The notes under the pieces: model-generated
The model's database searches: none
Seen by the model: the letters and a program-made list of their open reading frames with translations, nothing else
Told to the model about the DNA's origin: nothing
Translations under genes and position numbers: made by a program
Source of the DNA: Candidatus Saccharimonadota bacterium
GTDB taxonomy: Bacteria; Patescibacteriota; Microgenomatia; UBA1406; GWC2-37-13
Length of the DNA: 32,000 nucleotides
Assembly (NCBI GenBank): GCA_016700135.1
Contig: CP065004.1
Location: 330,001-362,000, forward strand
Direction of reading: 5' to 3'
In this document: piece after piece, positions 1-32,000 of the stretch
How the letters are laid out: the number at the start of each line of letters is the position of its first letter
Position numbering within the stretch: the stretch's first letter is position 1

Positions 1-41
1 TATATCTCCGCACATTCTTGTCAATATCAAAGAAAGAGATC

Positions 42-734
42 CTATTCCCACTTGCCGGAAAGCAGTGCTGTACTCGGATGTCTTGATGTATCAACTTTCA
101 GTTTGGAAAAAATATCAGCAGATTTCATTGATTCCTCTTCATGTTCAGCCCGAATACCCAGTCTTCCGATATCTCCTCCTACTCCCACAAGTAATATCTG
201 TGTACTTTTCTGGTTTAGGCTTTGGGTTACTGAAACGGGAGAATAATTGGAAAAAGGTGCATCAGGAGACGAAGGGCGGCGGTGGGCCGGTCGATGAAGC
301 AGAATGTAGTTTCCTTCCTTTTCAATAGAAAACGATTTCTGCACTTCTCCGATGCGTTTGGGAAGTTCAAGTTTATACAGTAAATGAGAGTGATCTCTGT
401 GTTTGAGAATCGCATAAATTCCTTCTCCGGCAGGACGGGATGCTCCTTTTTGCGGAGTCCCCTTTTGCTCTTTATATGTTTGAAATCCGCGTCCTCCTAC
501 CATTTGTACGAATCCCCAGGTCGTTTCGCGCCCGTCATTTACGATTGGCAGTTTTTTATTTCCCATCACGACATACCGTGCAGGACCGTCAAGCGGATCA
601 AGCACAATAAAAAATCGTGAAACATCATCCATACCGGAAACCGTTTCTATCCCTTTTTTCGGTTTATAGAAAAAATAAATATCTCCCTGTTCAATAAATG
701 TCAGATCAATTTTCCATTTTTGTATCATAATCAA
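42..734 (-). CDS. hypothetical protein (230 aa)
   Basis: This is the longest ORF in the region and has an ATG start. The overlapping plus-strand ORFs are shorter and low-complexity. I recognised no motif. Confidence 0.55.
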   Translation of the reverse strand: MIMIQKWKIDLTFIEQGDIYFFYKPKKGIETVSGMDDVSRFFIVLDPLDGPARYVVMGNKKLPIVNDGRETTWGFVQMVGGRGFQTYKEQKGTPQKGASRPAGEGIYAILKHRDHSHLLYKLELPKRIGEVQKSFSIEKEGNYILLHRPAHRRPSSPDAPFSNYSPVSVTQSLNQKSTQILLVGVGGDIGRLGIRAEHEEESMKSADIFSKLKVDTSRHPSTALLSGKWE

Positions 735-807
735 GCCTCCGCAAAGCAGTATAGTATTTCTCCCTCAAGGAAATATGAAAGAAACGCGGTAAAACGGTAA
801 GAGGGAG

Positions 808-2157
808 CTATAGAAAAATTTCTTCGTGTAAGTGAGGTAAGTGAATTTGGTCAATTCCCAGCTCCTTTTGTACCCGCTCTGAAAGTGCGTTTCTTGAAGG
901 ATCTTCTCCGTGGGTCAATATCACGTGCTTTACTTGTTTGATGTGCTTGAGCCAATCCATAAGCTGTTGCTGATCCGCATGCGAACTCATCGCATGTGTC
1001 GTATTTACGGAAGCACTGACTGAAATCATTTTTCCGTCAATGAGAACTTCGCGCTGGCCTTCCATAAGCTCCCGGCCGAGTGTTCCTTCCCCCTGATAGC
1101 CGACGATAAATATTCGGTTTTTCGAATGCGAAAGATAGTGAGCAGCATGTCCGACTATACGACCTCCTGACATCATGCCGCTTCCGGCAATAATGACTTT
1201 TGCATCGTTTTTAAAATAAAGCCCTCTACTCTCGCTTCTTTTGGCGATGATTTCAAGACCGTCGAATGCAAAAATGCCGCCGTTCTCGAGGTCTTCAGTG
1301 ATATGAATATTGAACATTTCGGGATAATCCATATAGATCTGGGTCGCCTGATCGGCCATCGGACTGTCCAAAAACACCGGAGTACGCGCTTTTACTTTAC
1401 CTTCTTTTTTCAGATGCATGATCATGTGAAGAATCTCCTGTGTCCTTTCGAGTGCAAAGGCCGGAATAAGGAGAGTGCCGCCTGACTGTTCTACAGCATT
1501 GATCTCTGCTTGAAGCATTGCAGTTGCATCTTCATCAGCATGCAATCTGTCTCCGTAGGTTGATTCCATGACTACAGCATCAGCATCATCGATAAATTCG
1601 GTAGTTTTCACAATATCTTCAGGATAATTCCCGAGATCACCGCTAAAGACAATTTTTTGGATTTCTGAATTCGGTCTCAGATCTTCTATCTCAAGTGTGG
1701 CAGATCCCAATATATGCCCGGCATCCCGCATTGTGACAACAAAATCTCCTATTCTCTCAGGAGCTCTGTACTCCATTGTCTTGAAGCGATCAATAGTTCT
1801 ATATGCCAAATTTTTGTCGTAAAGTGCTTTTTTGTGGTCCTGTATTGCTATTTTTGCGCTGTCCAGCAAAGAAAGTTCCGTAAGGTCACGGGTTGGAGGG
1901 GTCATCCAGATTTTTCCTTTAAATCCGCGCGGGATCAAGATGGGAAGTCTGCCGCAATGATCAAGATGCGCATGTGTGAGGACTACACCGTCTAGTTTTG
2001 AACAGTTATATTCAAAAGGATTATTATTGAGTTTTTCGATATCAGGGGTTCCCTGAAACATCCCCAGATCAATAAGAATTGAATTCCCTGATCCGGACGT
2101 CAAGACATACGAAGAACCTGTAACCGTACCTGCGGCACCCAAGAATTTTATTTGCAT
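808..2157 (-). CDS. MBL-fold beta-CASP ribonuclease (CPSF73/RNase J superfamily)
   Basis: It has GAAGTVTGSSY near the N-terminus and the HxHxDH motif HAHLDHCG. The C-terminal MSSHAD and LTHGE motifs are typical of beta-CASP RNases. Length is 449 aa. Confidence 0.85.
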   Translation of the reverse strand: MQIKFLGAAGTVTGSSYVLTSGSGNSILIDLGMFQGTPDIEKLNNNPFEYNCSKLDGVVLTHAHLDHCGRLPILIPRGFKGKIWMTPPTRDLTELSLLDSAKIAIQDHKKALYDKNLAYRTIDRFKTMEYRAPERIGDFVVTMRDAGHILGSATLEIEDLRPNSEIQKIVFSGDLGNYPEDIVKTTEFIDDADAVVMESTYGDRLHADEDATAMLQAEINAVEQSGGTLLIPAFALERTQEILHMIMHLKKEGKVKARTPVFLDSPMADQATQIYMDYPEMFNIHITEDLENGGIFAFDGLEIIAKRSESRGLYFKNDAKVIIAGSGMMSGGRIVGHAAHYLSHSKNRIFIVGYQGEGTLGRELMEGQREVLIDGKMISVSASVNTTHAMSSHADQQQLMDWLKHIKQVKHVILTHGEDPSRNALSERVQKELGIDQIHLPHLHEEIFL

Positions 2158-2173
2158 CCTTTATTCTAACATC

Positions 2174-2563
2174 TCATTCCTTCCAGGGACTCATGAGCTG
2201 GAAATAATTACCGTCAGGGTCGGCAAATGTAGCAATCCACATTGCTTCGGGGTCAGAGGAGGATTCACCGTCTTCTGTCAGTCCATAGGACTCTTTGATA
2301 ACTGTTGCACCCTCTATCCCCTTGATGCGGTCAAACTCTCCCTTAACATCCTTTGTCTCCAGGTTGAACATGACCCGACCGGGATCTTTAGCCTGTCCTT
2401 CCATTTTGGAATGGTGTCCGACACTAAAAAAACTTGCACCGACCGACCACCCTGACCATCCACCATCTTTCATATCCGGTTTTTTATCAAATACTTTCTC
2501 ATAAAAAGCCGACATTATATCAGGCTGCATTGTTCCGACCATCATAGAATTAAGATTTAACAT
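2174..2563 (-). CDS. VOC (glyoxalase/bleomycin-resistance fold) family protein
   Basis: The 129-aa size and the pattern FYEKVF...W.ATFADPDGNYFQL are typical of VOC-fold proteins. Confidence 0.65.
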   Translation of the reverse strand: MLNLNSMMVGTMQPDIMSAFYEKVFDKKPDMKDGGWSGWSVGASFFSVGHHSKMEGQAKDPGRVMFNLETKDVKGEFDRIKGIEGATVIKESYGLTEDGESSSDPEAMWIATFADPDGNYFQLMSPWKE

Positions 2564-2636
2564 ACATGAAATAGAAATAATAAAGTTGATTTATTGTAAA
2601 GGTATAAGTGTAAAGATTTTGTATGGAATCAGCAGA

Positions 2637-3928
2637 TTAGCCTTTAAGGTACTTTTCCGAAAGAAGTTTGTACGGTTTGGAACGCATCGCAAGCAGGGTT
2701 ACCACAAGCCCTATTGCTCCTGTCACGGTAAAAACAAGGGCGATCCCTCGCCCCGGCCCTACCCCGAACCAACCTCCGATCAGGTCTACGCCTCGTCCTG
2801 TCGTCATAAACGGAATGAAAACAAACTCTGCAAGCGGCCCGATCAGAAATGCAGTGAGAGGTGAAGCTGTCTGTTCTACACTCTGGGAAAAGCCGAATAC
2901 CCGTCCCTGCCTCTCGGGAGGAACGACCTTTTGTATGATTGTCTGCTCTGATGCTTCAGCAAACGGAGAAAGCGTAATCCAGAGTGCCATTCCGCCCGCA
3001 AGCAGAAATACCCAAGGTTGTATGGTAAAAAACATCGCCACGGTCCACATCGCAATATTAGTGATAAACAATGTCCGTAACGGATTTTTGCCGAGACCTA
3101 CTTTTGCAATAATCAGTCCTCCGAGTATAAATCCGAGACTTAAAAATCCCCACAAAATTCCCCATGTCTGTACTGAGACCAAAGTAAGTCCATAGGCATC
3201 CATAAGTGACATGAAAACTCCGCCCAGAAAGTTGTTAATCGTTGCAAAGAGGATAAGGGCAATAAGACCGGGAATATTTCGTATTACTTTGAAGGTTCCT
3301 TTAATATCAATTTTTTTCGGCTGATCTTCCAGATGAACGATTTTTTTCTCTGTCATCGGGATCAACATGAGATGTACCAATGCTAAAACCGTAAACCCGA
3401 CAGCAAGATATAAAACCGCATGCATACCCCAATGCCCAGCACCAATCCGCTTGCAAAAGAAGTTACCGAAAATGCCACTCCCATCATGGAACCGACAAGA
3501 CCGTTTGCCTTGTCATGTTTATCCTTTTCGACAAGAATCGTAACGGTTGTCGGAACGGTAATATTCCGGATATTACCGGCAATAACCCCGCTCATCAGGA
3601 GAAACATGAGTATCCACAATTCGATATTCCGTACTGAGTGAAATAACTCCTGCGGTGTCATACTGAAGTAAGCTAATCCCAGCAGGAAAAATATTCCTGT
3701 GGCAACGCTTGAGATCAGCATGGCACTTTTCTTTTTATGATGGTCCACGATCGAGCCAAACCAGAAACCGGTGGCAGCTGTTGCTACCAGATAGATACCG
3801 GCAAGGTATGATGTTGCAAGGACTGATTTTGTTTCCAAGTAAATCCAAAAGGTCAGTGCAAACCAGACAAAATTATTCGTAACACCGGCAATGAGTGAGT
3901 TGGCAAGAAGCCAATAAAAAGTTTTCAC
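2637..3928 (-). pseudogene. MFS transporter (macrolide-efflux/EntS-like) split by a -1 frameshift
   Basis: ORFs 3383-3928 (N-terminal half, 6 TM-like segments) and 2637-3425 (C-terminal half) overlap by 43 nt. Adding one G to the G4 run (plus-strand cccc, 3427-3430) gives a continuous ...GLVLGIGGMHAVLYLAVGF.... Confidence 0.7.
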
Positions 3929-4041
3929 TTAAGAAGTATAACAAAAAAATATTGTATGACTGAGAGTATTCAAGCGTCTGAAATAAAGGGCTAAACCACA
4001 AATATGATTTTCCCTTCTTTGAGCATTGTACTCAATAATGA

Positions 4042-4443
4042 TTACATTCCCTGACTGGGTTGAAGTATCCCGACGACATTCCCTTCCGTATCAAGAAAAG
4101 AGACATATTTCCCTACTCCCGGAATATCCATTATCTCCGTCTTGATCTCTCCTCCTGCTGCTTTTACCGCTTCGATACTTTCCTCAATATTTTCAACGGA
4201 AATAACTACATGGGGAGCACGGTTCAGTTCATCATCTTTATAATCGAAAAAACCGCCGTTGATTGTCCCGGGAGCACTGGGCATGCCGTTCTCACCAACC
4301 TCGCTGGTTGCGGCCATAACATAATCTCCCATTTCGGGTCCGAGTTGTTGCATCCCCCATCCGAATGCCTCAGAATAAAATTTGCTCACTCGGGCACGGT
4401 CTTTGGCGGGCATTTCAAAATGTACTACGGGATTTTTTTTCAT
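4042..4443 (-). CDS. VOC family protein (glyoxalase-like)
   Basis: 133 aa. It starts VVHFEMPAKDRARVSKFYSEAFGW and ends YVSFLDTEGNVVGI, a typical glyoxalase-fold signature. Confidence 0.75.
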   Translation of the reverse strand: MKKNPVVHFEMPAKDRARVSKFYSEAFGWGMQQLGPEMGDYVMAATSEVGENGMPSAPGTINGGFFDYKDDELNRAPHVVISVENIEESIEAVKAAGGEIKTEIMDIPGVGKYVSFLDTEGNVVGILQPSQGM

Positions 4444-4481
4444 AAGTCTCTAATAATTGGTAATTCTTTACAAATATCACG

Positions 4482-5363
4482 TTATTCATTTCCTTTATAC
4501 GCTTTTTCCAGTTCAGAGATATCAAACTTTTTCATCTTCATAAATGCTTTTGTTACCCGTTCCATCTGTTCTTTACTTCCCTTCCCCATCATCTCATCCA
4601 TGGCGGTCGGGACAATTTGCCAGGATACACCGAATTTGTCTTTGAGCCATCCGCACTGCTCTGCTTCCGGGACTGCTGAAAGCTTTTCCCAGTAATAATC
4701 AATTTCCTGCTGATCACGGCAGTTTACGATAAATGAAATCGCTTCATTAAAGGAAAATTTGTGATCATAGGCACTGTCTGAGATCATAAATACCTGTCCG
4801 TCCAGCGTAAATTCTGCGTGGTCAACCATCTTTTGACCCTCATCTTTTTCATTTCGATATACATGATCAATCGAGGAATTGTCAAAAATCTTCGTATAAA
4901 ACTCCATTGCTTCTTCGGCTTTCCCGCAGACTTTTCCCACAAACATCAAAAACGGAGAAATTTTCTGCTTAACTGAGCTGTAATCATTGGGCACATTAAG
5001 CTGCCAAGATAAACCATATTTGTCCTGTACCCAAGCGAATTTTTTGCTGAATTCGTACGTATCAAGCGGCATAAGCTCCGTGCCGCCTTCCATAAGAGCT
5101 TTGTGTAGTTTTTTGATCTCTTCTTCCGTCTCACACTGTACAGAAATTGAGATTGACGGATTAAATTTAAAAATCGGGCCGGCGCTAATTGACATAAACG
5201 GCTCTCCCGAAAGAGTGAAAGAAACAATATCGCAGTCTCCTGACGGTGTATCGGTGATTCGGGATACGTGATCAATGCTTGATCCGGAAAATAAAGAAGT
5301 GTAGAACTCTGCTGCTTCTTTCGCCTGAGTATCAAACCAAAGATGTGTTCTTATTTTTTTCAT
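4482..5363 (-). CDS. tandem PhnB-like/3-demethylubiquinone-9 3-methyltransferase-like (VOC superfamily) two-domain protein
   Basis: The domain is duplicated. LWFDTQAKEAAEFYTSLF...DKYGLSWQL is repeated as LMFVGKVCGKAEEAMEFYTKIF...DKFGVSWQI. Confidence 0.7.
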   Translation of the reverse strand: MKKIRTHLWFDTQAKEAAEFYTSLFSGSSIDHVSRITDTPSGDCDIVSFTLSGEPFMSISAGPIFKFNPSISISVQCETEEEIKKLHKALMEGGTELMPLDTYEFSKKFAWVQDKYGLSWQLNVPNDYSSVKQKISPFLMFVGKVCGKAEEAMEFYTKIFDNSSIDHVYRNEKDEGQKMVDHAEFTLDGQVFMISDSAYDHKFSFNEAISFIVNCRDQQEIDYYWEKLSAVPEAEQCGWLKDKFGVSWQIVPTAMDEMMGKGSKEQMERVTKAFMKMKKFDISELEKAYKGNE

Positions 5364-5779
5364 TGTAATTCCTCCTTTTCCGGCATTTTACTGATATCCA
5401 TAAAGAATACTTCCCATGTATGACCGTCCGGATCGTAAAAAGCCCGCCCATACATAAATCCGTAATCATAAGGGTCGCGCTGCTCTTTACCGCCGGCTTC
5501 AAGTACCTTTTCCATAAGAGTATCTACTTCTTCATGGCTTTCAACCTGAAATGCAGTTATTGACTCTATAACCTTTGATGTATCAGCAATTTCCTTTTTT
5601 ACGAAACTGTTGAATTTCTCATGGGTCAGGAGCATGACATAATGTCCTTCACTAAGCACCAATCCTGCGGCCGTTTCATCAGTAAACTGTTCGTTAAACG
5701 TAAAACCGATTTTTTTAAAAAAATCCATTGAAACAGTCAGATTTTTTACCGGAAGATTTACAAAAATATTCGTCACCAT
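5360..5779 (-). CDS. VOC family protein (glyoxalase/bleomycin resistance-like)
   Basis: 139 aa, with PVKNL..S.DFFKKIGF at the N-terminus and FYDPDGHTWEVF at the C-terminus. Its stop overlaps the next gene's start in ATGA (5360-5363), which suggests translational coupling. Confidence 0.75.
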   Translation of the reverse strand: MVTNIFVNLPVKNLTVSMDFFKKIGFTFNEQFTDETAAGLVLSEGHYVMLLTHEKFNSFVKKEIADTSKVIESITAFQVESHEEVDTLMEKVLEAGGKEQRDPYDYGFMYGRAFYDPDGHTWEVFFMDISKMPEKEELQ

Positions 5780-5890
5780 ACATATCCTGAACTAATAAAG
5801 AACTTTTATTATGGCAAATGAAATGTAAGAGAAAGATAAGAAAAAAAACTTACCATCGCTGTCCCTAAATATTTTCTTATCTAAACGATT

Positions 5891-5922
5891 AAGGAGTATT
5901 GACGATTAGGTCAATACTCCTT
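5891..5922 (-). terminator. perfect 13-bp stem hairpin downstream of the helicase gene (possible bidirectional terminator)
   Basis: AAGGAGTATTGAC (5891-5903), a 6-nt loop, then GTCAATACTCCTT (5910-5922). It lies 25 nt past the helicase stop. The U-tract is weak. Confidence 0.4.
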
Positions 5923-5946
5923 TTAAATTGCTCATTAAAACAACAC

Positions 5947-7152
5947 TCAGTCAATGAATGTCAGCGCCACTCCAGTTTTATCCGCACGACCGGTACGGCC
6001 GATACGATGAATATAATCATCGTAGGTCTCCGGAAGTTCATAGTTGATGACATGAGACACATTATCAATATCTATTCCGCGTGAAGCGACGTCAGTTGCA
6101 AGCAGTATGCGTATACGATTCTGTTTAAAAGCATCAAGAGCACGCTGTCTTTGACTTTGTGACTTATTGCCGTGAATTGTCGCCGTTTCGAAACCGCGGT
6201 CTCGCAGCTGCTTATACAGGCGTTCCATACCGTGTTTGGTACGGCCGAATACCAGCACTTTGTCAAATCCCGGTTTGATCAGCAAATCATGCAGAACATC
6301 TACTTTATTCTGTCCTGAAATTCTGACGATGTCCTGATCGACATTGGTTGAGGCTTTTTGGCTGGCTACTTCAACCGTTATCGGATTGGTGAGAAACCGT
6401 GCTGCAACCATCTTTGCCTTTTGAGTCATCGTCGCCGAAAAGAAAAGTGAATGCCTTTTTTGAGGCAGTAACGAGATAATATGGGAAATATCATGAATAA
6501 ATCCCATATCAAGCATTCTGTCTACTTCATCAAGCACGATTGTTTTGTACTGATCAAGATAAAGGGCGCGACGTTCCGTCAAATCTTTGATACGACCCGG
6601 TGTCCCTACCACAATGTTCGGATTCCGTCGGAGATCACGGATCTGCCGGCTGATTGATACTCCTCCGATGACAAGAGTGCTGAAGCATCTGGTGCCTTGT
6701 GCGAATGCTCTTGCTTCGTCCATGATCTGGAGTGCCAGTTCACGGGTCGGGGTAATAACGATCGCTTTCTGCTGCGGGTCATTGACTATCTTTTGAATGA
6801 TCGGCAGCAAAAATGCTGCTGTTTTCCCGGTGCCCGTTGAGGCAAGACCGATCACATCACGACCTTCAAGAATTGTCGAAATAACCTGATCCTGAATAGG
6901 AGAAGGTGCCGTATATCCCTTGTTTGAAATATTTTTTTCAATAATCGGATGCAGTTTGAAATCTGCAAATGAATGAGTGGCAACATAATCGCGCTTGATT
7001 TGAGGCTCCGCTTTTTTAATAAGCATTTGCGGATCCACACTCATGTAGCGGATACGATTGCCAGTCTGTCTTGGGAAAGATGACTTTCCGCGGTTAATAA
7101 ATTGTTTGTGTGATCCACGGGGACCACGAAATGAACGTCTTTGAAACGACAT
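5947..7152 (-). CDS. DEAD-box ATP-dependent RNA helicase
   Basis: Motifs present: Q motif GYTAPSPIQ, motif I ASTGTGKTAAF, Ia PTRELA, II DEVD, III SAT, then ATDVASRGID and HRIGRTGR. I prefer the ATG at 7150-7152 (MSFQRR...). The track's extension to 7287 is non-helicase-like and overlaps a promoter-like element. Confidence 0.9.
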   Translation of the reverse strand: MSFQRRSFRGPRGSHKQFINRGKSSFPRQTGNRIRYMSVDPQMLIKKAEPQIKRDYVATHSFADFKLHPIIEKNISNKGYTAPSPIQDQVISTILEGRDVIGLASTGTGKTAAFLLPIIQKIVNDPQQKAIVITPTRELALQIMDEARAFAQGTRCFSTLVIGGVSISRQIRDLRRNPNIVVGTPGRIKDLTERRALYLDQYKTIVLDEVDRMLDMGFIHDISHIISLLPQKRHSLFFSATMTQKAKMVAARFLTNPITVEVASQKASTNVDQDIVRISGQNKVDVLHDLLIKPGFDKVLVFGRTKHGMERLYKQLRDRGFETATIHGNKSQSQRQRALDAFKQNRIRILLATDVASRGIDIDNVSHVINYELPETYDDYIHRIGRTGRADKTGVALTFID

Positions 7153-7258
7153 AAAAATAAATGGGTTACCTAAATTACTCAGTGAGGAAGACCTAAACCC
7201 AATTTGATATATGGAAGATCTCGCGTCTAAGGAGAAAAAGGTATCTGATAATGAAGAT

Positions 7259-7287
7259 AGTATACCACATCGCAATCTAATACACAA
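7259..7287 (-). promoter_or_regulatory. candidate promoter of the helicase gene (TTGTGT-N17-TGgTATACT)
   Basis: On the minus strand the -35 TTGTGT is at 7282-7287 and the extended -10 TGGTATACT is at 7259-7267, with a 17-nt spacer. This would give a 5' UTR of about 100 nt. Confidence 0.35.
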
Positions 7288-7294
7288 CTATAGG

Positions 7295-7570
7295 TTATTT
7301 CTTTTTGGCGGCCTTAGCTTCTGCTTTATTTTTTTTTGCATTGCTTATGCGCTCTTCTCGAATGGCTTCCTGGTCTTTCCTTCTTTTCACGGTCCGTTCC
7401 ATATCTTTCTCTGATTCCTCGCGACAAACGGGATCAGAACATTTGTAGATCGATGTTGTGACCGGACTGTGCTGCATGGGAACTTTTTCCACAGTAACGC
7501 TCATCAGGAGCATGTTTTTGCCGCATTTATAGCACTTCCGGTTTGTTAGTTGGGGATATTTAGTTTTCAA
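7295..7570 (-). CDS. small zinc-ribbon protein with lysine-rich tail
   Basis: It has CYKCG...CSDPVC (two CxxC pairs) and a basic C-terminus. Keeping the first CxxC requires the TTG start. Confidence 0.5.
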   Translation of the reverse strand: MKTKYPQLTNRKCYKCGKNMLLMSVTVEKVPMQHSPVTTSIYKCSDPVCREESEKDMERTVKRRKDQEAIREERISNAKKNKAEAKAAKKK

Positions 7571-7603
7571 TATATCCTATTATAACGCAAAAAAAGCTAT
7601 TTT

Positions 7604-7768
7604 TCACGGCAAAAGCAATCCTCTTCTCTTCATTTCCTCCAATATTTTCCCGTGCAAAGGGCGACACTGACAGTTTTTTACGTGTTCGCTATGCCATTGA
7701 ATACGTTCATCAAGTGTGGGGTTTTTCGGCATCTTATGTGCCAGATGCCATTCCTTATTAATATTCAT
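7604..7768 (-). CDS. small conserved-looking protein (54 aa), absent from the ORF track
   Basis: The ATG at 7766-7768 opens MNINKEWHLAHKMPKNPTLDERIQWHSEHVKNCQCRPLHGKILEEMKRRGLLLP. The WH..H.MPKNPT..ERI.WH.EH...C.CR pattern looks like a real small-protein family. It fills an otherwise empty 280-bp gap. Confidence 0.45.
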   Translation of the reverse strand: MNINKEWHLAHKMPKNPTLDERIQWHSEHVKNCQCRPLHGKILEEMKRRGLLLP

Positions 7769-7850
7769 ATTCGTTAGTATAACGTTTTTCCCGTCAAGGC
7801 GCTATGTTTTAAATATTGTCCTTTCCTCCGTTTCCTGATACTATCAAACT

Positions 7851-8246
7851 ATGCCAAAACAGAAAAAAACCTCAAACCCTATGATCTCACTGAATACAGT
7901 TGTGGTCGTTTTTGTATCTTTCGTCATCGGTTTCGGACTTGGTGCAAAAGTAATGCAAACTCAGACAAAATCGGCAGAAAAAATGACGGAGCCGTCACCG
8001 ACTCCTGTGACGGAGTACACATTGGAAGAAATTGCAAAGCACAATACAAAAGCGGACTGTTGGCAGGCAATTGACGGTACGGTCTATGACTTTACTTCAT
8101 ATATCGCATCTGATGAACACCCGGGCGGAGGGGCTATGATTAAAGATTGCGGGACCGATGCATCTGAAAATTTCGCCAATAAGCCGCCGCACTCTGAATA
8201 TGCGCGTTCACTTCTTCCCGACTATGAAATCGGAAAGCTGAAATAA
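7851..8246 (+). CDS. membrane-anchored cytochrome b5-like heme-binding domain protein
   Basis: It has an N-terminal TM segment (VVVVFVSFVIGFGLGA). The b5 signature follows: HNTKADCWQAIDGTVYDFT...EHPGG. Confidence 0.8.
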   Translation: MPKQKKTSNPMISLNTVVVVFVSFVIGFGLGAKVMQTQTKSAEKMTEPSPTPVTEYTLEEIAKHNTKADCWQAIDGTVYDFTSYIASDEHPGGGAMIKDCGTDASENFANKPPHSEYARSLLPDYEIGKLK

Positions 8247-8248
8247 TG

Positions 8249-8416
8249 TCATATCTGAAGACGGGACCAGGCCTCATACACGAGGTATGCCGGCCATACG
8301 ATGGATTTTACGATCCCCCACAGAATCTGTGAGAATCCGTCGGCATACTGGATGTTGTAAATAAGAGATCCGATGAAGCCGAATCCGTACACCGCTCCGC
8401 TTGAAGATTTGCACAT
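8249..8416 (-). CDS. small membrane protein (55 aa)
   Basis: The internal ATG gives MCKSSSGAVYGFGFIGSLIYNIQYADGFSQILWGIVKSIVWPAYLVY, a two-TM-like peptide. The start is uncertain (track 8249-8497). Confidence 0.4.
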   Translation of the reverse strand: MCKSSSGAVYGFGFIGSLIYNIQYADGFSQILWGIVKSIVWPAYLVYEAWSRLQI

Positions 8417-8523
8417 GCATACAGTATAGTCCTGGTGACAACCCTTGTAAATAAACTTCGGTGAGCCGCTCAAATAGATATAGCATTCTCCGTACAATCA
8501 ATGGTATCCTTATAGATAGCCGT

Positions 8524-8898
8524 ATGTTCAAAGGAACCCTCAAAAAAACGCTTCTTTTGGTAATTGTTTTCATTATCGGAATCGGAATCTTTCTCTTCGG
8601 ATCTCCTCATTTGGATGATTTCCTGAACGAAAAAAAAGACATTATCAACACCATCTCGCTTAAACTTCAGATTGTTGAATCAATCCAATCTTCCGATCAA
8701 CCGGAAATGCGACAATCTGCTGATGTAACAATGAATAAGTATGTCCTCATGAAGCAGAACTTCTGTAAAAAACGGTATTTCTATCTGAAATCTGAATGTG
8801 AATTGAGAGAACTGAACAAATCAAGTCTCAATGCTCTTAACTCTTTACTCGAAGCGGGAATCCAGGAGATTGTTGAGATACAAAACAGTGGTAGCTAA
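8524..8898 (+). CDS. membrane-anchored hypothetical protein
   Basis: The ATG at 8524 gives MFKGTLKKTLLLVIVFIIGIGIFLFG, a signal anchor. The track's GTG start at 8461 overlaps the convergent gene. Confidence 0.45.
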   Translation: MFKGTLKKTLLLVIVFIIGIGIFLFGSPHLDDFLNEKKDIINTISLKLQIVESIQSSDQPEMRQSADVTMNKYVLMKQNFCKKRYFYLKSECELRELNKSSLNALNSLLEAGIQEIVEIQNSGS

Positions 8899-8902
8899 CA
8901 GT

Positions 8903-9319
8903 TCAACTGTTTTCTACATGTTTTTTAAAGTTGTCCATAATCGCCTGCCAACCCTGCTGTTGAAGCTCACGTGAGTTCTCAGATTCAGGATCAAAGGTCT
9001 CTGTGACTTTTACGCCATCAGGAACTGTCTCAAAAATGACAGAGACATGTCGACCGTCATCCATGTCATATTCTATCCGTCCATGTTCTTCTACCTCGGT
9101 ATATTCTCCCGTAAAGTCAAAACTGGTACTTTTATCTTTTGCTGCCATCACCGTTTTGAATTTCCCGCCAACCCGAACATCATTTTCGGCAGAAGGAGCC
9201 TCCCAGTCATCGGAAGCAAATGCCCAACGTGTAATATGATCAGGCTCTGTCCAGTAGTTCCAGACTTTATCCATAGGAGCGTTGATGATTGTTTGTACGG
9301 TGATTGGTTGAGTATCCAT
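8903..9319 (-). CDS. SRPBCC-fold protein (AHSA1/Aha1-like)
   Basis: INAPMDKVWNYWTEPDHITRW, GGKF and FDFTGEYTEVE form the typical AHSA1-domain pattern. Length is 138 aa. Confidence 0.8.
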   Translation of the reverse strand: MDTQPITVQTIINAPMDKVWNYWTEPDHITRWAFASDDWEAPSAENDVRVGGKFKTVMAAKDKSTSFDFTGEYTEVEEHGRIEYDMDDGRHVSVIFETVPDGVKVTETFDPESENSRELQQQGWQAIMDNFKKHVENS

Positions 9320-9376
9320 AGTAATTCGATTGTAACAAAGGGTTTGTAAAGGTTACGTAAGGAGTTGTATCCAATT

Positions 9377-9903
9377 TCAAACACTCAATCCATCAATTTC
9401 TTTTACTGCCAGCTGGAGTCTTTCCTGCTCATTTCCTTTAACTACTATATACTTTTTCTTTTCCTTTGTTAGTTCATCGATAAAGCGTTCATGCATCCAG
9501 TGACGGCTGTCTTCCCCTACACGGATCTCATCCTGTGAAAACGGAGTATCCGGATCAGTGAGAATGTAGAGGTGATAATTTCTGTCTTTGTACTGTTTTT
9601 GAACGTCTTCAGATACGGTTCCCAGATATTTTTCATGCCATATCCCCGTCGCAAACGCATCGGTGTCACAAATCAGAACATCATTTGCATCTTTTTCCAG
9701 AGCATCTTCAAATGCATTTTGTTGTTTTGCAATATGCACAAACTCCCATGTTTCCCATTCTTCCTGTTTTGCATAGATACGACCTTCGGTATATGTCCTT
9801 CCATACTCCGGCACCCAGCATGTTTGGTAATGTTTGGCAAGAGCGACAGCAAGCGTCGTTTTGCCTGTGGATTCAGCGCCTACAATAGAGATTTTTTGAT
9901 CAT
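9377..9903 (-). CDS. NadR-type (ribosylnicotinamide-kinase-like) AAA ATPase with frameshifted start
   Basis: The frame stays open upstream of the track's GTG start and encodes ISIVGAESTGKTTLAVALAKHY (Walker A). The only ATG (9901-9903) is out of frame. One extra A in the A6 run would give MIKKISIVGAESTGKTT.... Confidence 0.65.
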
Positions 9904-9913
9904 ATGAGGTTAC

Positions 9914-10876
9914 TTAAACACCCGGAAGGAGTGCTCCTTTATGCAGATAAATTTCCGTTGCAAGAAAAAGGATATACATACCAAGCAGTGCCAATCCCTC
10001 AAGACGGGTGATGGTGTTTTTTGTTCTCGCGAAGTAGAAAAAGGCAAACAGACCTACGATGAGGAATAACAGACTCACAAGGTAACTGTTTGTAAGCTGT
10101 ACTGGTTTGCCATATAGGAGCGTCAAAATACCGAAAAGAAACGTATTAAAGGCGGCTGATCCGACATAATCACCGAATGCTACCTGATTGTTCGGAATGA
10201 AAACTGACCGTACGACAAACGATAGTTCCGGAATATTCGTTCCTACCGCAATAAGAAGGAGACTGATAAAGAAAGGTGACACATTCATAAGTTGTGAGAA
10301 ATATACCGTTTGATTAACAATGAACCGGCTTGCTACAAAGATGATCGCAAGCCCAAACAATATTCGCAGAATCTCTTTTCCGACACGAATGGAAGACTTT
10401 GCATTAATTGATTTAATTTTTTCTAAAAGACTTCGTTTCGTCTGGATGACAACGATCAGGATTGCAAAGAGGACAAGTGCGATATATGCGTCCGTTTGTC
10501 CCACTCTTCCGTCCATTGCGACTATGACAGGTAATGCTATCACAACAAGGGATGCCGGCAGATTGAAACCGCGGAATTCTGGTTGAATCCTTATTTTGTT
10601 GCCCGTTATGGCAAGGAGCGGAATAATAAGCATGAATATGACAATCGTCGCTCCGATCAGATTTCCGACATAAATTTCCGGATCATTTTCGAAAATTGAG
10701 TTTATCCCGACTGATAATTCTCCGATTGATGTGAAGCACCCCAATACTACAAATGATACGACAAAGGATGAGACACGAAGAATTTTAGAAAGCCTTTCCA
10801 CAGAACCGATTGCAAGGCCTGAACCGATCCATATGCCGACAAAGGATAATGCGTAAATGATGATATGAGACAGCAT
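9914..10876 (-). CDS. Na+/Ca2+ exchanger (CaCA family) membrane protein
   Basis: 320 aa and polytopic. The two alpha-repeats are SIGELSVGINS and AVGTNIPELSF. Confidence 0.8.
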   Translation of the reverse strand: MLSHIIIYALSFVGIWIGSGLAIGSVERLSKILRVSSFVVSFVVLGCFTSIGELSVGINSIFENDPEIYVGNLIGATIVIFMLIIPLLAITGNKIRIQPEFRGFNLPASLVVIALPVIVAMDGRVGQTDAYIALVLFAILIVVIQTKRSLLEKIKSINAKSSIRVGKEILRILFGLAIIFVASRFIVNQTVYFSQLMNVSPFFISLLLIAVGTNIPELSFVVRSVFIPNNQVAFGDYVGSAAFNTFLFGILTLLYGKPVQLTNSYLVSLLFLIVGLFAFFYFARTKNTITRLEGLALLGMYILFLATEIYLHKGALLPGV

Positions 10877-10983
10877 AGTATAAGCCTAGCAAAAGACAAA
10901 AGGTTTTTCTACTCAGGAAGGTAATTTGACGGAAATGCTTATCAATTTTTCTGTCTGAATAAATCTTAAACGTGACAGATACA

Positions 10984-11268
10984 TCATTTACGAAGGAATA
11001 ATCCTCTCTCTCTTAATCGCTCTTTTAATAACCGGAGTGCCCTCGGTCCGAATCCGTGAAGTTCCAGGAGTTGTTCCTCTGTATAGTTTGTAAGTTGTGA
11101 AAGCTGAGTAATCCCGATACTGTCTAACGCTCGGAATGCGGGTGCTCCGATTTTAGGAAATTCTTCACCGTATTTTTCAGACATTTCGTTTTGAGAACAG
11201 ATCGGACAGACAGGACATGAACTCGTTTTTTCGAATGTATGCCCGTTTTTGCAGGTCTGAATTGCCAT
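10984..11268 (-). CDS. zinc-ribbon plus helix-hairpin-helix small protein
   Basis: It has CKNGH...CPVCPIC at the N-terminus and the HhH-like LELHGFGPRALRLLKERL at the C-terminus. Confidence 0.55.
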   Translation of the reverse strand: MAIQTCKNGHTFEKTSSCPVCPICSQNEMSEKYGEEFPKIGAPAFRALDSIGITQLSQLTNYTEEQLLELHGFGPRALRLLKERLRERGLFLRK

Positions 11269-11351
11269 GAAAAAAGTATACCAAAAAGCTGCTGAACTTC
11301 ATCAATTTATTTCACGAGGAAGACCAAATGTGTTATGTCCAACAATGAAGA

Positions 11352-13031
11352 TTATTGTCCGTACCTTTTTTTGAGCGTATCACCCGGCTTTACCTCACTG
11401 TTTGCTCTAATACCGCCGCCGGATTCATCCCAGGTTTCTTTATTTGATTCCCAACTGCCACCCGTGTCCGTAACATAGGATCTATAATCTGCTTCGTTAT
11501 AAAATGCCATTTTGACACTCCCCATATTTCCGCTATCATATTTGACTAAATCATAATACACATAGACAATTCTGCCGTTTTCATCTGTTGTTTTGACATC
11601 AGGTTCTCCTAATTTTTCAGTCACTAGGGCAATATTTTTGAAATCACCGTCTTCGTCCATTTCGTTGTACTCACTTATGGGCATTGCATCACCACCTGAT
11701 TGTGAATCTCCTTCTTTTGAACCGGACTTTTTGTACAAAAAACCCCAGGGAGCAATTCCCCCCATATATTTTTCTCCGGGTTGTATTACTTCGTCGCCTA
11801 TACGCATTTCGGTTAATAAGAGGTCATTCTCTCCAACCTTAAATTCGAAATAACCCTTCGATTCATCCTCCCCGAATATTTTGATTCGATCACCTTCCTG
11901 TGTCCATTTTTTAAAGTTACCGCCGTTTACCGTACCGTCCTCATTCAAAACAAAATCAAACTCAATTCTTTGTTTTTCTTCATTTCCTCCTGATATACTC
12001 TCCACCGTCCCTTCCCATGCTGTATTCGCTAGACTTTTTTTCTCTGACTTTTTTTCGGATTCTTCAACGGATTTAGTGTTGACTTCACTTTCTTTCTTTC
12101 CTTTATTTTCATTAGACGAACTTACCAAAAACTCTTTCACCTCTTCTTCCGTCATCGGCTCATATTTTTTGTTAAGGCTTTGCAACCACGCCTCAACCTC
12201 AGCTTTTTCTATTTCGGCAACCGTCACTGTTCCCGGGTATTTGGCCTGGCGGATACGTTGAAACGGGGGGTGGTACTCAAAAGTAGTCAAATCAACACCG
12301 ACGACTTTTCCTTCCTGTGCGGTTTCCCTAAACTGTTCCAGTCCGACCATGACGCTATCGAACTTTCCGTATGCATTACCGAGATTACCTGGAACATTGG
12401 TTATCGTTATGACACTGGCGATAGGTTCCGTCACGGTTCTGACATCTTTCACGATAGAAGAGATTTTGTTTCTATCACCGAATGCTATTTGTGCTCCGTC
12501 CTCTGTAACTTCCAAAGCAAGATCCACACCCACAACAACTGTTCCTGCTTGAGCTATCGTACCGGCAGCAGCAAGCCCTGCCGTGCCACCGGTCAAGACT
12601 ACACCCCCCACAAAACCGACAACCTTGCAGCCGTCTTTGACCACGATCGCTTTATGTTCCAGATTTTCAAATGCGTCTCCCTCTTCAATAAAAACTTCCG
12701 CAGTTGTTTCATCTTGAGCTTGATTTAAAATGAGCTGAGCCCGTTTGGCATCTACTCCCAAGTGCTTGGCGAGCGTTGCAATACCTTTAAATTTCGGCGC
12801 TTTGTCATAGATATCCGTAACTTCTTTTGAAGTATACGCATAAACAGTACCGATCAGTCGCCGATTTACCGCCAGTTCGTCTGCCTTTTTGCCGGCTGTT
12901 GTTTCCATTTCATGTACTTGCTTTTCCAAATCACTCCAATCGTGTATCAAAGCAGTCATCTCGTCGTCCCAGGTCTGATAGTCGGGATAGTTTTCGGCAT
13001 TTATGAGGAGATTGTCTGTACGATTGCGCAA
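11352..13031 (-). CDS. large orphan protein, N-terminal membrane anchor cut off by the IS
   Basis: The 559-aa ORF has a TTG start in the track. The same frame stays open to 13163 and encodes a TM helix (LKILLFISLFIAIIIAGYFIFFY) with no start codon. It ends at a stop inside the IS inverted repeat. Confidence 0.6.
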   Translation of the reverse strand: MRNRTDNLLINAENYPDYQTWDDEMTALIHDWSDLEKQVHEMETTAGKKADELAVNRRLIGTVYAYTSKEVTDIYDKAPKFKGIATLAKHLGVDAKRAQLILNQAQDETTAEVFIEEGDAFENLEHKAIVVKDGCKVVGFVGGVVLTGGTAGLAAAGTIAQAGTVVVGVDLALEVTEDGAQIAFGDRNKISSIVKDVRTVTEPIASVITITNVPGNLGNAYGKFDSVMVGLEQFRETAQEGKVVGVDLTTFEYHPPFQRIRQAKYPGTVTVAEIEKAEVEAWLQSLNKKYEPMTEEEVKEFLVSSSNENKGKKESEVNTKSVEESEKKSEKKSLANTAWEGTVESISGGNEEKQRIEFDFVLNEDGTVNGGNFKKWTQEGDRIKIFGEDESKGYFEFKVGENDLLLTEMRIGDEVIQPGEKYMGGIAPWGFLYKKSGSKEGDSQSGGDAMPISEYNEMDEDGDFKNIALVTEKLGEPDVKTTDENGRIVYVYYDLVKYDSGNMGSVKMAFYNEADYRSYVTDTGGSWESNKETWDESGGGIRANSEVKPGDTLKKRYGQ

Positions 13032-13163
13032 CCACAGGTACTCTTTTGATAGATCATACGTCGATTCTAAAATCTGCTGTTCTGTCTTGTTTGAATAAAA
13101 GAAAATAAAATACCCTGCGATGATAATCGCGATGAAGAGAGAAATAAAGAGAAGAATTTTTAA

Positions 13164-13878
13164 GGCTCTAGACTAGCAGAGTAGTGCTAAACTAGAGGTA
13201 TGGTTTGTAACAATAGGCCGATATCAAAATACAAGAGAAAAAAGATACTATGGTGTTTTGCACACGATCTGAGTGCTACACAGACCTCTGGTATTTTGGG
13301 TCTCAACCGCAATACAGTCAACAAATATTACAATAATATTCGTCAACTCATATATCATCACCAAGTGCACCAGATGCAACGATATGTTGGTGGTGAGATA
13401 GAAATTGATGAATCATACTTTGGACCTCGAAGGATGAGAGGCAAGTCAAGTAAAAGAGGTCGTGGGACGTCATTTAAGCAGGTAGTATTTGGGATATATG
13501 AGCGTCAAGGACGTGTATTTACTCGTATCATTCCAAACTGTAAAAGAAGAACGCTACATGCTGTTATGAAGGGAAAGATTGACTTGAACAGTACTGTATA
13601 TTCAGATTCGTGGAGCGGATACAACGGACTTGTTGATGTCGGGTATGACAAACATTTGAGAATCAATCACAAGAAAAATGAGTTCTCAAATACAAAAGGG
13701 GTCCATATCAATGGCATAGAGTCATTCTGGTCCTTTTGTAAAAGACGTCTCGTTAAGTTCAATGGTGTAAAGAAAAACTTTCCATTACACTTGAAAGAGT
13801 GTGAATGGAGATGGAGCAAATCCCCATCGATCCTTTACAATGAACTATTACAAATTGTTAATGTGCTAGTCTAGAGCC
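13164..13878 (+). mobile_element. IS1595-family insertion sequence (IS1016-group size), 715 bp
   Basis: It has perfect 15-bp terminal inverted repeats: GGCTCTAGACTAGCA (13164-13178) and TGCTAGTCTAGAGCC (13864-13878). It holds a single transposase ORF whose stop lies in the right repeat. Confidence 0.85.
13200..13874 (+). CDS. IS1595-family (ISXO2-like DDE) transposase
   Basis: 224 aa, with an N-terminal HTH (LSATQTSGILGLNRNTVNKY). The DDE-region strings are GGEIEIDESYFG, VVFGIYERQG, VYSDSWSGY and HINGIESFW. Confidence 0.85.
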   Translation: MVCNNRPISKYKRKKILWCFAHDLSATQTSGILGLNRNTVNKYYNNIRQLIYHHQVHQMQRYVGGEIEIDESYFGPRRMRGKSSKRGRGTSFKQVVFGIYERQGRVFTRIIPNCKRRTLHAVMKGKIDLNSTVYSDSWSGYNGLVDVGYDKHLRINHKKNEFSNTKGVHINGIESFWSFCKRRLVKFNGVKKNFPLHLKECEWRWSKSPSILYNELLQIVNVLV

Positions 13879-14059
13879 ATGTAAATTAATTTTCCCATTC
13901 TTTACATTATAGCGGGTGATTTCTTGTTATTTAGGTTTTGAAATAAAAAAGAGTTGGCTCGAACGATGGTATGTTTTCAGAAGAACAGACTGGGCAACTG
14001 AGCTGGAATACCCTGAATTTACCAACAAGGAAGTCAACCGTTTTCTTAACTTCTAAGCC

Positions 14060-14617
14060 TTACTCCTTACAGCAATCAATCGCTTTTTGCACCAACTGAC
14101 CCAGCTTCTCAAAGATGCCTGTCGAACCTTTAACTGAAGGCTTTGGATCTTCGCTGACAAAAGCAACCTCTTTTGAATCGGTATGCTTTATGTCCTTGGT
14201 CTGCACTAAGCCCAGATTTAATCCCCAGAACAAGCTATAAAGCTGGTAGGACTTCTGGAACATATCCTCAGCATCACCTTTGTCACCCTTGGTAAGCGCC
14301 TTTGTGCCAACCTCCATAAAACGCATCGAGGCAGCCAGTAAGTGTTTACTGATACACCAGACCTCTCCCTCATAGTCTTTGATAATCCGCTTCAAGGTGC
14401 TTTTTCGCATCTCTCGAATCTCGTTTAAAAGATCAAGATATTTAGGATCTTTGGTTTTGTTGTAGGAAAAGAAGAAATGCTCCTCCATTGAAATTAGGTT
14501 CATAATACCAATAGAAAGATCTTCGTCTGATGAAAGATCGAGTTTTTCTCCCCTCTCCATCTTTTTAACCTTGTCCATAAACTCGTTAATGTCAGGCTGA
14601 ATTTGTTTGTTTTTCAT
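14060..14617 (-). CDS. hypothetical protein with C-terminal CC pair (last gene of the ArsR operon)
   Basis: The ATG at 14615-14617 is preceded by AGGAGGTGA, directly after the upstream stop codon. The protein ends ...KAIDCCKE. Confidence 0.6.
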   Translation of the reverse strand: MKNKQIQPDINEFMDKVKKMERGEKLDLSSDEDLSIGIMNLISMEEHFFFSYNKTKDPKYLDLLNEIREMRKSTLKRIIKDYEGEVWCISKHLLAASMRFMEVGTKALTKGDKGDAEDMFQKSYQLYSLFWGLNLGLVQTKDIKHTDSKEVAFVSEDPKPSVKGSTGIFEKLGQLVQKAIDCCKE

Positions 14618-14630
14618 AGTTTCACCTCCT

Positions 14631-15140
14631 TTAACTGGTAATAAGATAAAAGACAAAACTGGCAAGCGACAAGAGAAACACTGGGATAATCACTTTTTGA
14701 TAGTAAACATACACCTTGCCACCATTAGTTGTTCTCAGCCACTTATCCAGCCAGACACCGCCAAGAAAAATAACTGAGCCAATCACTGTTCCCAGTAACA
14801 CCTTATCAACTCCCCATAAGGTGTTGCCAGGAAGACCAATCATCTTGCTCCAATACAAGGGCGGTATGACAAACAAAAAGAATAGCCCAACAGAAACTGC
14901 CTCTTTATATGGCACTTTCCACCCTTTCTTACCAATCCAATCAGCAAGCCATAAACCGCTGGATAGAATCAGCCCGCCAACCCAAATACCCGTCACACTA
15001 TCATCAATACCAATCCAGCGAGAAATACCAAGTCCCGCTCCTACCGCTACCGTGCAGACAGGACAGACCGCATGAGCCTGCGTAACTGTCATCAGGAAAG
15101 CTATGAGCATGGCAAACACACTTAAAAGCAGTTTCATCAT
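14631..15140 (-). CDS. polytopic membrane protein with signal peptide and CPVC motif
   Basis: MMKLLLSVFAMLIAFLMTVTQAHA is followed by VCPVCTVAVG and then about 4 TM segments. An AAGGAGG SD lies upstream. Confidence 0.65.
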   Translation of the reverse strand: MMKLLLSVFAMLIAFLMTVTQAHAVCPVCTVAVGAGLGISRWIGIDDSVTGIWVGGLILSSGLWLADWIGKKGWKVPYKEAVSVGLFFLFVIPPLYWSKMIGLPGNTLWGVDKVLLGTVIGSVIFLGGVWLDKWLRTTNGGKVYVYYQKVIIPVFLLSLASFVFYLITS

Positions 15141-15604
15141 TCAGCCTCCTTTCCAGACTCGGTTGCCTCATTACTGCCAGACAAACCAGCTTTATCGCTT
15201 AAATAGCCAACAATATCAGGCGTGCCAATAAGACACTTGCCTTCAGGAGTAAAAAGAAACGGCACACCGATTGAAGAGGTGTCCAGACCGCAGCTTTCTG
15301 CCGCTTGGGACAACTCCAGAGAATTGGCTCGGTTGTCATACACTTCTTTTTTAACAACTTCAATTTTCTCTTCAATCTTATTCTCCTGCATCCATTTCTC
15401 AACATCGGCGCAGTGCGGGCAGGTATTACCATAGAAGAAAATAGGCATTTGGATGCTGAGAGCGGGAGTCGCTGAAGAAGCAGCCCCTGAAGGCTGCTGT
15501 GTGGCTTGTGTGTCAGCTTTTCTGCCCTTACTACCTAAAACCACTGCAGTAAGCAGACCAACGATAACCAGGATGATAGCGATAGTAAAAATAGCTTGTT
15601 TCAT
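15137..15604 (-). CDS. membrane-anchored glutaredoxin/thioredoxin-like protein (CPHC)
   Basis: It has an N-terminal TM anchor, a linker, then IFFYGNTCPHCADVEKW, a Grx/Trx-fold active site. Confidence 0.7.
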   Translation of the reverse strand: MKQAIFTIAIILVIVGLLTAVVLGSKGRKADTQATQQPSGAASSATPALSIQMPIFFYGNTCPHCADVEKWMQENKIEEKIEVVKKEVYDNRANSLELSQAAESCGLDTSSIGVPFLFTPEGKCLIGTPDIVGYLSDKAGLSGSNEATESGKEAE

Positions 15605-15606
15605 AC

Positions 15607-16587
15607 TTATAAAATCCAGTTAAATAAATAACCCATGACCATAATGCCGATGATTGTAATTCCGAAAAATAAAGTCAATAGTTCCCATTTCATGACTTTT
15701 TTTAAAATCATCGCTTGAGGGATAGAAACAGTCACAATCGCCGTCATAAAAGCCAGCGCTGTTCCCAGAGGCACACCCTTAAGGACTAAAGCCTCCATTA
15801 CAGGAATAACACTAACCGAATTAGCATACAAAGGAGACCCAAAAAGTGTTGCTAAAGGAACTGTCCACCAAGTTTCGACTGCCAAGTATTGTTCCACCAG
15901 ATGGGCAGGGACGAAACCATGAATCAAAGCTCCGATACCAACCCCCAAGACCACATAAGGAAACACTTCTTTGGTAATTGCCATGCCGTCTTTCCAAAAA
16001 TAACCCAGGAGTTCTTTGGGGGGTAATGCCAATCCTCCATGTTCTTCCTCGACTTGTTTTCTGGATTTAAACTTCAATAGTTCTTGTTTGACATATTTTT
16101 CAACTCGCAACCGATGAACTAACATTCCTCCCAGAACTGCCACAGCAATACCAACCAGGTTATATAAAACAGTTACCTTCATACCAAACATTGCAGGAAA
16201 CAGATATAAAGAGGACTCATTAACCAGTGGAGAGCTGATCAGGAAGGCAAAAGTCACCCCCAAAGGGATTCCTGCACCCACAAAGCCAATAAAAAGCGGT
16301 ATAGAAGAGCAGGAGCAAAACGGAGTGATAACACCCAGTGCGGCAGCAAATAGATAATCCAACCCAAACCAGCGTCTTTTGGTAAGCATATCCCGCACTT
16401 TCTCCATCGGGAAATAGTAGCGGGTAATCGCCATGAAGTAGTTGATAACCACCAAAAGCAATCCGATTTTTAGAACATCATAAATGAAGAAATTGACAGC
16501 ACTGCCCAAATAAGACTGCCTGCCTAAATTGAGCCACCCGTAGGTGGCAAGATCAGCAAAAAGTTGTAAGGGTCTAAAAATATCCAT
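15607..16587 (-). CDS. ArsP-like permease (DUF318 family)
   Basis: 326 aa and polytopic. The ITPFCSCSSIP motif matches the vicinal Cys pair described for the ArsP organoarsenical efflux permease. It sits in the usual arsR / Trx-like / permease context. Confidence 0.8.
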   Translation of the reverse strand: MDIFRPLQLFADLATYGWLNLGRQSYLGSAVNFFIYDVLKIGLLLVVINYFMAITRYYFPMEKVRDMLTKRRWFGLDYLFAAALGVITPFCSCSSIPLFIGFVGAGIPLGVTFAFLISSPLVNESSLYLFPAMFGMKVTVLYNLVGIAVAVLGGMLVHRLRVEKYVKQELLKFKSRKQVEEEHGGLALPPKELLGYFWKDGMAITKEVFPYVVLGVGIGALIHGFVPAHLVEQYLAVETWWTVPLATLFGSPLYANSVSVIPVMEALVLKGVPLGTALAFMTAIVTVSIPQAMILKKVMKWELLTLFFGITIIGIMVMGYLFNWIL

Positions 16588-16590
16588 AAA

Positions 16591-16833
16591 TTACTTCTGC
16601 GCCTCCTTAAGAAGACTCTTAACTTTCTCTACATCGGGTAAGAAACCAACCATGACAGGCTTTCCGTCAACGGCAAGAACAGGGCTGGACATTACTCCCA
16701 TTTCAATGATCTTTGAGACATCGGTAATATACTCAACCTCCTCGTTAAGATTGAGCTCTTTGACCGCTTGCTGAGTTAGTTCATACAGCTTCTTGCAAGT
16801 AGGACAGCCTGAACCTAAGACTTGGATTTTCAT
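16591..16833 (-). CDS. thioredoxin-family redox-active disulfide protein 2 type (CPTC)
   Basis: 80 aa. MKIQVLGSGCPTCKKL...SPVLAVDGK is the classic small thioredoxin-like partner of DUF318 permeases. Confidence 0.8.
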   Translation of the reverse strand: MKIQVLGSGCPTCKKLYELTQQAVKELNLNEEVEYITDVSKIIEMGVMSSPVLAVDGKPVMVGFLPDVEKVKSLLKEAQK

Positions 16834-17153
16834 AAAGCCACCCCCTTTTCAGAAATCTTAAATAACAAATTGGTAATCTGCTTGCCTTTATCGGTAAGCG
16901 AGTAATACACCCGCAAACCCTGCTTGTTGTCCGTAACAACACCAGCATCCTTTAAATCCTTGAGGTGATGGGAAATCAGGCTCTGGGACATATCTACATG
17001 CTCCATCAGCTCACACACACAATGCTCCCCTCGGCGAAGAATGCACAAGAGCTTTAAACGGCTTTCCTCGGACACCAACTTAAGAAGTGAGGATAACGAC
17101 TCGACTTGTTTTGATTCCTTACTTGATGGTGAGCAACAACTGTATGAACCCAT
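16830..17153 (-). CDS. arsR: ArsR/SmtB-family metalloregulator (As(III)-type CVC site)
   Basis: It has the HCVCELMEHV...SQSLISHHLKDLKDAGVV winged HTH. The track's TTG start (17189) is part of a -35 hexamer. I prefer ATG 17151-17153 (or 17157-17159), and the transcript may be leaderless. Confidence 0.85.
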   Translation of the reverse strand: MGSYSCCSPSSKESKQVESLSSLLKLVSEESRLKLLCILRRGEHCVCELMEHVDMSQSLISHHLKDLKDAGVVTDNKQGLRVYYSLTDKGKQITNLLFKISEKGVAL

Positions 17154-17155
17154 GT

Positions 17156-17189
17156 TCATATTATATGAAAGCAGTTGATGAAAAGTCAA
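17156..17189 (-). promoter_or_regulatory. arsR promoter TTGACT-N18-TATAAT with operator palindrome over the -10
   Basis: On the minus strand the -35 is at 17184-17189 and the -10 at 17160-17165. The inverted repeat TCATAT-N-ATATGA (17156-17168) encloses the -10. Confidence 0.55.
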
Positions 17190-17252
17190 CGGGAAAGAAT
17201 CAAGAAACCCTATTACTTTTTCTCCTTAGTTTTAGTATACTTTTGTTGAGGT

Positions 17253-17438
17253 ATGCCGAAGAAAAACACGACATTGCCAAAGTTGCTAACAATAAAACAG
17301 GCTTCAGAGATCCTGAATGTGCATGTGGAGACTTTAAGGCGTTGGGACAAGCGCGGGAAACTCAAAGCCATAAGGGTAAACGAGCGAGGAGACAGGCGCT
17401 ATCGACCAGAAGACATAGAAAAATTAATGAAAATATAA
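17253..17438 (+). CDS. excisionase/MerR-type HTH DNA-binding protein (61 aa)
   Basis: LLTIKQASEILNVHVETLRRWDKRGKL is the HTH_17/excisionase signature. Its stop lies 1 nt before the res start. Confidence 0.7.
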   Translation: MPKKNTTLPKLLTIKQASEILNVHVETLRRWDKRGKLKAIRVNERGDRRYRPEDIEKLMKI

Positions 17439-17439
17439 T

Positions 17440-20022
17440 ATGAGCAACTTATATCAACAATTAAAATCAGATGTAATTAACTGGAGACAGCAGGGTTATC
17501 CCTCCTCCTACCCTGTTATTGCAACCATCCTAAACTTCAATAAAAATAATTTTCTAAGACAAGCACAATTTGAGGCACTCGAAACTTACTGGTATTTGCG
17601 ACTGGTTAAAAACACCCCCAATATCTTCGAGCTTTATAAAGAATACTTCCAAGGCAAGGATCTCCTGAAAGCTCTTGGAATTTCTCTGTCAGAGGAGGAT
17701 CTGACCGATTTGTTGCTAGCTGGAGGCGGAATAGATGCAATCTTCGAAAAGGTAAAAACTGATAATGTCTTCGTTAAGAAGTATAAGCTTGAAGCTTTAA
17801 GAGAAACCCTCACCCTTCCATACCCAAGCTACATCTTGGCTTTGGCAATGGGAGCAGGAAAAACAATCCTTATTGCCTCCATCATTGCCACTGAGTTTGC
17901 AATGGCTCTAGAGTATCAAGAGAAAGACGGTATTTTTGTCAGAAACGCTCTGGTATTTGCGCCAGGCAAGACCATCCTTGGAGCATTGAAGGAAATTGCC
18001 GATACTCCATACGACAAGATCCTGCCTGCACGCTTCTACAAATCATTTGTAACCAATGTGAAGTTTACCTATACCAGGGATGGCGAAAAGGACATTCCCG
18101 TCATTCGAGGCAGTTCCTTTAATGTTATCGTCACCAACACCGAGAAAATCAGACTACAAAAAAACAGTATTCCCAAGTCATTTCTCGGCACACAACTGAG
18201 CCTAGGATTAGAAGAAGCCAAAGAGCTGGTTGCCAATCTGCGCTTACAATCAATCACCTCCTTGCCTCACTTAGCCGTCTTTTCAGACGAAGCGCATCAC
18301 ACCTACGGACAAGCATTAGCAGAGGATCTCAAGCGGGTGCGCCAGACCATTAACTACATCAGTGAAAAAACCAATCTTCTGGCAGTTGTTAACACCACAG
18401 GCACGCCTTACTTCCAAAGACAGCTCCTGCGAGATGTTATTTACTGGTATGGACTCTCCCAGGGCATTGAGGATGGCATTCTCAAGGAAGTCCGAGGCAA
18501 CATTGTTGCTTACAAAGAGGTTTCAGAGGAAGACTTTGTTATCGATATCGTCAAAGACTTCTTTCAGGAATACAAAGATGTTCGAGTCAATAACGGCGAA
18601 TACGCAAAACTGGCAATCTACTTCCCTCAGGTTGATGACCTAGACCAGGCTAAACCAATCGTTGAGCAAACGCTCATCTCTCTGAAACTAGATCCATCAG
18701 TTGTCTTACCAGTCCACAATAAATCACCAGAAGACATCAAAGACCTCTTTGACAACCGCATCAACGACCCGCACCTGCCTTACAGGGTGTTCTTGCTAGT
18801 CAACAAAGGCACTGAAGGGTGGAACTGTTTGTCCTTATTTGCCACCGCACTTGCAAGGAAACTCTCTTCCAGCAATAACTTTGTGCTTCAGGCAGCCAGC
18901 AGGTGCTTGAGGCAGGTCAATGGCAATACCAAGAAAGCCAAGATTTATCTCTCCAAAGCCAATGTCTCAGTGCTCGACCGCCAGCTTCAGGAAACCTTTG
19001 GTGAGGGCTTGGATGACCTCAATCGAGCCAAGACCGATACTTACCCAGTTAAGATTACTCTCAAAAAACTAGAAATCGAACCAGTTATCATCAAGAAGCT
19101 TATCCAAAAGATCGTCCCAGAAAACGATGCATCTACCACCTTGAAGGTGGAGAAGCCCAAATCTGACGCCGTAGAGGGGCTTGAGAAGACTGTTTACACC
19201 ATGTCCAAAACCCAGAGGAAAGGCGTCCTGGTTGAGGTTGATAGCGAAAAATCAAAGCCCAGAGATGTAAAGGTTGATTTATACCAGGCAGCAGTCCTGC
19301 TTGCCCATACTTATCGCCTTGACTCTCTAGAGATTTATAAGCTCCTTGCACCTCTTTACCCAGATGGAGAGATGTCTGCTGTTGACCTAGAGCTTGTCCG
19401 TTTACAACTAGAAAAGCAAGTTATCAAATACAAAGTCACTACGGAGACAATCGAAGAAGCCCTGGCACTTATCAAGACCAAAGGCTTTGAGGAAGAAGTC
19501 GAAGACGGCAAGACCTCCTATGTTACCCACATTAGGGTCAATAAGGACAATCTAGAAAAGTATGTCTTGGATACCGACACTTATAAAAAGAAGGCGGGTC
19601 AAATGCCTTTGTTTGGTTTCCACTATGACCCTTACAACTTCGATTCAGAAGACGAACGAGCTTTCTTTGAACAAATATTGGACAAACTCGGCGAAGATCC
19701 AGATAATGTTGAGGATATTTACTTTACAGGGGCACTCACGGATAGGGAGAAAACAGACTTTGCGTTTGAATATAAAGACAATAAAGGCGACTGGCATTCA
19801 TACACACCTGATTTCTTGATCAGAAAGAAAGACGGCAAGTCGCTTATAGTCGAAGTCAAGGGTAAGCCATACAGAAACGAGGCAGCAGAAAAGGAAATGA
19901 AACAACTAGAGGCGATAAATCCTGATAAAATTAAATATGAACTCCTGCTCTTAGAGGAAGGTGAATCGGTGTTTGGTAAAGTAACGCCAGTCTTTAATTG
20001 GATTTACCAAGCCCAAAAATAA
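17440..20022 (+). CDS. res: type III restriction enzyme Res subunit (SF2 helicase plus PD-(D/E)xK nuclease)
   Basis: It has Walker A LAMGAGKT, DEAH box FSDEAHH, and the C-terminal nuclease motif YTPDF...IVEVKG. Length is 860 aa. Confidence 0.85.
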   Translation: MSNLYQQLKSDVINWRQQGYPSSYPVIATILNFNKNNFLRQAQFEALETYWYLRLVKNTPNIFELYKEYFQGKDLLKALGISLSEEDLTDLLLAGGGIDAIFEKVKTDNVFVKKYKLEALRETLTLPYPSYILALAMGAGKTILIASIIATEFAMALEYQEKDGIFVRNALVFAPGKTILGALKEIADTPYDKILPARFYKSFVTNVKFTYTRDGEKDIPVIRGSSFNVIVTNTEKIRLQKNSIPKSFLGTQLSLGLEEAKELVANLRLQSITSLPHLAVFSDEAHHTYGQALAEDLKRVRQTINYISEKTNLLAVVNTTGTPYFQRQLLRDVIYWYGLSQGIEDGILKEVRGNIVAYKEVSEEDFVIDIVKDFFQEYKDVRVNNGEYAKLAIYFPQVDDLDQAKPIVEQTLISLKLDPSVVLPVHNKSPEDIKDLFDNRINDPHLPYRVFLLVNKGTEGWNCLSLFATALARKLSSSNNFVLQAASRCLRQVNGNTKKAKIYLSKANVSVLDRQLQETFGEGLDDLNRAKTDTYPVKITLKKLEIEPVIIKKLIQKIVPENDASTTLKVEKPKSDAVEGLEKTVYTMSKTQRKGVLVEVDSEKSKPRDVKVDLYQAAVLLAHTYRLDSLEIYKLLAPLYPDGEMSAVDLELVRLQLEKQVIKYKVTTETIEEALALIKTKGFEEEVEDGKTSYVTHIRVNKDNLEKYVLDTDTYKKKAGQMPLFGFHYDPYNFDSEDERAFFEQILDKLGEDPDNVEDIYFTGALTDREKTDFAFEYKDNKGDWHSYTPDFLIRKKDGKSLIVEVKGKPYRNEAAEKEMKQLEAINPDKIKYELLLLEEGESVFGKVTPVFNWIYQAQK

Positions 20023-20024
20023 CT

Positions 20025-21809
20025 ATGACAAATGACACAAACAAAAAAATAAAAATCGGCACACCTAACGGCAGACCTATGCTAACATGGGTGAATAAAA
20101 GGCCGTTAGAATCGGTTACAGGTTATCCGACACAACTCACCGAGAGCTTTGGAGACAAAGAAGCGCTCAAAGTGCCTGAATACGGCAAGCTAGAAAAGAA
20201 CTGGCACAACCTTCTCTTTCATGGCGATAACAAAGAAGTGCTCGCCTCTCTCTTGGAGTTAGGTTTCAGAGGCAAGGTTGATCTGATTTATATCGATCCT
20301 CCCTTTGCGAGCAATAAAGATTACATGCGCAAGGTTGAGCTAAGGGGTTTGAAAAGCCTAGGGAGACTAGAAGAGGATAGTGAATCGATTATCCAACAAA
20401 CAATGTATGAAGATATTTGGAAGAGAGATGAATACTTCCAATTTATTTATGAGAGGCTAATTCTCCTCAAAGAACTGCTCGCCGAAACAGGCAGTATTTA
20501 TGTCCACCTTGATTATCGCATGGTTCACTACATCAAAGTATTACTTGACGAAATCTTTGGAGAGGATGGCTTAAAGGCTGAAATTATCTGGAACTATGAA
20601 ACAGGCGGTGTAAACAAAAATGAATATGGGAAAAAACATGACAGCATACTCTTTTACACAAAGAGCGACAAGTTCACATTCAATGCGCAAGATATTCTTG
20701 AAAAAAGAGGAGAAGAAGTATTAAGACGACTTGCTACAGGTGTCGAATCAGCAACTAGGGCTAAGAACGAATTAAGGTTGCCAACTGATGTGTGGAGAAT
20801 CCCTGCAATAAATGCAATGGCCTTGGAAAGGATGGACTATGCCACACAAAAACCAGAGGCGCTTCTAGAAAAAATTATTAAAGCTTCTTCTGATCAAGGA
20901 GATCTGGTAATGGACTGTTTTATTGGCTCTGGCACAACTTGTGCAGTAGCTCAAAAGCTCGCTAGACGATGGATTGGCGTCGATGTCAACAAAGGCGCTA
21001 TCCAAGTAACTAGCAAAAGATTGCAGAAGATTATCAAGGAACAACAGAAAAAACTTATTGACGGACAAATTAGTAAAGCATTGGGGATCTATAAAGTTAA
21101 CAACTATGACCTGAGAATCCTCAAGACTGAAGCCAAAGAGCTAGCAATCCAACAATATGGAATCACCAGAACAAAAACAGAGACATTCTTTGATGGTTTA
21201 AGAGATAGTGGCGAACTGGTAAAAATCATAGACTTCAATCACCCGCTCACACTTCTTGACCTGCAGCTTATCAAGGACGAACTCGATAAACGACCAGAAG
21301 AAGACAGAGATATCGTTGTAATTTGTCTAGGAAGAGAGACAAAAGTCGATTCCTGGGTTGAGGAATGGAATAAAAAACAACCTCATAAAGACGCACGCAC
21401 CAGTAAGCGCATGAGGCAGTTCGTTGTCTTTGATCTTAAGGACAAGAACTTTGTCAGCTACGAACCCTCAAAAGCTGAAGTCGAGATTACTAGAGCGGGT
21501 AAAGATAAAGATAAAGTTAAAATCAAGGTTGTCTCTTTTATCTCCCCTTCCATAATCAAACGCTTGGAACTTGAACCAGGACTACTGCAAAAAAAGATTC
21601 CAGACTTCAGATCAATGATCGATGTCGTTTTGGTAGATACAAACTATGACAACGAAGTGTTCAAGATTGGCTTCTCTGATGTCCCAGAGAAACAGAGCGA
21701 CCTGGTCAAGGGAGAATACGAGCTTGAGATAACAGAAAAACCATCCAAAGTGGCAGTCAAAATCATTGACATGTTAGGAGAAGAAGTCTTGGTTACCAAA
21801 GAAGTGTAA
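20025..21809 (+). CDS. mod: type III Mod-like beta-class amino DNA methyltransferase
   Basis: Motif IV DLIYIDPPF precedes motif I CFIGSGTTCAVAQKL. The ATG at 20025 is 2 nt after the res stop; the track's TTG start is at 19998. Confidence 0.85.
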   Translation: MTNDTNKKIKIGTPNGRPMLTWVNKRPLESVTGYPTQLTESFGDKEALKVPEYGKLEKNWHNLLFHGDNKEVLASLLELGFRGKVDLIYIDPPFASNKDYMRKVELRGLKSLGRLEEDSESIIQQTMYEDIWKRDEYFQFIYERLILLKELLAETGSIYVHLDYRMVHYIKVLLDEIFGEDGLKAEIIWNYETGGVNKNEYGKKHDSILFYTKSDKFTFNAQDILEKRGEEVLRRLATGVESATRAKNELRLPTDVWRIPAINAMALERMDYATQKPEALLEKIIKASSDQGDLVMDCFIGSGTTCAVAQKLARRWIGVDVNKGAIQVTSKRLQKIIKEQQKKLIDGQISKALGIYKVNNYDLRILKTEAKELAIQQYGITRTKTETFFDGLRDSGELVKIIDFNHPLTLLDLQLIKDELDKRPEEDRDIVVICLGRETKVDSWVEEWNKKQPHKDARTSKRMRQFVVFDLKDKNFVSYEPSKAEVEITRAGKDKDKVKIKVVSFISPSIIKRLELEPGLLQKKIPDFRSMIDVVLVDTNYDNEVFKIGFSDVPEKQSDLVKGEYELEITEKPSKVAVKIIDMLGEEVLVTKEV

Positions 21810-21814
21810 CTAAA

Positions 21815-23683
21815 CTAAGCCTTCGCTTTTTCCTCACCAGAAAACTCTTTAATTAGAACATCGAATACTTTCTTGAAGTTTTCTTTGGTATCCTTTGAAA
21901 GTTTATCTTTTACTTCAGTAGCTCTAGATAAAAACTTTTTAGCTAATAAAACTTTGTCAGCTTTGGCTTTGGTGACATACTCTGAGTTGCTGGATTTATA
22001 AGTTTTTGAGCTGTCTTCTATAACATGATTTATAAAGTCCTCTTGGGTAAACAAATCTTCTATCCGCACGCCATCGCTATCCGAAACCGCTTTGATTTGT
22101 GCTTTTTCAACTAGCCACCTTTTTGTTAGGTTTTTCTCTCCATCCTTCTTGCCCTGGTCACTATCGTAAAGGTATAGCACCTTACAACCCCAACCATGTA
22201 GGATTGTTCCCACTTTTGGCATATTTCCTGAACCGCCACCGTAAATAAAGTTTAACTGCCCATCGTCTAAGATCGTCTTAAAAGCTGTCAGGTAATACCA
22301 ATCGGAAGGCCCCTCAACCACCACATTATTGAGCTTGTCAGGATTGGTAATTCCACTCGTTATTTCAAGTCCTATTGCAGTCAAGATAGGGGTTAAGGTT
22401 TCCTTGTCCGACACTTTGTGAATCTTTGATTCAACAGTCGTCCCATCCTCTCGTCCTCTAAAAACTAAACGCACCCGATCCAATTTGTCTGGATCGAGCA
22501 AGTAAGGAGAATGTGTGGAGAAAATGACTGGCATCTTGGCTGAACGATCCTCTAAAACGCTCAGAACATCTCTTTGTGCCTTAGCATGCAAATAAAGCCC
22601 AGGTTCGTCAACCAAAAGGTAGTTTTGTGTGCCAGACTCATAATGAAGCTTGAGCTGGATATAAAAAGAGAGAAACCATTGGAAGCCCTTACTTCGTTGC
22701 TGCATGCTGAACTTTTCACTTTTACCTTCTTCAACAAAGCCAAATACCAAATTATCTCCGTCAAGCATTGCTTCAAGTTCAACCTTATCTTGATTCCAAA
22801 AATCCAAGAAATCTCCCGTAATCGTGGTCGATTTACGACTCAGGTAGTTGATGTTTTGCTGTCGTGTTCGTTCTGCGTTAAGAAGGAGGTCTAGGTCTAT
22901 CTCAGAAATTTTAGCAAAATTCAGCACCGCCTTGTTTTTCTTGGCTTCAGCTAAGGGAATTTGAAACGGCAAAAGATTTTCAAAAGAATCAAAGTAGATA
23001 AAGTTTGGGGTCGATTTGACCAGCGCGTCTGTAAACTTTCTCTCTAGATCAAGAGTTGTCTGAAGTTGTTGAGCTAACTTCACGGCTTCGGCCATATACT
23101 GAGTGGCAGTATTCCTCTGTGCCTCATCCTCGATCTTTGGCAAAAGCGGGGTTAGTTGTTGTTGAAAATCAGTTAATTGCTTTACTAGTGGCGCTGCATC
23201 ACTAAAATCCAGCTCTGGTAAAGTCAAACCAACTGCCTCATTTTTTTTCAGAACTAAAGAAACAGAAGACGCCTTTCCTTTTATGGCTTTCCTTATTTCA
23301 TTAGCTTGCCCATCTAATTTTCCATTTAGCCACTTAGATGTGTCACCATCGAGGTCATAGGTTTTAGGAAATGTCTTAGTAATCGTAAGGTCACAAGATT
23401 TTTGCTCTTTACCTTCTAGTCCGATTGCCTGCAGTAAAGGGTTTATCTCATCTGCTGATAATGTAAAGGTAATTGCGACCTGTGATACGGCCTCCTCATT
23501 AAAAATAGGTTTAGCCTCTTTTCTAATTTCCTTGTCTTTATCAAAATCTTCAACCGCCTCTAATATCGCAGTTTTCCCCGACTCATTTTTCCCAGCAAGT
23601 ATAGTAACCTTTTCCTCAAGATAGATATCTCCAGAATTCTGGACTGAACGATAGTTATTGATCCGAACCTTTTTAATTCTCAT
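21815..23683 (-). CDS. OLD-family ABC-type ATPase fused to a Toprim nuclease domain
   Basis: It has Walker A GKNESGKT, Walker B LLVDEPGLYLH and H-loop STHSPY. The C-terminal Toprim has VVVEGPSDWYYL and LYDSDQG. It is convergent with mod, with 5 nt between the stops. Confidence 0.75.
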   Translation of the reverse strand: MRIKKVRINNYRSVQNSGDIYLEEKVTILAGKNESGKTAILEAVEDFDKDKEIRKEAKPIFNEEAVSQVAITFTLSADEINPLLQAIGLEGKEQKSCDLTITKTFPKTYDLDGDTSKWLNGKLDGQANEIRKAIKGKASSVSLVLKKNEAVGLTLPELDFSDAAPLVKQLTDFQQQLTPLLPKIEDEAQRNTATQYMAEAVKLAQQLQTTLDLERKFTDALVKSTPNFIYFDSFENLLPFQIPLAEAKKNKAVLNFAKISEIDLDLLLNAERTRQQNINYLSRKSTTITGDFLDFWNQDKVELEAMLDGDNLVFGFVEEGKSEKFSMQQRSKGFQWFLSFYIQLKLHYESGTQNYLLVDEPGLYLHAKAQRDVLSVLEDRSAKMPVIFSTHSPYLLDPDKLDRVRLVFRGREDGTTVESKIHKVSDKETLTPILTAIGLEITSGITNPDKLNNVVVEGPSDWYYLTAFKTILDDGQLNFIYGGGSGNMPKVGTILHGWGCKVLYLYDSDQGKKDGEKNLTKRWLVEKAQIKAVSDSDGVRIEDLFTQEDFINHVIEDSSKTYKSSNSEYVTKAKADKVLLAKKFLSRATEVKDKLSKDTKENFKKVFDVLIKEFSGEEKAKA

Positions 23684-23698
23684 TTTAATCTTTCGCTT

Positions 23699-23725
23699 AC
23701 AAAAACTGCCCTCTACAAAGGGCAG
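23699..23725 (-). terminator. intrinsic terminator separating the 290-aa/46-aa gene pair from the OLD gene
   Basis: The minus strand reads CTGCCCT-TTGTAG-AGGGCAG followed by TTTTTG. Confidence 0.5.
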
Positions 23726-23920
23726 GTGAGCGTTGCTCTTATGTAAAGCTCAACTTAATTATACAAGAAATATGAGGAAACTGTAAGAGAACAGATGGAG
23801 CGAACACGCCCGTGACCGCGCGTAGCGGCTTGTGTGGGACTTTCGTGCCTGGGGTGGCATCAGACTACCTTAATTTAGCTTCAGAAGCCTCGTTGGAGCT
23901 GTGTTGAGGAAATTTGGGAG

Positions 23921-24061
23921 TCAATAACTGCAATCCTTGATATTCGCCCAATCAACAGGAATGCCAGAGTTAGTGAATCGGCTAATCACACAATCAGCAG
24001 TAAGCAGAAACCATACAAGAAGGATCGCCAAGATTACAAAAACCGACCACCACTTTTTCAT
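23921..24061 (-). CDS. small membrane protein (46 aa)
   Basis: The internal ATG gives MKKWWSVFVILAILLVWFLLTA.... The track ORF 23921-24106 overlaps the upstream gene. Confidence 0.35.
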   Translation of the reverse strand: MKKWWSVFVILAILLVWFLLTADCVISRFTNSGIPVDWANIKDCSY

Positions 24062-24071
24062 ACTGTTCTGA

Positions 24072-24944
24072 TTATAGCTTTTCAATATCCCAACCCTCGT
24101 TGTCATAGACCGCCACCTGACCGCCTTGGGTAACTGTTAGGCTGACCATGGGGTAACGAGTGGATTTGGTTTTGAGACACCAGACTCCTTGGTCATTTTT
24201 ATACGCCCCCTCACGAGTAGTATCAACATCACCACACTCCTCGTATTCTTTAGTGAAGGGTTTTGAGTAGTCATACCACTTTACGAAGAAGTTGCCAGGT
24301 TTTGTGCCTTCAAATTCATAAGTCATATTGGAGATATCAACGCCAAAAATATCCTTATGCTTGGTCATAAACTCTTCAGCTACCTTACGAACCTGCTCCT
24401 TGGTCGTATATCGGGGAGTATTGTCATACTCAGGCATGTTTTCAAACCAGCGCGTGCCGTCTTCTTTTGTTCCCCAACGGCGCTCTGCCTCTCCTACCTC
24501 TACGATGTAATTGGTCTTAGGGTCAATGGTAAAGGCAAATCGAGCTGCTTCATAGTGTTCTGAAGCTGGGCTGTTATAGTCCGTTCCATTATCACCAGGC
24601 TTGTTGTTAAACCTACTACAGAGGAATTCTACAGGGATATCAGACATCCCCAAAAACTCACGGATATTAGCAATAGCTTTCTCCCTCTCAGCAGCAGGAC
24701 GAGCGGTTAACAAACAGAACTTCTCACGCGCTTCTTTATACTCCTGAGAGTCTTTATTAGGGTTCGCGCTCAGGGTTACCAGGAGCGCGGCTACTTCTTT
24801 GTCTTTTACACTCTCCTGCAAAGATTGCCCTATCTTAGATTGGCTTAAAAAACGAGGAGCTAACACAACTCCCAAGATAATAAGAATAACCAGGAATAAA
24901 ACTGCAGGAATAATTCGAGATTTTGTTTTATGTTTCATTATCAT
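24072..24944 (-). CDS. membrane-anchored/secreted hypothetical protein (290 aa)
   Basis: It has an N-terminal anchor (IIPAVLFLVILIILGVVLA) and no recognisable domain. Confidence 0.6.
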   Translation of the reverse strand: MIMKHKTKSRIIPAVLFLVILIILGVVLAPRFLSQSKIGQSLQESVKDKEVAALLVTLSANPNKDSQEYKEAREKFCLLTARPAAEREKAIANIREFLGMSDIPVEFLCSRFNNKPGDNGTDYNSPASEHYEAARFAFTIDPKTNYIVEVGEAERRWGTKEDGTRWFENMPEYDNTPRYTTKEQVRKVAEEFMTKHKDIFGVDISNMTYEFEGTKPGNFFVKWYDYSKPFTKEYEECGDVDTTREGAYKNDQGVWCLKTKSTRYPMVSLTVTQGGQVAVYDNEGWDIEKL

Positions 24945-25087
24945 TTTTACCTCCTTACAGGCTAAATTAATAACTTTACCCTAGAGGTGTTGCATATTAA
25001 CTTCGCTTGGGGGAGATTGTCAAATCAATGCAAAAAGCTCCCCGCCAGGCGGTAGCTTTCGCTACCCGTAACCCTTTCGAGCTACGA

Positions 25088-25140
25088 CCCGCTACAGGTC
25101 TCCTGAACGAGGAGCTTGCTACCCTGTAGCGGGATTTTTT
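25088..25140 (+). terminator. compound hairpin plus T6 (intrinsic terminator-like) with no upstream plus-strand CDS
   Basis: The 11-bp outer stem is CCCGCTACAGG / CCTGTAGCGGG. It encloses the inner hairpin CTCCT-GAACG-AGGAG and is followed by ATTTTTT. Confidence 0.5.
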
Positions 25141-25333
25141 ATCTGCCATGCCCCATAAAGAGGTTTAGGCAATTACTCATATTCTATCAATTCCAAGGGG
25201 AATTAAAAATAACAACCAGAAACGGTCAAAAGTGGAGATAATGTAAACAAATATGAACAAAAGGTATCTTGAATTGGCACCTGGGATTTGTTTCAATGAG
25301 GATAGATAGGAAGTAAAGCCTAACGAAACGATC

Positions 25334-25393
25334 GGGGCTGTGACTTCTGAGTATACGCACTCGCGTGTATTTAGAAGTTGCAGCCCCTTTTTT
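25334..25393 (+). terminator. 25-bp-stem RNA hairpin plus T6, just upstream of the 25408 start codon
   Basis: Positions 25334-25358 pair with 25363-25387 around the loop ACTC. Five of the pairs are G-U and so work only in plus-strand RNA. TTTTTT follows at 25388-25393. Confidence 0.55.
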
Positions 25394-25407
25394 GTTGCCT
25401 AATAACT

Positions 25408-25653
25408 ATGAATACACTTAATAACGATTACTACTCAACCAGCGACCTCTCACTGGCTACCACCCTCTCTCTTTGGTGTCCCATCGAAGACATTGACCGA
25501 TCTAATCCTCGTAAGGCTTTGTTTATTTTCCAAAACACGGAAAAACTTCAGGATCTCGTCGCCGAGTATTACCGCGACGAAATCAAGGTGTCACCACAAG
25601 TCTATTTTAATCAGTTGCGCGTTGTTAAGGCGCGCTTATATGCAAACGGATAA
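25408..25653 (+). CDS. DUF5659-like small protein
   Basis: The ATG at 25408 gives MNTLNNDYYSTSDLSLATTLSLW...FIFQN.... The track's upstream start falls inside the terminator hairpin. Confidence 0.5.
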   Translation: MNTLNNDYYSTSDLSLATTLSLWCPIEDIDRSNPRKALFIFQNTEKLQDLVAEYYRDEIKVSPQVYFNQLRVVKARLYANG

Positions 25654-25655
25654 CC

Positions 25656-25811
25656 ATGATAAGTAGGAACCTATTACTAGAACTAAAACAGATCCTGGAA
25701 GAAGACTACCAGCTCAAATTGACACTCCAGGAAGTTACAGAGATTGCCATGACATTACTAGGGTTTACCGAGACTCTTATAAAAATTGAGGCAACAAAAT
25801 TATGCAAATGA
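25656..25811 (+). CDS. small hypothetical protein (51 aa), below the track threshold
   Basis: The ATG is 2 nt after the previous stop. The product is MISRNLLLELKQILEEDYQLKLTLQEVTEIAMTLLGFTETLIKIEATKLCK. Confidence 0.35.
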   Translation: MISRNLLLELKQILEEDYQLKLTLQEVTEIAMTLLGFTETLIKIEATKLCK

Positions 25812-25821
25812 GGTGAAAACC

Positions 25822-25944
25822 ATGTCTAACGAACAAGTATCTATCATCAAACAAACCAAAGAAATGCTTGAAAAGGCTTATAAGGCAGCTCTCAGTCAGG
25901 CAATAAAGAGAGGAATTGCCCAGGCAAAAAAGAGGAAACAATAA
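25822..25944 (+). CDS. small basic hypothetical protein (40 aa), below the track threshold
   Basis: A GAGGTGA SD lies 5 nt upstream of the ATG. The product is MSNEQVSIIKQTKEMLEKAYKAALSQAIKRGIAQAKKRKQ. Confidence 0.4.
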   Translation: MSNEQVSIIKQTKEMLEKAYKAALSQAIKRGIAQAKKRKQ

Positions 25945-25956
25945 AAATGACGATCA

Positions 25957-26424
25957 ATGACTATGACAAAAAACCAGCAATCAAAACAAGCTGAAGAGCT
26001 TTATATCCAGGTATGGAGAAATCCGATATTTTATGGAGGATTGTTTACCGTCCTTTCTCCTGAAGACTGGCAGACATTAACAGCCCTGGCAATGTTTATG
26101 GATCAGAACGGCGTTTGTTATCCCTCCGAGAAGAAACTAGGACAAATACTAGGCATAAAGAATACTGCCAGTGTCAGCAGAAGGATTGCCAGACTTGAAA
26201 CAAAAGAATATCAGAATGAGGTGGTTTTACTGGTTGAAAGAGGGAGAAAGACAAATGAGAAGGGAGTCTGGGTCTTCACTAACAACAAATACTACCTTAA
26301 CCCAGACATCGTCTCTATTTTTAATCCCCATCCCAAGACTCTCAGTTGTCGTGAAGAACAAATGGAGAAATTCCTTCAAATAAGGCAAAAGCTCGTTAAC
26401 TCGTTTAGCTTTAACACAAAATGA
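25957..26424 (+). CDS. winged-HTH protein (replication-initiator/regulator-like) of the mobile element
   Basis: CYPSEKKLGQILGIKNTASVSRRIARLE is the typical HTH of element-encoded Rep/DnaD-like N-terminal domains. Confidence 0.55.
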   Translation: MTMTKNQQSKQAEELYIQVWRNPIFYGGLFTVLSPEDWQTLTALAMFMDQNGVCYPSEKKLGQILGIKNTASVSRRIARLETKEYQNEVVLLVERGRKTNEKGVWVFTNNKYYLNPDIVSIFNPHPKTLSCREEQMEKFLQIRQKLVNSFSFNTK

Positions 26425-27053
26425 ATAACAAACAACATAACCAGAACCAGCTTTCTAACAAGATTTTTATAACAAAAACCAGACCCTCTTATAAGAAAAA
26501 AACGGAGGAGGTTACTCTTAAGTCATCTCGTAAGCCCAAGCCGAGCCATGTCCCAAAATCTTTTGAGGAAGTAATTCCTCAGTTAATAGGTGAATCCGAG
26601 GCTCAATATAAAAACCTTCAGCTTTATTGTGAGGCTGGCAGTCTTGTAAAACTACGCGCCAAACTTGCCGCACTAGCCAATAACAAACAAGCGCCTTTTT
26701 TTACCAGGAGAGGAGGACTACCATACCGCAGAACACTTGACCGCTGGTGTTGTAGGTTTCGCTGGGTTAAAAGGAAGGAAAAATGGACGAGGGAACAATG
26801 TAAGGAAACATACTTCTGGTTTACAGATCAAAGGCGCAACAACCCATCGTTTTTAATGGCGGTAAAGTTACGCCAAAGATACACCAAGGCTACACCAAAA
26901 AACGGCGGTGAGAATTCTCCAATACTACCCCAAAACTTCTCCAGAAACGACGGCAATGGGTCGGCAGTAGTTCGGCAGAATGACGGCAGAAATAGGACAA
27001 ATAGTGGGCAGAATAGGGATGAAATTAACAACAATTCAAAGCTAAAACTATGA
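26421..27053 (+). CDS. hypothetical basic protein (210 aa)
   Basis: Its start overlaps the upstream stop (ATGA). RTLDRWCCRFRWVKRKEKW resembles HTH tails of phage/plasmid DNA-binding proteins, but the similarity is weak. Confidence 0.5.
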   Translation: MNNKQHNQNQLSNKIFITKTRPSYKKKTEEVTLKSSRKPKPSHVPKSFEEVIPQLIGESEAQYKNLQLYCEAGSLVKLRAKLAALANNKQAPFFTRRGGLPYRRTLDRWCCRFRWVKRKEKWTREQCKETYFWFTDQRRNNPSFLMAVKLRQRYTKATPKNGGENSPILPQNFSRNDGNGSAVVRQNDGRNRTNSGQNRDEINNNSKLKL

Positions 27054-27183
27054 AAAATCTAATCTTGCAAAAAATATCACTGAAACAAAGATTCTCGTAT
27101 ATAACACACTACATACGAGAAGAAGGGCATCTCTGTTTGATATTCCCTAAAAGTTTCTTTATGTTGTGTGTTGCAAAATTACT

Positions 27184-28791
27184 ATGAAAACTGCCATATT
27201 CTGCCGTGTCAGCTCAAAAGAACAAGAGGAGACAGGCTACTCCTTACCAGCCCAGGAGAAGTTCCTCAGAGAGTATGCCGAAAAACAAGGCTTAGAGGTC
27301 GGCAGGGTATTTGCTATTTCCGAGTCGGCTGCAGGCAAAATTCAGCGAAAAACCTTCAATGAGATGCTTGAGTTTGTCAGAAAGAAAAATATCTGCTCCA
27401 TCGTCGTTGAAACCACAGACAGGCTTACCAGAAACTTCTCCGATGTGCCAACCATCGACAAGTGGATCATGGAAGACGATCAACACCAAGTCCATTTGGC
27501 GAAAGAAGGCTGTGTGTTACACAACGCCTCCCGCTCTCACGAGTGGTTCATGTGGCGGGTAAAGGTAGCGACAGCCGAGTATTATGTCCGCTTGCTCTCC
27601 GAGAATGTAAAGAAAGGACAGAAAGAAAAGCTCGCCCAGGGTTGGATACCAACCAAGCCCCCACTAGGATATAAGACTGTTGGTGAGACTGGACACAAAA
27701 TCCACATCATAGACGAAGGCTCAGCACCCCTAGTGAGGAAAATGTTTGAACTATACGCCTCTGGTGACTACTCGATAAAGAGGCTGGCGCAAACCATGTA
27801 TGACGAGGGCATGCGCTCTCCACAAGGCAATAGGCTGGTTAATAGCCGTCTCCACTCCCTCTTACGAGATCCCTTTTACATCGGTAAAATAAGATGGAAC
27901 GACGAAATTCATGAAGGTAAACACCAGCCTTTGATTAGCAAAGAGCTGTTTGATAAAGTTCAGGCACTACTTGTGAGCAAAACAACACCCAAATACAACA
28001 AACACGACTACCTTTTCAAGGGAATGATCCGCTGTGCTGAGTGCGACGGCTTAATCACCTGGGAAATGCACCGAGGGCATCATTACGGACACTGCAATCA
28101 TTATCACGCCTGCACCCAGGAAGGCTGGGTTAAAGAACCAGAGGTTGAAGAACAACTACTTTCAGGCTTTGACGGATTGAAACTTAAGAATAGCCGCATA
28201 GTCGATTGGCTCAAGAAAGCGCTCAAAGAAAGCCATCAGGACGAGATCGAATACCATAACAGCACTGTCGGCGAGCTACAAGCCCGCTACGAGGCAATTC
28301 AGAAGCGGATGGATAAGTTATACGACGATAAGCTGGATGAAAAGATTACCCCAGACTTTTATGCTAGGAAATTCAAGCAATACTCAGAGGAAAAAGACGA
28401 AGTCGCCGAATCAATGAAAAGGCACTCAACCGCCAGCACAGGCTACCTGAACCTGGGCATAAACCTCTATGAACTCTCTCAAAGAGCCAGGGAAATCTAT
28501 CTCCAAGCCAAAGCAAAAGACATGTTAGACGAGCAACGAGCCTTAATCAGACTGGTATTTGGCAAGTTGATACTTAATAACGGAAAACTCTCCTGGGAAT
28601 ACTCCAAAGCCTTCAAGATACTCTCCGAAGCGGTCAACGAGACTAATTGTTCGAAAGTGGATAAAATCGACGATTTTGAAAATGGGAAATTCGAACATCA
28701 CAAAAAGACCGATGTTGCGGGGCAAAAGGGCAATTTGTTGCCCGCTCGTCCCATCTGGCTCCCCGACGTGGATTCGAACCACGAACCTTGA
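27184..28791 (+). CDS. large serine recombinase (integrase)
   Basis: It has the catalytic N-terminus AIFCRVSSKEQ, DRLTRN, a recombinase domain and the Zn ribbon CAECDG...HCNHYHAC, followed by a coiled-coil. The last 23 codons or so run antisense through the tRNA-Asn terminator and 3' exon. Confidence 0.9.
   Translation: MKTAIFCRVSSKEQEETGYSLPAQEKFLREYAEKQGLEVGRVFAISESAAGKIQRKTFNEMLEFVRKKNICSIVVETTDRLTRNFSDVPTIDKWIMEDDQHQVHLAKEGCVLHNASRSHEWFMWRVKVATAEYYVRLLSENVKKGQKEKLAQGWIPTKPPLGYKTVGETGHKIHIIDEGSAPLVRKMFELYASGDYSIKRLAQTMYDEGMRSPQGNRLVNSRLHSLLRDPFYIGKIRWNDEIHEGKHQPLISKELFDKVQALLVSKTTPKYNKHDYLFKGMIRCAECDGLITWEMHRGHHYGHCNHYHACTQEGWVKEPEVEEQLLSGFDGLKLKNSRIVDWLKKALKESHQDEIEYHNSTVGELQARYEAIQKRMDKLYDDKLDEKITPDFYARKFKQYSEEKDEVAESMKRHSTASTGYLNLGINLYELSQRAREIYLQAKAKDMLDEQRALIRLVFGKLILNNGKLSWEYSKAFKILSEAVNETNCSKVDKIDDFENGKFEHHKKTDVAGQKGNLLPARPIWLPDVDSNHEP
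28724..28743 (-). terminator. intrinsic terminator of tRNA-Asn
   Basis: The minus strand reads GGGCAA-CAAA-TTGCCC followed by TTTTG, starting 12 nt after the encoded CCA. Confidence 0.5.
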
Positions 28792-29052
28792 AGTTACATG
28801 TAATCTCTGTGTTTCCACAAAGCATGGACTATATCTTTACCTTTTCTCCTAAGAGATGAAGGTAGTGGGCGCTTTCCGCCAACTGGCGGAGGTGTACTCA
28901 CCTAGTCTCTGCACCTTGTCCGATAATTATCGAACCTTGGCTCAGTATTACCATTTCAGGCTTCACTGAATTCACCCACTTTTCCATTCAGTATTTCTAC
29001 TGAAGGCTGCGATCTTTCACAGCTTCCTGCTCTACCGTTGAGCTATCGGGGA
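28756..29052 (-). tRNA. tRNA-Asn(GUU) interrupted by a group I intron
   Basis: The exons are 29052-29019 and 28796-28756. Joined, they form a 75-nt cloverleaf. It has a 7-bp acceptor stem TCCCCGA/TCGGGGA with U1-A72, discriminator G73 and an encoded CCA. Its D arm is GCTC-AACGGTA-GAGC, its anticodon loop CUGUUAA, and its T arm CGTGG-TTCGAAT-CCACG. Confidence 0.85.
28797..29018 (-). ncRNA. group I intron (IC3-like, ORF-less, 222 nt)
   Basis: The 5' splice site follows a U that sits in a U-G pair of P1 (GCUGU|G with CGCAGC), and the intron ends in G. The core strings ACTGAGCCAAGG, AAGGTGCAGAGACTAGG and GGTAAAGATATAGTCC parallel the Azoarcus tRNA-Ile and Anabaena tRNA-Leu introns. P7 is GACTA/TAGTC. 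Confidence 0.85.
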
Positions 29053-29060
29053 TCGTGTTT

Positions 29061-29117
29061 CATTCCTGCTCTACCTCCGCCTTCGCCAGCTGGCGAATGG
29101 CGGAGAGCTATCGTGGA
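29061..29117 (-). repeat. tRNA-Asn 5'-half copy B with a nested palindrome replacing the D-loop
   Basis: The minus strand reads TCCACGATAGCTC [TCCGCC A TTCGCCAGCTGGCGAA GGCGGA] GGTAGAGCAGGAATG. It lies 8 nt upstream of the genuine tRNA and contains the GIY-YIG stop codon. Confidence 0.8.
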
Positions 29118-29359
29118 ATGTATGTTTTAATGTGCTGCCTACCTCTATAACTTTTTAATTGTTTTTCTCTTCTCAAAGCATCTTGCCTTGTTTTACATGC
29201 TTCTTGATAGATCAATATCCATTCTCCATCATACCTACTTGTATATGAGCCTTTGAATATGCCTCTATTGTGCAAATCTATTCGCTCTTCAAGCTTTTCC
29301 GTCTGTCCGATGTAAATCTTATCATGCTTTTTATTGTATAAAGCATAGACAAAAAACAT
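29108..29359 (-). CDS. GIY-YIG (URI-domain) nuclease family protein, 83 aa
   Basis: FFVYALYNKKHDKIYIGQT (the GIY...YIG motif), followed by R..LHN and RREKQLK, typical of COG2827-type small GIY-YIG proteins. Confidence 0.85.
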   Translation of the reverse strand: MFFVYALYNKKHDKIYIGQTEKLEERIDLHNRGIFKGSYTSRYDGEWILIYQEACKTRQDALRREKQLKSYRGRQHIKTYIPR

Positions 29360-29364
29360 AATAA

Positions 29365-29408
29365 CATTCCTGCTCTACCTCCGCCGGCCGGCGGAGAGCT
29401 ATCGGGGA
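29365..29408 (-). repeat. tRNA-Asn 5'-half copy C with an 18-bp perfect palindrome replacing the D-loop
   Basis: The minus strand reads TCCCCGATAGCTC [TCCGCCGGCCGGCGGA] GGTAGAGCAGGAATG. Its AGGA serves as the SD for the GIY-YIG ATG 7 nt downstream. Confidence 0.8.
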
Positions 29409-29423
29409 TATTGATTGTAAAGT

Positions 29424-29456
29424 GCTTCCCAGACAGCATATTCTGCTATCGGGGAT
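29424..29456 (-). repeat. degenerate tRNA-Asn 5'-half copy D next to the promoter
   Basis: The minus strand reads ATCCCCGATAGC AGAATATGCTGTCTG GGAAGC. The 12-nt and 6-nt flanks are identical to the genuine tRNA, and the D arm differs. Confidence 0.65.
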
Positions 29457-29466
29457 GATAAGGGCT

Positions 29467-29493
29467 ATTATACCATTTTTCGCCTGATTTCAA
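29467..29493 (-). promoter_or_regulatory. extended -10 promoter (TGGTATAAT) driving copy D, copy C, GIY-YIG, copy B and tRNA-Asn
   Basis: On the minus strand TGGTATAAT is at 29467-29475 and TTGAAA at 29488-29493, with a short 15-nt spacer. Copy D starts 11 nt downstream of the -10, the usual spacing for a tRNA gene. Confidence 0.5.
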
Positions 29494-29533
29494 AACAAAA
29501 GAGATCCTGAATCGAGTTCAGTATGACAACAAC

Positions 29534-30112
29534 CTAGAAAGGCAACGTGAGCTCGGTCTGATCATTCCCTGAATCCTCCATATACTTTTGCCAGTCGACC
29601 GGAATGGATACTTTTCCCATTTCATTCATATAAAAGATTTCCTTGTTCTCAATGCCGTAATCAAAGAGCTTTTTTGTCACCATGACATCGTCAAGACAGT
29701 ATTTTTTCAACTCGTCCCACTTCCCTTCTTTGTAGTAGTCAATTGCCATCAGACCGTGACCGGTTTTCTTCTCATTCAGTGTGGCAAAAGCTACATCATT
29801 CAGACCGATACGACGTCCAATTTTCTCGCGGATCGAATCAAGAATATCAAATTGAGAAAGAGAATCCACTTTCCCAGGATAGTATGCCTGAAGGACCGGA
29901 AGATCAAAAGTCCGGCTATTGTAGCCGATGATGTATGATGCATTTTCCAGAAGCGGAAAGAGACTATTCAGTTCCTGCTCAGTAAATACCTGTCCTTTTT
30001 CCGTTGCATAATCATAAACCGCAACTACCGATATCCCCAGTTTCTGAGGATCATCAACTTCGCGGAACGTGTGTTTTGTCTCAAGATCAAGAATCAGCGG
30101 AAACTTAGACAT
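29534..30112 (-). CDS. DEDDh 3'-5' exonuclease (RNase T / DNA Pol III epsilon-like)
   Basis: Exo I LILDLET, Exo II IGYNSRTFDLPVL, Exo III HGLMAIDY...CLDDV. Confidence 0.8.
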   Translation of the reverse strand: MSKFPLILDLETKHTFREVDDPQKLGISVVAVYDYATEKGQVFTEQELNSLFPLLENASYIIGYNSRTFDLPVLQAYYPGKVDSLSQFDILDSIREKIGRRIGLNDVAFATLNEKKTGHGLMAIDYYKEGKWDELKKYCLDDVMVTKKLFDYGIENKEIFYMNEMGKVSIPVDWQKYMEDSGNDQTELTLPF

Positions 30113-30113
30113 A

Positions 30114-30515
30114 TCAGTTTATTTTCAGATTATTGTCTTTGATAATCTCAACTTCGAACATGTGTTTCGGACTTTCTTCAAAGTCAATCGATGCAATATT
30201 TGCCTTATTCAGCTGCTGCTGAAAGTTGAAACGAATATCATCAACCAGGCGATAAAATGCATCTTTCTCATCATCAGAAACGTTGTTGTATTCTTCGCGG
30301 AAAAACTCGTCCAGCTTTCCAAGACTCCACAAAGCATCGATAAAATCAAAATTGGAAAAGTCAAGTTCAGAGACATTCCCGGAAAGAGGACGAAGCTTAA
30401 AATTCATCATTCGTACTTCATGCATCATTTCCTGTGAAGCGGGTTTTTTCGACAGAATAGTCAGTTGAAAATCCCGTATTTTCTCGAACAAATCTGTTTT
30501 TTTCGGTGTTCTCAT
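30114..30515 (-). CDS. hypothetical protein (133 aa)
   Basis: The ORF is tightly packed, with its stop 1 nt before the exonuclease start. I recognised no motif. Confidence 0.55.
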   Translation of the reverse strand: MRTPKKTDLFEKIRDFQLTILSKKPASQEMMHEVRMMNFKLRPLSGNVSELDFSNFDFIDALWSLGKLDEFFREEYNNVSDDEKDAFYRLVDDIRFNFQQQLNKANIASIDFEESPKHMFEVEIIKDNNLKIN

Positions 30516-30531
30516 ACGGTATAATAGTGAA

Positions 30532-30969
30532 ATGATAAAACAAACAATACAGGCAGATCAGATCGCTGCAATGAAGGCTCACGATACCGACAAACTGCAG
30601 ACCTTACGTTATATTTTAGCACAGATAAAAAACAAAGAAATCGAAAAGAGAGAAGATCTTACAAATGAAGAAGCAGTCGATGTCTTGAGAAAAGAAAACA
30701 AGAAACTGCAGGAAGCCGCTGAGGCTTTCAAACAAGGCGGACGCGAAGACTTGGCAGCAGAAAACGCCAAACAGGCAGAAATCATAGCAGCCTACCTTCC
30801 CAAAGAATTATCTGATGACGAACTGAAAGCAAAGGTACAGGAAATTATCGCGCAAAATGAAGAAATGTTTAAAAAGAATCCGAATGCCATGATCGGCATG
30901 TGCATCGGACGGCTGAAATCAGAAGCTGAATCTTCACGAATCGCAGCGGTCGTAAAATCTCTTCAATAA
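30532..30969 (+). CDS. yqeY: GatB/YqeY domain protein
   Basis: IKQTIQADQIAAMKAHDTDKLQTLRYILAQIKNKEIE...AAYLPKELSDDEL is a typical YqeY sequence. Confidence 0.85.
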   Translation: MIKQTIQADQIAAMKAHDTDKLQTLRYILAQIKNKEIEKREDLTNEEAVDVLRKENKKLQEAAEAFKQGGREDLAAENAKQAEIIAAYLPKELSDDELKAKVQEIIAQNEEMFKKNPNAMIGMCIGRLKSEAESSRIAAVVKSLQ

Positions 30970-31044
30970 ATCTCATCCTGTGTTCCAATCTTTTTGTGGA
31001 TTGCTGTTTTCACGGGAATGACAGATTCGTGTTAAACTTTAGGT

Positions 31045-31377
31045 ATGCAACGTATCAAACGCCTGCTCCTTTATTTGCTTATTTTATTCTTTATCACTTC
31101 TCTCACAAGAAGTCTCATCGATTACGGGAAAAATCAGCAGTTTTATCAGGACTACAAGAATGAATACGAAAACGAAAAAAAACGGAATGTCGAGCTGAAA
31201 ACACAACTGGTAAAATCACAGGACATAAATGAATTTGAAAAAATCGTTCGCGACAAACTGAATCTTCATAAATCCAACGAGTATATTCTCGTAATCCCGA
31301 ACCCGACCCCCACCGTCCTCACGCCCACTCCCACACCGGTCCCGAACTATCAGCAATGGATAGACGTCTTCAAGTGA
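31045..31377 (+). CDS. septum formation initiator (FtsB/DivIC-like) protein
   Basis: It has an N-terminal TM segment, then a coiled-coil (NEYENEKKRNVELKTQL) and IVRDKLNL, plus a Pro/Thr-rich tail. Confidence 0.7.
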   Translation: MQRIKRLLLYLLILFFITSLTRSLIDYGKNQQFYQDYKNEYENEKKRNVELKTQLVKSQDINEFEKIVRDKLNLHKSNEYILVIPNPTPTVLTPTPTPVPNYQQWIDVFK

Positions 31378-31383
31378 TCCAAA

Positions 31384-31412
31384 TTGACAGATCAAGCTAA
31401 AATAGATATAAT
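31384..31412 (+). promoter_or_regulatory. perfect consensus sigma70-type promoter TTGACA-N17-TATAAT
   Basis: TTGACA is at 31384-31389 and TATAAT at 31407-31412, 39 nt upstream of the tRNA-Met gene. Confidence 0.65.
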
Positions 31413-31451
31413 TACTCATACTCGCTTGAGTGTAGACCCTTTCCGGGGTAG

Positions 31452-31521
31452 TGTACGGCTGCACAGGAGGCTCATAATCTCCTAGGCCAGGTTCAACTCC
31501 TGGCCCCGGAACAAGAAAATA
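31452..31521 (+). tRNA. tRNA with CAU anticodon (elongator Met or Ile2), CCA not encoded
   Basis: The acceptor stem is TCCGGGG/CCCCGGA and the D arm is GTGT-ACGGCT-GCAC. The anticodon arm is GGAGG-CTCATAA-TCTCC and the T arm is CCAGG-TTCAACT-CCTGG. The discriminator is A, followed by CA. It lacks initiator features. Confidence 0.8.
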
Positions 31522-31590
31522 TTGCTTCGCGGTGATCAAATTTGTTTTATAATATACTCAATAATTGTTTATTGATTACCGACAAACTTT

Positions 31591-32000
31591 ATGCTTCTCT
31601 CAATCGTTATTCCCGTTTACAACGAAAAAGACAATATTGCTCCTCTCCTTGAAAGACTTGTTCCGATAATTGAAAAGTTTGATTTTGAAATTTTATTCGT
31701 TAATGACGGATCACGTGACGGTACTCCGGAGATTATCAAAGAACATGCAAAAAAAGATAAACGAATCAAGCTTCTCTCCTTTAACCGCAATTTCGGCCAT
31801 CAGGCCGCACTTATTGCCGGTTATCGATTCGCCAAAGGTGATACGGTAGTCAGTATGGATGCAGACATGCAGGATCCTCCTGATATCATTCCTGAGATGG
31901 TCGAGAAGTGGAAAAGCGGTGCAAAAATCGTTTATGCAAAGCGGGAAAAGCGTGATGTAGACAGTCTTTTTAAGAAAATGACCGCAAAGCTTTTTTACCG
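31591..32000 (+). CDS. family 2 glycosyltransferase (polyprenyl-phosphate glycosyltransferase-like), 3' end outside the window
   Basis: My own translation gives MLLSIVIPVYNEKDNIAPLL...FVNDGSRDGT...SMDADMQDPP.... The frame is open to the window end and the ORF is not in the track. Confidence 0.85.
   Translation, partial: MLLSIVIPVYNEKDNIAPLLERLVPIIEKFDFEILFVNDGSRDGTPEIIKEHAKKDKRIKLLSFNRNFGHQAALIAGYRFAKGDTVVSMDADMQDPPDIIPEMVEKWKSGAKIVYAKREKRDVDSLFKKMTAKLFY

Follow-up and report, generated by a model that had tools for sequence, protein, structure and literature searches.

A tRNA-Asn-integrated island whose large serine recombinase gene appears to contain its own attachment site

In the 32,000-nucleotide stretch analysed here (the window), positions 13955-28761 very probably form one integrative island of 14,801 bp, inserted at the 3' end of tRNA-Asn by its own large serine recombinase (LSR) in a Candidatus Roizmanbacteria (CPR/Patescibacteria) chromosome. 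Two junctions, an in-frame reconstruction of the recombinase gene across them and a matching architecture in relatives carry this reading. In the model we propose, the recombinase gene contains attP 31 codons ahead of its own natural stop, and integration would therefore split the gene and swap the natural 31-residue tail for nine antisense-tRNA residues. Strands would be exchanged inside a short core (TGGCTC in this element, GCTC when the family is compared) that is complementary to the tRNA from its final acceptor-stem bases through the discriminator to C74. The recombinase body and P arm would stay at attR and read on into the antisense host tRNA as far as a TGA in its anticodon-stem/variable-loop region (...RPIWL-PDVDSNHEP-stop), and the natural tail would be moved to the far island end, attL. 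On excision, an enzyme of 557 aa would be re-formed and the tRNA would regain its original flank, with CGTCCCATCTGGCTCGAACGATGG as the predicted circle junction and AAAAGAGTTGGCTCCCCGACGTGG as the predicted empty-site junction.

Table 1. Features of the island and its surroundings (window positions)
Feature	Position	Strand	Basis or remark
IS1595-family IS (transposase ORF 13200-13874)	13155..13887	+	Pfam DDE_Tnp_IS1595, E=1.7e-27
Putative host flank, B arm of attL	13888..13954		from junction reconstruction
attL core TGGCTC	13955..13960	+	6-mer identical to attR
Displaced recombinase 3' end (P' arm and native tail)	13955..14056	+	WL-ERWYVFRRTDWATELEYPEFTNKEVNRFLNF-stop, in frame with attR WL
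Cargo operon	14060..17189	-	Pfam, PHROGs
Protein without family match	14060-14665	-	cargo operon
Protein without family match	14631-15140	-	cargo operon
Thioredoxin-like protein	15137-15604	-	cargo operon
ArsP_1 permease	15607-16587	-	cargo operon
Thioredoxin_3	16591-16833	-	cargo operon
ArsR regulator	16830-17189	-	cargo operon
61-aa MerR/HTH_17 excisionase-like protein	17253..17438	+	Pfam MerR_1 8.8e-14, HTH_17 5.1e-12
Type III restriction-modification (res 17440-20022, mod 19998-21809)	17440..21809	+	Pfam ResIII, N6_N4_Mtase
OLD-family ATPase-nuclease, defence cargo	21815..23683	-	Pfam AAA_15; PADLOC Old 1.9e-27
290-aa conserved element protein, no family match	24072..24944	-	homologues in relatives
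LOOT RNA, structured RNA of unknown function	25051..25171	-	Rfam RF03000, 79.4 bits
Conserved module upstream of recombinase	25378..27053	+	Pfam, PHROGs
DUF5659	25378-25653	+	Pfam
HTH_36 DNA-binding protein	25957-26424	+	Pfam
210-aa protein	26421-27053	+	in module upstream of recombinase
LSR, integrated hybrid form, 535 aa	27184..28791	+	Pfam Resolvase, Recombinase, Zn_ribbon_recom
attR core TGGCTC	28756..28761	+	complement of tRNA G71-A76
Host tRNA-Asn(GUU)	28756..29052	-	5' exon 29052-29019, intron 29018-28797, 3' exon 28796-28756

Results

The recombinase ORF begins either at a GTG at 27166 (541 aa) or at the conserved MK start at 27184 (535 aa) and ends with a TGA at 28789-91; the tRNA 3' end lies at 28756, giving a 36-nt overlap within the 3' exon of tRNA-Asn(GUU). 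This overlap had been pointed out in a preliminary description of the region together with the antisense-tRNA origin of the present C-terminus, and both observations hold: residues 1-526 are element-encoded, and the last nine (PDVDSNHEP) and the stop are antisense tRNA. The protein has the full LSR domain set and, in the alignment, the invariant R8/S10 and four-Cys columns; 2311 homologues are found at E<=1e-10.

The target gene is interrupted by a group I intron (Rfam Intron_gpI, 28805-29028, minus strand, 90.6 bits) and was not called by ARAGORN in its default mode; with introns allowed, the program reports tRNA-Asn(gtt) with a 222-nt intron, and the joined exons adopt a tRNA-Asn fold. The acceptor and T stems vary among hosts with compensating 5'-half changes, and tRNAs adjoining recombinases score 60-67 bits against Rfam tRNA. 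Because the acceptor-stem differences between the window (TCCCCGA/TCGGGGA) and locus L002 (TCCGCGA/TCGCGGA) are compensated in the 5' half, the tRNA half of the fusion is, on this comparison, host DNA. A 6-bp stem followed by TTTT at 28724-43, previously taken for the tRNA's own terminator, is instead recombinase coding DNA and falls on the element's side of the junction; L002, L003, L090 and L091 lack it at the equivalent position, and a terminator scan returned no call for it.

The attR core is complementary to the end of the tRNA, from the final two bases of the acceptor stem through the discriminator to CCA, and at the opposite end 13955-60 is the window's sole T[GT]GCTC with TGG[GT]A[TC] 4-9 nt later in a pattern scan. 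The two sites read cgtcccatc-TGGCTC-cccgacgtggattcgaac (attR) and aaaaagagt-TGGCTC-gaacgatggtatgttttcagaagaac (attL), with both cores encoding W-L in the same frame. Directly after the left core follow 31 in-frame codons and a stop, which fit a profile of native C-terminal tails from homologues without a tRNA fusion (E=9e-4 in a search of 68,532 six-frame fragments from the window and 86 loci), and joining the left and right halves yields an uninterrupted recombinase gene. The displaced tail shares 20/33 amino acids with the L094 attL tail and 26/33 with that of L089; the window yielded no further recombinase fragment, P arm or P'-like site. The adjoining flank at 13888-13954, which on the minus strand continues GAGCCA with ACTCTTTTTTATTTC, would be the DNA that lay downstream of tRNA-Asn before integration; no relative carrying it was found.

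These ends bear on the origin of the 36 nt, for which the preliminary description had offered two alternatives. In the first, attP includes its own copy of the tRNA-Asn 3' part, as in classic tyrosine-integrase islands; the 36 nt would belong to the element, and the other end would be expected to hold a displaced fragment of the host tRNA. Such is the customary design of tRNA-targeting islands (PMC4383910), and the P' arms resemble an antisense T arm (TGGGAT-GATTT-TAGAAC in L003 and GGGAT-AGTAC-TCGAAC in L009, compared with GGAT-TCGAAC in the tRNA). However, recombinase tail codons occupy the left end, where no tRNA fragment was found even when three mismatches were allowed, and the block common to both ends is just 4-8 bp, reduced to GCTC across the four elements with both ends known. 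Furthermore, the tRNA 3' halves differ among hosts and pair perfectly with the 5' half of their own host. This first alternative is already contradicted and in our view scarcely credible; the second, in which integration fused the recombinase gene to host DNA, is borne out by the displaced tail at attL and the host-specific tRNA halves. As the ends have only the core in common, fusion by integration would leave the tRNA intact. The exact crossover dinucleotide would lie within the core and is not assigned there, because the dyad symmetry around it is weak (8/16 matches here and 10/16 in L003, a value reached by 36/500 shuffles).

An integrative island driven by an LSR had been proposed before, and the LSR domains, the paired att cores and the rebuilt gene corroborate it, with some revision at the borders. 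The limits first given were right to about 80 bp, the true span running from the core at 13955-60 to that at 28756-61. The left end, said to hold no repeat of the tRNA 3' part, indeed lacks a long tRNA repeat, none being found elsewhere in the window either, but it does hold the 6-bp core and the displaced tail. The suggestion that attL had been deleted and the island locked in place is contradicted, because the core is present, as are about 67 bp of flank to its left and the open 31-codon tail, and the island may still be able to excise. The neighbouring IS, with inverted repeats at 13155-13183 and 13859-13887 (83% complementary), lies beyond the island's left border, with 67 bp between it and the attL core; reading of its flanks, which differ, revealed no target-site duplication, as stated earlier.

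Comparison with relatives reveals the same arrangement in several states. Among the best 120 recombinase homologues, about 55 have antisense-tRNA tails (xDSNxxP), about 30 stop two codons past WL or LL, and about 25 carry a native-type tail, WDDFRT...YPEL...LL; in the one two-codon-stop case read at the DNA level, the downstream recombinase of L087, the stop is a TAG inside the tRNA T stem. A tRNA-Asn adjoins every fused homologue whose DNA was read (L002, L018, L020, L025, L087B, L090, L092 and L094). Tails of the WLPxxDSNxxP type, which would have spoken against an island if shared regardless of the tRNA, are thus common to homologues but not independent of tRNA context. In metagenome contig L089, a degenerate attP pattern identified a contiguous recombinase-plus-tail junction, cgtcccatcTGGCTCgaacgatggtatgttttc, with DNA 80-89% identical to 13955-14056. 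Paired ends are also present in three other elements: L094, with a tRNA-Asn-fused recombinase (74% identical) and the tail LLEKWSQFRTTDWVNYLEYPEYTTKEINRFLSL with its stop 11.2 kb upstream on the same strand (E=1.5e-5); L087 (tail E=6e-14); and L009, with an LSR from a second, different clade (27% identical), GCTCCCCG common to its ends and the tail LPVWDSTRTERWIEDFIK about 7.4 kb away. No genome with an exactly matching empty site was found, and exact scans for the attB and attP junctions of the window element gave no match; L007, the nearest relative (95% nt identity), ends 47 bp past the tRNA, where its sequence is unrelated, and L008 holds a decayed element, not an empty site.

Because tandem and decayed arrays occur at tRNA-Asn (L087, L089, L027 and L008), the tail at the left end could in principle be an older element's. 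The 14.8 kb would then be composite, with a current recombinase-proximal part and with a tail remnant and ArsR operon left from an older member of a tandem array; the inner junction would have been lost, and attL and attR would not be partners. Consistent with this, L089 bears the same tail type on a recombinase remnant with a different C-terminal region, the closest native-tailed homologues (80-88% identity) have shorter, different tails, and L048 and L063 have ArsR-Trx-ArsP near tRNA-Asn at loci without a recombinase. Yet the interior of the island (14-27 kb) holds neither a recombinase remnant nor a P arm nor a second tail. The attL of L094, whose recombinase belongs to the clade of the window's enzyme, also carries this tail type, and in L003 a comparable ArsR-Trx-ArsP set stands downstream of a native-tailed recombinase. 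We consider a composite origin improbable and retain the single island.

Pfam and PADLOC confirm the gene content described earlier, identifying an IS1595-family transposase, ArsR, Thioredoxin_3 and an ArsP-type permease, type III res and mod, an OLD-family ATPase-nuclease and an HTH_36 protein. The type III genes are recognised by PADLOC as MTase_III (3.4e-67) and REase_III, with L090 counterparts in the same position (res 94%, mod 76% amino-acid identity), and the OLD-family protein also matches AriA and GajA (PADLOC). The 290-aa protein has homologues at the equivalent relative position in L002, L018, L020, L090 and L091, and LOOT RNA recurs in the elements of L002, L003 and L025 on the strand opposite the recombinase. 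The upstream module matches PHROG 12720 (DNA-binding protein, 1.7e-17), with a weak small-terminase-like match (2e-4); the DUF5659-to-recombinase order is kept in L002, L003, L087 and L094, and L090 and L093 also have DUF5659 homologues upstream of the recombinase. A layout of tail, cargo, HTH_17, restriction-modification, 290-aa protein, LOOT RNA, DUF5659, DNA-binding protein and recombinase recurs in L003, L090 and L094. Finally, the 61-aa HTH_17 protein matches PHROG 66 (excisionase and regulator, 1.3e-10) and is a candidate directionality factor or regulator that might help excision; HTH_17 ORFs are also found in the elements of L002, L003, L087 and L094, and a similar small ORF, recognised by sequence only, sits beside the recombinase of L009.

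Discussion

The island LSR has the domain order of large serine integrases (A118/LI, TP901-1, phiC31, Bxb1, SPbeta SprA, TnpX), namely resolvase catalytic, recombinase and zinc ribbon with a long helical insertion; its sites resemble theirs in being small and simple, with a minimal block of identity, and excision plausibly calls for a small helper protein in both. The model for these integrases has distinct P-type and B-type half-sites (PMC5499577). In sequence the island enzyme is very distant from them: its solved-structure matches comprise only the catalytic domains of TP901-1 (E=3.6e-7) and TnpX, and identity to any phage record is <30%. Whereas those integrases use a protein gene or intergenic site, the island LSR targets a tRNA 3' end, and as its attP would lie inside the integrase ORF, the protein would change on integration.

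Individual traits have counterparts elsewhere. Filamentous phages of the phiRSM type use a serine recombinase to integrate at a tRNA-Ser 3' end, with a core that is likewise the reversed tRNA 3' end starting TGG (PMC3816273); their enzyme, however, is small and resolvase/invertase-like, and their core is 13 nt, lies between genes and belongs to a Ralstonia host, in contrast to a core inside an LSR ORF. Archaeal integrases of the SSV1 type similarly have attP in the integrase gene, target a tRNA and are split on integration and restored by excision (PMC8371274), but they are tyrosine recombinases of archaeal viruses and the split inactivates the gene, whereas the island would exchange the last 31 residues only. 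In mycobacteriophage BPs immunity and the phiRSS0 ORF13 truncation, attP within a coding sequence likewise makes the integrated and free forms differ in a protein C-terminus (PMC4557955, PMC3816273); in those systems it is a repressor or regulator gene that is altered, and a tyrosine integrase or XerCD acts as recombinase, unlike the island, where the serine recombinase itself would be affected. Islander-type islands share the tRNA site, the defence and resistance cargo and an integrase gene at the tRNA-proximal end, but the present island lacks a tyrosine integrase and a displaced tRNA fragment; according to the Islander paper, targeting of tRNA genes was not known for serine recombinases (PMC4383910).

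The run-on into the tRNA may be an accident of a gene beside its att site, the tail being dispensable and its conservation a constraint on att-arm DNA. The P' arm covers the first ~9 tail codons (xxWDDFRT) and the P arm covers RPIW, so these codons are constrained as DNA, and about 70% of the homologues in databases are intact genes that lack the native tail. On the other hand, conservation extends >30 bp past the core among homologues ~50-60% identical in the aligned set, with W..(I/L/V)(E/D)YPE(L/F)...(E/Q)(V/I)..(F/L)L conserved beyond it; each of the four displaced tails keeps an open frame to a stop at roughly the same length; and AlphaFold2 predicts for P0067 a disordered linker (488-500) followed by helices (501-538, pLDDT ~70-78). 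We regard the chances of an accidental run-on as evenly balanced.

To our knowledge, no described LSR has an attP inside its own ORF such that the protein changes on integration, and a literature search found none. What is new here, within a known kind of system, is an LSR that appears to target a tRNA 3' end through an attP inside the recombinase gene.

A recombinase gene divided at its internal attachment site

Both ends of the island are preserved, and the attachment site, which lies within the recombinase gene, divides that gene in two. At the tRNA border, the open reading frame of the large serine recombinase (LSR) had been described as running 36 nt into the tRNA-Asn 3' exon, and both the TGA stop codon at 28789-91 and the 36-nt overlap bear this out. 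At the opposite border, a profile of the native tail (the C-terminus of homologues not fused to tRNA) matches the window with E=9e-4 among 68,532 six-frame fragments from the window and 86 loci; the peptide reads ...KKS-WLERWYVFRRTDWATELEYPEFTNKEVNRFLNF*, and its W-L codons are the same six bases in the same frame as those at attR. Joining the left side of attR to the right side of attL restores an uninterrupted 557-aa recombinase, and the reciprocal joining yields the tRNA followed by ACTCTTTTTTATTTC. As both ends are accounted for and no further recombinase fragment, P arm (element half of the site) or tail-like site is found elsewhere in the window, the island measures 14,801 bp and retains attL. 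The preliminary description had seen no repeat of the tRNA 3' part at the left end and suggested that attL may have been deleted and the island may be locked; the shared 6-bp core and the displaced in-frame tail show attL to be present and lend locking no support. Regular-expression scans of the D.FRT type miss this tail because it carries an extra residue (FRRT), and it was the profile search that found it.

The distal end holds no displaced tRNA fragment, the 41-nt 3' exon matching the window only once at three or fewer mismatches. The identity block between the att ends spans 6 bp in the window and 4-8 bp in relatives, with no long repeats, and we place the crossover dinucleotide within GCTC, since every one of the four pairs of ends shares these bases. 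Around the core, dyad symmetry is weak, does not significantly exceed that of shuffled sequences, and was dropped as a pointer to that dinucleotide. The P' arms (the other element half-sites) resemble the antisense T arm with about five additional bases, as in two related loci, L003 (TGGGAT-GATTT-TAGAAC) and L009 (GGGAT-AGTAC-TCGAAC), against GGAT-TCGAAC. A 5-bp figure for the difference between P-type and B-type sites reportedly goes back to Rutherford et al. in 2013. The two types of half-site differ in domain placement (PMC5499577), and the roughly five extra bases fit this difference in a way that is suggestive only.

A hairpin at 28728-43, previously taken for the tRNA's own terminator, was rejected as such: it lies on the element side of the core, where it encodes KGNLLP of the recombinase, it is not called by a terminator scan, and it is missing in four related loci (L002, L003, L090 and L091). 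The preliminary finding is nonetheless real and was mostly well read.

Features of the island and its borders (window positions)
Feature	Position	Strand	Basis or remark
IS1595-family element	13155-13887		67 bp outside core
Profile match to displaced recombinase tail	13913-14053	+	native-tail profile
attL core	13955-60		TGGCTC
HTH_17 excisionase-like ORF, 61 aa	17253-17438		candidate directionality factor, from sequence
LOOT RNA	25051-25171	-	Rfam RF03000
210-aa protein	26421-27053	+	just upstream of LSR
LSR ORF	27184-28791	+	integrated hybrid form
attR core	28756-61		TGGCTC
tRNA-Asn(GUU)	29052..28756	-	ARAGORN, introns allowed; 222-nt intron after second anticodon base
Group I intron	28805-29028	-	Rfam RF00028, 90.6 bits vs gathering score 50

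A divergent but bona fide large serine recombinase

The enzyme is a bona fide, very divergent large serine recombinase with 2311 homologues at E<=1e-10. It contains the motif CRVSSKEQ, and R8 and S10 are invariant among 83 homologues. Its catalytic domain (Resolvase PF00239, E=1.2e-19, residues 10-159) is accompanied by a Recombinase domain (PF07508, E=1.7e-17) and a zinc ribbon (PF13408) that scores 22.4 bits, slightly below the cut-off of 25.3 bits, and whose cysteine columns C284, C287, C304 and C310 are all invariant in the homologue alignment. The AlphaFold2 model of P0067, a homologue rather than the window protein itself, places long helices (337-441) between the zinc-cysteine beta-strand region and the following beta-hairpin, and judged on this homologue the zinc ribbon domain is predicted to contain the coiled-coil insertion. 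The 210-aa protein encoded just upstream gives a weak small-terminase-like PHROG match (E=2e-4), and none of the island proteins compared with PHROGs gave a capsid or portal-type match; the island might be a satellite dependent on the packaging machinery of a phage.

An intron-split tRNA-Asn as the target

The protein of the exonuclease gene adjoining the tRNA is 96-98% identical to its counterparts in Roizmanbacteria-type metagenome-assembled genomes, including UBA1450, and the window belongs to a Candidatus Roizmanbacteria (CPR/Patescibacteria) genome. Looking up this exonuclease by exact match returned no record. ARAGORN does not call the tRNA-Asn at default settings; the spliced exons, by comparison, both fold and are called as tRNA-Asn. 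The covariance match, the U at the 5' exon end (...CTGT), the G at the intron end (...ACATG) and the splicing exons together identify a group I intron in the anticodon loop. Since the exons fold as tRNA-Asn once the 222-nt intron is removed, the earlier reading of a 3' exon is correct, by Rfam and ARAGORN alike. The recombinase-adjacent tRNA halves vary among hosts and each pairs with its own host's 5' half, which identifies them as host DNA.

The intron (28797-29018 on the minus strand) is polymorphic in close relatives, being present in L010, L012 and L090 and absent from L008, L009 and L002. That of L007 (10739-11274) carries an HNH-type endonuclease-like ORF, recognized by eye from a C..C ... 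CANCH motif, which the window intron lacks, and the window intron contains an inserted 17-nt GC hairpin that is missing from the L007 intron. Upstream of the real tRNA-Asn, at 29066-29117 on the minus strand, the first ~30 nt of the 5' exon recur in degenerate form (TCCACGATAGCTC...GGTAGAGCAGGAA), as a copy that has a palindrome instead of the D loop and that contains the stop codon of the GIY-YIG ORF (29108-29359); L007 likewise has a short duplicated TCCCCGATAGC upstream of its tRNA, without the GIY-YIG gene. Palindromes of the form TCCGCC...GGCGGA occur three times in 520 bp (28875-28890, 29076-29104 and 29380-29395; 0.02 expected by chance), one in the intron and two flanking the GIY-YIG ORF, and these GC-rich elements may be a small mobile hairpin or a cassette border.

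Host-derived C-termini across the family

We read tail classes from the best 120 of the 2311 homologues, all 120 of which share ...RP(I/V)(W/L)L and diverge after it. About 55 of these 120 continue into xxxDSNxxP or a frame-shifted equivalent, which is the antisense reading of a tRNA acceptor and T arm; in about 30 the stop falls two codons past WL or LL, and about 25 bear a conserved tail, xxWDDFRTLKW...YPEL...VKELL. In the one case of the stop-after-two-codons type checked in DNA, the downstream recombinase of L087, the TAG lies within the tRNA T stem. Aligned junction DNA is identical through ...cgtcccatcTGGCTC and diverges directly after. A comparison of homologous C-termini had been put forward as one check on the tRNA reading: the xDSNxxP tails do recur, but not independently of tRNA context, as the fused homologues with DNA read all adjoin tRNA-Asn (L002, L018, L020, L025, L087B, L090, L092 and L094). 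Across the family, the antisense-tRNA tail marks integration into tRNA genes, and with some 70% of the family's database proteins ending in host-derived or truncated sequence, their annotated C-termini are chimeras.

A different ending is found in L091 (11573-11680), where a recombinase with 86% identity to that of the window runs from TGGCTCCC into other sequence (NPSFNINDSIKRLIDIVEEIG...), distinct from both tRNA and native tail, and has thymidylate-kinase/methyltransferase and GreA genes behind it; homologue P0048 has a tail of identical type, which may reflect a second target or a rearrangement.

Related loci, joined junctions and tandem elements

The split-recombinase arrangement recurs in the related loci read. 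In L094, a tRNA-Asn-fused recombinase 74% identical to the window's is separated by 11.2 kb from its tail, which lies upstream on that strand (E=1.5e-5); GCTC is all that the two ends have in common. L009 (UBA1450) carries an LSR of another clade, 27% identical, that terminates as ...SGLPDEDSNLEP* within this tRNA too; GCTCCCCG is shared by the element's ends, and a tail, LPVWDSTRTERWIEDFIK, is located ~7.4 kb away. L087 holds two elements in tandem at tRNA-Asn, with a far-left tail at E=6e-14: the upstream recombinase reads into the left end of the next element and the downstream one into the tRNA, an arrangement that accounts for native-type tails on long chromosomal contigs. The placement of attP (the joined site of the free element) inside the LSR ORF is reconstructed in frame over TGGCTC, and contiguous versions exist in L003 and L089; the latter, retrieved by a degenerate search for joined junctions, reads cgtcccatcTGGCTCgaacgatggtatgttttc without interruption, 80-89% identical to the window's left-end tail, and additionally contains the remnant of a recombinase, fused to tRNA-Asn, as well as one consisting of a tail only.

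Exact scans returned no empty site of the window's element in metagenome contigs and no circle junction in viral contigs, where a degenerate circle-junction pattern also found no match. Two candidate empty sites were rejected: L007 (95% nucleotide identity), whose contig ends 47 bp past the tRNA in unrelated sequence, and L008, in which 100 aa of a recombinase C-terminus persist as a remnant joined to the tRNA (E=9e-8), together with a possible tail-like fragment that is not significant (E=1.2).

The tRNA-Asn locus is a hot spot at which elements pile up in tandem and then decay (L087 1006-18645; the whole L089 contig; L027 11968-16301; L008 1706-4255), with two complete elements in series in L087, several tail-only remnants in L089 and L027, and recombinase-end remnants in L089 and L008. 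For elements to insert in tandem, a hybrid attL or attR site must be able to receive them, a behaviour uncommon among large serine integrases.

Proposed integration cycle and the tail swap

We propose that the free element would encode a 557-aa integrase with attP lying over the codons for RPIWL and those at the start of the tail, and that attP would recombine with the acceptor end, the discriminator and C74 of tRNA-Asn. Integration would leave the tRNA whole and the integrase with 31 residues lost and 9 gained, and excision plausibly requires the HTH_17 protein, our candidate directionality factor. A serine integrase with an Xis-like helper is known from phiRv1.

Beyond a disordered linker (488-500), the AlphaFold2 model of P0067, a native-tail homologue, has helices at 501-538 with pLDDT ~70-78, and conservation of the native tail extends past the reach of the att arm. 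We give roughly even chances to the tail swap having no functional consequence. A switch, in which a conserved helical C-terminal mini-domain would be present only in the free element and the integrated enzyme would differ in directionality, stability or partner binding, seems to us unlikely; if true, it would constitute integration-dependent control of a serine integrase, alongside or in place of a separate directionality factor, and would be widespread at tRNA genes of CPR bacteria.

Cargo and neighbouring DNA

Domain and defence-system scans agree with the cargo inventory of the preliminary description. The ArsR operon was first suspected to be host DNA, as it occurs near tRNA-Asn without a recombinase in L048 and L063; this was dropped because attL lies to the left of the operon and L003 has the same operon type downstream of a native-tail recombinase. 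LOOT RNA, which in the window sits between the 290-aa protein gene and the DUF5659 gene, recurs in serine-recombinase islands (L002 7005-7112, L003 7677-7790, L025 16306-16427), always on the strand opposite the recombinase, and our literature search found no functional description of it. Compared with 17440-25653 of the window, L090 (1-8840) shows identities of 94% for res, 76% for mod, 84% for the 290-aa protein and 97% for DUF5659, against only 68% for the recombinase; islands evidently trade modules with one another. The 290-aa gene (24697-24731, FCLLTARP) and the recombinase P arm (28717-28751, NLLPARP) are connected by a 35-nt inverted repeat that is 71% complementary; the repeat was rejected as an inversion site because it coincides with FCLLTARP, which is conserved in the 290-aa family, and it is probably due to chance.

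Outside the left border, the IS1595-family element has a transposase domain (E=1.7e-27) and inverted repeats and lacks a target-site duplication, which may explain the non-syntenic flank further left. Synteny with L008 breaks at ~9910 (region 9377-13031): the AAA_28 gene (9377-9814) lacks the first ~28 profile positions relative to L008, and the Na/Ca exchanger, 94-aa and 559-aa proteins (9914-13031) have no counterpart there. The variable region thus extends beyond the island, possibly as a result of rearrangement mediated by the IS.

Relation to known systems and significance

No ORF scanned in the island contains a Phage_integrase domain, and the only recombinases in or beside it are the LSR and the IS transposase. 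Islander-type islands are characterized by a tyrosine integrase and a displaced tRNA fragment, whereas this island has neither, and the Islander authors state that serine recombinases are not known to target tRNA genes (PMC4383910). For serine recombinases at tRNA 3' ends there is one clear precedent, the phiRSM phages, which employ a small resolvase-like integrase and a 13-nt core between genes (PMC3816273), and a few tycheposons carry LSRs (bioRxiv 10.1101/2020.12.28.424599). Attachment sites within genes are documented for phage BPs (repressor; PMC4557955), phiRSS0 (ORF13; PMC3816273) and SSV1-type tyrosine integrases (the integrase itself; PMC8371274). As in the last, attP here lies inside the recombinase's own ORF; those are tyrosine recombinases, and the window enzyme is a serine recombinase. 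We found no report of an attachment site within a serine integrase's own gene, in a literature search of incomplete coverage that leaves absence unproven.

Islands of this kind will escape finders that search for displaced tRNA fragments; the displaced recombinase tail offers a simple marker in their place and locates both ends to the base. We know of no genetic tools for CPR bacteria, and a self-contained integrase with a ~50-bp site and a conserved tRNA end as its target is, on its predicted activity, a candidate integration vector for them. Should the tail swap alter activity, it would represent a new way to control the direction of a serine integrase. Finally, tRNA targeting has been regarded as exclusive to tyrosine integrases (PMC4383910), and here a large and abundant serine-integrase family exercises it. 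Two distinct LSR clades use the same tRNA-Asn end.

Follow-up and report, generated by a model that had tools for sequence, protein, structure and literature searches.

A widespread cysteine-rich gene module behind an ArsR-type cassette in a CPR bacterium, and its candidate role as a transmembrane relay

The 32,000-nt stretch of DNA analysed here (the window) belongs to a "candidate phyla radiation" (CPR) bacterium, Candidatus Microgenomatus, and carries a six-gene operon in which a known ArsR-type sensor/efflux cassette (g1–g3) is followed by a three-gene cysteine-rich module (g4–g6). This module is autonomous and far more widespread than its linkage to ArsR/ArsE/ArsP, and two of its products represent new, previously undescribed families: the membrane protein g5 and the cytoplasmic protein g6. 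The module's probable task is a cysteine-to-cysteine transfer of electrons (or metals) over the cell membrane, and we tentatively favour an electron (thiol-disulfide) relay that would shield envelope thiols under metal stress.

One ArsR-headed transcription unit

An ORF check of the window revealed six tightly packed minus-strand genes at 14060-17189, and their coordinates agree with the preliminary description of this locus. The g1/g2 and g4/g5 junctions are 4-nt overlaps (ATGA for g1/g2), and the remaining spacings are 3 nt (g2-g3), 2 nt (g3-g4) and 13 nt (g5-g6), where an RBS precedes the g6 ATG. A single strong promoter, top-scoring in the region with 11/12 matches, drives a nearly leaderless transcript. 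Its -35 hexamer accounts for the TTG at 17189, therefore ArsR starts at ATG 17159 or 17153 (109 or 107 aa). Internal promoters have no room in the operon and no internal terminator rises above background, so the six genes form one ArsR-headed transcription unit, as had been proposed.

Table 1 Features of the six-gene operon, with positions in the window
Feature	Coordinates	Strand	Description
promoter	17160..17189	-	sigma-70-type, TTGACT-18-TATAAT, just 5' of the arsR ATG
g1	16830..17159	-	ArsR/SmtB-family metalloregulator, 109 aa from ATG 17159
g2	16591..16833	-	80-aa cytoplasmic mini-thioredoxin, CPTC, MTH895/ArsE family ('redox-active disulfide protein 2')
g3	15607..16587	-	ArsP_1 (DUF318) permease, 326 aa, TPFCSCS motif
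g4	15137..15604	-	N-terminal TM anchor, Ser/Thr/Pro/Gln-rich linker, minimal Grx/Trx fold
g5	14631..15140	-	Sec signal peptide, CPxC, Gly/Ala-rich helix, four TM helices
g6	14060..14617	-	cytoplasmic, 185 aa, four-helix bundle; RBS AGGAGGTG

All six products indeed carry a close cysteine pair (SCC and CVC, CPTC, TPFCSCS, CPHC, AHA|VCPVC and DCCKE, from g1 to g6), although that of g6, previously placed at the very C-terminus, lies at -4/-3 in a protein ending in CCKE. These pairs are conserved in homologues. C-x(0-2)-C occurs in only 6 of the 34 other predicted genes of the window, and six such genes in a row would arise by chance at ~3e-5; Cys makes up 1.7% of residues within the operon vs 0.84% elsewhere. 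The surroundings form a mobile/defence island, with an IS1595 transposase, type III R-M, an AAA_15 ATPase and a serine recombinase.

Profile matches bore out the first three genes as a known association of ArsR, Trx_3 (ArsE family) and ArsP_1. g1 matches Pfam HTH_5 (1.2e-19) and NCBIfam NF033788 (90.3 bits, cutoff 55), and its thiolates lie in an N-terminal SCC arm and in HCVCE of helix alpha3, a CadC-like alpha3N arrangement; the N-terminal CC plus CVC also appears in homologous operons. g2 matches Pfam Thioredoxin_3 (2.3e-23) and TIGR00412 (88.7 bits, cutoff 62), and g3 matches Pfam PF03773 (9.1e-58, 196 bits) with scores under the cutoffs of the SaoE and SO_0444 equivalog models. From family knowledge, the thiolate-rich site of g1 would sense a thiophilic metal(loid) and derepress the six genes, and g2 and g3, by virtue of their families, would constitute the cytoplasmic handling and efflux arm for a presumed substrate of this kind.

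An autonomous module of two new families and a Grx-fold protein

Across 79 species-level genomes, 74 (94%) have g5 immediately upstream of g6 and 43 have g4, with median spacings of 6 nt (g5-g6) and -1 nt (g4-g5); the genes flanking the module differ between loci and frequently lie on the opposite strand. ArsR/ArsE/ArsP are attached in only about 7 of the 79, and elsewhere the module is found behind CsoR-CopZ-CopA-type (P-type-ATPase) copper operons, or is solitary. The preliminary view of g4–g6 as additions to an ars cassette is thereby inverted: co-conservation with arsR/arsP is largely lacking, and a specifically (organo)arsenical role for g4–g6 is therefore unlikely. The broader thiophilic-metal link is borne out by a metal gene within about 6 genes at 29/79 loci (CsoR 11, P1B-type ATPase 12, DsbD_2-cupredoxin 8, ArsR 6), with none nearby at 50/79. 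The module is conserved in hundreds of CPR bacteria, is widespread in CPR and DPANN, and reaches a second domain of life in an Aenigmatarchaeota locus (L036). Those operons that are ars-linked are mosaics with swappable middle genes, and the operon described here is composite and probably mobile.

The signal peptide of g5 ends in AHA, leaving V-CPVC as the mature N-terminus, and an AxA signal peptide is present in 63/65 g5 sequences. The protein has two Cys only, C26 and C29, both invariant (66 sequences); beyond the CPxC, only W53 and G121 are invariant. Two K/R-rich loops (4.4 and 4.7 K+R) lie on the inside, and the CPxC is at the outer face. No match to g5 was found in Pfam, NCBIfam or PDB, and it has no named relatives. 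In g4, the active-site CPHC (40/44 sequences, its His near-invariant) is accompanied by a cis-Pro (P115) and a second Cys pair, C105/C124, and all four Cys (C62, C65, C105, C124) are invariant in 44 sequences. The Grx domain is predicted to be extracytoplasmic: flank charges are ambiguous, but in a natural g4-like-TM-TM-g5 fusion (L072) the charge pattern puts the Grx domain on the same, outer side as the CPxC.

The g6 bundle (helices 28-55, 59-78, 86-109 and 113-134) bears an invariant E85-x2-C88-x2-K91-H92 (CxxKH) at the N-terminus of helix 3, and is followed by a flexible linker, a helix and a terminal invariant D-C-C-x-E. None of C88, C182 and C183 varies among 51 diverse sequences or at any of the 80 genome loci. 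The AF2 model (pLDDT 80, core > 90) positions Cys88 in helix 3, within its first turn, and leaves the tail flexible. g6 has no match in Pfam, NCBIfam or PDB, and all that Foldseek returned were ferritin-like or rubrerythrin bundles without significance (E >= 0.3, TM about 0.25-0.3). The bundle holds about 20 polar residues that are invariant, which exceeds the needs of a simple thiol carrier and hints at a cofactor, metal or catalysis. Two g6 proteins (P0274 and P0277) carry an N-terminal TM segment, making the compartment of g6 uncertain in some lineages.

A candidate thiol-disulfide relay

Natural rearrangements connect these proteins. g6 is fused to a g4-like CPHC Grx with a CC tail in P0282 and P0270, and to a cytoplasmic Trx in P0252; in P0303 and P0357 an intein is inserted exactly ahead of the invariant Cys88. 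At one locus (L027), ArsF (NF040494, 101 bits, cutoff 60) and ArsG (NF040495, 293 bits, cutoff 200; Pfam DsbD_2, 74 bits) fill the g4-g5 slot ahead of g6, a non-orthologous displacement, and at two others (L018 and L028) ArsF-ArsG and g4-g5 occur together, so that the two pairs are apparently non-redundant. Taken together, the fusions, the displacement and the intein at Cys88 suggest a Cys-to-Cys relay across the membrane. The previously suggested relay over cytoplasm, membrane and exterior fits topology, fusions and gene displacement; we infer its every transfer step, direction and currency.

In the relay that we tentatively favour, cytoplasmic g6 would use a reactive Cys88, in a Glu85/His92 environment at the helix N-terminus, and its C-terminal vicinal Cys-Cys as a 'swinging arm' to exchange with the CPxC of g5, sited on a putative re-entrant N-terminal helix of the four-TM bundle; g5 would then exchange with the CPHC of membrane-tethered g4 at the outer face. 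The likeliest currency would be reducing equivalents (thiol-disulfide exchange), and the likeliest direction from the cytoplasm (thioredoxin/ArsE) through g6 and g5 to g4, such that envelope protein thiols/disulfides would be kept or restored under attack by Cu(I), As(III), Cd(II) or comparable metals. As cop- and ars-type host operons have their own chaperone/efflux genes, what the module contributes is most likely something else, e.g. redox repair. Precedents are the Cu-induced Scs thiol-oxidoreductase relay (PMC10907172, PMC3322552) and ars operons carrying CcdA and Trx together with redox-active-disulfide-protein-2 (PMC2963123; Castillo & Saier 2010).

Several observations count against this relay. 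The single Cys pair of g5 is on the outer face, and that the cytoplasmic g6 tail reaches it is our conjecture; CPHC with a near-invariant His is an oxidising motif of the DsbA/PDI type, and so speaks against reductive flow. The L018/L028 co-occurrence, the polar residues of g6, the TM segment of P0274 and P0277, four loci with g4 and g6 but no g5 (L005-L008) and the 50/79 loci with no metal gene nearby also weigh against it.

Such a relay would be analogous, though not homologous, to DsbD/CcdA-ResA, ScsB-ScsC/D and ArsE-ArsG-ArsF. It shares with DsbD/CcdA-ResA/TlpA and ScsB-ScsC/ScsD the proposed electron path from a cytoplasmic thiol protein through a membrane Cys protein to a Trx-fold protein that is membrane-tethered or periplasmic, and an induction by, or genetic linkage to, Cu or thiophilic-metal stress. 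However, sequence and fold are unrelated: the DsbD-family core has two Cys on separate TM helices in a duplicated 3+3 bundle, whereas g5 has one CPxC at its mature N-terminus and four TM; the proposed cytoplasmic donor is the novel four-helix g6 and not thioredoxin itself, and the electron direction in the module is a proposal. The ArsEFG system of Shewanella putrefaciens, reportedly described by Chen, Zhang and Rosen in 2019, likewise combines a mini-Trx in the cytoplasm with a membrane protein that bears Cys and an external Trx-fold protein on a TM anchor; g1–g3 are true members of the ArsR/SmtB, MTH895/ArsE and ArsP_1 families, and ArsF-ArsG take the exact g4-g5 position in L027. In contrast, g4 matches no ArsF model and g5 neither ArsG nor DsbD_2, the described system has no g6 counterpart, the module mostly occurs with no ars gene at all, and nitro-reduction of aromatic arsenicals, the function curated for ArsEF, bears no obvious relation to the module's cop-linked copies. 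For g6 itself, no flavin-binding motif, no CxxC in the bundle and no structural similarity detectable by Foldseek connect it to Erv2 or thioredoxin reductase, but its mobile C-terminal Cys pair recalls the Cys-Cys/Cys-Sec arm of high-Mr thioredoxin reductase and the C-terminal CGC of Erv2, which shuttle between a buried active site and an external partner, and in Erv, also built as a helical bundle, the active Cys likewise sits at the N-terminus of a helix.

Alternative readings of the module

The same cysteines might instead hand over metal(loid)s, which we consider unlikely. Here g6 would act as a metallochaperone in the cytoplasm: Cys88/His92 and the CC tail would make up an S3 or S2N site, from which As(III)/MAs(III), Cu(I), Hg(II) or Cd(II) would be passed to the g5 CPxC, and also to the ArsP CSC or to ArsG; the membrane proteins would deliver to external g4, forming an export or sequestration relay akin to a reversed MerP-MerT-MerA tail or to ArsD-ArsA. 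With MerP-MerT-MerA, HgcB and ArsD/ArsI/MAs(III)-ArsR the operon has in common its Cys pairs in cytoplasm, membrane and exterior, a vicinal CC on a flexible C-terminal tail, and control by a thiophilic-metal sensor; the C-terminal CC tails of MerA and HgcB bind Hg. Metal sensors and pumps are strongly enriched beside the module, the operon's ArsR bears its own N-terminal CC, and C-x3-H on a single helix face has a spacing typical of metal ligands. The Cys-bearing permease partners of g6 also differ, g6 occurring with only ArsE-ArsP (L049) or with ArsF-ArsG (L027), and the curated role of ArsG-family DsbD_2 proteins is that of arsenical efflux permeases. In ArsI and in MAs(III)-selective ArsR, vicinal Cys pairs form established MAs(III)/organoarsenical sites (PMC6514093). 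However, these systems share no homology with the module, which has no reductase, lyase or methylase partner; the g5 TM helices offer no conserved Cys, Met or His to line a metal path, and the fold of g4 is Grx/Trx with its cis-Pro, an oxidoreductase hallmark, and not HMA. A second export route would be redundant with the CopZ/CopA or ArsP already in host operons, the g6-thioredoxin fusion is more readily explained by redox chemistry, and 50/79 loci have no nearby metal genes.

An oxidative, quinone-independent disulfide-forming pathway seems quite improbable. g4 would then be a DsbA-like oxidant of exported proteins and g5 a DsbB/VKOR/MauE analogue re-oxidising it, with electrons moving inward to g6, whose Cys88/His92/Glu85 centre (possibly with a cofactor or metal) and CC arm would pass them to a cytoplasmic acceptor. 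The g4 motif CPHC is that of DsbA, MdbA and (as CGHC) PDI, its invariant second Cys pair implies disulfide making in that compartment, and g5, a small four-TM partner with one outer-face CxxC, mirrors DsbB, VKOR and MauE. ArsF-ArsG beside g4-g5 in L018/L028 would suit complementary reductive and oxidative arms, and the polar core of g6 is consistent with a cofactor site. DsbB, VKOR and MauE are absent from about 20% of bacterial species (MauE preprint), an acknowledged gap in known pathways that also counts in its favour. Nevertheless, g4 has about 95 residues of Grx-like fold and lacks the DsbA helical insertion domain; g5 has no second loop Cys pair, no similarity to the DsbB, VKOR or MauE families and no evident quinone site, and an obligatory cytoplasmic partner is unprecedented there. 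Neither a cytoplasmic oxidant nor a cofactor was found, Foldseek of g6 giving non-significant bundles only; the Trx-g6 fusion and displacement by DsbD_2 favour reductive flow, at least one CPR locus (L044) encodes VKOR-Trx and DsbA-like proteins of its own beside g6, and CPR are mostly anaerobes. Finally, g4-g5-g6 might be merely co-transcribed with ArsR-ArsE-ArsP after mobile-element-driven juxtaposition, with g6 in an unrelated role as a regulator, assembly factor or thiol-dependent enzyme (such as a peroxidase/reductase recycled by Trx/Grx) anchored to the membrane by g5, which is highly improbable. The island of transposase, restriction-modification, ATPase and recombinase genes around the operon, the interchangeable middle genes of ars-linked mosaics and the stand-alone g6-Grx fusion P0282, near which no g5 was found, speak for it, as does the E-x2-C-x2-K-H motif of g6, which with a resolving C-terminal Cys pair we take to resemble the thiol-dependent enzymes AhpD, MsrA and Prx. 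Against it, the module has come to lie, on repeated and independent occasions, behind metal sensors of two different classes, ArsR and CsoR, and in two domains of life; the 94% g5-g6 adjacency with (near-)overlapping genes argues for physical partnership, and all three module proteins hold conserved Cys pairs.

The six-gene operon and its known half

The six open reading frames of the arsR operon leave nearly no intergenic space: ATGA overlaps link g1 to g2 and g4 to g5, the gaps of g2-g3, g3-g4 and g5-g6 measure 3, 2 and 13 nt, and the 13-nt spacer holds AGGAGGTG. The preliminary description had seen six tightly stacked minus-strand genes, each product bearing a quoted cysteine motif, and both points were borne out, with gaps or overlaps of -4 to 13 nt and all six motifs found in the products. 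A C-x(0-2)-C pair is present in only 6 of the 34 other predicted genes of the window, so that six such genes in a row would arise by chance with a probability of about 3e-5, and cysteine density in the operon is double that elsewhere in the window.

The best promoter-like site of the region shows that the TTG mechanically called as the arsR start is the -35 hexamer of the gene's own promoter; its TATAAT (17165-17160) abuts ATG 17159 directly, and the arsR mRNA is therefore probably leaderless or nearly so. The predicted start of ArsR is ATG 17159 or 17153. No terminator-like site within the unit rose above shuffled expectation. An operator search returned a sole candidate, a 9-nt inverted repeat with a 29-nt spacer straddling the arsR start, which could be an ArsR operator but is not convincing as one.

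The first three products are ordinary members of known families, as their earlier naming as ArsR, thioredoxin-like and ArsP-like proteins implied, and all three score above family cutoffs. g1 belongs to ArsR/SmtB (PF01022, HTH_5, 70.3 bits, cutoff 22, E ~1e-19; NF033788, 90.3 bits, cutoff 55), and scored below cutoff against the equivalog models TsoR, BigR and CmtR. Its N-terminal SCC and the HCVCE in alpha3, a pattern that recurs in homologous operons, form what we take to be a CadC-like alpha3N thiolate site, so its inducer is probably a thiophilic metal(loid). g2, with CPTC, falls in the MTH895/ArsE family (TIGR00412, 88.7 bits, cutoff 62; PF13192, 82.4 bits, cutoff 24.8), and g3, with TPFCSCS, in ArsP_1/DUF318 (PF03773, 196 bits, cutoff 32.3); g3 stays below the equivalog cutoffs for SaoE (107.9 against 325 bits) and for the Cu/Zn efflux protein SO_0444 (90.7 against 300 bits).

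A contig of the CPR/Patescibacteria MAG Candidatus Microgenomatus sp. BE2012_6_40_25 matches the window at 100% identity, and the operon is set in a mobile and defence neighbourhood (see table). A check for spread on phages or plasmids gave one weak viral-contig match and zero plasmid matches. On another contig (L001) a near-identical operon is followed by different downstream genes, encoding a 487-aa unknown protein and a NUDIX protein. Just downstream of the transposase the window has two more genes. The product of one, 94 aa long, contains a CPVC of its own and a helix-hairpin-helix that resembles the RNA polymerase alpha CTD; the other encodes a 559-aa acidic protein without Pfam match.

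Coordinates of features in the window and at loci carrying g6 homologues
Feature	Sequence	Position	Strand	Remark
Six-gene operon	window	14060-17189	-	
Promoter-like site TTGACT-18-TATAAT	window	17189-17160	-	11/12 matches
9-nt inverted repeat	window	17134-17142 / 17172-17180		
Mobile/defence neighbourhood	window	13200-13874, 17253-23683, 27166-28791		
IS1595-family transposase	window	13200-13874		convergent with g6
MerR-type HTH, type III restriction (Res) and methylase (Mod) genes	window	17253-21809		divergent from arsR
AAA_15/AbiEii-like ATPase	window			same mobile/defence island
Large serine recombinase	window			same mobile/defence island
94-aa protein	window	10984-11268	-	just downstream of transposase
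559-aa acidic protein	window	11352-13031	-	
Operon variant of L005-L008, example	L005	5714-9616		
Operon variant of L009-L016, example	L009	7171-7395, 8609-9829		
105-aa ferredoxin	L018	4966-5283		
g6 among thiol-redox genes	L044	4823-10232		
DUF1573/g5-like/rhodanese operon	L033	2077-4357	-	
DUF1573/g5-like/rhodanese operon	L038	7526-9748	+	
DUF1573/g5-like/rhodanese operon	L044	5605-6635	-	

Conservation and metal context of the distal genes

Homologues of g6, the cytoplasmic protein ending in DCCxE, make up more than 8000 clusters at 90% identity, sharing 76-94% identity, and 527 at 50%, and at least 598 GTDB species genomes hold a relative. Almost all hosts are Patescibacteria (Microgenomates, Parcubacteria, Saccharibacteria-labelled, WWE3, Berkelbacteria, Wirthbacteria), and a few copies occur in archaeal MAGs such as that of an Aenigmatarchaeota member (L036); MAG taxon labels are often automatic and unreliable (e.g. 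'uncultured Gammaproteobacteria').

We scanned the best 80 g6 loci with the window proteins and counted 79 neighbourhoods. Directly upstream of g6, on the same strand, 74 of the 79 carry a g5-type gene, which encodes a signal peptide, a CPxC and four TM helices, and 43 carry a g4-type gene, for a TM-anchored Grx-fold protein, upstream of g5; median gaps are 6 nt (g5-g6) and -1 nt (g4-g5). ArsR/ArsE/ArsP are attached at about 7 loci only, and the other flanking genes are unrelated and often on the opposite strand. By these counts the conserved unit is g(4)-g5-g6, with the ars-type head as one host among several. The preliminary description had treated the last three genes as unrecognised additions to arsR/arsP and named their co-conservation with that head as a check; the 79 loci speak against such an attachment, while g5 and g6 do fall outside known families.

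Thiophilic-metal genes lie within about six positions of the module at 29 of the 79 loci, namely CsoR/RicR-type repressors (11), P1B-type ATPases (12), DsbD_2-cupredoxin fusions (8), ArsR (6) and HMA proteins (about 5). Several arrangements look like single operons: CsoR-HMA-ATPase-HMA fusion-g4-g5-g6 (L025), a DsbD_2-cupredoxin fusion followed by g4-g5-g6 with a divergent CsoR (L033, L035, L042, L070, L074), and ArsR-g4-g5-g6 (L021 and the archaeal L036). As we estimate that a single-copy gene would have such a neighbourhood in about 1% of genomes, metal genes appear strongly enriched at the module, and their variety suggests that it was recruited under differing thiophilic-metal sensors. Such variety speaks against a role specific to arsenicals and in favour of a general function under thiol-attacking stress. 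Of what had been proposed at the outset, the broad link to thiophilic metals holds, the thiol relay fits the topology, fusions and gene displacement described below, and an arsenical-specific role is unlikely for g4-g6. Metal genes are absent from the vicinity of the remaining 50 loci, which makes a housekeeping role equally compatible.

Sequence and predicted structure of g4, g5 and g6

g4 is anchored by an N-terminal TM segment, which a low-complexity linker connects to a minimal Grx-like fold. By itself the window protein gives weak Grx/Trx matches under Pfam cutoffs; across its family, Glutaredoxin is matched by 37 of 44 members (best 1.5e-5) and Thioredoxin by 28, and the family profile finds glutaredoxin 7c10 in the PDB at 6e-7. 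C62, C65, C105, C124 and P115, at the cis-Pro position, are invariant, and 40 of the 44 members have CPHC as their active site. With its CxxC, cis-Pro position and profile match, g4 has the marks of a Trx-fold oxidoreductase, and it belongs to that superfamily as neither ArsF nor DsbA: NF040494 gives no match, while the true ArsF of a related operon (L027) scores 101 bits (cutoff 60), and PF01323 matches are weak (6/44), the soluble domain of about 95 aa being too short for the helical insertion of DsbA. Family HMMs for MerP and MerT found no match in g4 and g5, respectively. The positive-inside rule is ambiguous for the g4 anchor (12 N>C, 21 N<C, 11 equal).

In 63 of 65 sequences AxA closes the Sec signal peptide of g5; the mature protein is therefore predicted to start x-C-P-[VIL]-C, and this pair holds the sole cysteines of the protein. 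Next come a Gly/Ala-rich helix (TVAVGAGLGLSRWLGIDD) and four TM helices. Loops 69-80 and 132-149, with means of 4.4 and 4.7 Lys+Arg, are probably cytoplasmic, and the acidic CPxC helix would lie on the outer side; topology prediction, the means by which each CxxC was to be placed, thus puts that of g5 outside from loop charges. Neither g5 nor its 66 relatives match NF040495 or PF13386, and the cysteines are adjacent and not on separate TM helices, which sets g5 apart from ArsG, DsbD_2 and CcdA. With DsbB/VKOR/MauE g5 shares four TM helices and an outer CxxC, an architectural resemblance and not membership, since 0 of 66 members match and the single CPxC has no second loop pair or CxC beside it. 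Searches of Pfam and NCBIfam with the single protein and the 66-member alignment returned nothing credible, and a PDB sequence-profile search returned nothing; weak matches to DUF3007 (13/66) and RseC_MucC (7/66) look like glycine-zipper noise, and a single TrkA match in the scans of both families was due to a chimeric member.

g6 has no signal peptide. An AF2 model from an alignment of 50%-cluster representatives (pLDDT 80, core >90) was used, and one from a shallow alignment (about 80% identity, pLDDT 63) was set aside. In the model used, helices 28-55, 59-78, 86-109 and 113-134 form a four-helix bundle, with Cys88 in the first turn of helix 3; after the bundle come a disordered linker, a further helix (168-179) and a free tail. 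Among 51 diverse members E85, C88, K91, H92, L94, R99, E102, C182, C183 and E185 are invariant and D27, S29, D33, N40, E45, E46, H47, K54, T55, R68, R71 and W87 nearly so; CxxKH and the C-terminal CC are kept in 80 of 80 genome copies. In the sequence D33, N40, H47 and K54 are a heptad apart, and E85, C88, H92, R99 and E102 would line a single face of helix 3; the bundle may therefore enclose a polar stripe or pocket. So many invariant polar residues go beyond any simple carrier model and may mark a cofactor, metal or catalytic site. Two homologues, P0303 (552 aa) and P0357 (538 aa), contain full-length inteins with LAGLIDADG-like motifs, and in both the invariant Cys88 is the +1 extein residue (…DW/CLPP…VVHN/CISKHLL, slashes marking the junctions); inteins prefer functionally critical sites. 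Three tandem-duplicated homologues of about 345 aa (P0242, P0243, P0247) keep the WC motif and CC tail in the second copy only, which suggests a functional dimer with one active site. P0274 and P0277 bear a TM segment N-terminal to the g6 domain.

Pfam, NCBIfam (single protein and 51-member alignment), PDB sequence profiles and PDB folds yielded no match for g6. Some homologues carry the JGI label 'rhamnogalacturonyl hydrolase YesR', which is spurious (Glyco_hydro_88, E=0.12). g5 and g6 thus appear to stand outside every described family tried, and literature searches found no description of the module, g5 and g6 included. It would work like DsbD/CcdA-, Scs- or ArsEFG-type relays, or like DsbA/DsbB, but its parts differ.

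A putative cysteine relay across the membrane

Drawing on sequence, predicted structure and gene context, we propose that the module forms a Cys-to-Cys relay over the membrane, from g6 in the cytoplasm through g5 to g4 on the outer face. Natural fusions bring these parts together. At L072 a g4-like domain is joined via two TM segments to a g5 domain, and positive stretches confined to the N-terminus and the inter-TM loop would put its Grx domain and its CPxC together outside the membrane. Two proteins without a TM segment, P0282 and P0270, carry a g4-family CPHC Grx domain with a second Cys pair between the g6 bundle and the CC tail; P0282 stands by itself on its contig, with no g5 nearby. In P0252 a cytoplasmic thioredoxin-like domain precedes g6. 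Non-orthologous displacement is seen in the L027 operon, ArsR-ArsE-ArsP-ArsF-ArsG-g6, where ArsF and ArsG (293 bits, cutoff 200; Pfam DsbD_2) hold the g4-g5 slot, and two further loci (L018, L028) have both pairs.

The currency of the relay is most likely reducing equivalents, as suggested by the oxidoreductase fold of g4 with its cis-Pro, the fusion of g6 to thioredoxin, the replaceability of g5 by DsbD_2/ArsG, the chaperones and pumps already present in host operons, and the Cu-induced Scs system, a direct precedent for such a relay (PMC10907172, PMC3322552). Of its direction we are less sure. The fusions and the displacement speak for reducing equivalents flowing outward; an oxidative pathway is favoured by the near-invariant CPHC of g4 and its structural disulfide, by an architecture of g5 that recalls DsbB, and by the joint occurrence of g4-g5 with ArsF-ArsG.

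The main rival holds that the metal(loid) itself is handed off, and not electrons. MerA and HgcB bind Hg through their C-terminal CC tails, as g6 might through its own. At one locus (L049) g6 is accompanied by ArsE-ArsP only, which also suits a hand-off. Vicinal cysteines are moreover established MAs(III) sites (PMC6514093), but the TM helices of g5, through which a metal would have to pass, show no conserved metal ligands.

We think it unlikely that g5 and g6 provide a new, quinone-independent way to make or transmit disulfides across the membrane in CPR and DPANN organisms without a respiratory chain. A DsbA-like CPHC g4 would then be serviced by the four-TM CxxC protein g5, and g6 would be the electron partner of g5, a four-helix enzyme with catalytic Cys/His/Glu and a vicinal Cys-Cys swinging arm, the whole being a third solution next to DsbB/VKOR/MauE and DsbD/CcdA.

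CPR bacteria and DPANN archaea hold a large share of microbial diversity, and their surface cysteine chemistry, whose upkeep bears on pili, adhesins and host contact, is essentially unknown; according to recent work about one fifth of bacterial species have no known disulfide-forming enzyme. Here a compact three-gene module, with two families lacking Pfam, NCBIfam and PDB relatives, appears to have been recruited repeatedly behind arsenic- and copper-type sensors, and an ars-type annotation covers only half of the content of such operons. The trans-membrane cysteine relay, if true, would give a testable answer on envelope thiol management in these lineages, with a new membrane conduit for electrons or metal of only about 145 residues and a new cytoplasmic redox or metal protein with a Cys-Cys arm.

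Further variants were noted at individual loci. L005-L008 encode ArsR-ArsE-ArsP (387 aa, EVCSCT)-g4-g6 with g5 absent, then a second ArsR-family gene and a DUF302-glutaredoxin fusion. A widespread metagenomic variant (L009-L016) has ArsG cut to a 74-aa fragment, and g6 is followed by a 406-aa protein in which a secreted CPHC Trx-like domain is fused to a multi-TM domain with FNPC; some copies add a small cupin after ArsE. The L018 operon, from Shapirobacteria, inserts between ArsF and g4-g5-g6 a 2x[4Fe-4S] ferredoxin that ends in …KSCCTK, a C-terminal vicinal Cys pair, and is weakly similar to the mercury-methylation ferredoxin HgcB (28 bits). The neighbours of g6 at L044 encode a DsbA-like protein (CPYC), a CcdA-like protein and fusions of VKOR to thioredoxin and of DsbD_2 to cupredoxin. 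Some CPR thus encode VKOR, although quinone synthesis is not known from them. A paralogous CPR operon, often beside CsoR and g6, encodes a DUF1573 protein (TSCMCT), a g5 paralogue (signal peptide, then HCPLCVAGAG) and a TM-anchored rhodanese of about 400 aa with a Cys-rich C-terminal domain (RPCCGN…PDCNHG…GGCGA); besides the three loci in the table it occurs at L035, L040 and L060. A TM-anchored rhodanese also lies between ArsP and g4 at L002.

Follow-up and report, generated by a model that had tools for sequence, protein, structure and literature searches.

Four genes in the middle of a 32,000-nt stretch of Saccharimonadota DNA (the window) raise the question of whether a restriction-modification (R-M) system whose restriction gene comes first, and the OLD-family nuclease gene that converges on it, act as one unit or independently. 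A reading made from the sequence alone had described these genes; ORFs, motifs, and spacings were re-derived for all four, and everything matches. Because the ORFs are long and intact and belong to large conserved families, none of the four is a chance feature. They are as follows:

17253 to 17438, plus strand, HTH gene: 61 aa, MerR/HTH_17 (excisionase-type) DNA-binding protein
17440 to 20022, plus strand, res gene: 860 aa, SF2 DEAH helicase-like ATPase with a C-terminal PD-(D/E)xK nuclease
20025 to 21809, plus strand, mod gene: 594 aa from the ATG, β-class DNA methyltransferase
21815 to 23683, minus strand, OLD gene: 622 aa, N-terminal ABC ATPase and C-terminal Toprim domain

By the ORF coordinates, HTH and res are separated by 1 nt. 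In the ORF list mod starts at a TTG at 19998, and the ATG at 20025, 2 nt past the TAA of res (20020 to 20022), is the more likely start. Exactly 5 nt (21810 to 21814) separate the TAA of mod from the TAG of OLD, as the sequence-only reading had stated. We consider it fairly probable that the locus is a type III-like HTH-res-mod operon accompanied by an autonomous, convergent OLD gene in a slot of exchangeable content, the whole lying on a genomic island. The observations behind this reading are gene structure, domains, conservation of catalytic residues and gene order, mosaicism of the target recognition domain (TRD), variability of the slot, and co-occurrence statistics; loci compared with the window carry L numbers.

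By its sequence features, Mod is clearly a type III-class β methyltransferase with a swappable TRD, which bears out its earlier assignment from a DPPF motif upstream of FxGxG. Motif IV precedes motif I with the TRD between them, the order of the β class; DPPF is found at aa 91 and FIGSG at aa 299 (ATG numbering). Mod matches N6_N4_Mtase (E value, 5.4e-50), the EcoP15I Mod (4zcf_A; E value, 3.9e-20), and, over its full length (residues 59 to 596), the PADLOC model MTase_III PDLC03633 (E value, 3.4e-67). The TRD (approximately aa 170 to 275) is a mosaic segment recognized by a drop in identity relative to its flanks:

20532 to 20849, plus strand, TRD of Mod

This segment is just 6 to 38% identical to its counterparts in L012, L001, L002, and L003, where the flanks are 90 to 100% identical, while L006 has the same TRD (84 to 100%) though its Mod flanks are more diverged. 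The base that Mod methylates, within a presumed target motif, is probably N6-adenine, because the enzyme is of the β class with a DPPF motif.

The motifs from which Res had been recognized, LAMGAGKT, DEAH, and a C-terminal PD...EVK, are all present and are conserved across homologues:

17839 to 17865, plus strand, Walker A or helicase motif I, ALAMGAGKT, aa 134 to 142, invariant or nearly so in 50 homologues
18286 to 18297, plus strand, motif II, DEAH, aa 283 to 286, invariant or nearly so in the res-first family
19807 to 19860, plus strand, nuclease motif, P790-D791...E805-V-K807, recognized by alignment conservation

The SF2 motifs (Walker A, DEAH, III, and VI) are invariant or nearly so among the 50 homologues, and P790, D791, and E805 show no variation in any of the 50, whereas the invariance of K807 was seen in a 12-sequence alignment only. 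Further conserved stretches are FSDEAHH (281 to 287), NTTGTP (318 to 323), QAASRCLRQ (484 to 492), and PDF...IVEVK (790 to 807). Matches to domain models are low. Pfam ResIII scores 28.6 bits, slightly over its 22.5-bit cutoff, and the PD-(D/E)xK families Tn7_TnsA-like_N (24 bits, under a cutoff of 26.5 bits) and DUF1064 match weakly. The NCBIfam BPTD_3080 restriction endonuclease model reaches 61 bits against a cutoff of 800 bits, and PADLOC REase_III only 21 bits. A phmmer search of PDB sequences with the single Res protein (E ≤ 1) gave no match, and a search with the family profile (E ≤ 10) gave only a 46-residue match to REST corepressor 1 (E value, 0.66), which we attribute to chance. Alignment with the EcoP1I Res by hhalign covered only 47 columns at 2.5% probability; for comparison, the canonical Res encoded in L131 matches the EcoP15I Res at 6e-58. 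An AlphaFold2 model built from the 50-sequence alignment (mean pLDDT, 61.5; pTM, 0.42) was too poor for fold assignment, and Foldseek comparison of this model with the PDB returned meaningless AAA+ matches only (E > 0.02). Judged by sequence comparison, Res has the domain plan of type III enzymes and is without a detectable relation to the EcoP1I and EcoP15I Res proteins beyond helicase motifs V and VI. The earlier description of Res as a clear type III component therefore holds for the helicase and nuclease domain plan but not for canonical homology.

In the classic type III systems mod lies upstream of res, an order that can be read as a defining trait. The window has the reverse order, as had been noted, and so do 64 of the 65 informative related loci, in which res precedes mod in the same orientation. 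This family is large: the Res homologues (about 865 aa) fall into more than 3,981 protein clusters, and its loci were found in at least 503 species genomes from many bacterial phyla and some archaea. Having res before mod is the set layout of this large family, which moves horizontally, and not a local rearrangement. With EcoP1I and EcoP15I the family shares the two-gene composition, a Mod homologous to that of EcoP15I, and a Res that combines an SF2 DEAH helicase with a C-terminal PD-(D/E)xK nuclease. In contrast to EcoP1I in P1, where mod precedes res, the order is inverted, the Res is dissimilar beyond motifs V and VI, some members have an HTH gene, and about half have genes between res and mod: 29 junctions are tight (≤150 nt), and 34 contain inserts. 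The inserted genes, co-oriented with res and mod, include those for HEPN, nucleotidyltransferase, YhcG, and DUF3800 proteins, among others. Since the genes upstream of res are heterogeneous housekeeping genes, the core is the two-gene res-mod cassette. Defense genes adjoin several of these loci (Avs4, HEC-01, and Mrr), and OLD-like genes lie inside some of the operons. At present, members are annotated only as "DEAD/DEAH box helicase" and "site-specific DNA-methyltransferase," and NCBI names for relatives of Res are "DEAD/DEAH box helicase" or "TnsA endonuclease N-terminal domain-containing protein." Our literature search for an explicit description of a res-then-mod type III order found nothing, and the name BPTD_3080 did not occur in the literature searched.

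Distant relatives of Res are encoded on plasmids of Enterococcus, Vibrio, and Nitrosomonas, in unnamed helicase-methyltransferase-nuclease operons. The Res-like protein of these operons shows approximately 30% identity across 90% of its length, has the same domain plan, is nearest to NCBIfam BPTD_3080 with the same weak match, and is encoded next to a β-class methyltransferase. Unlike the window family, which has res first and no additional helicase, the plasmid operons have the order helicase, methyltransferase, Res-like gene and encode an extra PcrA/UvrD-Cas4-like helicase.

The HTH gene that abuts res had been proposed as a possible controller. Its product matches Pfam MerR_1 (E value, 8.8e-14) and HTH_17 (E value, 5e-12), PADLOC mad1 (E value, 8.6e-15), an IS607-type HTH, and the excisionase family TIGR01764 (35.5 bits, over a cutoff of 28.8 bits), and the domain searches gave no XRE/HTH_3 match, the lambda-cI-type fold of C proteins. 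Small repressors of R-M islands and C proteins upstream of a restriction gene have precedents (PMC12255303). Like the C proteins of type II R-M systems and RptR, the HTH protein is a small DNA-binding protein whose gene immediately precedes a co-oriented restriction gene (PMC12255303); in contrast to them, it belongs to the MerR/HTH_17 and not to a lambda-cI-like fold family. A co-oriented HTH_17-type ORF lies upstream of res in 13 of 68 loci (about 19%) and abuts it directly in 10, recurring in CPR lineages, in Hakubella, and in one Bathyarchaeia genome. The gap to res is 1 to 2 nt in five loci and 10 nt in L003. The controller proposal is thus supported by the position and orientation of the gene, with its 1-nt gap, but not by membership in a C-protein family, and such a gene is found in a minority of loci. 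We regard the HTH protein as a lineage-specific addition to res-mod and as a probable transcriptional regulator of the R-M operon, one that may also regulate its own expression.

A palindrome precedes the HTH gene:

17234 to 17241, plus strand, AGTATACT palindrome or -10-like box, 12 to 19 nt before the HTH start codon, candidate promoter element or operator

The box is kept as TAGTATACT or TGTATAAT among the window, L012, L009, L005, L007, and L071, and some relatives have another GTATAC-like copy roughly 30 nt farther upstream. Its candidate role as a promoter element or operator is suggested by this position and conservation. A promoter and terminator scan of 16900 to 24100 yielded the same counts as shuffled sequence (13 promoter sites found versus 12 expected), and no promoter for the operon, or for mod inside res, was demonstrable by that scan.

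The 622-aa ATPase-Toprim protein is a genuine OLD nuclease in which every catalytic residue is conserved. It matches AAA_15 (E value, 2e-20) and PADLOC Old (E value, 1.9e-27; residues 349 to 542), the AriA and GajA models match too, a weak MAD3-like match lies at the N terminus, and the best PDB match is the solved OLD structure TsOLD (6p74). Invariant in 17 sequences are the ATPase motifs Walker A (AGKNESGKT), signature (RSKGxQ), and Walker B (DEPG) with the H-loop residue H391, as well as the Toprim residues E457-G-x-S-D461, D507-x-D509, and E542-D543. The neighbors of OLD in the window are the convergent mod gene and a gene for a 290-aa protein with no Pfam match. A UvrD/PcrA helicase, retron, or AriB partner is absent both beside the window OLD and in the contexts of its homologues, and by this absence assignments to Gabija, PARIS, or retrons were excluded. 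By sequence and gene context, the protein is best classed as a partner-less, class 1-type OLD nuclease. It resembles the class 1 proteins P2 Old, Thermus scotoductus OLD, and Escherichia coli YbjD in joining ATPase and Toprim domains in one polypeptide of about 600 aa, in its complete set of catalytic residues, and in having no UvrD (as in Gabija), retron, or AriB partner. Class 1 OLDs have been described as single genes that are not near other defense genes (PMC10568477), whereas the window gene is separated from an R-M operon by 5 nt and occupies a defense slot. The role of bacterial class 1 OLD proteins was explicitly an open question in a 2023 review of OLD proteins.

The slot and the mobile setting are defined by the following features:

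21810 to 23811, variable defense slot from the mod stop to a conserved 100-nt element, holding OLD and its upstream region
23812 to 23911, conserved noncoding element of about 100 nt at the right slot edge, recognized by identity to relatives
27166 to 28791, plus strand, large serine recombinase (Resolvase, 1.2e-19; Recombinase, 1.7e-17; Zn_ribbon_recom)
28756 to 29052, minus strand, tRNA-Asn(GUU) gene interrupted by a 222-nt group I intron (RF00028, 90.6 bits)

Homology to L001, L003, L012, L005, and L006 ends at 21809 to 21814 and resumes at about 23806 to 23829. Between these points, L001 has a different OLD-like gene and a gene for a 349-aa protein, L012 has Avs4 (2003 bits), L003 has a PycTM-like gene and one for a 1141-aa protein, and L005 and L006 have other genes without a named family. 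The earlier placement of the cluster on a mobile element is supported by the serine recombinase, whose gene is syntenic in L002 and which is probably the integrase of the island, and by the adjoining tRNA-Asn gene, probably its integration target or edge. ARAGORN, with introns allowed, calls the tRNA-Asn, and the splice sites fit the U(-1)/omega-G rule. As a mark of the left island boundary, a directly repeated copy of the 3' end of tRNA-Asn was searched for, and none was found.

An OLD orthologue is present in only 1 of 80 related R-M loci (L002); OLD was accordingly rejected as a conserved partner of the res-mod family, and the two are not one fixed unit, given also that the slot swaps its contents and that some close relatives of OLD are solitary. 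Seen from the OLD clade, the association is strong, and its linkage to R-M genes of all types contradicts the possibility, raised in the sequence-only reading, that such R-M pairs never have a linked OLD gene. An R-M gene lies within two genes of OLD in 32 of 80 metagenomic loci of the clade, in 23 of 55 clusters after dereplication at 90% identity, and in 12 of 32 at 70% identity. At least 40% of the 80 metagenomic loci therefore have OLD abutting R-M genes, which sets the clade apart from the class 1 proteins named above, as does its embedding in R-M operons. R-M genes make up 32% of the ORFs within 150 nt of OLD, all co-oriented, and only 1% of those at 3 to 5 kb, a contrast that is inflated because the seed sequences were drawn from near neighbors. 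In an unbiased Pfam tally, the nearest neighbors of OLD are dominated by HsdM, HsdS, GmrSD, type II restriction enzymes, and methyltransferases. Embedded operons include hsdM-old-hsdS-hsdR in L141, mod-old-res in L131, and methyltransferase-MvaI/BcnI-old with 4-nt overlaps. Among the closest relatives, those at 76% and 59% identity both abut type II R-M systems, and one cluster (at least 70% identity) adjoins at least five different kinds of R-M. Conversely, four relatives (45 to 72% identical) are on contigs that show neither an R-M neighbor nor a helicase partner, with three of the four lying among housekeeping genes, and at least 58% of OLD-clade loci have no R-M neighbor, many of those contigs being short.

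These data bear on the possible, though in our judgment doubtful, alternative that OLD serves R-M systems generally, as an accessory or a back-up, and hence also the one in the window. In a guard variant, OLD would be held latent by the R-M complex and released once phage anti-restriction proteins disable R-M; PrrC in the EcoprrI locus is such a guard, and PARIS is triggered by Ocr. In a clean-up variant, the OLD exonuclease would destroy restriction-made ends in lineages with poor RecBCD/AddAB capacity, a notion in keeping with the 5'-3' exonuclease activity of OLD proteins on linear DNA (PMC10568477). An independent OLD is made less secure by the strong linkage of its clade to R-M genes, including the tight operonic embedding, the abutting type II systems, the variety of R-M kinds around one cluster, and the neighbor tally, and further by other OLD-like or ATPase-Toprim genes that adjoin the same R-M family (L001, L023, and the HEC-01 of Ideonella). 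Against coupling in the window stand the convergent orientation, which rules out cotranscription of OLD with mod, the 79 res-mod loci without an OLD orthologue, the OLD loci and four relatives that have no R-M neighbor, and the inflated distance contrast; moreover, clustering in defense islands without functional interaction is common. Similarly doubtful is a wider reading, in which the R-M-linked OLD clade would consist of generic accessory modules of R-M types I to IV, coupled to them physically or functionally in the guard or the clean-up manner. Separately, the res-first family would be a distinct, unnamed branch of ATP-dependent R-M, with the res-mod junction as a reserved insertion site for second-line defense genes.

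The HTH protein might instead be an excisionase, the recombination directionality factor of the serine recombinase on the same island, lying before res by chance; its TIGR01764 score above the cutoff and its IS607-type match would fit this. We think it unlikely: the gene is about 10 kb from the recombinase, it stays with res where the upstream DNA differs from that of the window (L012, L003, L005, L006, L007, and L071), and HTH_17 genes unrelated to it abut res in Hakubella and the Bathyarchaeia genome. Because homologous HTH modules are fused to HsdM N termini in the type I operons of L142 and L107, a regulator of R-M is the more likely function. Highly improbable, in our assessment, is the remaining alternative, that Res and Mod form an epigenetic or repair module with, for example, recombination or transposition-like functions. 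It would account for the weak scores of Res with restriction models, the helicase and TnsA names of its relatives, and the lack of any plausible relative among PDB sequences, but it is hard to reconcile with the strict linkage to a type III-class Mod (64 of 65), with TRD shuffling, a usual sign of specificities diversifying under phage pressure, or with horizontal spread across phyla. The toxin-antitoxin (HEPN and nucleotidyltransferase), DUF3800, and OLD-like genes within the operons, the neighboring Avs4, HEC-01, and Mrr, and the helicase-methyltransferase-nuclease operons of distant relatives on plasmids also argue for restriction.

Under the favored reading of a type III-like operon beside an autonomous OLD, Mod would recognize its sequence through the exchangeable TRD and methylate host DNA, and Res would join Mod and, after communicating along the DNA at the expense of ATP, cut molecules that are unmodified. 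That the system would follow the type III mechanism, with hemimethylation of an asymmetric site and ATP-dependent cutting, at a fixed distance, that requires two unmodified sites in head-to-head orientation, is an extrapolation to a much-diverged Res. Expression of res first in a new host need not be lethal, because Res presumably cannot find DNA without Mod. The HTH protein would act as an optional upstream regulator in the position of a C protein without being one, and OLD would provide a second, independently transcribed line of defense in the cassette-swapping slot downstream of mod, each module being presumed to act against phages.

Accessory nuclease and toxin genes inside R-M operons are known from PrrC and RloC and from HEPN genes in R-M loci, and the OLD gene in hsdM-old-hsdS-hsdR and the inserts at res-mod junctions parallel them; the embedded protein differs, being an OLD ATPase-Toprim nuclease rather than an anticodon nuclease. 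The MADS system is similar in that it also joins a methyltransferase with nuclease and ATPase genes and in that the window HTH matches the mad1 model. The mandatory mad6, mad7, and mad8 genes are missing from the window, and MADS membership was rejected, the likeness comprising a generic mad1-like HTH and the weak MAD3-like match of OLD. In MADS, mad1 is a dispensable, regulator-like component, and mad1, mad2, and mad5 are considered accessory since they resemble generic R-M parts or regulators (bioRxiv 10.1101/2023.03.30.534895).

We view the locus as an assembly of ordinary parts that displays two underdescribed patterns, the res-first family and the R-M-linked OLD clade. CPR bacteria rely heavily on R-M. 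The weak PADLOC restriction-model scores of the family imply that R-M content may be undercounted, especially in these bacteria. The fixed res-first order and the junction inserts pose the question of how a cutter-first operon is safely established in a new host. If the OLD clade does consist of generic R-M accessories, partner-less (class 1) OLD proteins would gain the biological role that has long been missing for them. Operons with OLD embedded among R-M genes offer concrete test systems and a testable hypothesis of cooperation between the two.

A second conserved 100-nt element lies at 13957 to 14057. For this element and the one at the slot edge (23812 to 23911), searches gave no Rfam family and RNAalifold no covariation. 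The slot-edge element is 89 to 94% identical in L001, L003, and L005, where it is more conserved than the neighboring genes, and 77 to 79% identical in L006 and L012. IS1595 is also present on the island.

Four genes make up the defence cluster, and their open reading frames are present exactly as the sequence-only reading gave them:

17253-17438, plus strand, HTH gene, 61 aa
17440-20022, plus strand, Res, 860 aa
TTG 19998 in the ORF list, or more plausibly ATG 20025 from the junction sequence, to 21809, plus strand, Mod
21815-23683, minus strand, OLD, 622 aa

As read from the junction sequences, the gap between the HTH gene and res is 1 nt, the mod ATG lies 2 nt past the res TAA stop (20020-20022), and the stop codons of mod and OLD are exactly 5 nt apart. 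All of the motifs named in that reading were found and are invariant or nearly invariant among homologues; its observations were thus confirmed, and its interpretation was partly supported. The best explanation is probably that two autonomous defence modules share one island. The first would be a regulator-equipped Type III-like restriction-modification (R-M) system of a large, under-annotated res-first family, and the second would be a Class 1-type OLD nuclease housed in a variable slot. Each part taken alone is of a known kind; two variants are under-described, namely the family that places res first and carries inserts at its junction, and the OLD clade found embedded in R-M operons.

Mod matches N6_N4_Mtase at 5.4e-50 and EcoP15I Mod at 3.9e-20, the PADLOC Type III Mod model spans all of the protein (3.4e-67), and DPPF lies ahead of FIGSG, the beta-class motif order. 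Res scored only 28.6 bits against Pfam ResIII, 21 bits against PADLOC REase_III, and 61 bits against the NCBIfam "BPTD_3080 restriction endonuclease" (cutoff, 800 bits). A PDB search with the single Res sequence gave no match at E<=1, and one with the Res family profile gave no plausible relative; its sole hit, 46 residues long and to REST corepressor 1 (E, 0.66), is attributable to chance. In a profile comparison with EcoP1I Res, helicase motifs V-VI alone align (47 columns, 2.5% probability); in contrast, the canonical Res of the metagenomic locus L131 matches EcoP15I Res at 6e-58. The predicted Res structure (pLDDT, 61.5) was too poor for fold assignment. Because of the weak family scores, the lack of a PDB relative, and the 47-column alignment, Res is best described as having a predicted Type III architecture (DEAH helicase plus C-terminal PD-(D/E)xK nuclease) without demonstrable membership of the canonical Res family. 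The assignment of the pair to Type III R-M is therefore clear for Mod and extends to the architecture of Res, but not to its family.

Homologues of Res (about 865 aa) form more than 3,981 clusters and keep 57 to 60% identity in many bacterial phyla and in some archaea; scanning a single genome of each species gave 503 loci, and the nearest relatives are in Woesebacteria/Patescibacteria MAGs (96 to 99% identity), which places the window in a CPR genome of this kind. Gene order was scored in 80 fetched loci, 65 of which have a Mod hit, and in 64 of these Mod is downstream of and co-oriented with res, as in the window. Among the other 15 loci, which lack a Mod hit, the sequence downstream of res is too short in 14, and the last one, L009, matches Res residues 1 to 776 only. 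The res-then-mod order, described in the sequence-only reading as the reverse of the classical mod-then-res order, which is present in phage P1, is therefore a conserved trait of the family. Upstream of res lie housekeeping genes of varied kinds, which leaves res-mod as the core cassette.

The res-mod junction is tight (<=150 nt) in 29 loci, and in 34 of the 65 (spanning L006 to L080) it holds 0.7 to 2.3 kb of extra genes, almost always co-oriented. These inserts encode HEPN (9), nucleotidyltransferase (3), YhcG-type PD-(D/E)xK (3), and DUF3800 (3) proteins and, among further kinds, DUF6978, DUF1828/1829, IS200, Fic, and, in L023, an OLD-like ATPase of 752 aa. Example junctions are L017:10549-11309, L022:2962-4871, and L023:10510-12768. 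The junction behaves like an insertion site for accessory genes of defence or toxin type. HEPN and nucleotidyltransferase pairs are among the inserts.

On an Ideonella plasmid, a Res 43.5% identical to that of the window again lies ahead of Mod, flanked by a Phd/RelE pair, a HEC-01 ATPase/DUF4276 pair, and Mrr. Operons on Enterococcus and Vibrio plasmids differ in being mod-first, with a Res-like protein about 30% identical to the window Res; they begin with the gene for a PcrA/UvrD helicase whose nuclease tail is Cas4-like, followed by a methyltransferase gene and then by that for the Res-like helicase-nuclease (L088:1235-8475; L089:1137-8571). PADLOC did not recognize the Res-like protein in either operon. 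This three-gene operon occurs on clinical and environmental plasmids, where its annotation is generic only.

The HTH protein, proposed earlier as a possible controller, matches MerR_1 (8.8e-14), HTH_17 (5e-12), and the PADLOC mad1 model (8.6e-15); in MADS, deletion of mad1 barely affects defence (bioRxiv 10.1101/2023.03.30.534895). Its score of 35.5 bits against an excisionase-family domain (cutoff, 28.8 bits) would fit an excisionase, which we consider less likely than the favoured reading of an R-M regulator that is C-protein-like by position but outside the C-protein family. A co-oriented HTH_17-type ORF lies upstream of res in 13 of 68 informative loci. Ten of the 13 belong to a CPR clade, in which L001, L002, and L010 have other ORFs separating the HTH gene from res; the other three HTH_17 genes, from Hakubella, another Patescibacteria genome, and a Bathyarchaeia genome, are unrelated. 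In the closest relatives, an ORF of 220 aa without a Pfam match (L001:7336-7998; L002:7336-7998) begins 1 nt past the HTH stop and ends 2 nt ahead of res, so the HTH-res junction also takes insertions. In two Type I operons, an HTH homologue (about 50% identical) is fused as an HTH_17 module to the N terminus of HsdM (L142:2854-4599; L107:3646-5351), and in L107 the module is detached by an apparent frameshift. A conserved box, AGTATACT / TGTATAAT, lies 12 to 19 nt upstream of the HTH start codon; the promoter scan of the region, taken whole, was at chance level.

Between L012 and the window, Res is 99% identical and Mod merely 80%, with the differences concentrated at Mod residues ~170 to 275, the position of the target-recognition domain (TRD) in beta-class enzymes. 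Compared with the Mods of L012, L001, L002, and L003, the TRD segment of the window Mod is 6 to 38% identical and its flanks are 90 to 100% identical, and the window TRD recurs in L006 (84 to 100%) inside more diverged flanks. This mosaic is consistent with recombinational exchange of recognition domains.

The OLD protein matches PADLOC Old (1.9e-27), AAA_15, and the TsOLD structure 6p74. Its identification as an ATPase-Toprim protein was borne out in a 17-sequence alignment, in which the Walker A, signature, Walker B, and H-loop motifs and Toprim residues E457, D461, D507, D509, E542, and D543 are invariant. Four relatives (45 to 72% identical) have no R-M neighbour and no helicase partner on their own contigs, three of them lying among housekeeping genes; because these relatives are solitary and lack a helicase partner, the window OLD is of Class 1 type.

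Among the 80 related R-M loci, the OLD gene recurs only in L002 (96% identity), where its junction with mod is again 5 nt, and the res-mod system clearly exists without OLD. In L001, L003, L012, L005, and L006, homology to the window ends at the mod stop and restarts at ~23806 to 23829. The interval between these breaks holds a different OLD-like gene and a 349-aa gene in L001, Avs4 (2003 bits) in L012, a PycTM-like gene and a 1141-aa protein in L003, and unknown genes in L005 and L006. Since relatives carry other cargo between the same homology breaks, OLD appears to occupy a cassette-swapping defence slot. Two features mark its right side:

23706-23725, minus strand, terminator-like hairpin CTGCCCTTTGTAGAGGGCAG with a T-run, kept in L002
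23812-23911, non-coding element of ~100 nt, right edge of the slot

The element is 89 to 94% identical in L001, L003, and L005, where it outdoes the adjacent genes in conservation, and 77 to 79% identical in L006 and L012, whatever the slot cargo. It gave no Rfam match and no covariation; possible identities are a recombination site and an unknown RNA. The hairpin sits between a promoter-like site (23758-23787; whole scan at chance level) and the OLD start codon and could end transcription of the upstream gene or serve as an attenuator.

According to a 2023 review of OLD proteins, Class 1 OLDs occur as single genes with no other defence genes close by, and what they do is an open question (PMC10568477); Schiltz et al. 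(2019) remarked no more than that 107 of 837 old genes belong to species-specific operons (PMC6755086). In contrast to the published Class 1 OLDs, members of the clade studied here often adjoin or sit inside R-M operons. A 76% identical relative is convergent with an EcoO109I-type R-M system, and a 59% identical one adjoins Dam-like, HinfI, and N6_N4 R-M genes in an element that also has DUF5659. The OLD clade comprises at least 1,633 clusters. Of 422 OLD relatives in a metagenome scan, 80 loci were analysed. When the 116 nearest OLD neighbours were counted by Pfam family without bias, the leading families were HNH (8), N6_Mtase/HsdM (6), HsdS (5), GmrSD (4), MvaI/BcnI (3), N6_N4_Mtase (3), and D12 methyltransferase (3). 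By seed BLAST, an R-M gene lies within two genes of OLD in 32 of the 80 loci. Dereplication gave 55 clusters at 90% identity, of which 23 have such a gene, and 32 clusters at 70%, of which 12 do. A single OLD cluster (>=70% identity) adjoins at least five kinds of R-M. Clear cases of embedding are as follows:

L141:3482-11317, hsdM-old-hsdS-hsdR, the last gene matching HsdR 2w00 at 6.5e-40
L131:82-6254, mod-old-res, with a canonical Res
L103:1195-4557, and likewise L104 and L161, methyltransferase, MvaI/BcnI restriction enzyme, and old, with 4-nt overlaps
L100, BsoBI-old

R-M share of ORFs by distance from OLD (seeds drawn from near neighbours, which biases the test toward near bins)
<150 nt: 32% (26/81, all co-oriented)
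150-1500 nt: 13%
1.5-3 kb: 5%
3-5 kb: 1%

The main rival explanation, which these co-occurrence data make worth testing, is a functional partnership between this OLD clade and R-M systems at large. We regard it as rather unlikely, and as less likely than two autonomous modules. More distant relatives, on plasmids of cultured Lactococcus and Bacillus, are solitary.

The setting supports an integrative island, of which the left end could not be defined. To the right of the slot are a 290-aa protein without a Pfam match, a LOOT RNA, DUF5659, an HTH_36 protein, and a large serine recombinase, and to the left of the operon are an arsR/thioredoxin/permease cluster and an IS1595 transposase:

13200-13874, IS1595 transposase gene
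13957-14057, repeated sequence of ~100 nt adjoining the transposase gene
25051-25171, minus strand, LOOT RNA (RF03000, 79.4 bits), inside the island between the 290-aa and DUF5659 genes
27166-28791, large serine recombinase
28756-29052, minus strand, tRNA-Asn(GUU) split by a group I intron (RF00028, 90.6 bits)

The intron, of 222 nt, lies in the anticodon loop, and the 3' end of the recombinase ORF overlaps the tRNA-Asn 3' exon, which suggests that this is the attachment site of the island. The repeated sequence at 13957-14057 was not called by ARAGORN or Rfam; its minus strand has tRNA-like D-arm and T-arm strings, and it recurs near the R-M system in L009 (twice), L012, L007, and L071 at ~80 to 86% identity.

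Follow-up and report, generated by a model that had tools for sequence, protein, structure and literature searches.

A group I intron of the Asn.4Ug class and a small GIY-YIG nuclease gene at a tRNA-Asn(GUU) gene of Candidatus Roizmanbacteria

Group I introns of subgroup IC3 interrupt the tRNA-Ile(CAU) gene of Azoarcus and the tRNA-Leu(UAA) genes of cyanobacteria. A further class, Asn.4Ug (seed Pam37.Asn.4Ug), is present in the alignment of Williams (bioRxiv 2020, doi 10.1101/2020.01.27.920355), where it is defined by computation only, without a reported splicing assay; our literature search on group I introns in tRNA-Asn found nothing beyond that preprint. The helices P7.1 and P7.2, which a review treats as features for classifying subgroups, are typical of IA, and the classical IC3 tRNA seeds in the Williams alignment have no insert between P7 and P3'. 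Nucleases at tRNA genes are also on record: phage T4 SegB is a free-standing GIY-YIG homing endonuclease in a tRNA region (PMC2330249), and in collaborative homing an intron that has no ORF is partnered by a free-standing endonuclease (reviewed in PMC3984707 and PMC2790892).

The DNA analysed here, referred to as the window, is 32,000 nucleotides long. It very probably contains a functional tRNA-Asn(GUU) gene of Candidatus Roizmanbacteria (CPR/Patescibacteria), in which a group I intron without an ORF, of the catalogued Asn.4Ug class, separates position 35 from position 36. The unit is made up as follows.

29467-29475, minus strand: candidate extended -10 promoter TGGTATAAT, read by eye, upstream of the whole unit
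29019-29052, minus strand: tRNA-Asn(GUU) exon 1, 34 nt, positions 1-35, with the end ...GGAAG-CUGU (ARAGORN, spliced and unspliced)
28797-29018, minus strand: group I intron, 222 nt, no ORF, first base G29018 and omega-G at 28797 (RF00028, helices, covariation)
28756-28796, minus strand: tRNA-Asn exon 2, 41 nt including CCA, positions 36-76, UAA-CUUCA...GGGGAG-CCA (ARAGORN)

The sequence-only reading had placed two tRNA halves 222 nt apart on the minus strand, and both the coordinates and the anatomy it gave were borne out. ARAGORN calls a tRNA-Asn(gtt) of 75 nt from the joined exons, and tRNA-Asn i(35,222) from the unspliced DNA once introns are allowed; the split gene is not called at default settings. 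The program's drawing of the spliced tRNA has the anticodon loop CUGUUAA, U1-A72 and G73 that had been predicted, to which we add one stem mismatch, G27.A43, the top pair of the anticodon stem, which is also found in close relatives and in uninterrupted alleles. The sister strain L001 and the relative L122 encode no CCA after GGGGAGC, and it is directly after this point that the window and L001 part, hence the CCA of the window derives from its differing downstream sequence. The candidate promoter is conserved in both of these relatives; a consensus scan for promoters and terminators between 28500 and 29700, in which the promoter search demands a -35 hexamer, found nothing above chance. A weak terminator-like hairpin was read by eye 3' of the tRNA.

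The match of the intervening sequence to the group I covariance model RF00028, which the earlier reading had proposed as a check, is full-length and significant (28805-29028 on the minus strand, model positions 1-253 of 253), with 90.6 bits, the gathering score being 50, and an E value of 3e-22. All 13 of the helices drawn, P1-P9 together with P6a, P7.1, P7.2 and P8a, are canonical in the window copy; their positions are these.

29006-29023, minus strand: P1, exon GCUGU (29023-29019) with guide GCAGC (29010-29006), 8-nt loop GAAAGAUC
28987-29004, minus strand: P2 hairpin with GAAA tetraloop L2; 7 of 7 pairs vary on both sides across relatives
28864-28980, minus strand: P3, 28980-28973 with 28871-28864, enclosing P4-P5, P6/P6a, the 5' strand of P7, P7.1 and P7.2
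28969-28942 and 28941-28913, minus strand: P4-P5 and P6/P6a respectively, inside P3
28826-28909, minus strand: P7, the guanosine-binding helix, G-A(bulge)-GACUA (28909-28903) with UAGUCC (28831-28826)
28891-28902, minus strand: P7.1 mini-hairpin GGUG-AGUA-CACC, also in L001, L023, L027 and L122
28875-28890, minus strand: GC palindromic hairpin UCCGCC-AGUU-GGCGGA at the P7.2 position, replacing UUU of the sister strain
28839-28863, minus strand: P8/P8a hairpin; 7 of 9 pairs vary on both sides
28805-28822, minus strand: P9 hairpin with GAAA tetraloop L9; 6 of 7 pairs vary on both sides

P7 is pseudoknotted around P3' and P8, and agrees with the P7 annotation in the Williams alignment. The fold is conserved in an alignment of 24 tRNA-Asn introns, in which 83% of cells pair, as against 34-45% in slid controls, and 42 pairs change on both sides; none of 500 shuffles reached the observed values. 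Covariation is seen in P3, P4, P6, P8 and P9; six pairs of P7 are invariant in all 24 sequences, as are the G and A positions of the GNRA loops L2 and L9 across relatives. The 5' splice site had been placed after a U held in a G.U pair, and P1 indeed has the U.G wobble there (GCUGU/GCAGC), its pairs C-G, U-A, G-C and U.G being invariant in 24/24 relatives. A convincing P10 pairing could not be recognised in the sequence. The intron ends in G, at 28797, as had been read, and has stop codons in 3/3 reading frames; therefore it encodes no ORF, again in agreement with the earlier description.

Compared with the Pam37 seed of Asn.4Ug, the window intron has the same host, tRNA-Asn GUU, the same insertion point after the fourth nucleotide of the anticodon loop (CUGU/UAA), the U-1 in a wobble pair, the omega-G, and a P7-P3' hairpin followed by AGCGCCC. 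Over the part that can be aligned the two are ~73% identical; the window intron differs by a far shorter P2-P3 region, another P7.1 and an extra palindromic P7.2. With the Azoarcus and cyanobacterial IC3 introns it shares a site in the anticodon loop, small size, lack of an ORF, GAAA loops at L2 and L9, a P1 made of anticodon stem-loop nucleotides, and the core strings GAGCCAAG and AAGGUG(C/U)AGAGACUAG. However, the tRNA host and the position in the loop are different, J3/4 is GGGUGAAUUC rather than the GUCAAAUUC of IC3, and P7.1 and P7.2 lie between P7 and P3'. A hairpin at the P7.1 position is also found in the Asn.4Ug, Lys.2Ug and Phe.2Ug seeds of the Williams alignment, and it is these P7.1-bearing seeds that give the best pairwise scores with the window intron, above those of the IC3 introns, in global alignments whose range of scores (123-180) separates subgroups weakly. 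The IC3 core assigned by the sequence-only reading was therefore partly right: the strings it quoted do parallel the Azoarcus and cyanobacterial introns, and the GNRA loops L2 and L9 are those of IC3, but the intron has a P7.1 and, in the window copy, a P7.2, both of which are absent from classical IC3; this comparison was made trait by trait and by pairwise alignment to published seeds.

A genome scan revealed at least 120 group I intron loci, of which at least 46 are tRNA-Asn genes split at exactly 35/36. Among the loci listed, tRNA-Asn is the commonest host (46 of 120) and is spread over many phyla; in all 46 cases exon 1 ends CTGT, the intron ends in G and exon 2 begins TAA. The core signature of the window intron is also plentiful in viral contigs, at sites other than tRNA genes. 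Asparagine had been described as not being a classic host, and it does lie outside the four classical ones, but the novelty this implied did not stand, given the place of Asn.4Ug in the 2020 preprint and the number of loci: introns of this kind are already catalogued and common.

Intron-plus and intron-minus alleles coexist. The exact ligated junction occurs as an intron-less allele in 47 metagenome contigs, in one of which (L144) the uninterrupted tRNA-Asn agrees with the predicted spliced product at 75/75 positions; its score with the Rfam tRNA model is 64.7 bits. The core of the intron in L001 is 100% identical to that of the window copy. The covariance model, the tRNA finder, the covariation and the identical uninterrupted allele thus agree on the central claim of the earlier reading, a group I intron splitting tRNA-Asn(GUU) between positions 35 and 36.

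By descent, this intron is a mobile element. Among its relatives, some have the same intron with an HNH ORF and others have an identical tRNA with no intron. In L001 an ORF of ~115 aa occupies the P1 loop and extends into the ribozyme core, and homologous HNH-type ORFs are present in the P1 loop of 12/12 long Asn introns; the HNH assignment comes from a weak Pfam match (E = 8e-4). The window copy, with an L1 of 8 nt, has no homing endonuclease ORF of its own, only the last 17 codons being left, and these double as ribozyme core.

We infer that the intron splices and that the gene supplies the tRNA-Asn of the cell. The precursor would be transcribed from the promoter upstream of the tRNA, and the intron would fold into its P1-P9 core. 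An exogenous guanosine bound in P7 would then attack the phosphodiester after U35, at the U.G wobble of P1 (GCUGU/GCAGC), and the terminal G (28797) would take its place in the G site. The free 3'-OH of U35 would attack the 3' splice site, joining CUGU to UAA and restoring the loop CUGUUAA, and ordinary end-processing would yield tRNA-Asn. In the literature we found neither experiments nor transcripts showing that the window intron, or any Asn.4Ug intron, is spliced.

It is very improbable that the intron is instead a splicing-dead, decaying relic within a pseudogene, the cell making use of another tRNA-Asn gene elsewhere; of this genome, the search for tRNA genes covered the window. Such a history would suit a locus so heavily invaded, with a GIY-YIG cassette beside the tRNA, a palindrome within the intron and an island at the 3' end, as well as the loss of the homing endonuclease ORF; however, every core helix is intact, the catalytic strings are those of the family consensus, the core is shared without change by the sister strain, and the exons are identical to the uninterrupted gene of L144. 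The palindrome, moreover, occupies a site at which many relatives have a natural P7.2. CPR genomes usually have single copies of tRNA genes, which likewise counts against a spare tRNA-Asn. Counting somewhat against a functional gene are this 16-nt palindrome, a recent insertion that may affect folding although its site is peripheral, the want of a convincing P10 and the G27.A43 mismatch.

Very improbable, in our judgement, is a genuine intron whose splicing needs a protein cofactor or chaperone in vivo, on account of its short P5 or the inserted P7.2. Small Azoarcus-type tRNA introns self-splice robustly, and the GAAA tetraloops L2 and L9 of the window intron are like theirs; against this, the intron is small, with a P5 of 3 bp and without a P5abc-type stabiliser, and certain group I introns do need protein factors, according to a review. 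Speaking likewise against a cofactor, there is no candidate maturase within or beside the intron, unless the GIY-YIG protein serves as one. Two further candidates were rejected: a chance match to the group I model, the score lying far beyond chance, and a pseudogene with a decayed core, its helices being intact and its catalytic strings matching the family consensus.

Other selfish elements are present at this locus. Less expected than the intron is a small cassette with a nuclease gene that has lodged in this tRNA gene; it lies upstream of the split tRNA-Asn, between palindromic hairpins and orphan tRNA 5' halves.

29361-29408, minus strand: orphan tRNA-Asn 5' copy 1, TCCCCGATAGCTC, then palindrome TCCGCCGGCCGGCGGA (29395-29380) replacing the D-loop, then GGTAGAGCAGGAATG
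29108-29359, minus strand: 83-aa GIY-YIG nuclease gene (PF01541), with its stop codon TAG inside orphan copy 2
29053-29117, minus strand: orphan tRNA-Asn 5' copy 2, TCCACGATAGCTC, nested palindrome 29104-29076, GGTAGAGCAGGAATG and an 8-nt spacer, followed by the real tRNA

The protein matches PF01541 with 54.3 bits over residues 1-74 of 83, such that the catalytic domain fills it and no separate DNA-binding domain is present. It is 100% identical to a Candidatus Roizmanbacteria protein, the match by which the source organism was identified, and has at least 402 homologues, most of them 81-89 aa long. The palindrome motif has three copies in the window, compared with an expectation of 0, two of them in the cassette and one in the intron; the intron copy is absent from L001, L023, L027 and L122, and is a recent insertion. 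The cassette as a whole is absent from L001 at an otherwise identical site. The same layout is met again at the tRNA-Asn genes of CPR bacteria at large. Of the 42 intron-less alleles having enough upstream sequence, 7 were shown by tblastn to have a GIY-YIG gene there. Such a gene is found at two of the 120 listed intron loci, where a relaxed palindrome pattern is too common to discriminate.

Our literature search on GIY-YIG proteins with tRNA, Patescibacteria or CPR found no description of this cassette. Tentatively, the GIY-YIG gene, the palindrome (TCCGCC-N-GGCGGA) and the replacement tRNA 5' half may constitute an undescribed class of CPR mobile cassette. It would insert in the anticodon-loop region of tRNA-Asn genes and rebuild the tRNA with its own 5' half, its ORF ending on U8-A9-G10 of the rebuilt tRNA, whilst the orphaned chromosomal 5' half would serve anew as a promoter, as a 5' hairpin giving stability and as a Shine-Dalgarno-like sequence. 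On this view, mobilisation in trans could account for the lone palindrome within the intron. SegB and collaborative homing offer parallels: the GIY-YIG gene stands alone, next to or within a tRNA gene, is variably present between close relatives and adjoins an ORF-less intron, the site of which falls within the apparent target region of the cassette; given this overlap, intron and cassette could be partners or competitors. Unlike those systems, the window protein is an 83-aa catalytic domain without a DNA-binding domain, and the element contains a duplicate of the tRNA 5' half, together with the conserved palindrome in every case. It also differs from SegB in being chromosomal in CPR bacteria, not phage-borne.

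On the other side of the tRNA, a further gene reaches into the 3' exon.

27166-28791, plus strand: large serine recombinase gene (Pfam Resolvase, Recombinase, Zn_ribbon_recom)

Over its final ~36 nt it coincides with the exon, which is on the other strand, and it marks an integrated element lying directly against the 3' end of the tRNA. The 50 nt that lie downstream of the tRNA in L001 are absent from the whole window, and the far end of the island was not located there. That the tRNA itself was brought in by the island was considered and rejected: in both L001 and L122 the tRNA, its promoter region and the genes upstream are found in synteny, evidence against an island origin.

The value of the window intron itself is confirmatory: it provides a clean, well-supported example, with a comparison to a sister strain, for a class known from one computational preprint. 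As tRNA-Asn introns at 35/36 are both common and phylogenetically widespread, textbooks naming four bacterial tRNA hosts are badly outdated. Standard annotation misses such split genes, as default ARAGORN did here, and small CPR genomes can consequently seem to have no tRNA-Asn. If the cassette is truly mobile, it would represent a new way to occupy a tRNA gene without destroying it. The locus amounts to a natural experiment, on a small scale, in how selfish elements nest: one essential 75-nt gene is contested by the intron, which occurs with and without an HNH ORF, by the GIY-YIG cassette, by a mobile palindrome and by a serine-recombinase island.

The two halves of the tRNA-Asn gene and the RNA that separates them read, on the minus strand, TCCCCGATAGCTCAACGGTAGAGCAGGAAGCTGT / GAAAGATCGCAGCC...GATTACATG / TAACTTCAAGGTTCGTGGTTCGAATCCACGTCGGGGAGCCA, with the slashes marking the splice sites. 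ARAGORN delimits them as follows:

29052-29019, minus strand, tRNA-Asn exon 1
29018-28797, minus strand, group I intron of 222 nt
28796-28756, minus strand, tRNA-Asn exon 2

The sole call of default ARAGORN in the window is a tRNA-Met at 31442-31512; when introns are permitted, the genomic sequence yields tRNA-Asn i(35,222), and the joined exons give a 75-nt tRNA-Asn(gtt) having a normal cloverleaf, U1-A72, G73 and the loop CUGUUAA, just as the sequence-only reading had described. That the intervening RNA is a group I intron is likewise borne out by the Rfam scan it had proposed, in which Intron_gpI matches end to end (28805-29028, minus strand; 90.6 bits, E = 3e-22). The splice sites also stand as first drawn: the guide GCAGC pairs with exon GCUGU in P1, placing U35 in a U.G wobble, and the final intron nucleotide is G. 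The helices drawn comprise P1, P2, P3, P4, P5, P6, P6a, P7 (with its bulged A), P7.1, P7.2, P8, P8a and P9, in which all 71 of 71 pairs are Watson-Crick or G.U, with GAAA tetraloops at both L2 and L9; no convincing P10 was found in the window intron.

Searching a genome collection for the core signature AGAGACTA-N-AGCGCCC-N-GAKATAGTCC recovered at least 120 loci, and 24 ORF-less tRNA-Asn introns from the matches listed were aligned using MAFFT. Pairing is retained in 83% of cells, against 34-45% with slid partners, and both-sided changes occur at 42 pairs; none of 500 shuffles reached these values. P2, P3, P4, P6, P8 and P9 covary and P1 and P7 are invariant, whilst P6a, P7.1 and P7.2 have low values because the periphery varies in length beyond what this alignment can follow. 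The split gene and its group I intron are confirmed, and cannot be a chance arrangement.

The ligated sequence predicted for the spliced gene, GGAAGCTGT/TAACTTCAAGGTTCG, is matched exactly in 47 metagenome contigs. The uninterrupted gene on one of these (L144), the flanks of which are unrelated to those of the window, is identical to the in silico spliced product at 75 of 75 positions and scores 64.7 bits on the Rfam tRNA model; the exons therefore represent a bona fide tRNA-Asn. As judged from these sequences, alleles with and without the intron exist side by side in nature.

The classical bacterial tRNA hosts are four, Leu, Arg, fMet and Ile2, all with introns classed as IC3, and Asn(GUU) interrupted between positions 35 and 36 does fall outside them. 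The novelty that this implied does not hold, as Williams (doi 10.1101/2020.01.27.920355) widened the list to 21 settings, and the seed alignment of that study contains Pam37.Asn.4Ug, which shares the tRNA, the loop position, U-1 and omega-G. Amongst the core-signature matches listed, tRNA-Asn(gtt) is the commonest host, at 46 of the 120 loci; Phe (24), Gln (13) and Thr (10) come next, and the context CTGT/...G/TAA is found in all 46 tRNA-Asn loci. The window intron therefore belongs to a class that is both known and common. The labels of the genomes with these loci are WWE3, Patescibacteria, Saccharibacteria, Peribacteria, Peregrinibacteria, Parcubacteria, Nitrospira, Acidobacteria, Aminicenantes, Deltaproteobacteria, Elusimicrobia, Cyanobacteria and Eubacteriales, amongst others. 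No published report was found of experimental splicing for an intron of the Asn.4Ug class.

The IC3 label is only partly supported, on the basis of anatomy and pairwise similarity. The core strings match those of the Azoarcus and cyanobacterial introns, as the earlier reading had noted; however, the classical IC3 seeds have neither P7.1 nor P7.2 between P7 and P3', whereas the window intron has P7.1 and here P7.2 too, features that a review includes amongst the criteria for subgroup assignment. Its top pairwise scores are to the P7.1-bearing seeds Phe.2Ug, Lys.2Ug and Asn.4Ug. The same signature (AGAGACTA, hairpin, AGCGCCC ... GAKATAGTCC) also occurs in at least 120 viral contigs (L176-L295), where 119 of the 124 matches listed lie outside tRNA genes. 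The sampled viral and Asn loci are group I introns by Rfam. Some viral contigs (L215, L217, L240 and L250) carry two introns approximately 1 kb apart.

The sister strain L001 (GCA_964504235.1) has essentially identical flanks and intron core, with four discrete differences. Firstly, its P1 loop holds around 330 nt, where the window has only GAAAGATC, and encodes an HNH-type protein:

L001 236-583, minus strand, HNH-type ORF of 115 aa, extending into P2-P5 of the ribozyme core

Homologues of this ORF (49-79% identity) are found in all 12 long tRNA-Asn introns amongst the matches listed; some non-Asn loci have homologues too. In the window it is reduced to a relic (28959-29009) of just 17 codons, which serve at the same time as part of the ribozyme core. 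The window L1 resembles that of the closest ORF-less relative, L027 (GAAAGTTT), on whose contig a second match to a group I intron (56 bits; 4681-4887, plus strand) and another tRNA (4981-5052, minus strand) lie within 2 kb of the split tRNA-Asn. Secondly, a 16-nt palindrome, TCCGCCAGTTGGCGGA, occupies the P7.2 position where L001 has TTT. Thirdly, 356 nt are inserted in the window upstream of its tRNA. Fourthly, the strains diverge directly past ...GGGGAGC, the tRNA 3' end, with the junction near 28757/28758. As this divergence begins after position 74, an integrated element appears to lie to the left, where it would abut the tRNA 3' end and provide the encoded CCA; no far boundary of it was detected within the window. 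Features on this side are:

27166-28791, plus strand, large serine recombinase gene, its 3' end inside the minus-strand 3' exon of the tRNA
25051-25171, minus strand, full-length match to LOOT RNA (Rfam RF03000) at 79.4 bits, within the putative integrated element
17440-23683, left of the recombinase, cluster of defence or restriction flavour

The LOOT RNA is flanked by an ORF of unknown function (290 aa) on one side and an HTH protein on the other. The cluster, possibly cargo of the element, encodes an 860-aa ResIII/TnsA-like protein, an N6/N4 DNA methylase and an AAA_15/AbiEii-like ATPase.

The palindrome in P7.2 is one of a set of hairpins of the form TCCGCC-N-GGCGGA, several of which are perfect DNA palindromes. 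Three are present in the window, against none expected, all at the tRNA-Asn locus:

28875-28890, palindrome
29076-29104, palindrome
29380-29395, palindrome

Others occur at L033, L042, L060, L062 and L025, and in the Williams seed introns Gba28 and Mba143. Inside the split tRNAs of other CPR loci the motif is enriched approximately seven-fold (5 of 14 matches in 5% of bases). It may represent a small mobile palindrome that RNA loops at the periphery can accommodate, and we suspect, from the one strain pair and this enrichment, that the solo intron palindrome is linked to the cassette carried by the upstream insertion:

29053-29408, minus strand, 356-nt insertion with GIY-YIG cassette (by comparison with L001)

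In order, this comprises an orphan copy of the tRNA 5' end with a palindrome for its D-loop, an 83-aa GIY-YIG ORF, a second orphan copy with palindrome and an 8-nt spacer ahead of the real tRNA. The protein is 100% identical to one annotated in Candidatus Roizmanbacteria, which places the window in a CPR/Patescibacteria genome, and L122, a Roizmanbacteria relative of the same synteny, has the same double arrangement with a 260-nt intron. Cassettes are also found at L123-L128, L130, L137, L142, L151 and L175. In contigs from Curtissbacteria and Sungbacteria, the homologue of the ORF has its end on positions 1-10 of a tRNA-Asn that is intact and lacks an intron, reading ATT CCC CGA TAG, in which TAG is U8-A9-G10; the orphan copy preceding it follows the host's own tRNA sequence and bears TCCGCCAGC(T/C)GGCGGA. 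Orphan copies in metagenome cassettes consist of positions 1-10, a palindrome in the place of the entire D-arm, and CA-GGAAGCTGT, breaking off around positions 35-39, 5-12 nt ahead of the ATG. The palindromes exhibit compensatory changes, such as TCCGTCAGCTGACGGA.

A further remnant of the tRNA 5' end, 11 nt long (TCCCCGATAGC; 29445-29455, minus strand), is located in the leader, after the candidate promoter and ahead of the first orphan copy or the tRNA; the window and L001 share it, L122 lacks it at this place, and it may be a scar left by an older cassette. Near-full-length tRNA-Asn-like copies at L130 (around 5097, with a second tRNA directly upstream) and L157 (around 952) have palindromes, TCCGCCGACTGGCGGA and CGTCAGCTGACG, for the whole D-arm, and run on through the anticodon loop with the junction sequence intact.

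An ORF running into the tRNA-Asn 5' end in either of two frames is expected to end in x-P-x or AQR/AQW; amongst the 120 closest GIY-YIG protein clusters, 81 and 10 respectively do so, and C-termini fitting the overlap account for at least 76%. The cassette is present at 7 of the 42 intron-less alleles with enough flank, and its presence varies between close relatives. A literature search found no published description of the arrangement. A rival reading has this Slx1-like mini-nuclease acting on RNA. Under the mobile-element reading, for which around ten inspected contexts and the C-terminal statistics argue, the element would combine the ORF with a replacement 5' half for the tRNA and would have inserted at the anticodon loop or close to it, with the orphaned 5' half reused as promoter, 5' untranslated region and SD-like AGGAAG. 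On these sequence comparisons, the association of GIY-YIG genes with orphan tRNA halves is general beyond the window, and as the proposed target of the cassette overlaps the intron site, it invites comparison with collaborative homing.

Follow-up and report, generated by a model that had tools for sequence, protein, structure and literature searches.

Phage T4 SegB and the other Seg and Mob proteins are free-standing GIY-YIG homing endonucleases, known for ‘collaborative homing’ with neighbouring introns; they are phage-borne, exceed 200 aa and carry DNA-binding domains, and we know of neither a tRNA-half duplication nor a palindrome in these systems. Integrase-mediated islands and prophages, elements of kilobases with a tyrosine or serine recombinase, also target tRNA genes, duplicating the 3′ end. 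In fungal mitochondria, free-standing homing-endonuclease ORFs insert at the end of a gene and bring along a duplicate of that end (atp6 of Allomyces macrogynus; atp6 and cox2 of Phlebia radiata; PMC4019555). Within the CPR, GIY-YIG ORFs are described from insertion sequences of rRNA genes, as sparse, non-intron insertions and with no mention of tRNA (PMC11270868). The minimal Slx1-like subclass of GIY-YIG proteins consists of a stand-alone catalytic domain with no auxiliary domain, and a prokaryotic Slx1-like domain fused to a TrmH (tRNA Gm18) methyltransferase led the authors to propose an RNA role (PMC1564403).

The locus described here lies in a window of 32 kb, the whole stretch of DNA analysed, where a gene for an 83-aa GIY-YIG protein stands among partial copies of a tRNA-Asn gene. 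We regard it as probably a tandem array of a tRNA-resident cassette of about 0.3 kb, subject to gain and loss and widespread in CPR, selfish and homing-like in character, in which one copy is intact and two are probably relics; no description of such an arrangement was found in the searched literature. Like the fungal ORFs, the cassette places a small endonuclease ORF in a host gene, whose duplicated terminus keeps the function while the displaced fragment remains, and its distribution is patchy. Unlike them, it resides in a bacterial tRNA gene and duplicates the 5′ half (the 3′ part in non-CPR variants), its nuclease is a bare catalytic domain of 83 aa, a conserved palindrome marks the redundant copy, and the ORF takes its stop codon from the tRNA. 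With the Seg and Mob genes it shares a free-standing GIY-YIG gene in or near tRNA or intron-bearing genes and a putative spread by double-strand-break repair, but unlike these phage-borne genes it has no relatives of its GIY gene among the viral contigs searched. Its likeness to integrase islands is confined to the targeting of a tRNA, which is restored by a carried or duplicated part, and to the direct repeat left behind: the cassette encodes the GIY-YIG ORF alone, without a recombinase, and in CPR it is the tRNA 5′ half that is duplicated. The CPR rRNA insertions involve the same superfamily, the same organism group and a structural RNA gene as host, but neither the half-gene duplication nor the palindrome found here is reported for them (PMC11270868). 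Finally, the protein has the size, the fold class and the lack of an auxiliary domain of the minimal Slx1-like/UPF0213 proteins (YhbQ-type; PMC1564403; PDB 1ZG2, 1YWL), whereas linkage to tRNA genes and a palindrome was not found for that family in the searched literature.

Layout of the tRNA-Asn locus

All features of the locus lie on the minus strand, where they follow one another from the promoter to the tRNA:

29467..29475, minus strand: extended -10 promoter TGgTATAAT, judged from its sequence to be probably the native tRNA-Asn promoter
29409..29455, minus strand: unit D, made up of tRNA positions 1-11 (29455-29445), then a foldback, then what is probably a GIY relic with an internal deletion
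29362..29408, minus strand: unit C, with tRNA positions 1-13, the palindrome TCCGCCGGCCGGCGGA (29395-29380), tRNA positions 18-30 and TGTTA
29108..29359, minus strand: intact gene for the 83-aa minimal GIY-YIG nuclease (Pfam PF01541)
29061..29117, minus strand: unit B, with tRNA positions 1-13 (one mismatch), a nested palindrome, tRNA positions 18-30 and TG
29053..29060, minus strand: spacer AAACACGA between unit B and the tRNA
29019..29052, minus strand: 5′ exon of tRNA-Asn(GUU), positions 1-35; the spliced exons fold as tRNA
28797..29018, minus strand: group I intron, following CUGU in the anticodon loop (Rfam RF00028)
28756..28796, minus strand: 3′ exon of tRNA-Asn, with CCA encoded; the spliced exons fold as tRNA

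The extra tRNA-Asn 5′ copies that an earlier note on this DNA had placed around the GIY-YIG gene are real. The sequence TCCCCGATAGC occurs exactly in unit D (29455-29445), unit C (29408-29398) and the real tRNA (29052-29042), once more with one mismatch in unit B (29117-29107), and nowhere else in the 32 kb at up to one mismatch. The span of about positions 1-31 given for these copies holds for B and C, which reach position 30 or so and have an exact block of 21 nt in common (GGCGGAGGTAGAGCAGGAATG), but not for D, which is tRNA-like over positions 1-11/12 only and continues as an imperfect inverted copy of those bases and then the probable GIY relic, ending in TACAATCAATA immediately before unit C. 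A tRNA 1-31 copy was ruled out for D by comparison with two related loci (L099, L094) and by folding. The replacement of the D-loop by a GC palindrome in both B and C was correctly recognized; that of B is nested, with outer arms TCCGCC/GGCGGA and an inner TTCGCCAGCTGGCGAA at 29097-29082. Unit C probably extends to the anticodon loop (GGAA-TGTTA).

The ORF does end inside unit B, over 10 nt and not the four codons first supposed: its final T-CCA-CGA-TAG, comprising part of an Ile codon, Pro, Arg and the stop, is positions 1-10 of the unit. At the other end, AGGA of unit C stands 8 nt ahead of the ATG, and its proposed role as Shine-Dalgarno is plausible in the window and in the related locus L081 but does not generalize, since in many loci TATAAT is found 6-7 nt before the ATG instead. 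The spacer, together with the ATG preceding it, is possibly the remnant of a third GIY copy (ATG AAA CAC GAT CCC CGA TAG). The comparison is with GIY 3′ ends of the type AAA CAC ATA TTC C and with two loci, L005 and L021, that have a GIY 3′ fragment ahead of the tRNA. The relic readings of D and of this spacer come from weak alignments (p ~0.02-0.08), and the resemblance of D to the 5′ end and the 3′ end of the GIY gene is suggestive only (p ~0.07).

As the earlier note observed, the outermost unit sits at tRNA-gene distance from the promoter: between TATAAT and position 1 of the outermost unit or of the tRNA there are 11-12 nt, both in the window and in its relatives L081 and L086, the latter an empty site. 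TGGTATAAT recurs in both relatives, 12 nt ahead of position 1 of unit C in the first and at the same distance ahead of the real tRNA in the second. A scan for -35/-10 pairs did not call the promoter at 29467..29475 and made no useful call near the units. No terminator-like site was found between promoter and tRNA, which is consistent with possible co-transcription of the nuclease gene and the tRNA.

The joined exons fold as a tRNA-Asn(gtt) of 75 nt. The intron scores 90.6 bits against RF00028 (gathering cut-off 50) and has the splice sites of a group I intron, the exon ending in CUGU, with U at the 5′ splice site, and the intron in G. Inside it lies an extra copy of the palindrome (TCCGCCAGTTGGCGGA, 28890-28875), at the equivalent place of which the L081 intron reads acaccTATaagcg, with no palindrome. 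A second copy of the tRNA 3′ end, the border mark of an island, was sought in the window and not found. Of the neighbouring genes, a serine recombinase (27166-28791) lies beyond the tRNA 3′ end and is absent from L081; a 192-aa exonuclease had no match in an exact-protein look-up.

The nuclease and its hairpin units

The ORF (29359-29108) contains a GIY-YIG domain (Pfam PF01541, E = 1.6e-14, 54.3 bits against a cut-off of 22.6), in which Y5, Y16, G18, R26 and E65 are invariant among 34 homologues and the catalytic residues are intact. With the GIY and YIG motifs, the Arg, the catalytic Glu and the fold of its AlphaFold2 model (pLDDT 96; elements E-E-H-E-H-H), it belongs to the GIY-YIG superfamily. 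Structural matches in the PDB include UPF0213, Slx1, I-TevI and UvrC; the best are 1ZG2, 1YWL, HIGLE and Slx1, making the UPF0213/HIGLE/Slx1 fold the closest, and these three we take to be branched-DNA nucleases. Matches at the sequence level are weaker: E = 0.005 to the UPF0213/Slx1-like family, 23 bits to TIGR01453 (cut-off 56), and weak generic (homing-)endonuclease matches in PADLOC, PHROGs and NCBIfam. As a single stand-alone catalytic domain of 83 aa, the protein falls into the minimal Slx1/UPF0213 subclass and is, as predicted by similarity, a nuclease of that type. It has no DNA-binding domain and hence nothing for the long-target recognition of homing endonucleases, and classical site-specific homing is for this reason doubtful. 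The GIY proteins cluster at family level (Gottesmanbacteria, Daviesbacteria), and identity of ~60% is kept even between CPR superphyla.

Are units C and B decayed, as they first appeared to be? Comparison among loci speaks against it. A sequence-conserved C-type unit, consisting of tRNA positions 1-13, the palindrome TCCGCC-N4-GGCGGA in place of the D-loop and tRNA positions 18 to ~30, is present in 77 of the 80 homologous loci (the best 80 of more than 504), at most 140 nt ahead of the ATG. Across CPR phyla the arms of the palindrome hardly vary (TCCGCC in 76/81, GGCGGA in 75/81) next to a protein only ~60-70% identical, and the rare arm changes are compensatory. Statistics on hairpin pairing are inflated, because the units were chosen for pairing. 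B-type units between ORF and tRNA recur in L081, L005, L021, L037 and L059. Predicted RNA folds amount to -16.7 kcal/mol for the hairpin of D (z = -4.3), -17.4 kcal/mol for C and -28.1 kcal/mol for B (z = -3.6). Units B, C and D had no match in Rfam at the gathering threshold or at E up to 5.

The tRNA portions of the units follow the resident gene: positions 1-13 are usually an exact match to the tRNA of the same genome, identity between unit and local tRNA exceeds the cross-locus control to about position 30, and D-stem variants co-vary with the resident tRNA. L043 and L013 carry units foreign to their resident tRNA. In the least-decayed units the right border reaches the anticodon loop, within a few nucleotides of the intron site. 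The upstream unit was also considered as a copy of the ORF-tRNA junction, which was rejected for typical loci, where flank identity over -24 to -1 is no better than in the cross-locus control.

The palindrome itself is tied to the module. Within 365 kb of related loci it is found at 93 sites inside modules versus 5 outside; its three copies in the 32-kb window are all at the tRNA-Asn locus, and in 78 kb of GIY-less loci there is none except in the relic L094. Generic REP or MITE elements, with many dispersed copies unlinked to one gene, do not fit these counts from the window and the related loci; REP elements were a caveat that the earlier note had raised. The 16-mer does appear at new nearby places, namely in the window’s intron, as nested copies, and as a doubled copy in L064, after each GGTAGCGC. 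In Ignavibacteriales the 16-mer, altered by a compensatory replacement of CC/GG with TT/AA (TCCGTTAGCTAACGGA), accompanies the GIY gene in another phylum and at another part of the tRNA; the palindromes of this unit and of D are built partly from adjacent sequence.

Recurrence, empty sites and relics

A scan of one genome per species yielded more than 504 confirmed loci, of which the best 80 were kept; every record bearing a lineage name belongs to the CPR. In 79 of these 80 the end of the ORF falls within a tRNA or immediately ahead of one (Asn 78, Lys 1), the remaining contig being too short to tell, and in 48 the overlap is 10 nt, so that the TAG stop is tRNA U8-A9-G10. This overlap sets RNase P processing against the termination of translation, a conflict open to testing. 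Modules are also found at tRNA-Lys(UUU/CUU) and tRNA-Met; in other phyla the same gene family lies on the 3′ side of Lys and Met tRNAs, and the non-CPR variants duplicate the 3′ part of the tRNA. Tandem arrays with divergent GIY copies exist (L011, L025, L051, L021), as do partial deletions together with tandem arrays (L021, L051, L094), and an identical protein occurs in two genomic contexts in Ignavibacteriales.

Syntenic relatives display the site in three states. L081, whose exonuclease neighbour is 86% identical, is filled and reads promoter-C-GIY-B-intron-tRNA, without D; in L086 (73%), where the site is clean and empty, the tRNA directly follows the promoter; L094 (72%) and L099 are relics with no GIY gene, the latter having a homologous D-type unit directly before an intronless tRNA-Asn. 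One and the same site is therefore polymorphic for presence and absence, as in homing, and because the relatives include an empty site and two relics, gain and loss are real; L086 is an empty site of the kind that the earlier note proposed to look for. An assembly artefact, another concern of that note, is excluded by the independent assembly of L081 and the D-type unit of L099. Its third concern, an ancestral and immobile gene, is justified in so far as the linkage of GIY gene and tRNA-Asn is CPR-wide and partly vertical, yet this linkage is patchy: some sites are empty or hold relics, the target tRNA is switched in places, and among metagenome loci with the same tRNA type the GIY gene is present in 0/19.

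Mechanism and competing explanations

What process could produce these arrays? The idea of a nuclease cassette within the tRNA gene, the tRNA being regenerated by a second 5′ half, fits the comparative data. Directly observed are the layout, its recurrence, its confinement to this gene family, the empty sites and relics of relatives and the changes of target tRNA. Each cassette comprises a copy of the tRNA 5′ half (positions 1 to ~30-37) with the D-loop replaced by the conserved 16-nt palindrome, and the gene for the 83-aa Slx1/UPF0213-type nuclease, whose last codons and stop coincide with the initial 10 nt of the tRNA copy that follows. The native promoter and leader stay with the first unit and the last copy is the working tRNA, so that tRNA-Asn is never lost. 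The array described here accordingly reads promoter, D as a probable dead cassette, C with the intact GIY gene, B with an 8-nt remnant, and the intron-containing tRNA-Asn. Such a selfish, homing-like element may be gained, duplicated in tandem and excised with precision when its direct repeats, derived from the tRNA, recombine. This recombination is perhaps stimulated by breaks from its own nuclease, which is probably structure-specific and might cut either at the palindrome, in hairpin or cruciform form, or at the tRNA gene. Transcription of the nuclease gene may start from the tRNA promoter and include the tRNA. We infer this mechanism of movement as a whole from sequence comparison. Still more tentatively, we entertain an unrecognised class of bacterial mobile element, about 0.3 kb long, in which a structure-specific, Slx1-like nuclease, the sole protein encoded, would act on the cassette’s own palindrome as a hairpin or cruciform and not on a long DNA target; the break would cause the cassette to be copied into genes for tRNA-Asn, -Lys and -Met, each tRNA being regenerated by duplication of one half.

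Several points count against this reading. The working tRNA gene is intact beside the nuclease gene, leaving self-immunity without explanation; the family-level clusters and ~60% identity fit long vertical inheritance under purifying selection, which is unusual for a purely selfish endonuclease gene; and relatives were not found on the viral contigs searched, hence no known vector. If the element is mobile, it would rank among the smallest protein-coding mobile elements, its nuclease would have a precise genomic address despite lacking a DNA-binding domain, and part of the large, uncharacterised UPF0213/Slx1-like bacterial family would gain a biological setting.

The alternative that survives best, although we consider it rather unlikely, is a host-serving operon: an old CPR gene tied to tRNA-Asn, with the hairpin pseudo-half as a cis-regulatory leader (protein operator or RNA element) and the ORF-tRNA overlap coupling translation to processing, an RNase P cut at +1 removing the stop codon. 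The CPR-wide linkage with its conserved ORF-tRNA register, the family-level clustering of a protein ~60-70% identical across superphyla, a palindrome conserved in sequence and not just in structure, as for a protein-binding site, and the published TrmH fusion with its suggested RNA role (PMC1564403) would all suit such an operon. It is harder to reconcile with the patchiness (none of the 19 metagenome loci, and a syntenic, clean empty site in L086), the relics, the tandem arrays with divergent copies, the foreign units in L043 and L013 and the presence of this gene family at tRNAs for Lys and Met, where in other phyla it lies 3′. Moreover, the side of the ORF on which the hairpin stands, 5′ or 3′, differs between loci, so there is no fixed regulatory geometry.

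Very unlikely is a reading of the palindromes as an independent miniature element, resembling MITEs or REPs or arising through foldback repair, that happens to hit redundant tRNA fragments, the GIY gene being unrelated. The nested, doubled and intronic copies do indicate that the 16-mer can arise at new sites, and those of D and Ignavibacteriales draw on adjacent sequence, but almost every copy lies within a few hundred nucleotides of a GIY gene of the same family (93 vs 5), with none elsewhere in the window, none in GIY-less loci save one relic, and the same 16-mer beside the gene in another phylum.

There is a slim chance that the adjacent group I intron has its free-standing endonuclease in the GIY-YIG protein, which would cut intron-less tRNA-Asn genes in the anticodon loop, the intron conferring immunity. 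Cassette and intron do share one gene in the window and in L081, the right border of the least-decayed units is close to the intron site, and the weak profile matches are to homing-endonuclease families. The GIY gene, however, lies outside the intron and its product has no DNA-binding domain, and there is no consistent co-occurrence: the tRNA contains an intron in 6/80 GIY loci as against 11/19 GIY-less loci, with at least five sequence types, which suggests that the phylogenies of intron and cassette are unlinked. Least credible, and already disfavoured, is plain local duplication and decay, leaving neutral, functionless scars of slippage or unequal crossing-over, for although tandem arrays and partial deletions exist and D looks decayed, palindrome arms near-invariant beside a more divergent protein, with compensatory changes, are at odds with it.

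Whatever its origin, the arrangement accounts for several problems of CPR genomics, with tRNA-Asn missed or mis-called by tRNA finders, pseudo-halves at risk of misannotation and many contigs broken at this locus. ARAGORN reported a tRNA-Met as the sole tRNA of the window, missing the intron-containing tRNA-Asn, and in related loci such intron-bearing genes were mis-called as tRNA-Thr(tgt) with an intron.

Architecture of the window locus

The minus strand carries every feature of the window locus, from the promoter through half-tRNA units D, C and B and the GIY-YIG gene to tRNA-Asn.

30112-29534, minus: RNase H-fold exonuclease gene, 192 aa, upstream of the -10 element
29475-29467, minus: extended -10 element TGgTATAAT, downstream of the exonuclease gene
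29359-29108, minus: GIY-YIG ORF, 83 aa, between copies C and B (Pfam E = 1.6e-14)
29052-29019 and 28796-28756, minus: tRNA-Asn(GUU), 75 nt, whose joined exons fold as a tRNA
28797-29018, minus: group I intron of tRNA-Asn(GUU), inserted behind CUGU of the anticodon loop
28890-28875, minus: third palindrome copy in the window, TCCGCCAGTTGGCGGA, within the group I intron
27166-28791, plus: large serine recombinase gene, 541 aa, with Resolvase, Recombinase and zinc-ribbon domains
25051-25171, minus: LOOT RNA, matching family RF03000 over its full length (79.4 bits; gathering score 46.4)

The 11-mer TCCCCGATAGC, which starts 11 nt past the extended -10 element, occurs exactly at 29455, 29408 and 29052, where it opens the genuine tRNA, and with one mismatch at 29117; there is no further site at one mismatch or less anywhere in the 32-kb window. 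Units B and C are built of tRNA positions 1-13, a GC palindrome and GGTAGAGCAGGAA-TG, the palindrome being TCCGCCGGCCGGCGGA in C and nested in B (TCCGCC-A-TTCGCCAGCTGGCGAA-GGCGGA). The half-tRNA copies that an earlier note had placed around the GIY-YIG gene are thus borne out by repeat, Rfam and Pfam searches, with three corrections needed. The ORF does end within B, by a 10-nt overlap and not the four codons claimed; C is a tRNA 5' copy as described, but probably reaches the anticodon loop; and D, taken for a copy of tRNA positions 1 to about 31, resembles the tRNA only at positions 1-11 or 12. Our reading of the array is D as a probable relic, C with an intact GIY gene, B with a possible remnant, and the tRNA.

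A recurrent module in CPR genomes

The arrangement is a tightly defined module, in which a minimal GIY-YIG gene stands between a half-tRNA marked by a hairpin and a tRNA, and it recurs well beyond the window. The window protein has a 100% identical counterpart on a 1.45-Mb Candidatus Roizmanbacteria contig and hundreds of relatives at 60-78% identity; among the matches listed, all named sources, which are a minority, are CPR lineages. Scanning one genome per species with a profile confirmed at least 504 loci, the best 80 of which were retained. A called tRNA overlaps the ORF 3' end in 61 of these 80 (57 tRNA-Asn, three intron-containing tRNA-Asn mis-called Thr by ARAGORN and one tRNA-Lys), a further 12 have tRNA-Asn beyond either a B-type unit or a short gap, and the rest are ARAGORN-missed introns or contig ends. 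In 48 loci 10 nt are shared by ORF and tRNA, which makes U8-A9-G10 of the tRNA the TAG stop; the overlap measures 21 nt in eight loci (stop U20-A21-G22) and 37 nt in three (TAA in the anticodon loop). Conservation of the module in homologous loci rules out a private scar at the window.

A C-type unit stands upstream of the ATG in 77/80 loci. Unit positions 1-13 mostly match the same genome's own tRNA exactly, the D-stem variants (GCTC/GAGC or GCGC/GCGC) track the resident tRNA, and as far as about position 30 the units are closer to their own tRNA than in the cross-locus control. Many loci have TATAAT 6-7 nt upstream of the ATG, a place taken in the window and its syntenic relative L081 by AGGA at Shine-Dalgarno distance. 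In the unit-to-ATG spacers of L008, L029, L036, L046 and L063 the -10 element aligns with the half-tRNA anticodon loop (CTGTTAA to TGTATAAT), and it seems, from this alignment, that a promoter for a near-leaderless mRNA was made from tRNA sequence in such loci.

The palindrome arms are near-invariant (TCCGCC in 76/81 units, GGCGGA in 75/81), and the few stem changes are compensatory (L009, L038, L069); the 100% pairing in units results from selecting for pairing and carries no weight. The 80 loci span 365 kb, in which 93 palindrome sites fall within modules and five outside; these counts speak against the generic REP element envisaged earlier. In 78 kb of GIY-less tRNA-Asn loci there is a single good match, in the relic L094. 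The palindrome belongs to the GIY gene family. It also appears at new nearby places, as nested copies in several loci, twice in L064 (each 16-mer after GGTAGCGC) and in the window intron.

Several minor features accompany these loci. MAG contigs often stop in, or exactly at the end of, the tRNA-Asn 3' of the GIY gene (L002, L009, L013, L019, L052, L056, L064, L065, L067, L072, L074 and others), and L051 has an N-gap within its tandem GIY array. Assemblies appear to break at this locus, via repeats or strain variation. In L043 (2740-2840) and L047 (2745-2845) the tRNA-Asn leader is complementary to the trailer, for example AAAAATCCTTAGC-tRNA-TAAGGATTTTT, which lengthens the acceptor stem; it is into that leader that the GIY ORF extends. 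Downstream of tRNA-Asn in L010 (2800-2900), two tandem repeats each contain gcggagcc, a piece of the tRNA 3' end, along with a different palindrome, ctgtaccggctggtacag.

Empty, filled and relic sites

The module is patchy and forms tandem arrays, and both empty and relic sites exist. L081 has the gene order of the window (YqeY, 133-aa ORF, exonuclease at 86% identity) and is filled, with promoter, C, GIY gene (78% identical), B, a 25-nt spacer and an intron-containing tRNA-Asn; it lacks D and the intron palindrome. A metagenome scan with the lineage's real tRNA 5' exon gave 19 loci, none of which encodes a GIY relative. Among them L086 (exonuclease 73% identical) is the clean empty site that the earlier note had proposed to seek, its promoter standing directly before the tRNA: TGGTATAAT, 12 nt, intron-containing tRNA. 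L094 (exonuclease 72% identical) has the window-type promoter and leader followed by two decayed units, of which one has the palindrome, and no ORF, and in L099 a D-type unit lies directly 5' of an intronless tRNA. Because the first unit of filled sites stands where the tRNA starts in empty ones, the cassette lies inside the gene, whose original 5' end is the first unit. The spacers after D in the window, after the L094 units and after B in L081 are mutually similar and can be aligned to the GIY ORF at its 5' end and last codons (shuffling p about 0.02-0.08), which is suggestive of internally deleted GIY genes.

Tandem arrays are also found in L011, L051, L021, L005, L037 and L025; that of L021 holds a 3' fragment of a second GIY gene, and adjacent copies in L025 share ~31% and ~64% identity with the query. 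In L043 and L013 the unit acceptor sequence differs from the resident tRNA, a mismatch that points to import from another lineage.

The module occurs at three tRNA identities and in two orientations. At tRNA-Lys (L070, L110, L113) the same 16-mer lies within a copy of that tRNA's own 5' half. An Ignavibacteriales relative (51% identity) has a mirrored layout: the genuine tRNA-Asn comes first, followed by a terminator, the GIY gene and a pseudo 3' half. The pseudo T-arm is broken by TCCGTTAGCTAACGGA, which is the module's 16-mer altered by a compensatory CC/GG to TT/AA change. A single 84-aa GIY-YIG protein of Ignavibacteriales is found in identical form both after a complete tRNA-Asn (L105/L106) and in an Rrf2 neighbourhood (L107/L108), with just an 11-nt tRNA 3' fragment upstream of its gene in the latter. 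The 3'-type layout is also present at tRNA-Met. In L031 (2944-3270) a second copy of the tRNA-Asn 3' end stands behind a distant GIY-YIG paralogue.

Nature of the cassette and its surroundings

What could maintain such a module? We infer a selfish cassette, which would persist by never inactivating the tRNA and by riding its promoter. Gain, duplication and precise loss would proceed via recombination between the tRNA-derived repeats, stimulated by the cassette's own nuclease acting at a hairpin or cruciform. The AlphaFold2 model of the 83-aa protein is confident (pLDDT 96); among PDB structures it is closest to UPF0213 proteins (1ZG2, 1YWL), HIGLE, which is a plant resolvase, and Slx1, with the I-TevI catalytic domain and UvrC ranking below, and the predicted structure contains no DNA-binding module. 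Prokaryotic Slx1-like proteins of this kind have been described as the domain's minimal form, for which a fusion to tRNA Gm18 methyltransferase has been noted (Dunin-Horkawicz et al., PMC1564403). Action at a hairpin or cruciform is favoured over classical long-site homing because the protein resembles structure-specific nucleases, is devoid of a DNA-binding domain and is always accompanied by one specific palindrome; this is the least secure part of the proposal. Since the window ORF terminates inside pseudo-unit B, short of the real tRNA, processing by RNase P should spare its stop codon, unlike in canonical loci.

Some observations count against a purely selfish reading. The GIY proteins form family-level clusters with about 60% identity between CPR superphyla, which fits long vertical inheritance under selection; a search of viral contigs turned up no GIY relatives and hence no vector; and self-immunity is left unaccounted for. 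For these reasons a host-function operon is kept as the main rival, though we consider it rather improbable. Collaborative homing with the group I intron (Rfam 90.6 bits in the window) is unlikely, given that introns occur in only 6/80 GIY genome loci and, at the same site, in 11 of the 19 GIY-less metagenome loci (L086-L104; eight without), where they show at least five unrelated-looking 5' sequences. ARAGORN alone fails to call the window's tRNA-Asn, and other intron-containing copies are missed or called tRNA-Thr(tgt) with an intron.

A full-text literature search gave no description of the arrangement, in agreement with the earlier note. Free-standing GIY-YIG genes that phages carry close to tRNA genes are a related case, as are islands that target a tRNA gene and restore it. 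The nearest described logic to the selfish cassette is that of fungal mitochondria, where a free-standing endonuclease ORF duplicates the end of atp6 or cox2 (PMC4019555). The cassette differs in that its host gene is a bacterial tRNA gene, it duplicates the tRNA 5' half, its nuclease is a bare catalytic domain, it has a conserved palindrome and its ORF uses tRNA sequence as its stop codon. Sparse GIY-YIG ORFs are reported in work on insertions in CPR rRNA genes, which does not mention tRNA genes (PMC11270868).

On the 3' side, the serine recombinase gene, which lies on the opposite strand, runs into the tRNA-Asn gene and terminates within its 3' end, and the recombinase region may be an integrated element; a second copy of the tRNA 3' end was sought in the window and not found. 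L081 has no downstream recombinase. Sequence homologous to the recombinase region lies downstream of tRNA-Asn in L059, the likeness in L089 being looser. The LOOT RNA match lies ~2 kb past the recombinase gene, on the side away from the tRNA.
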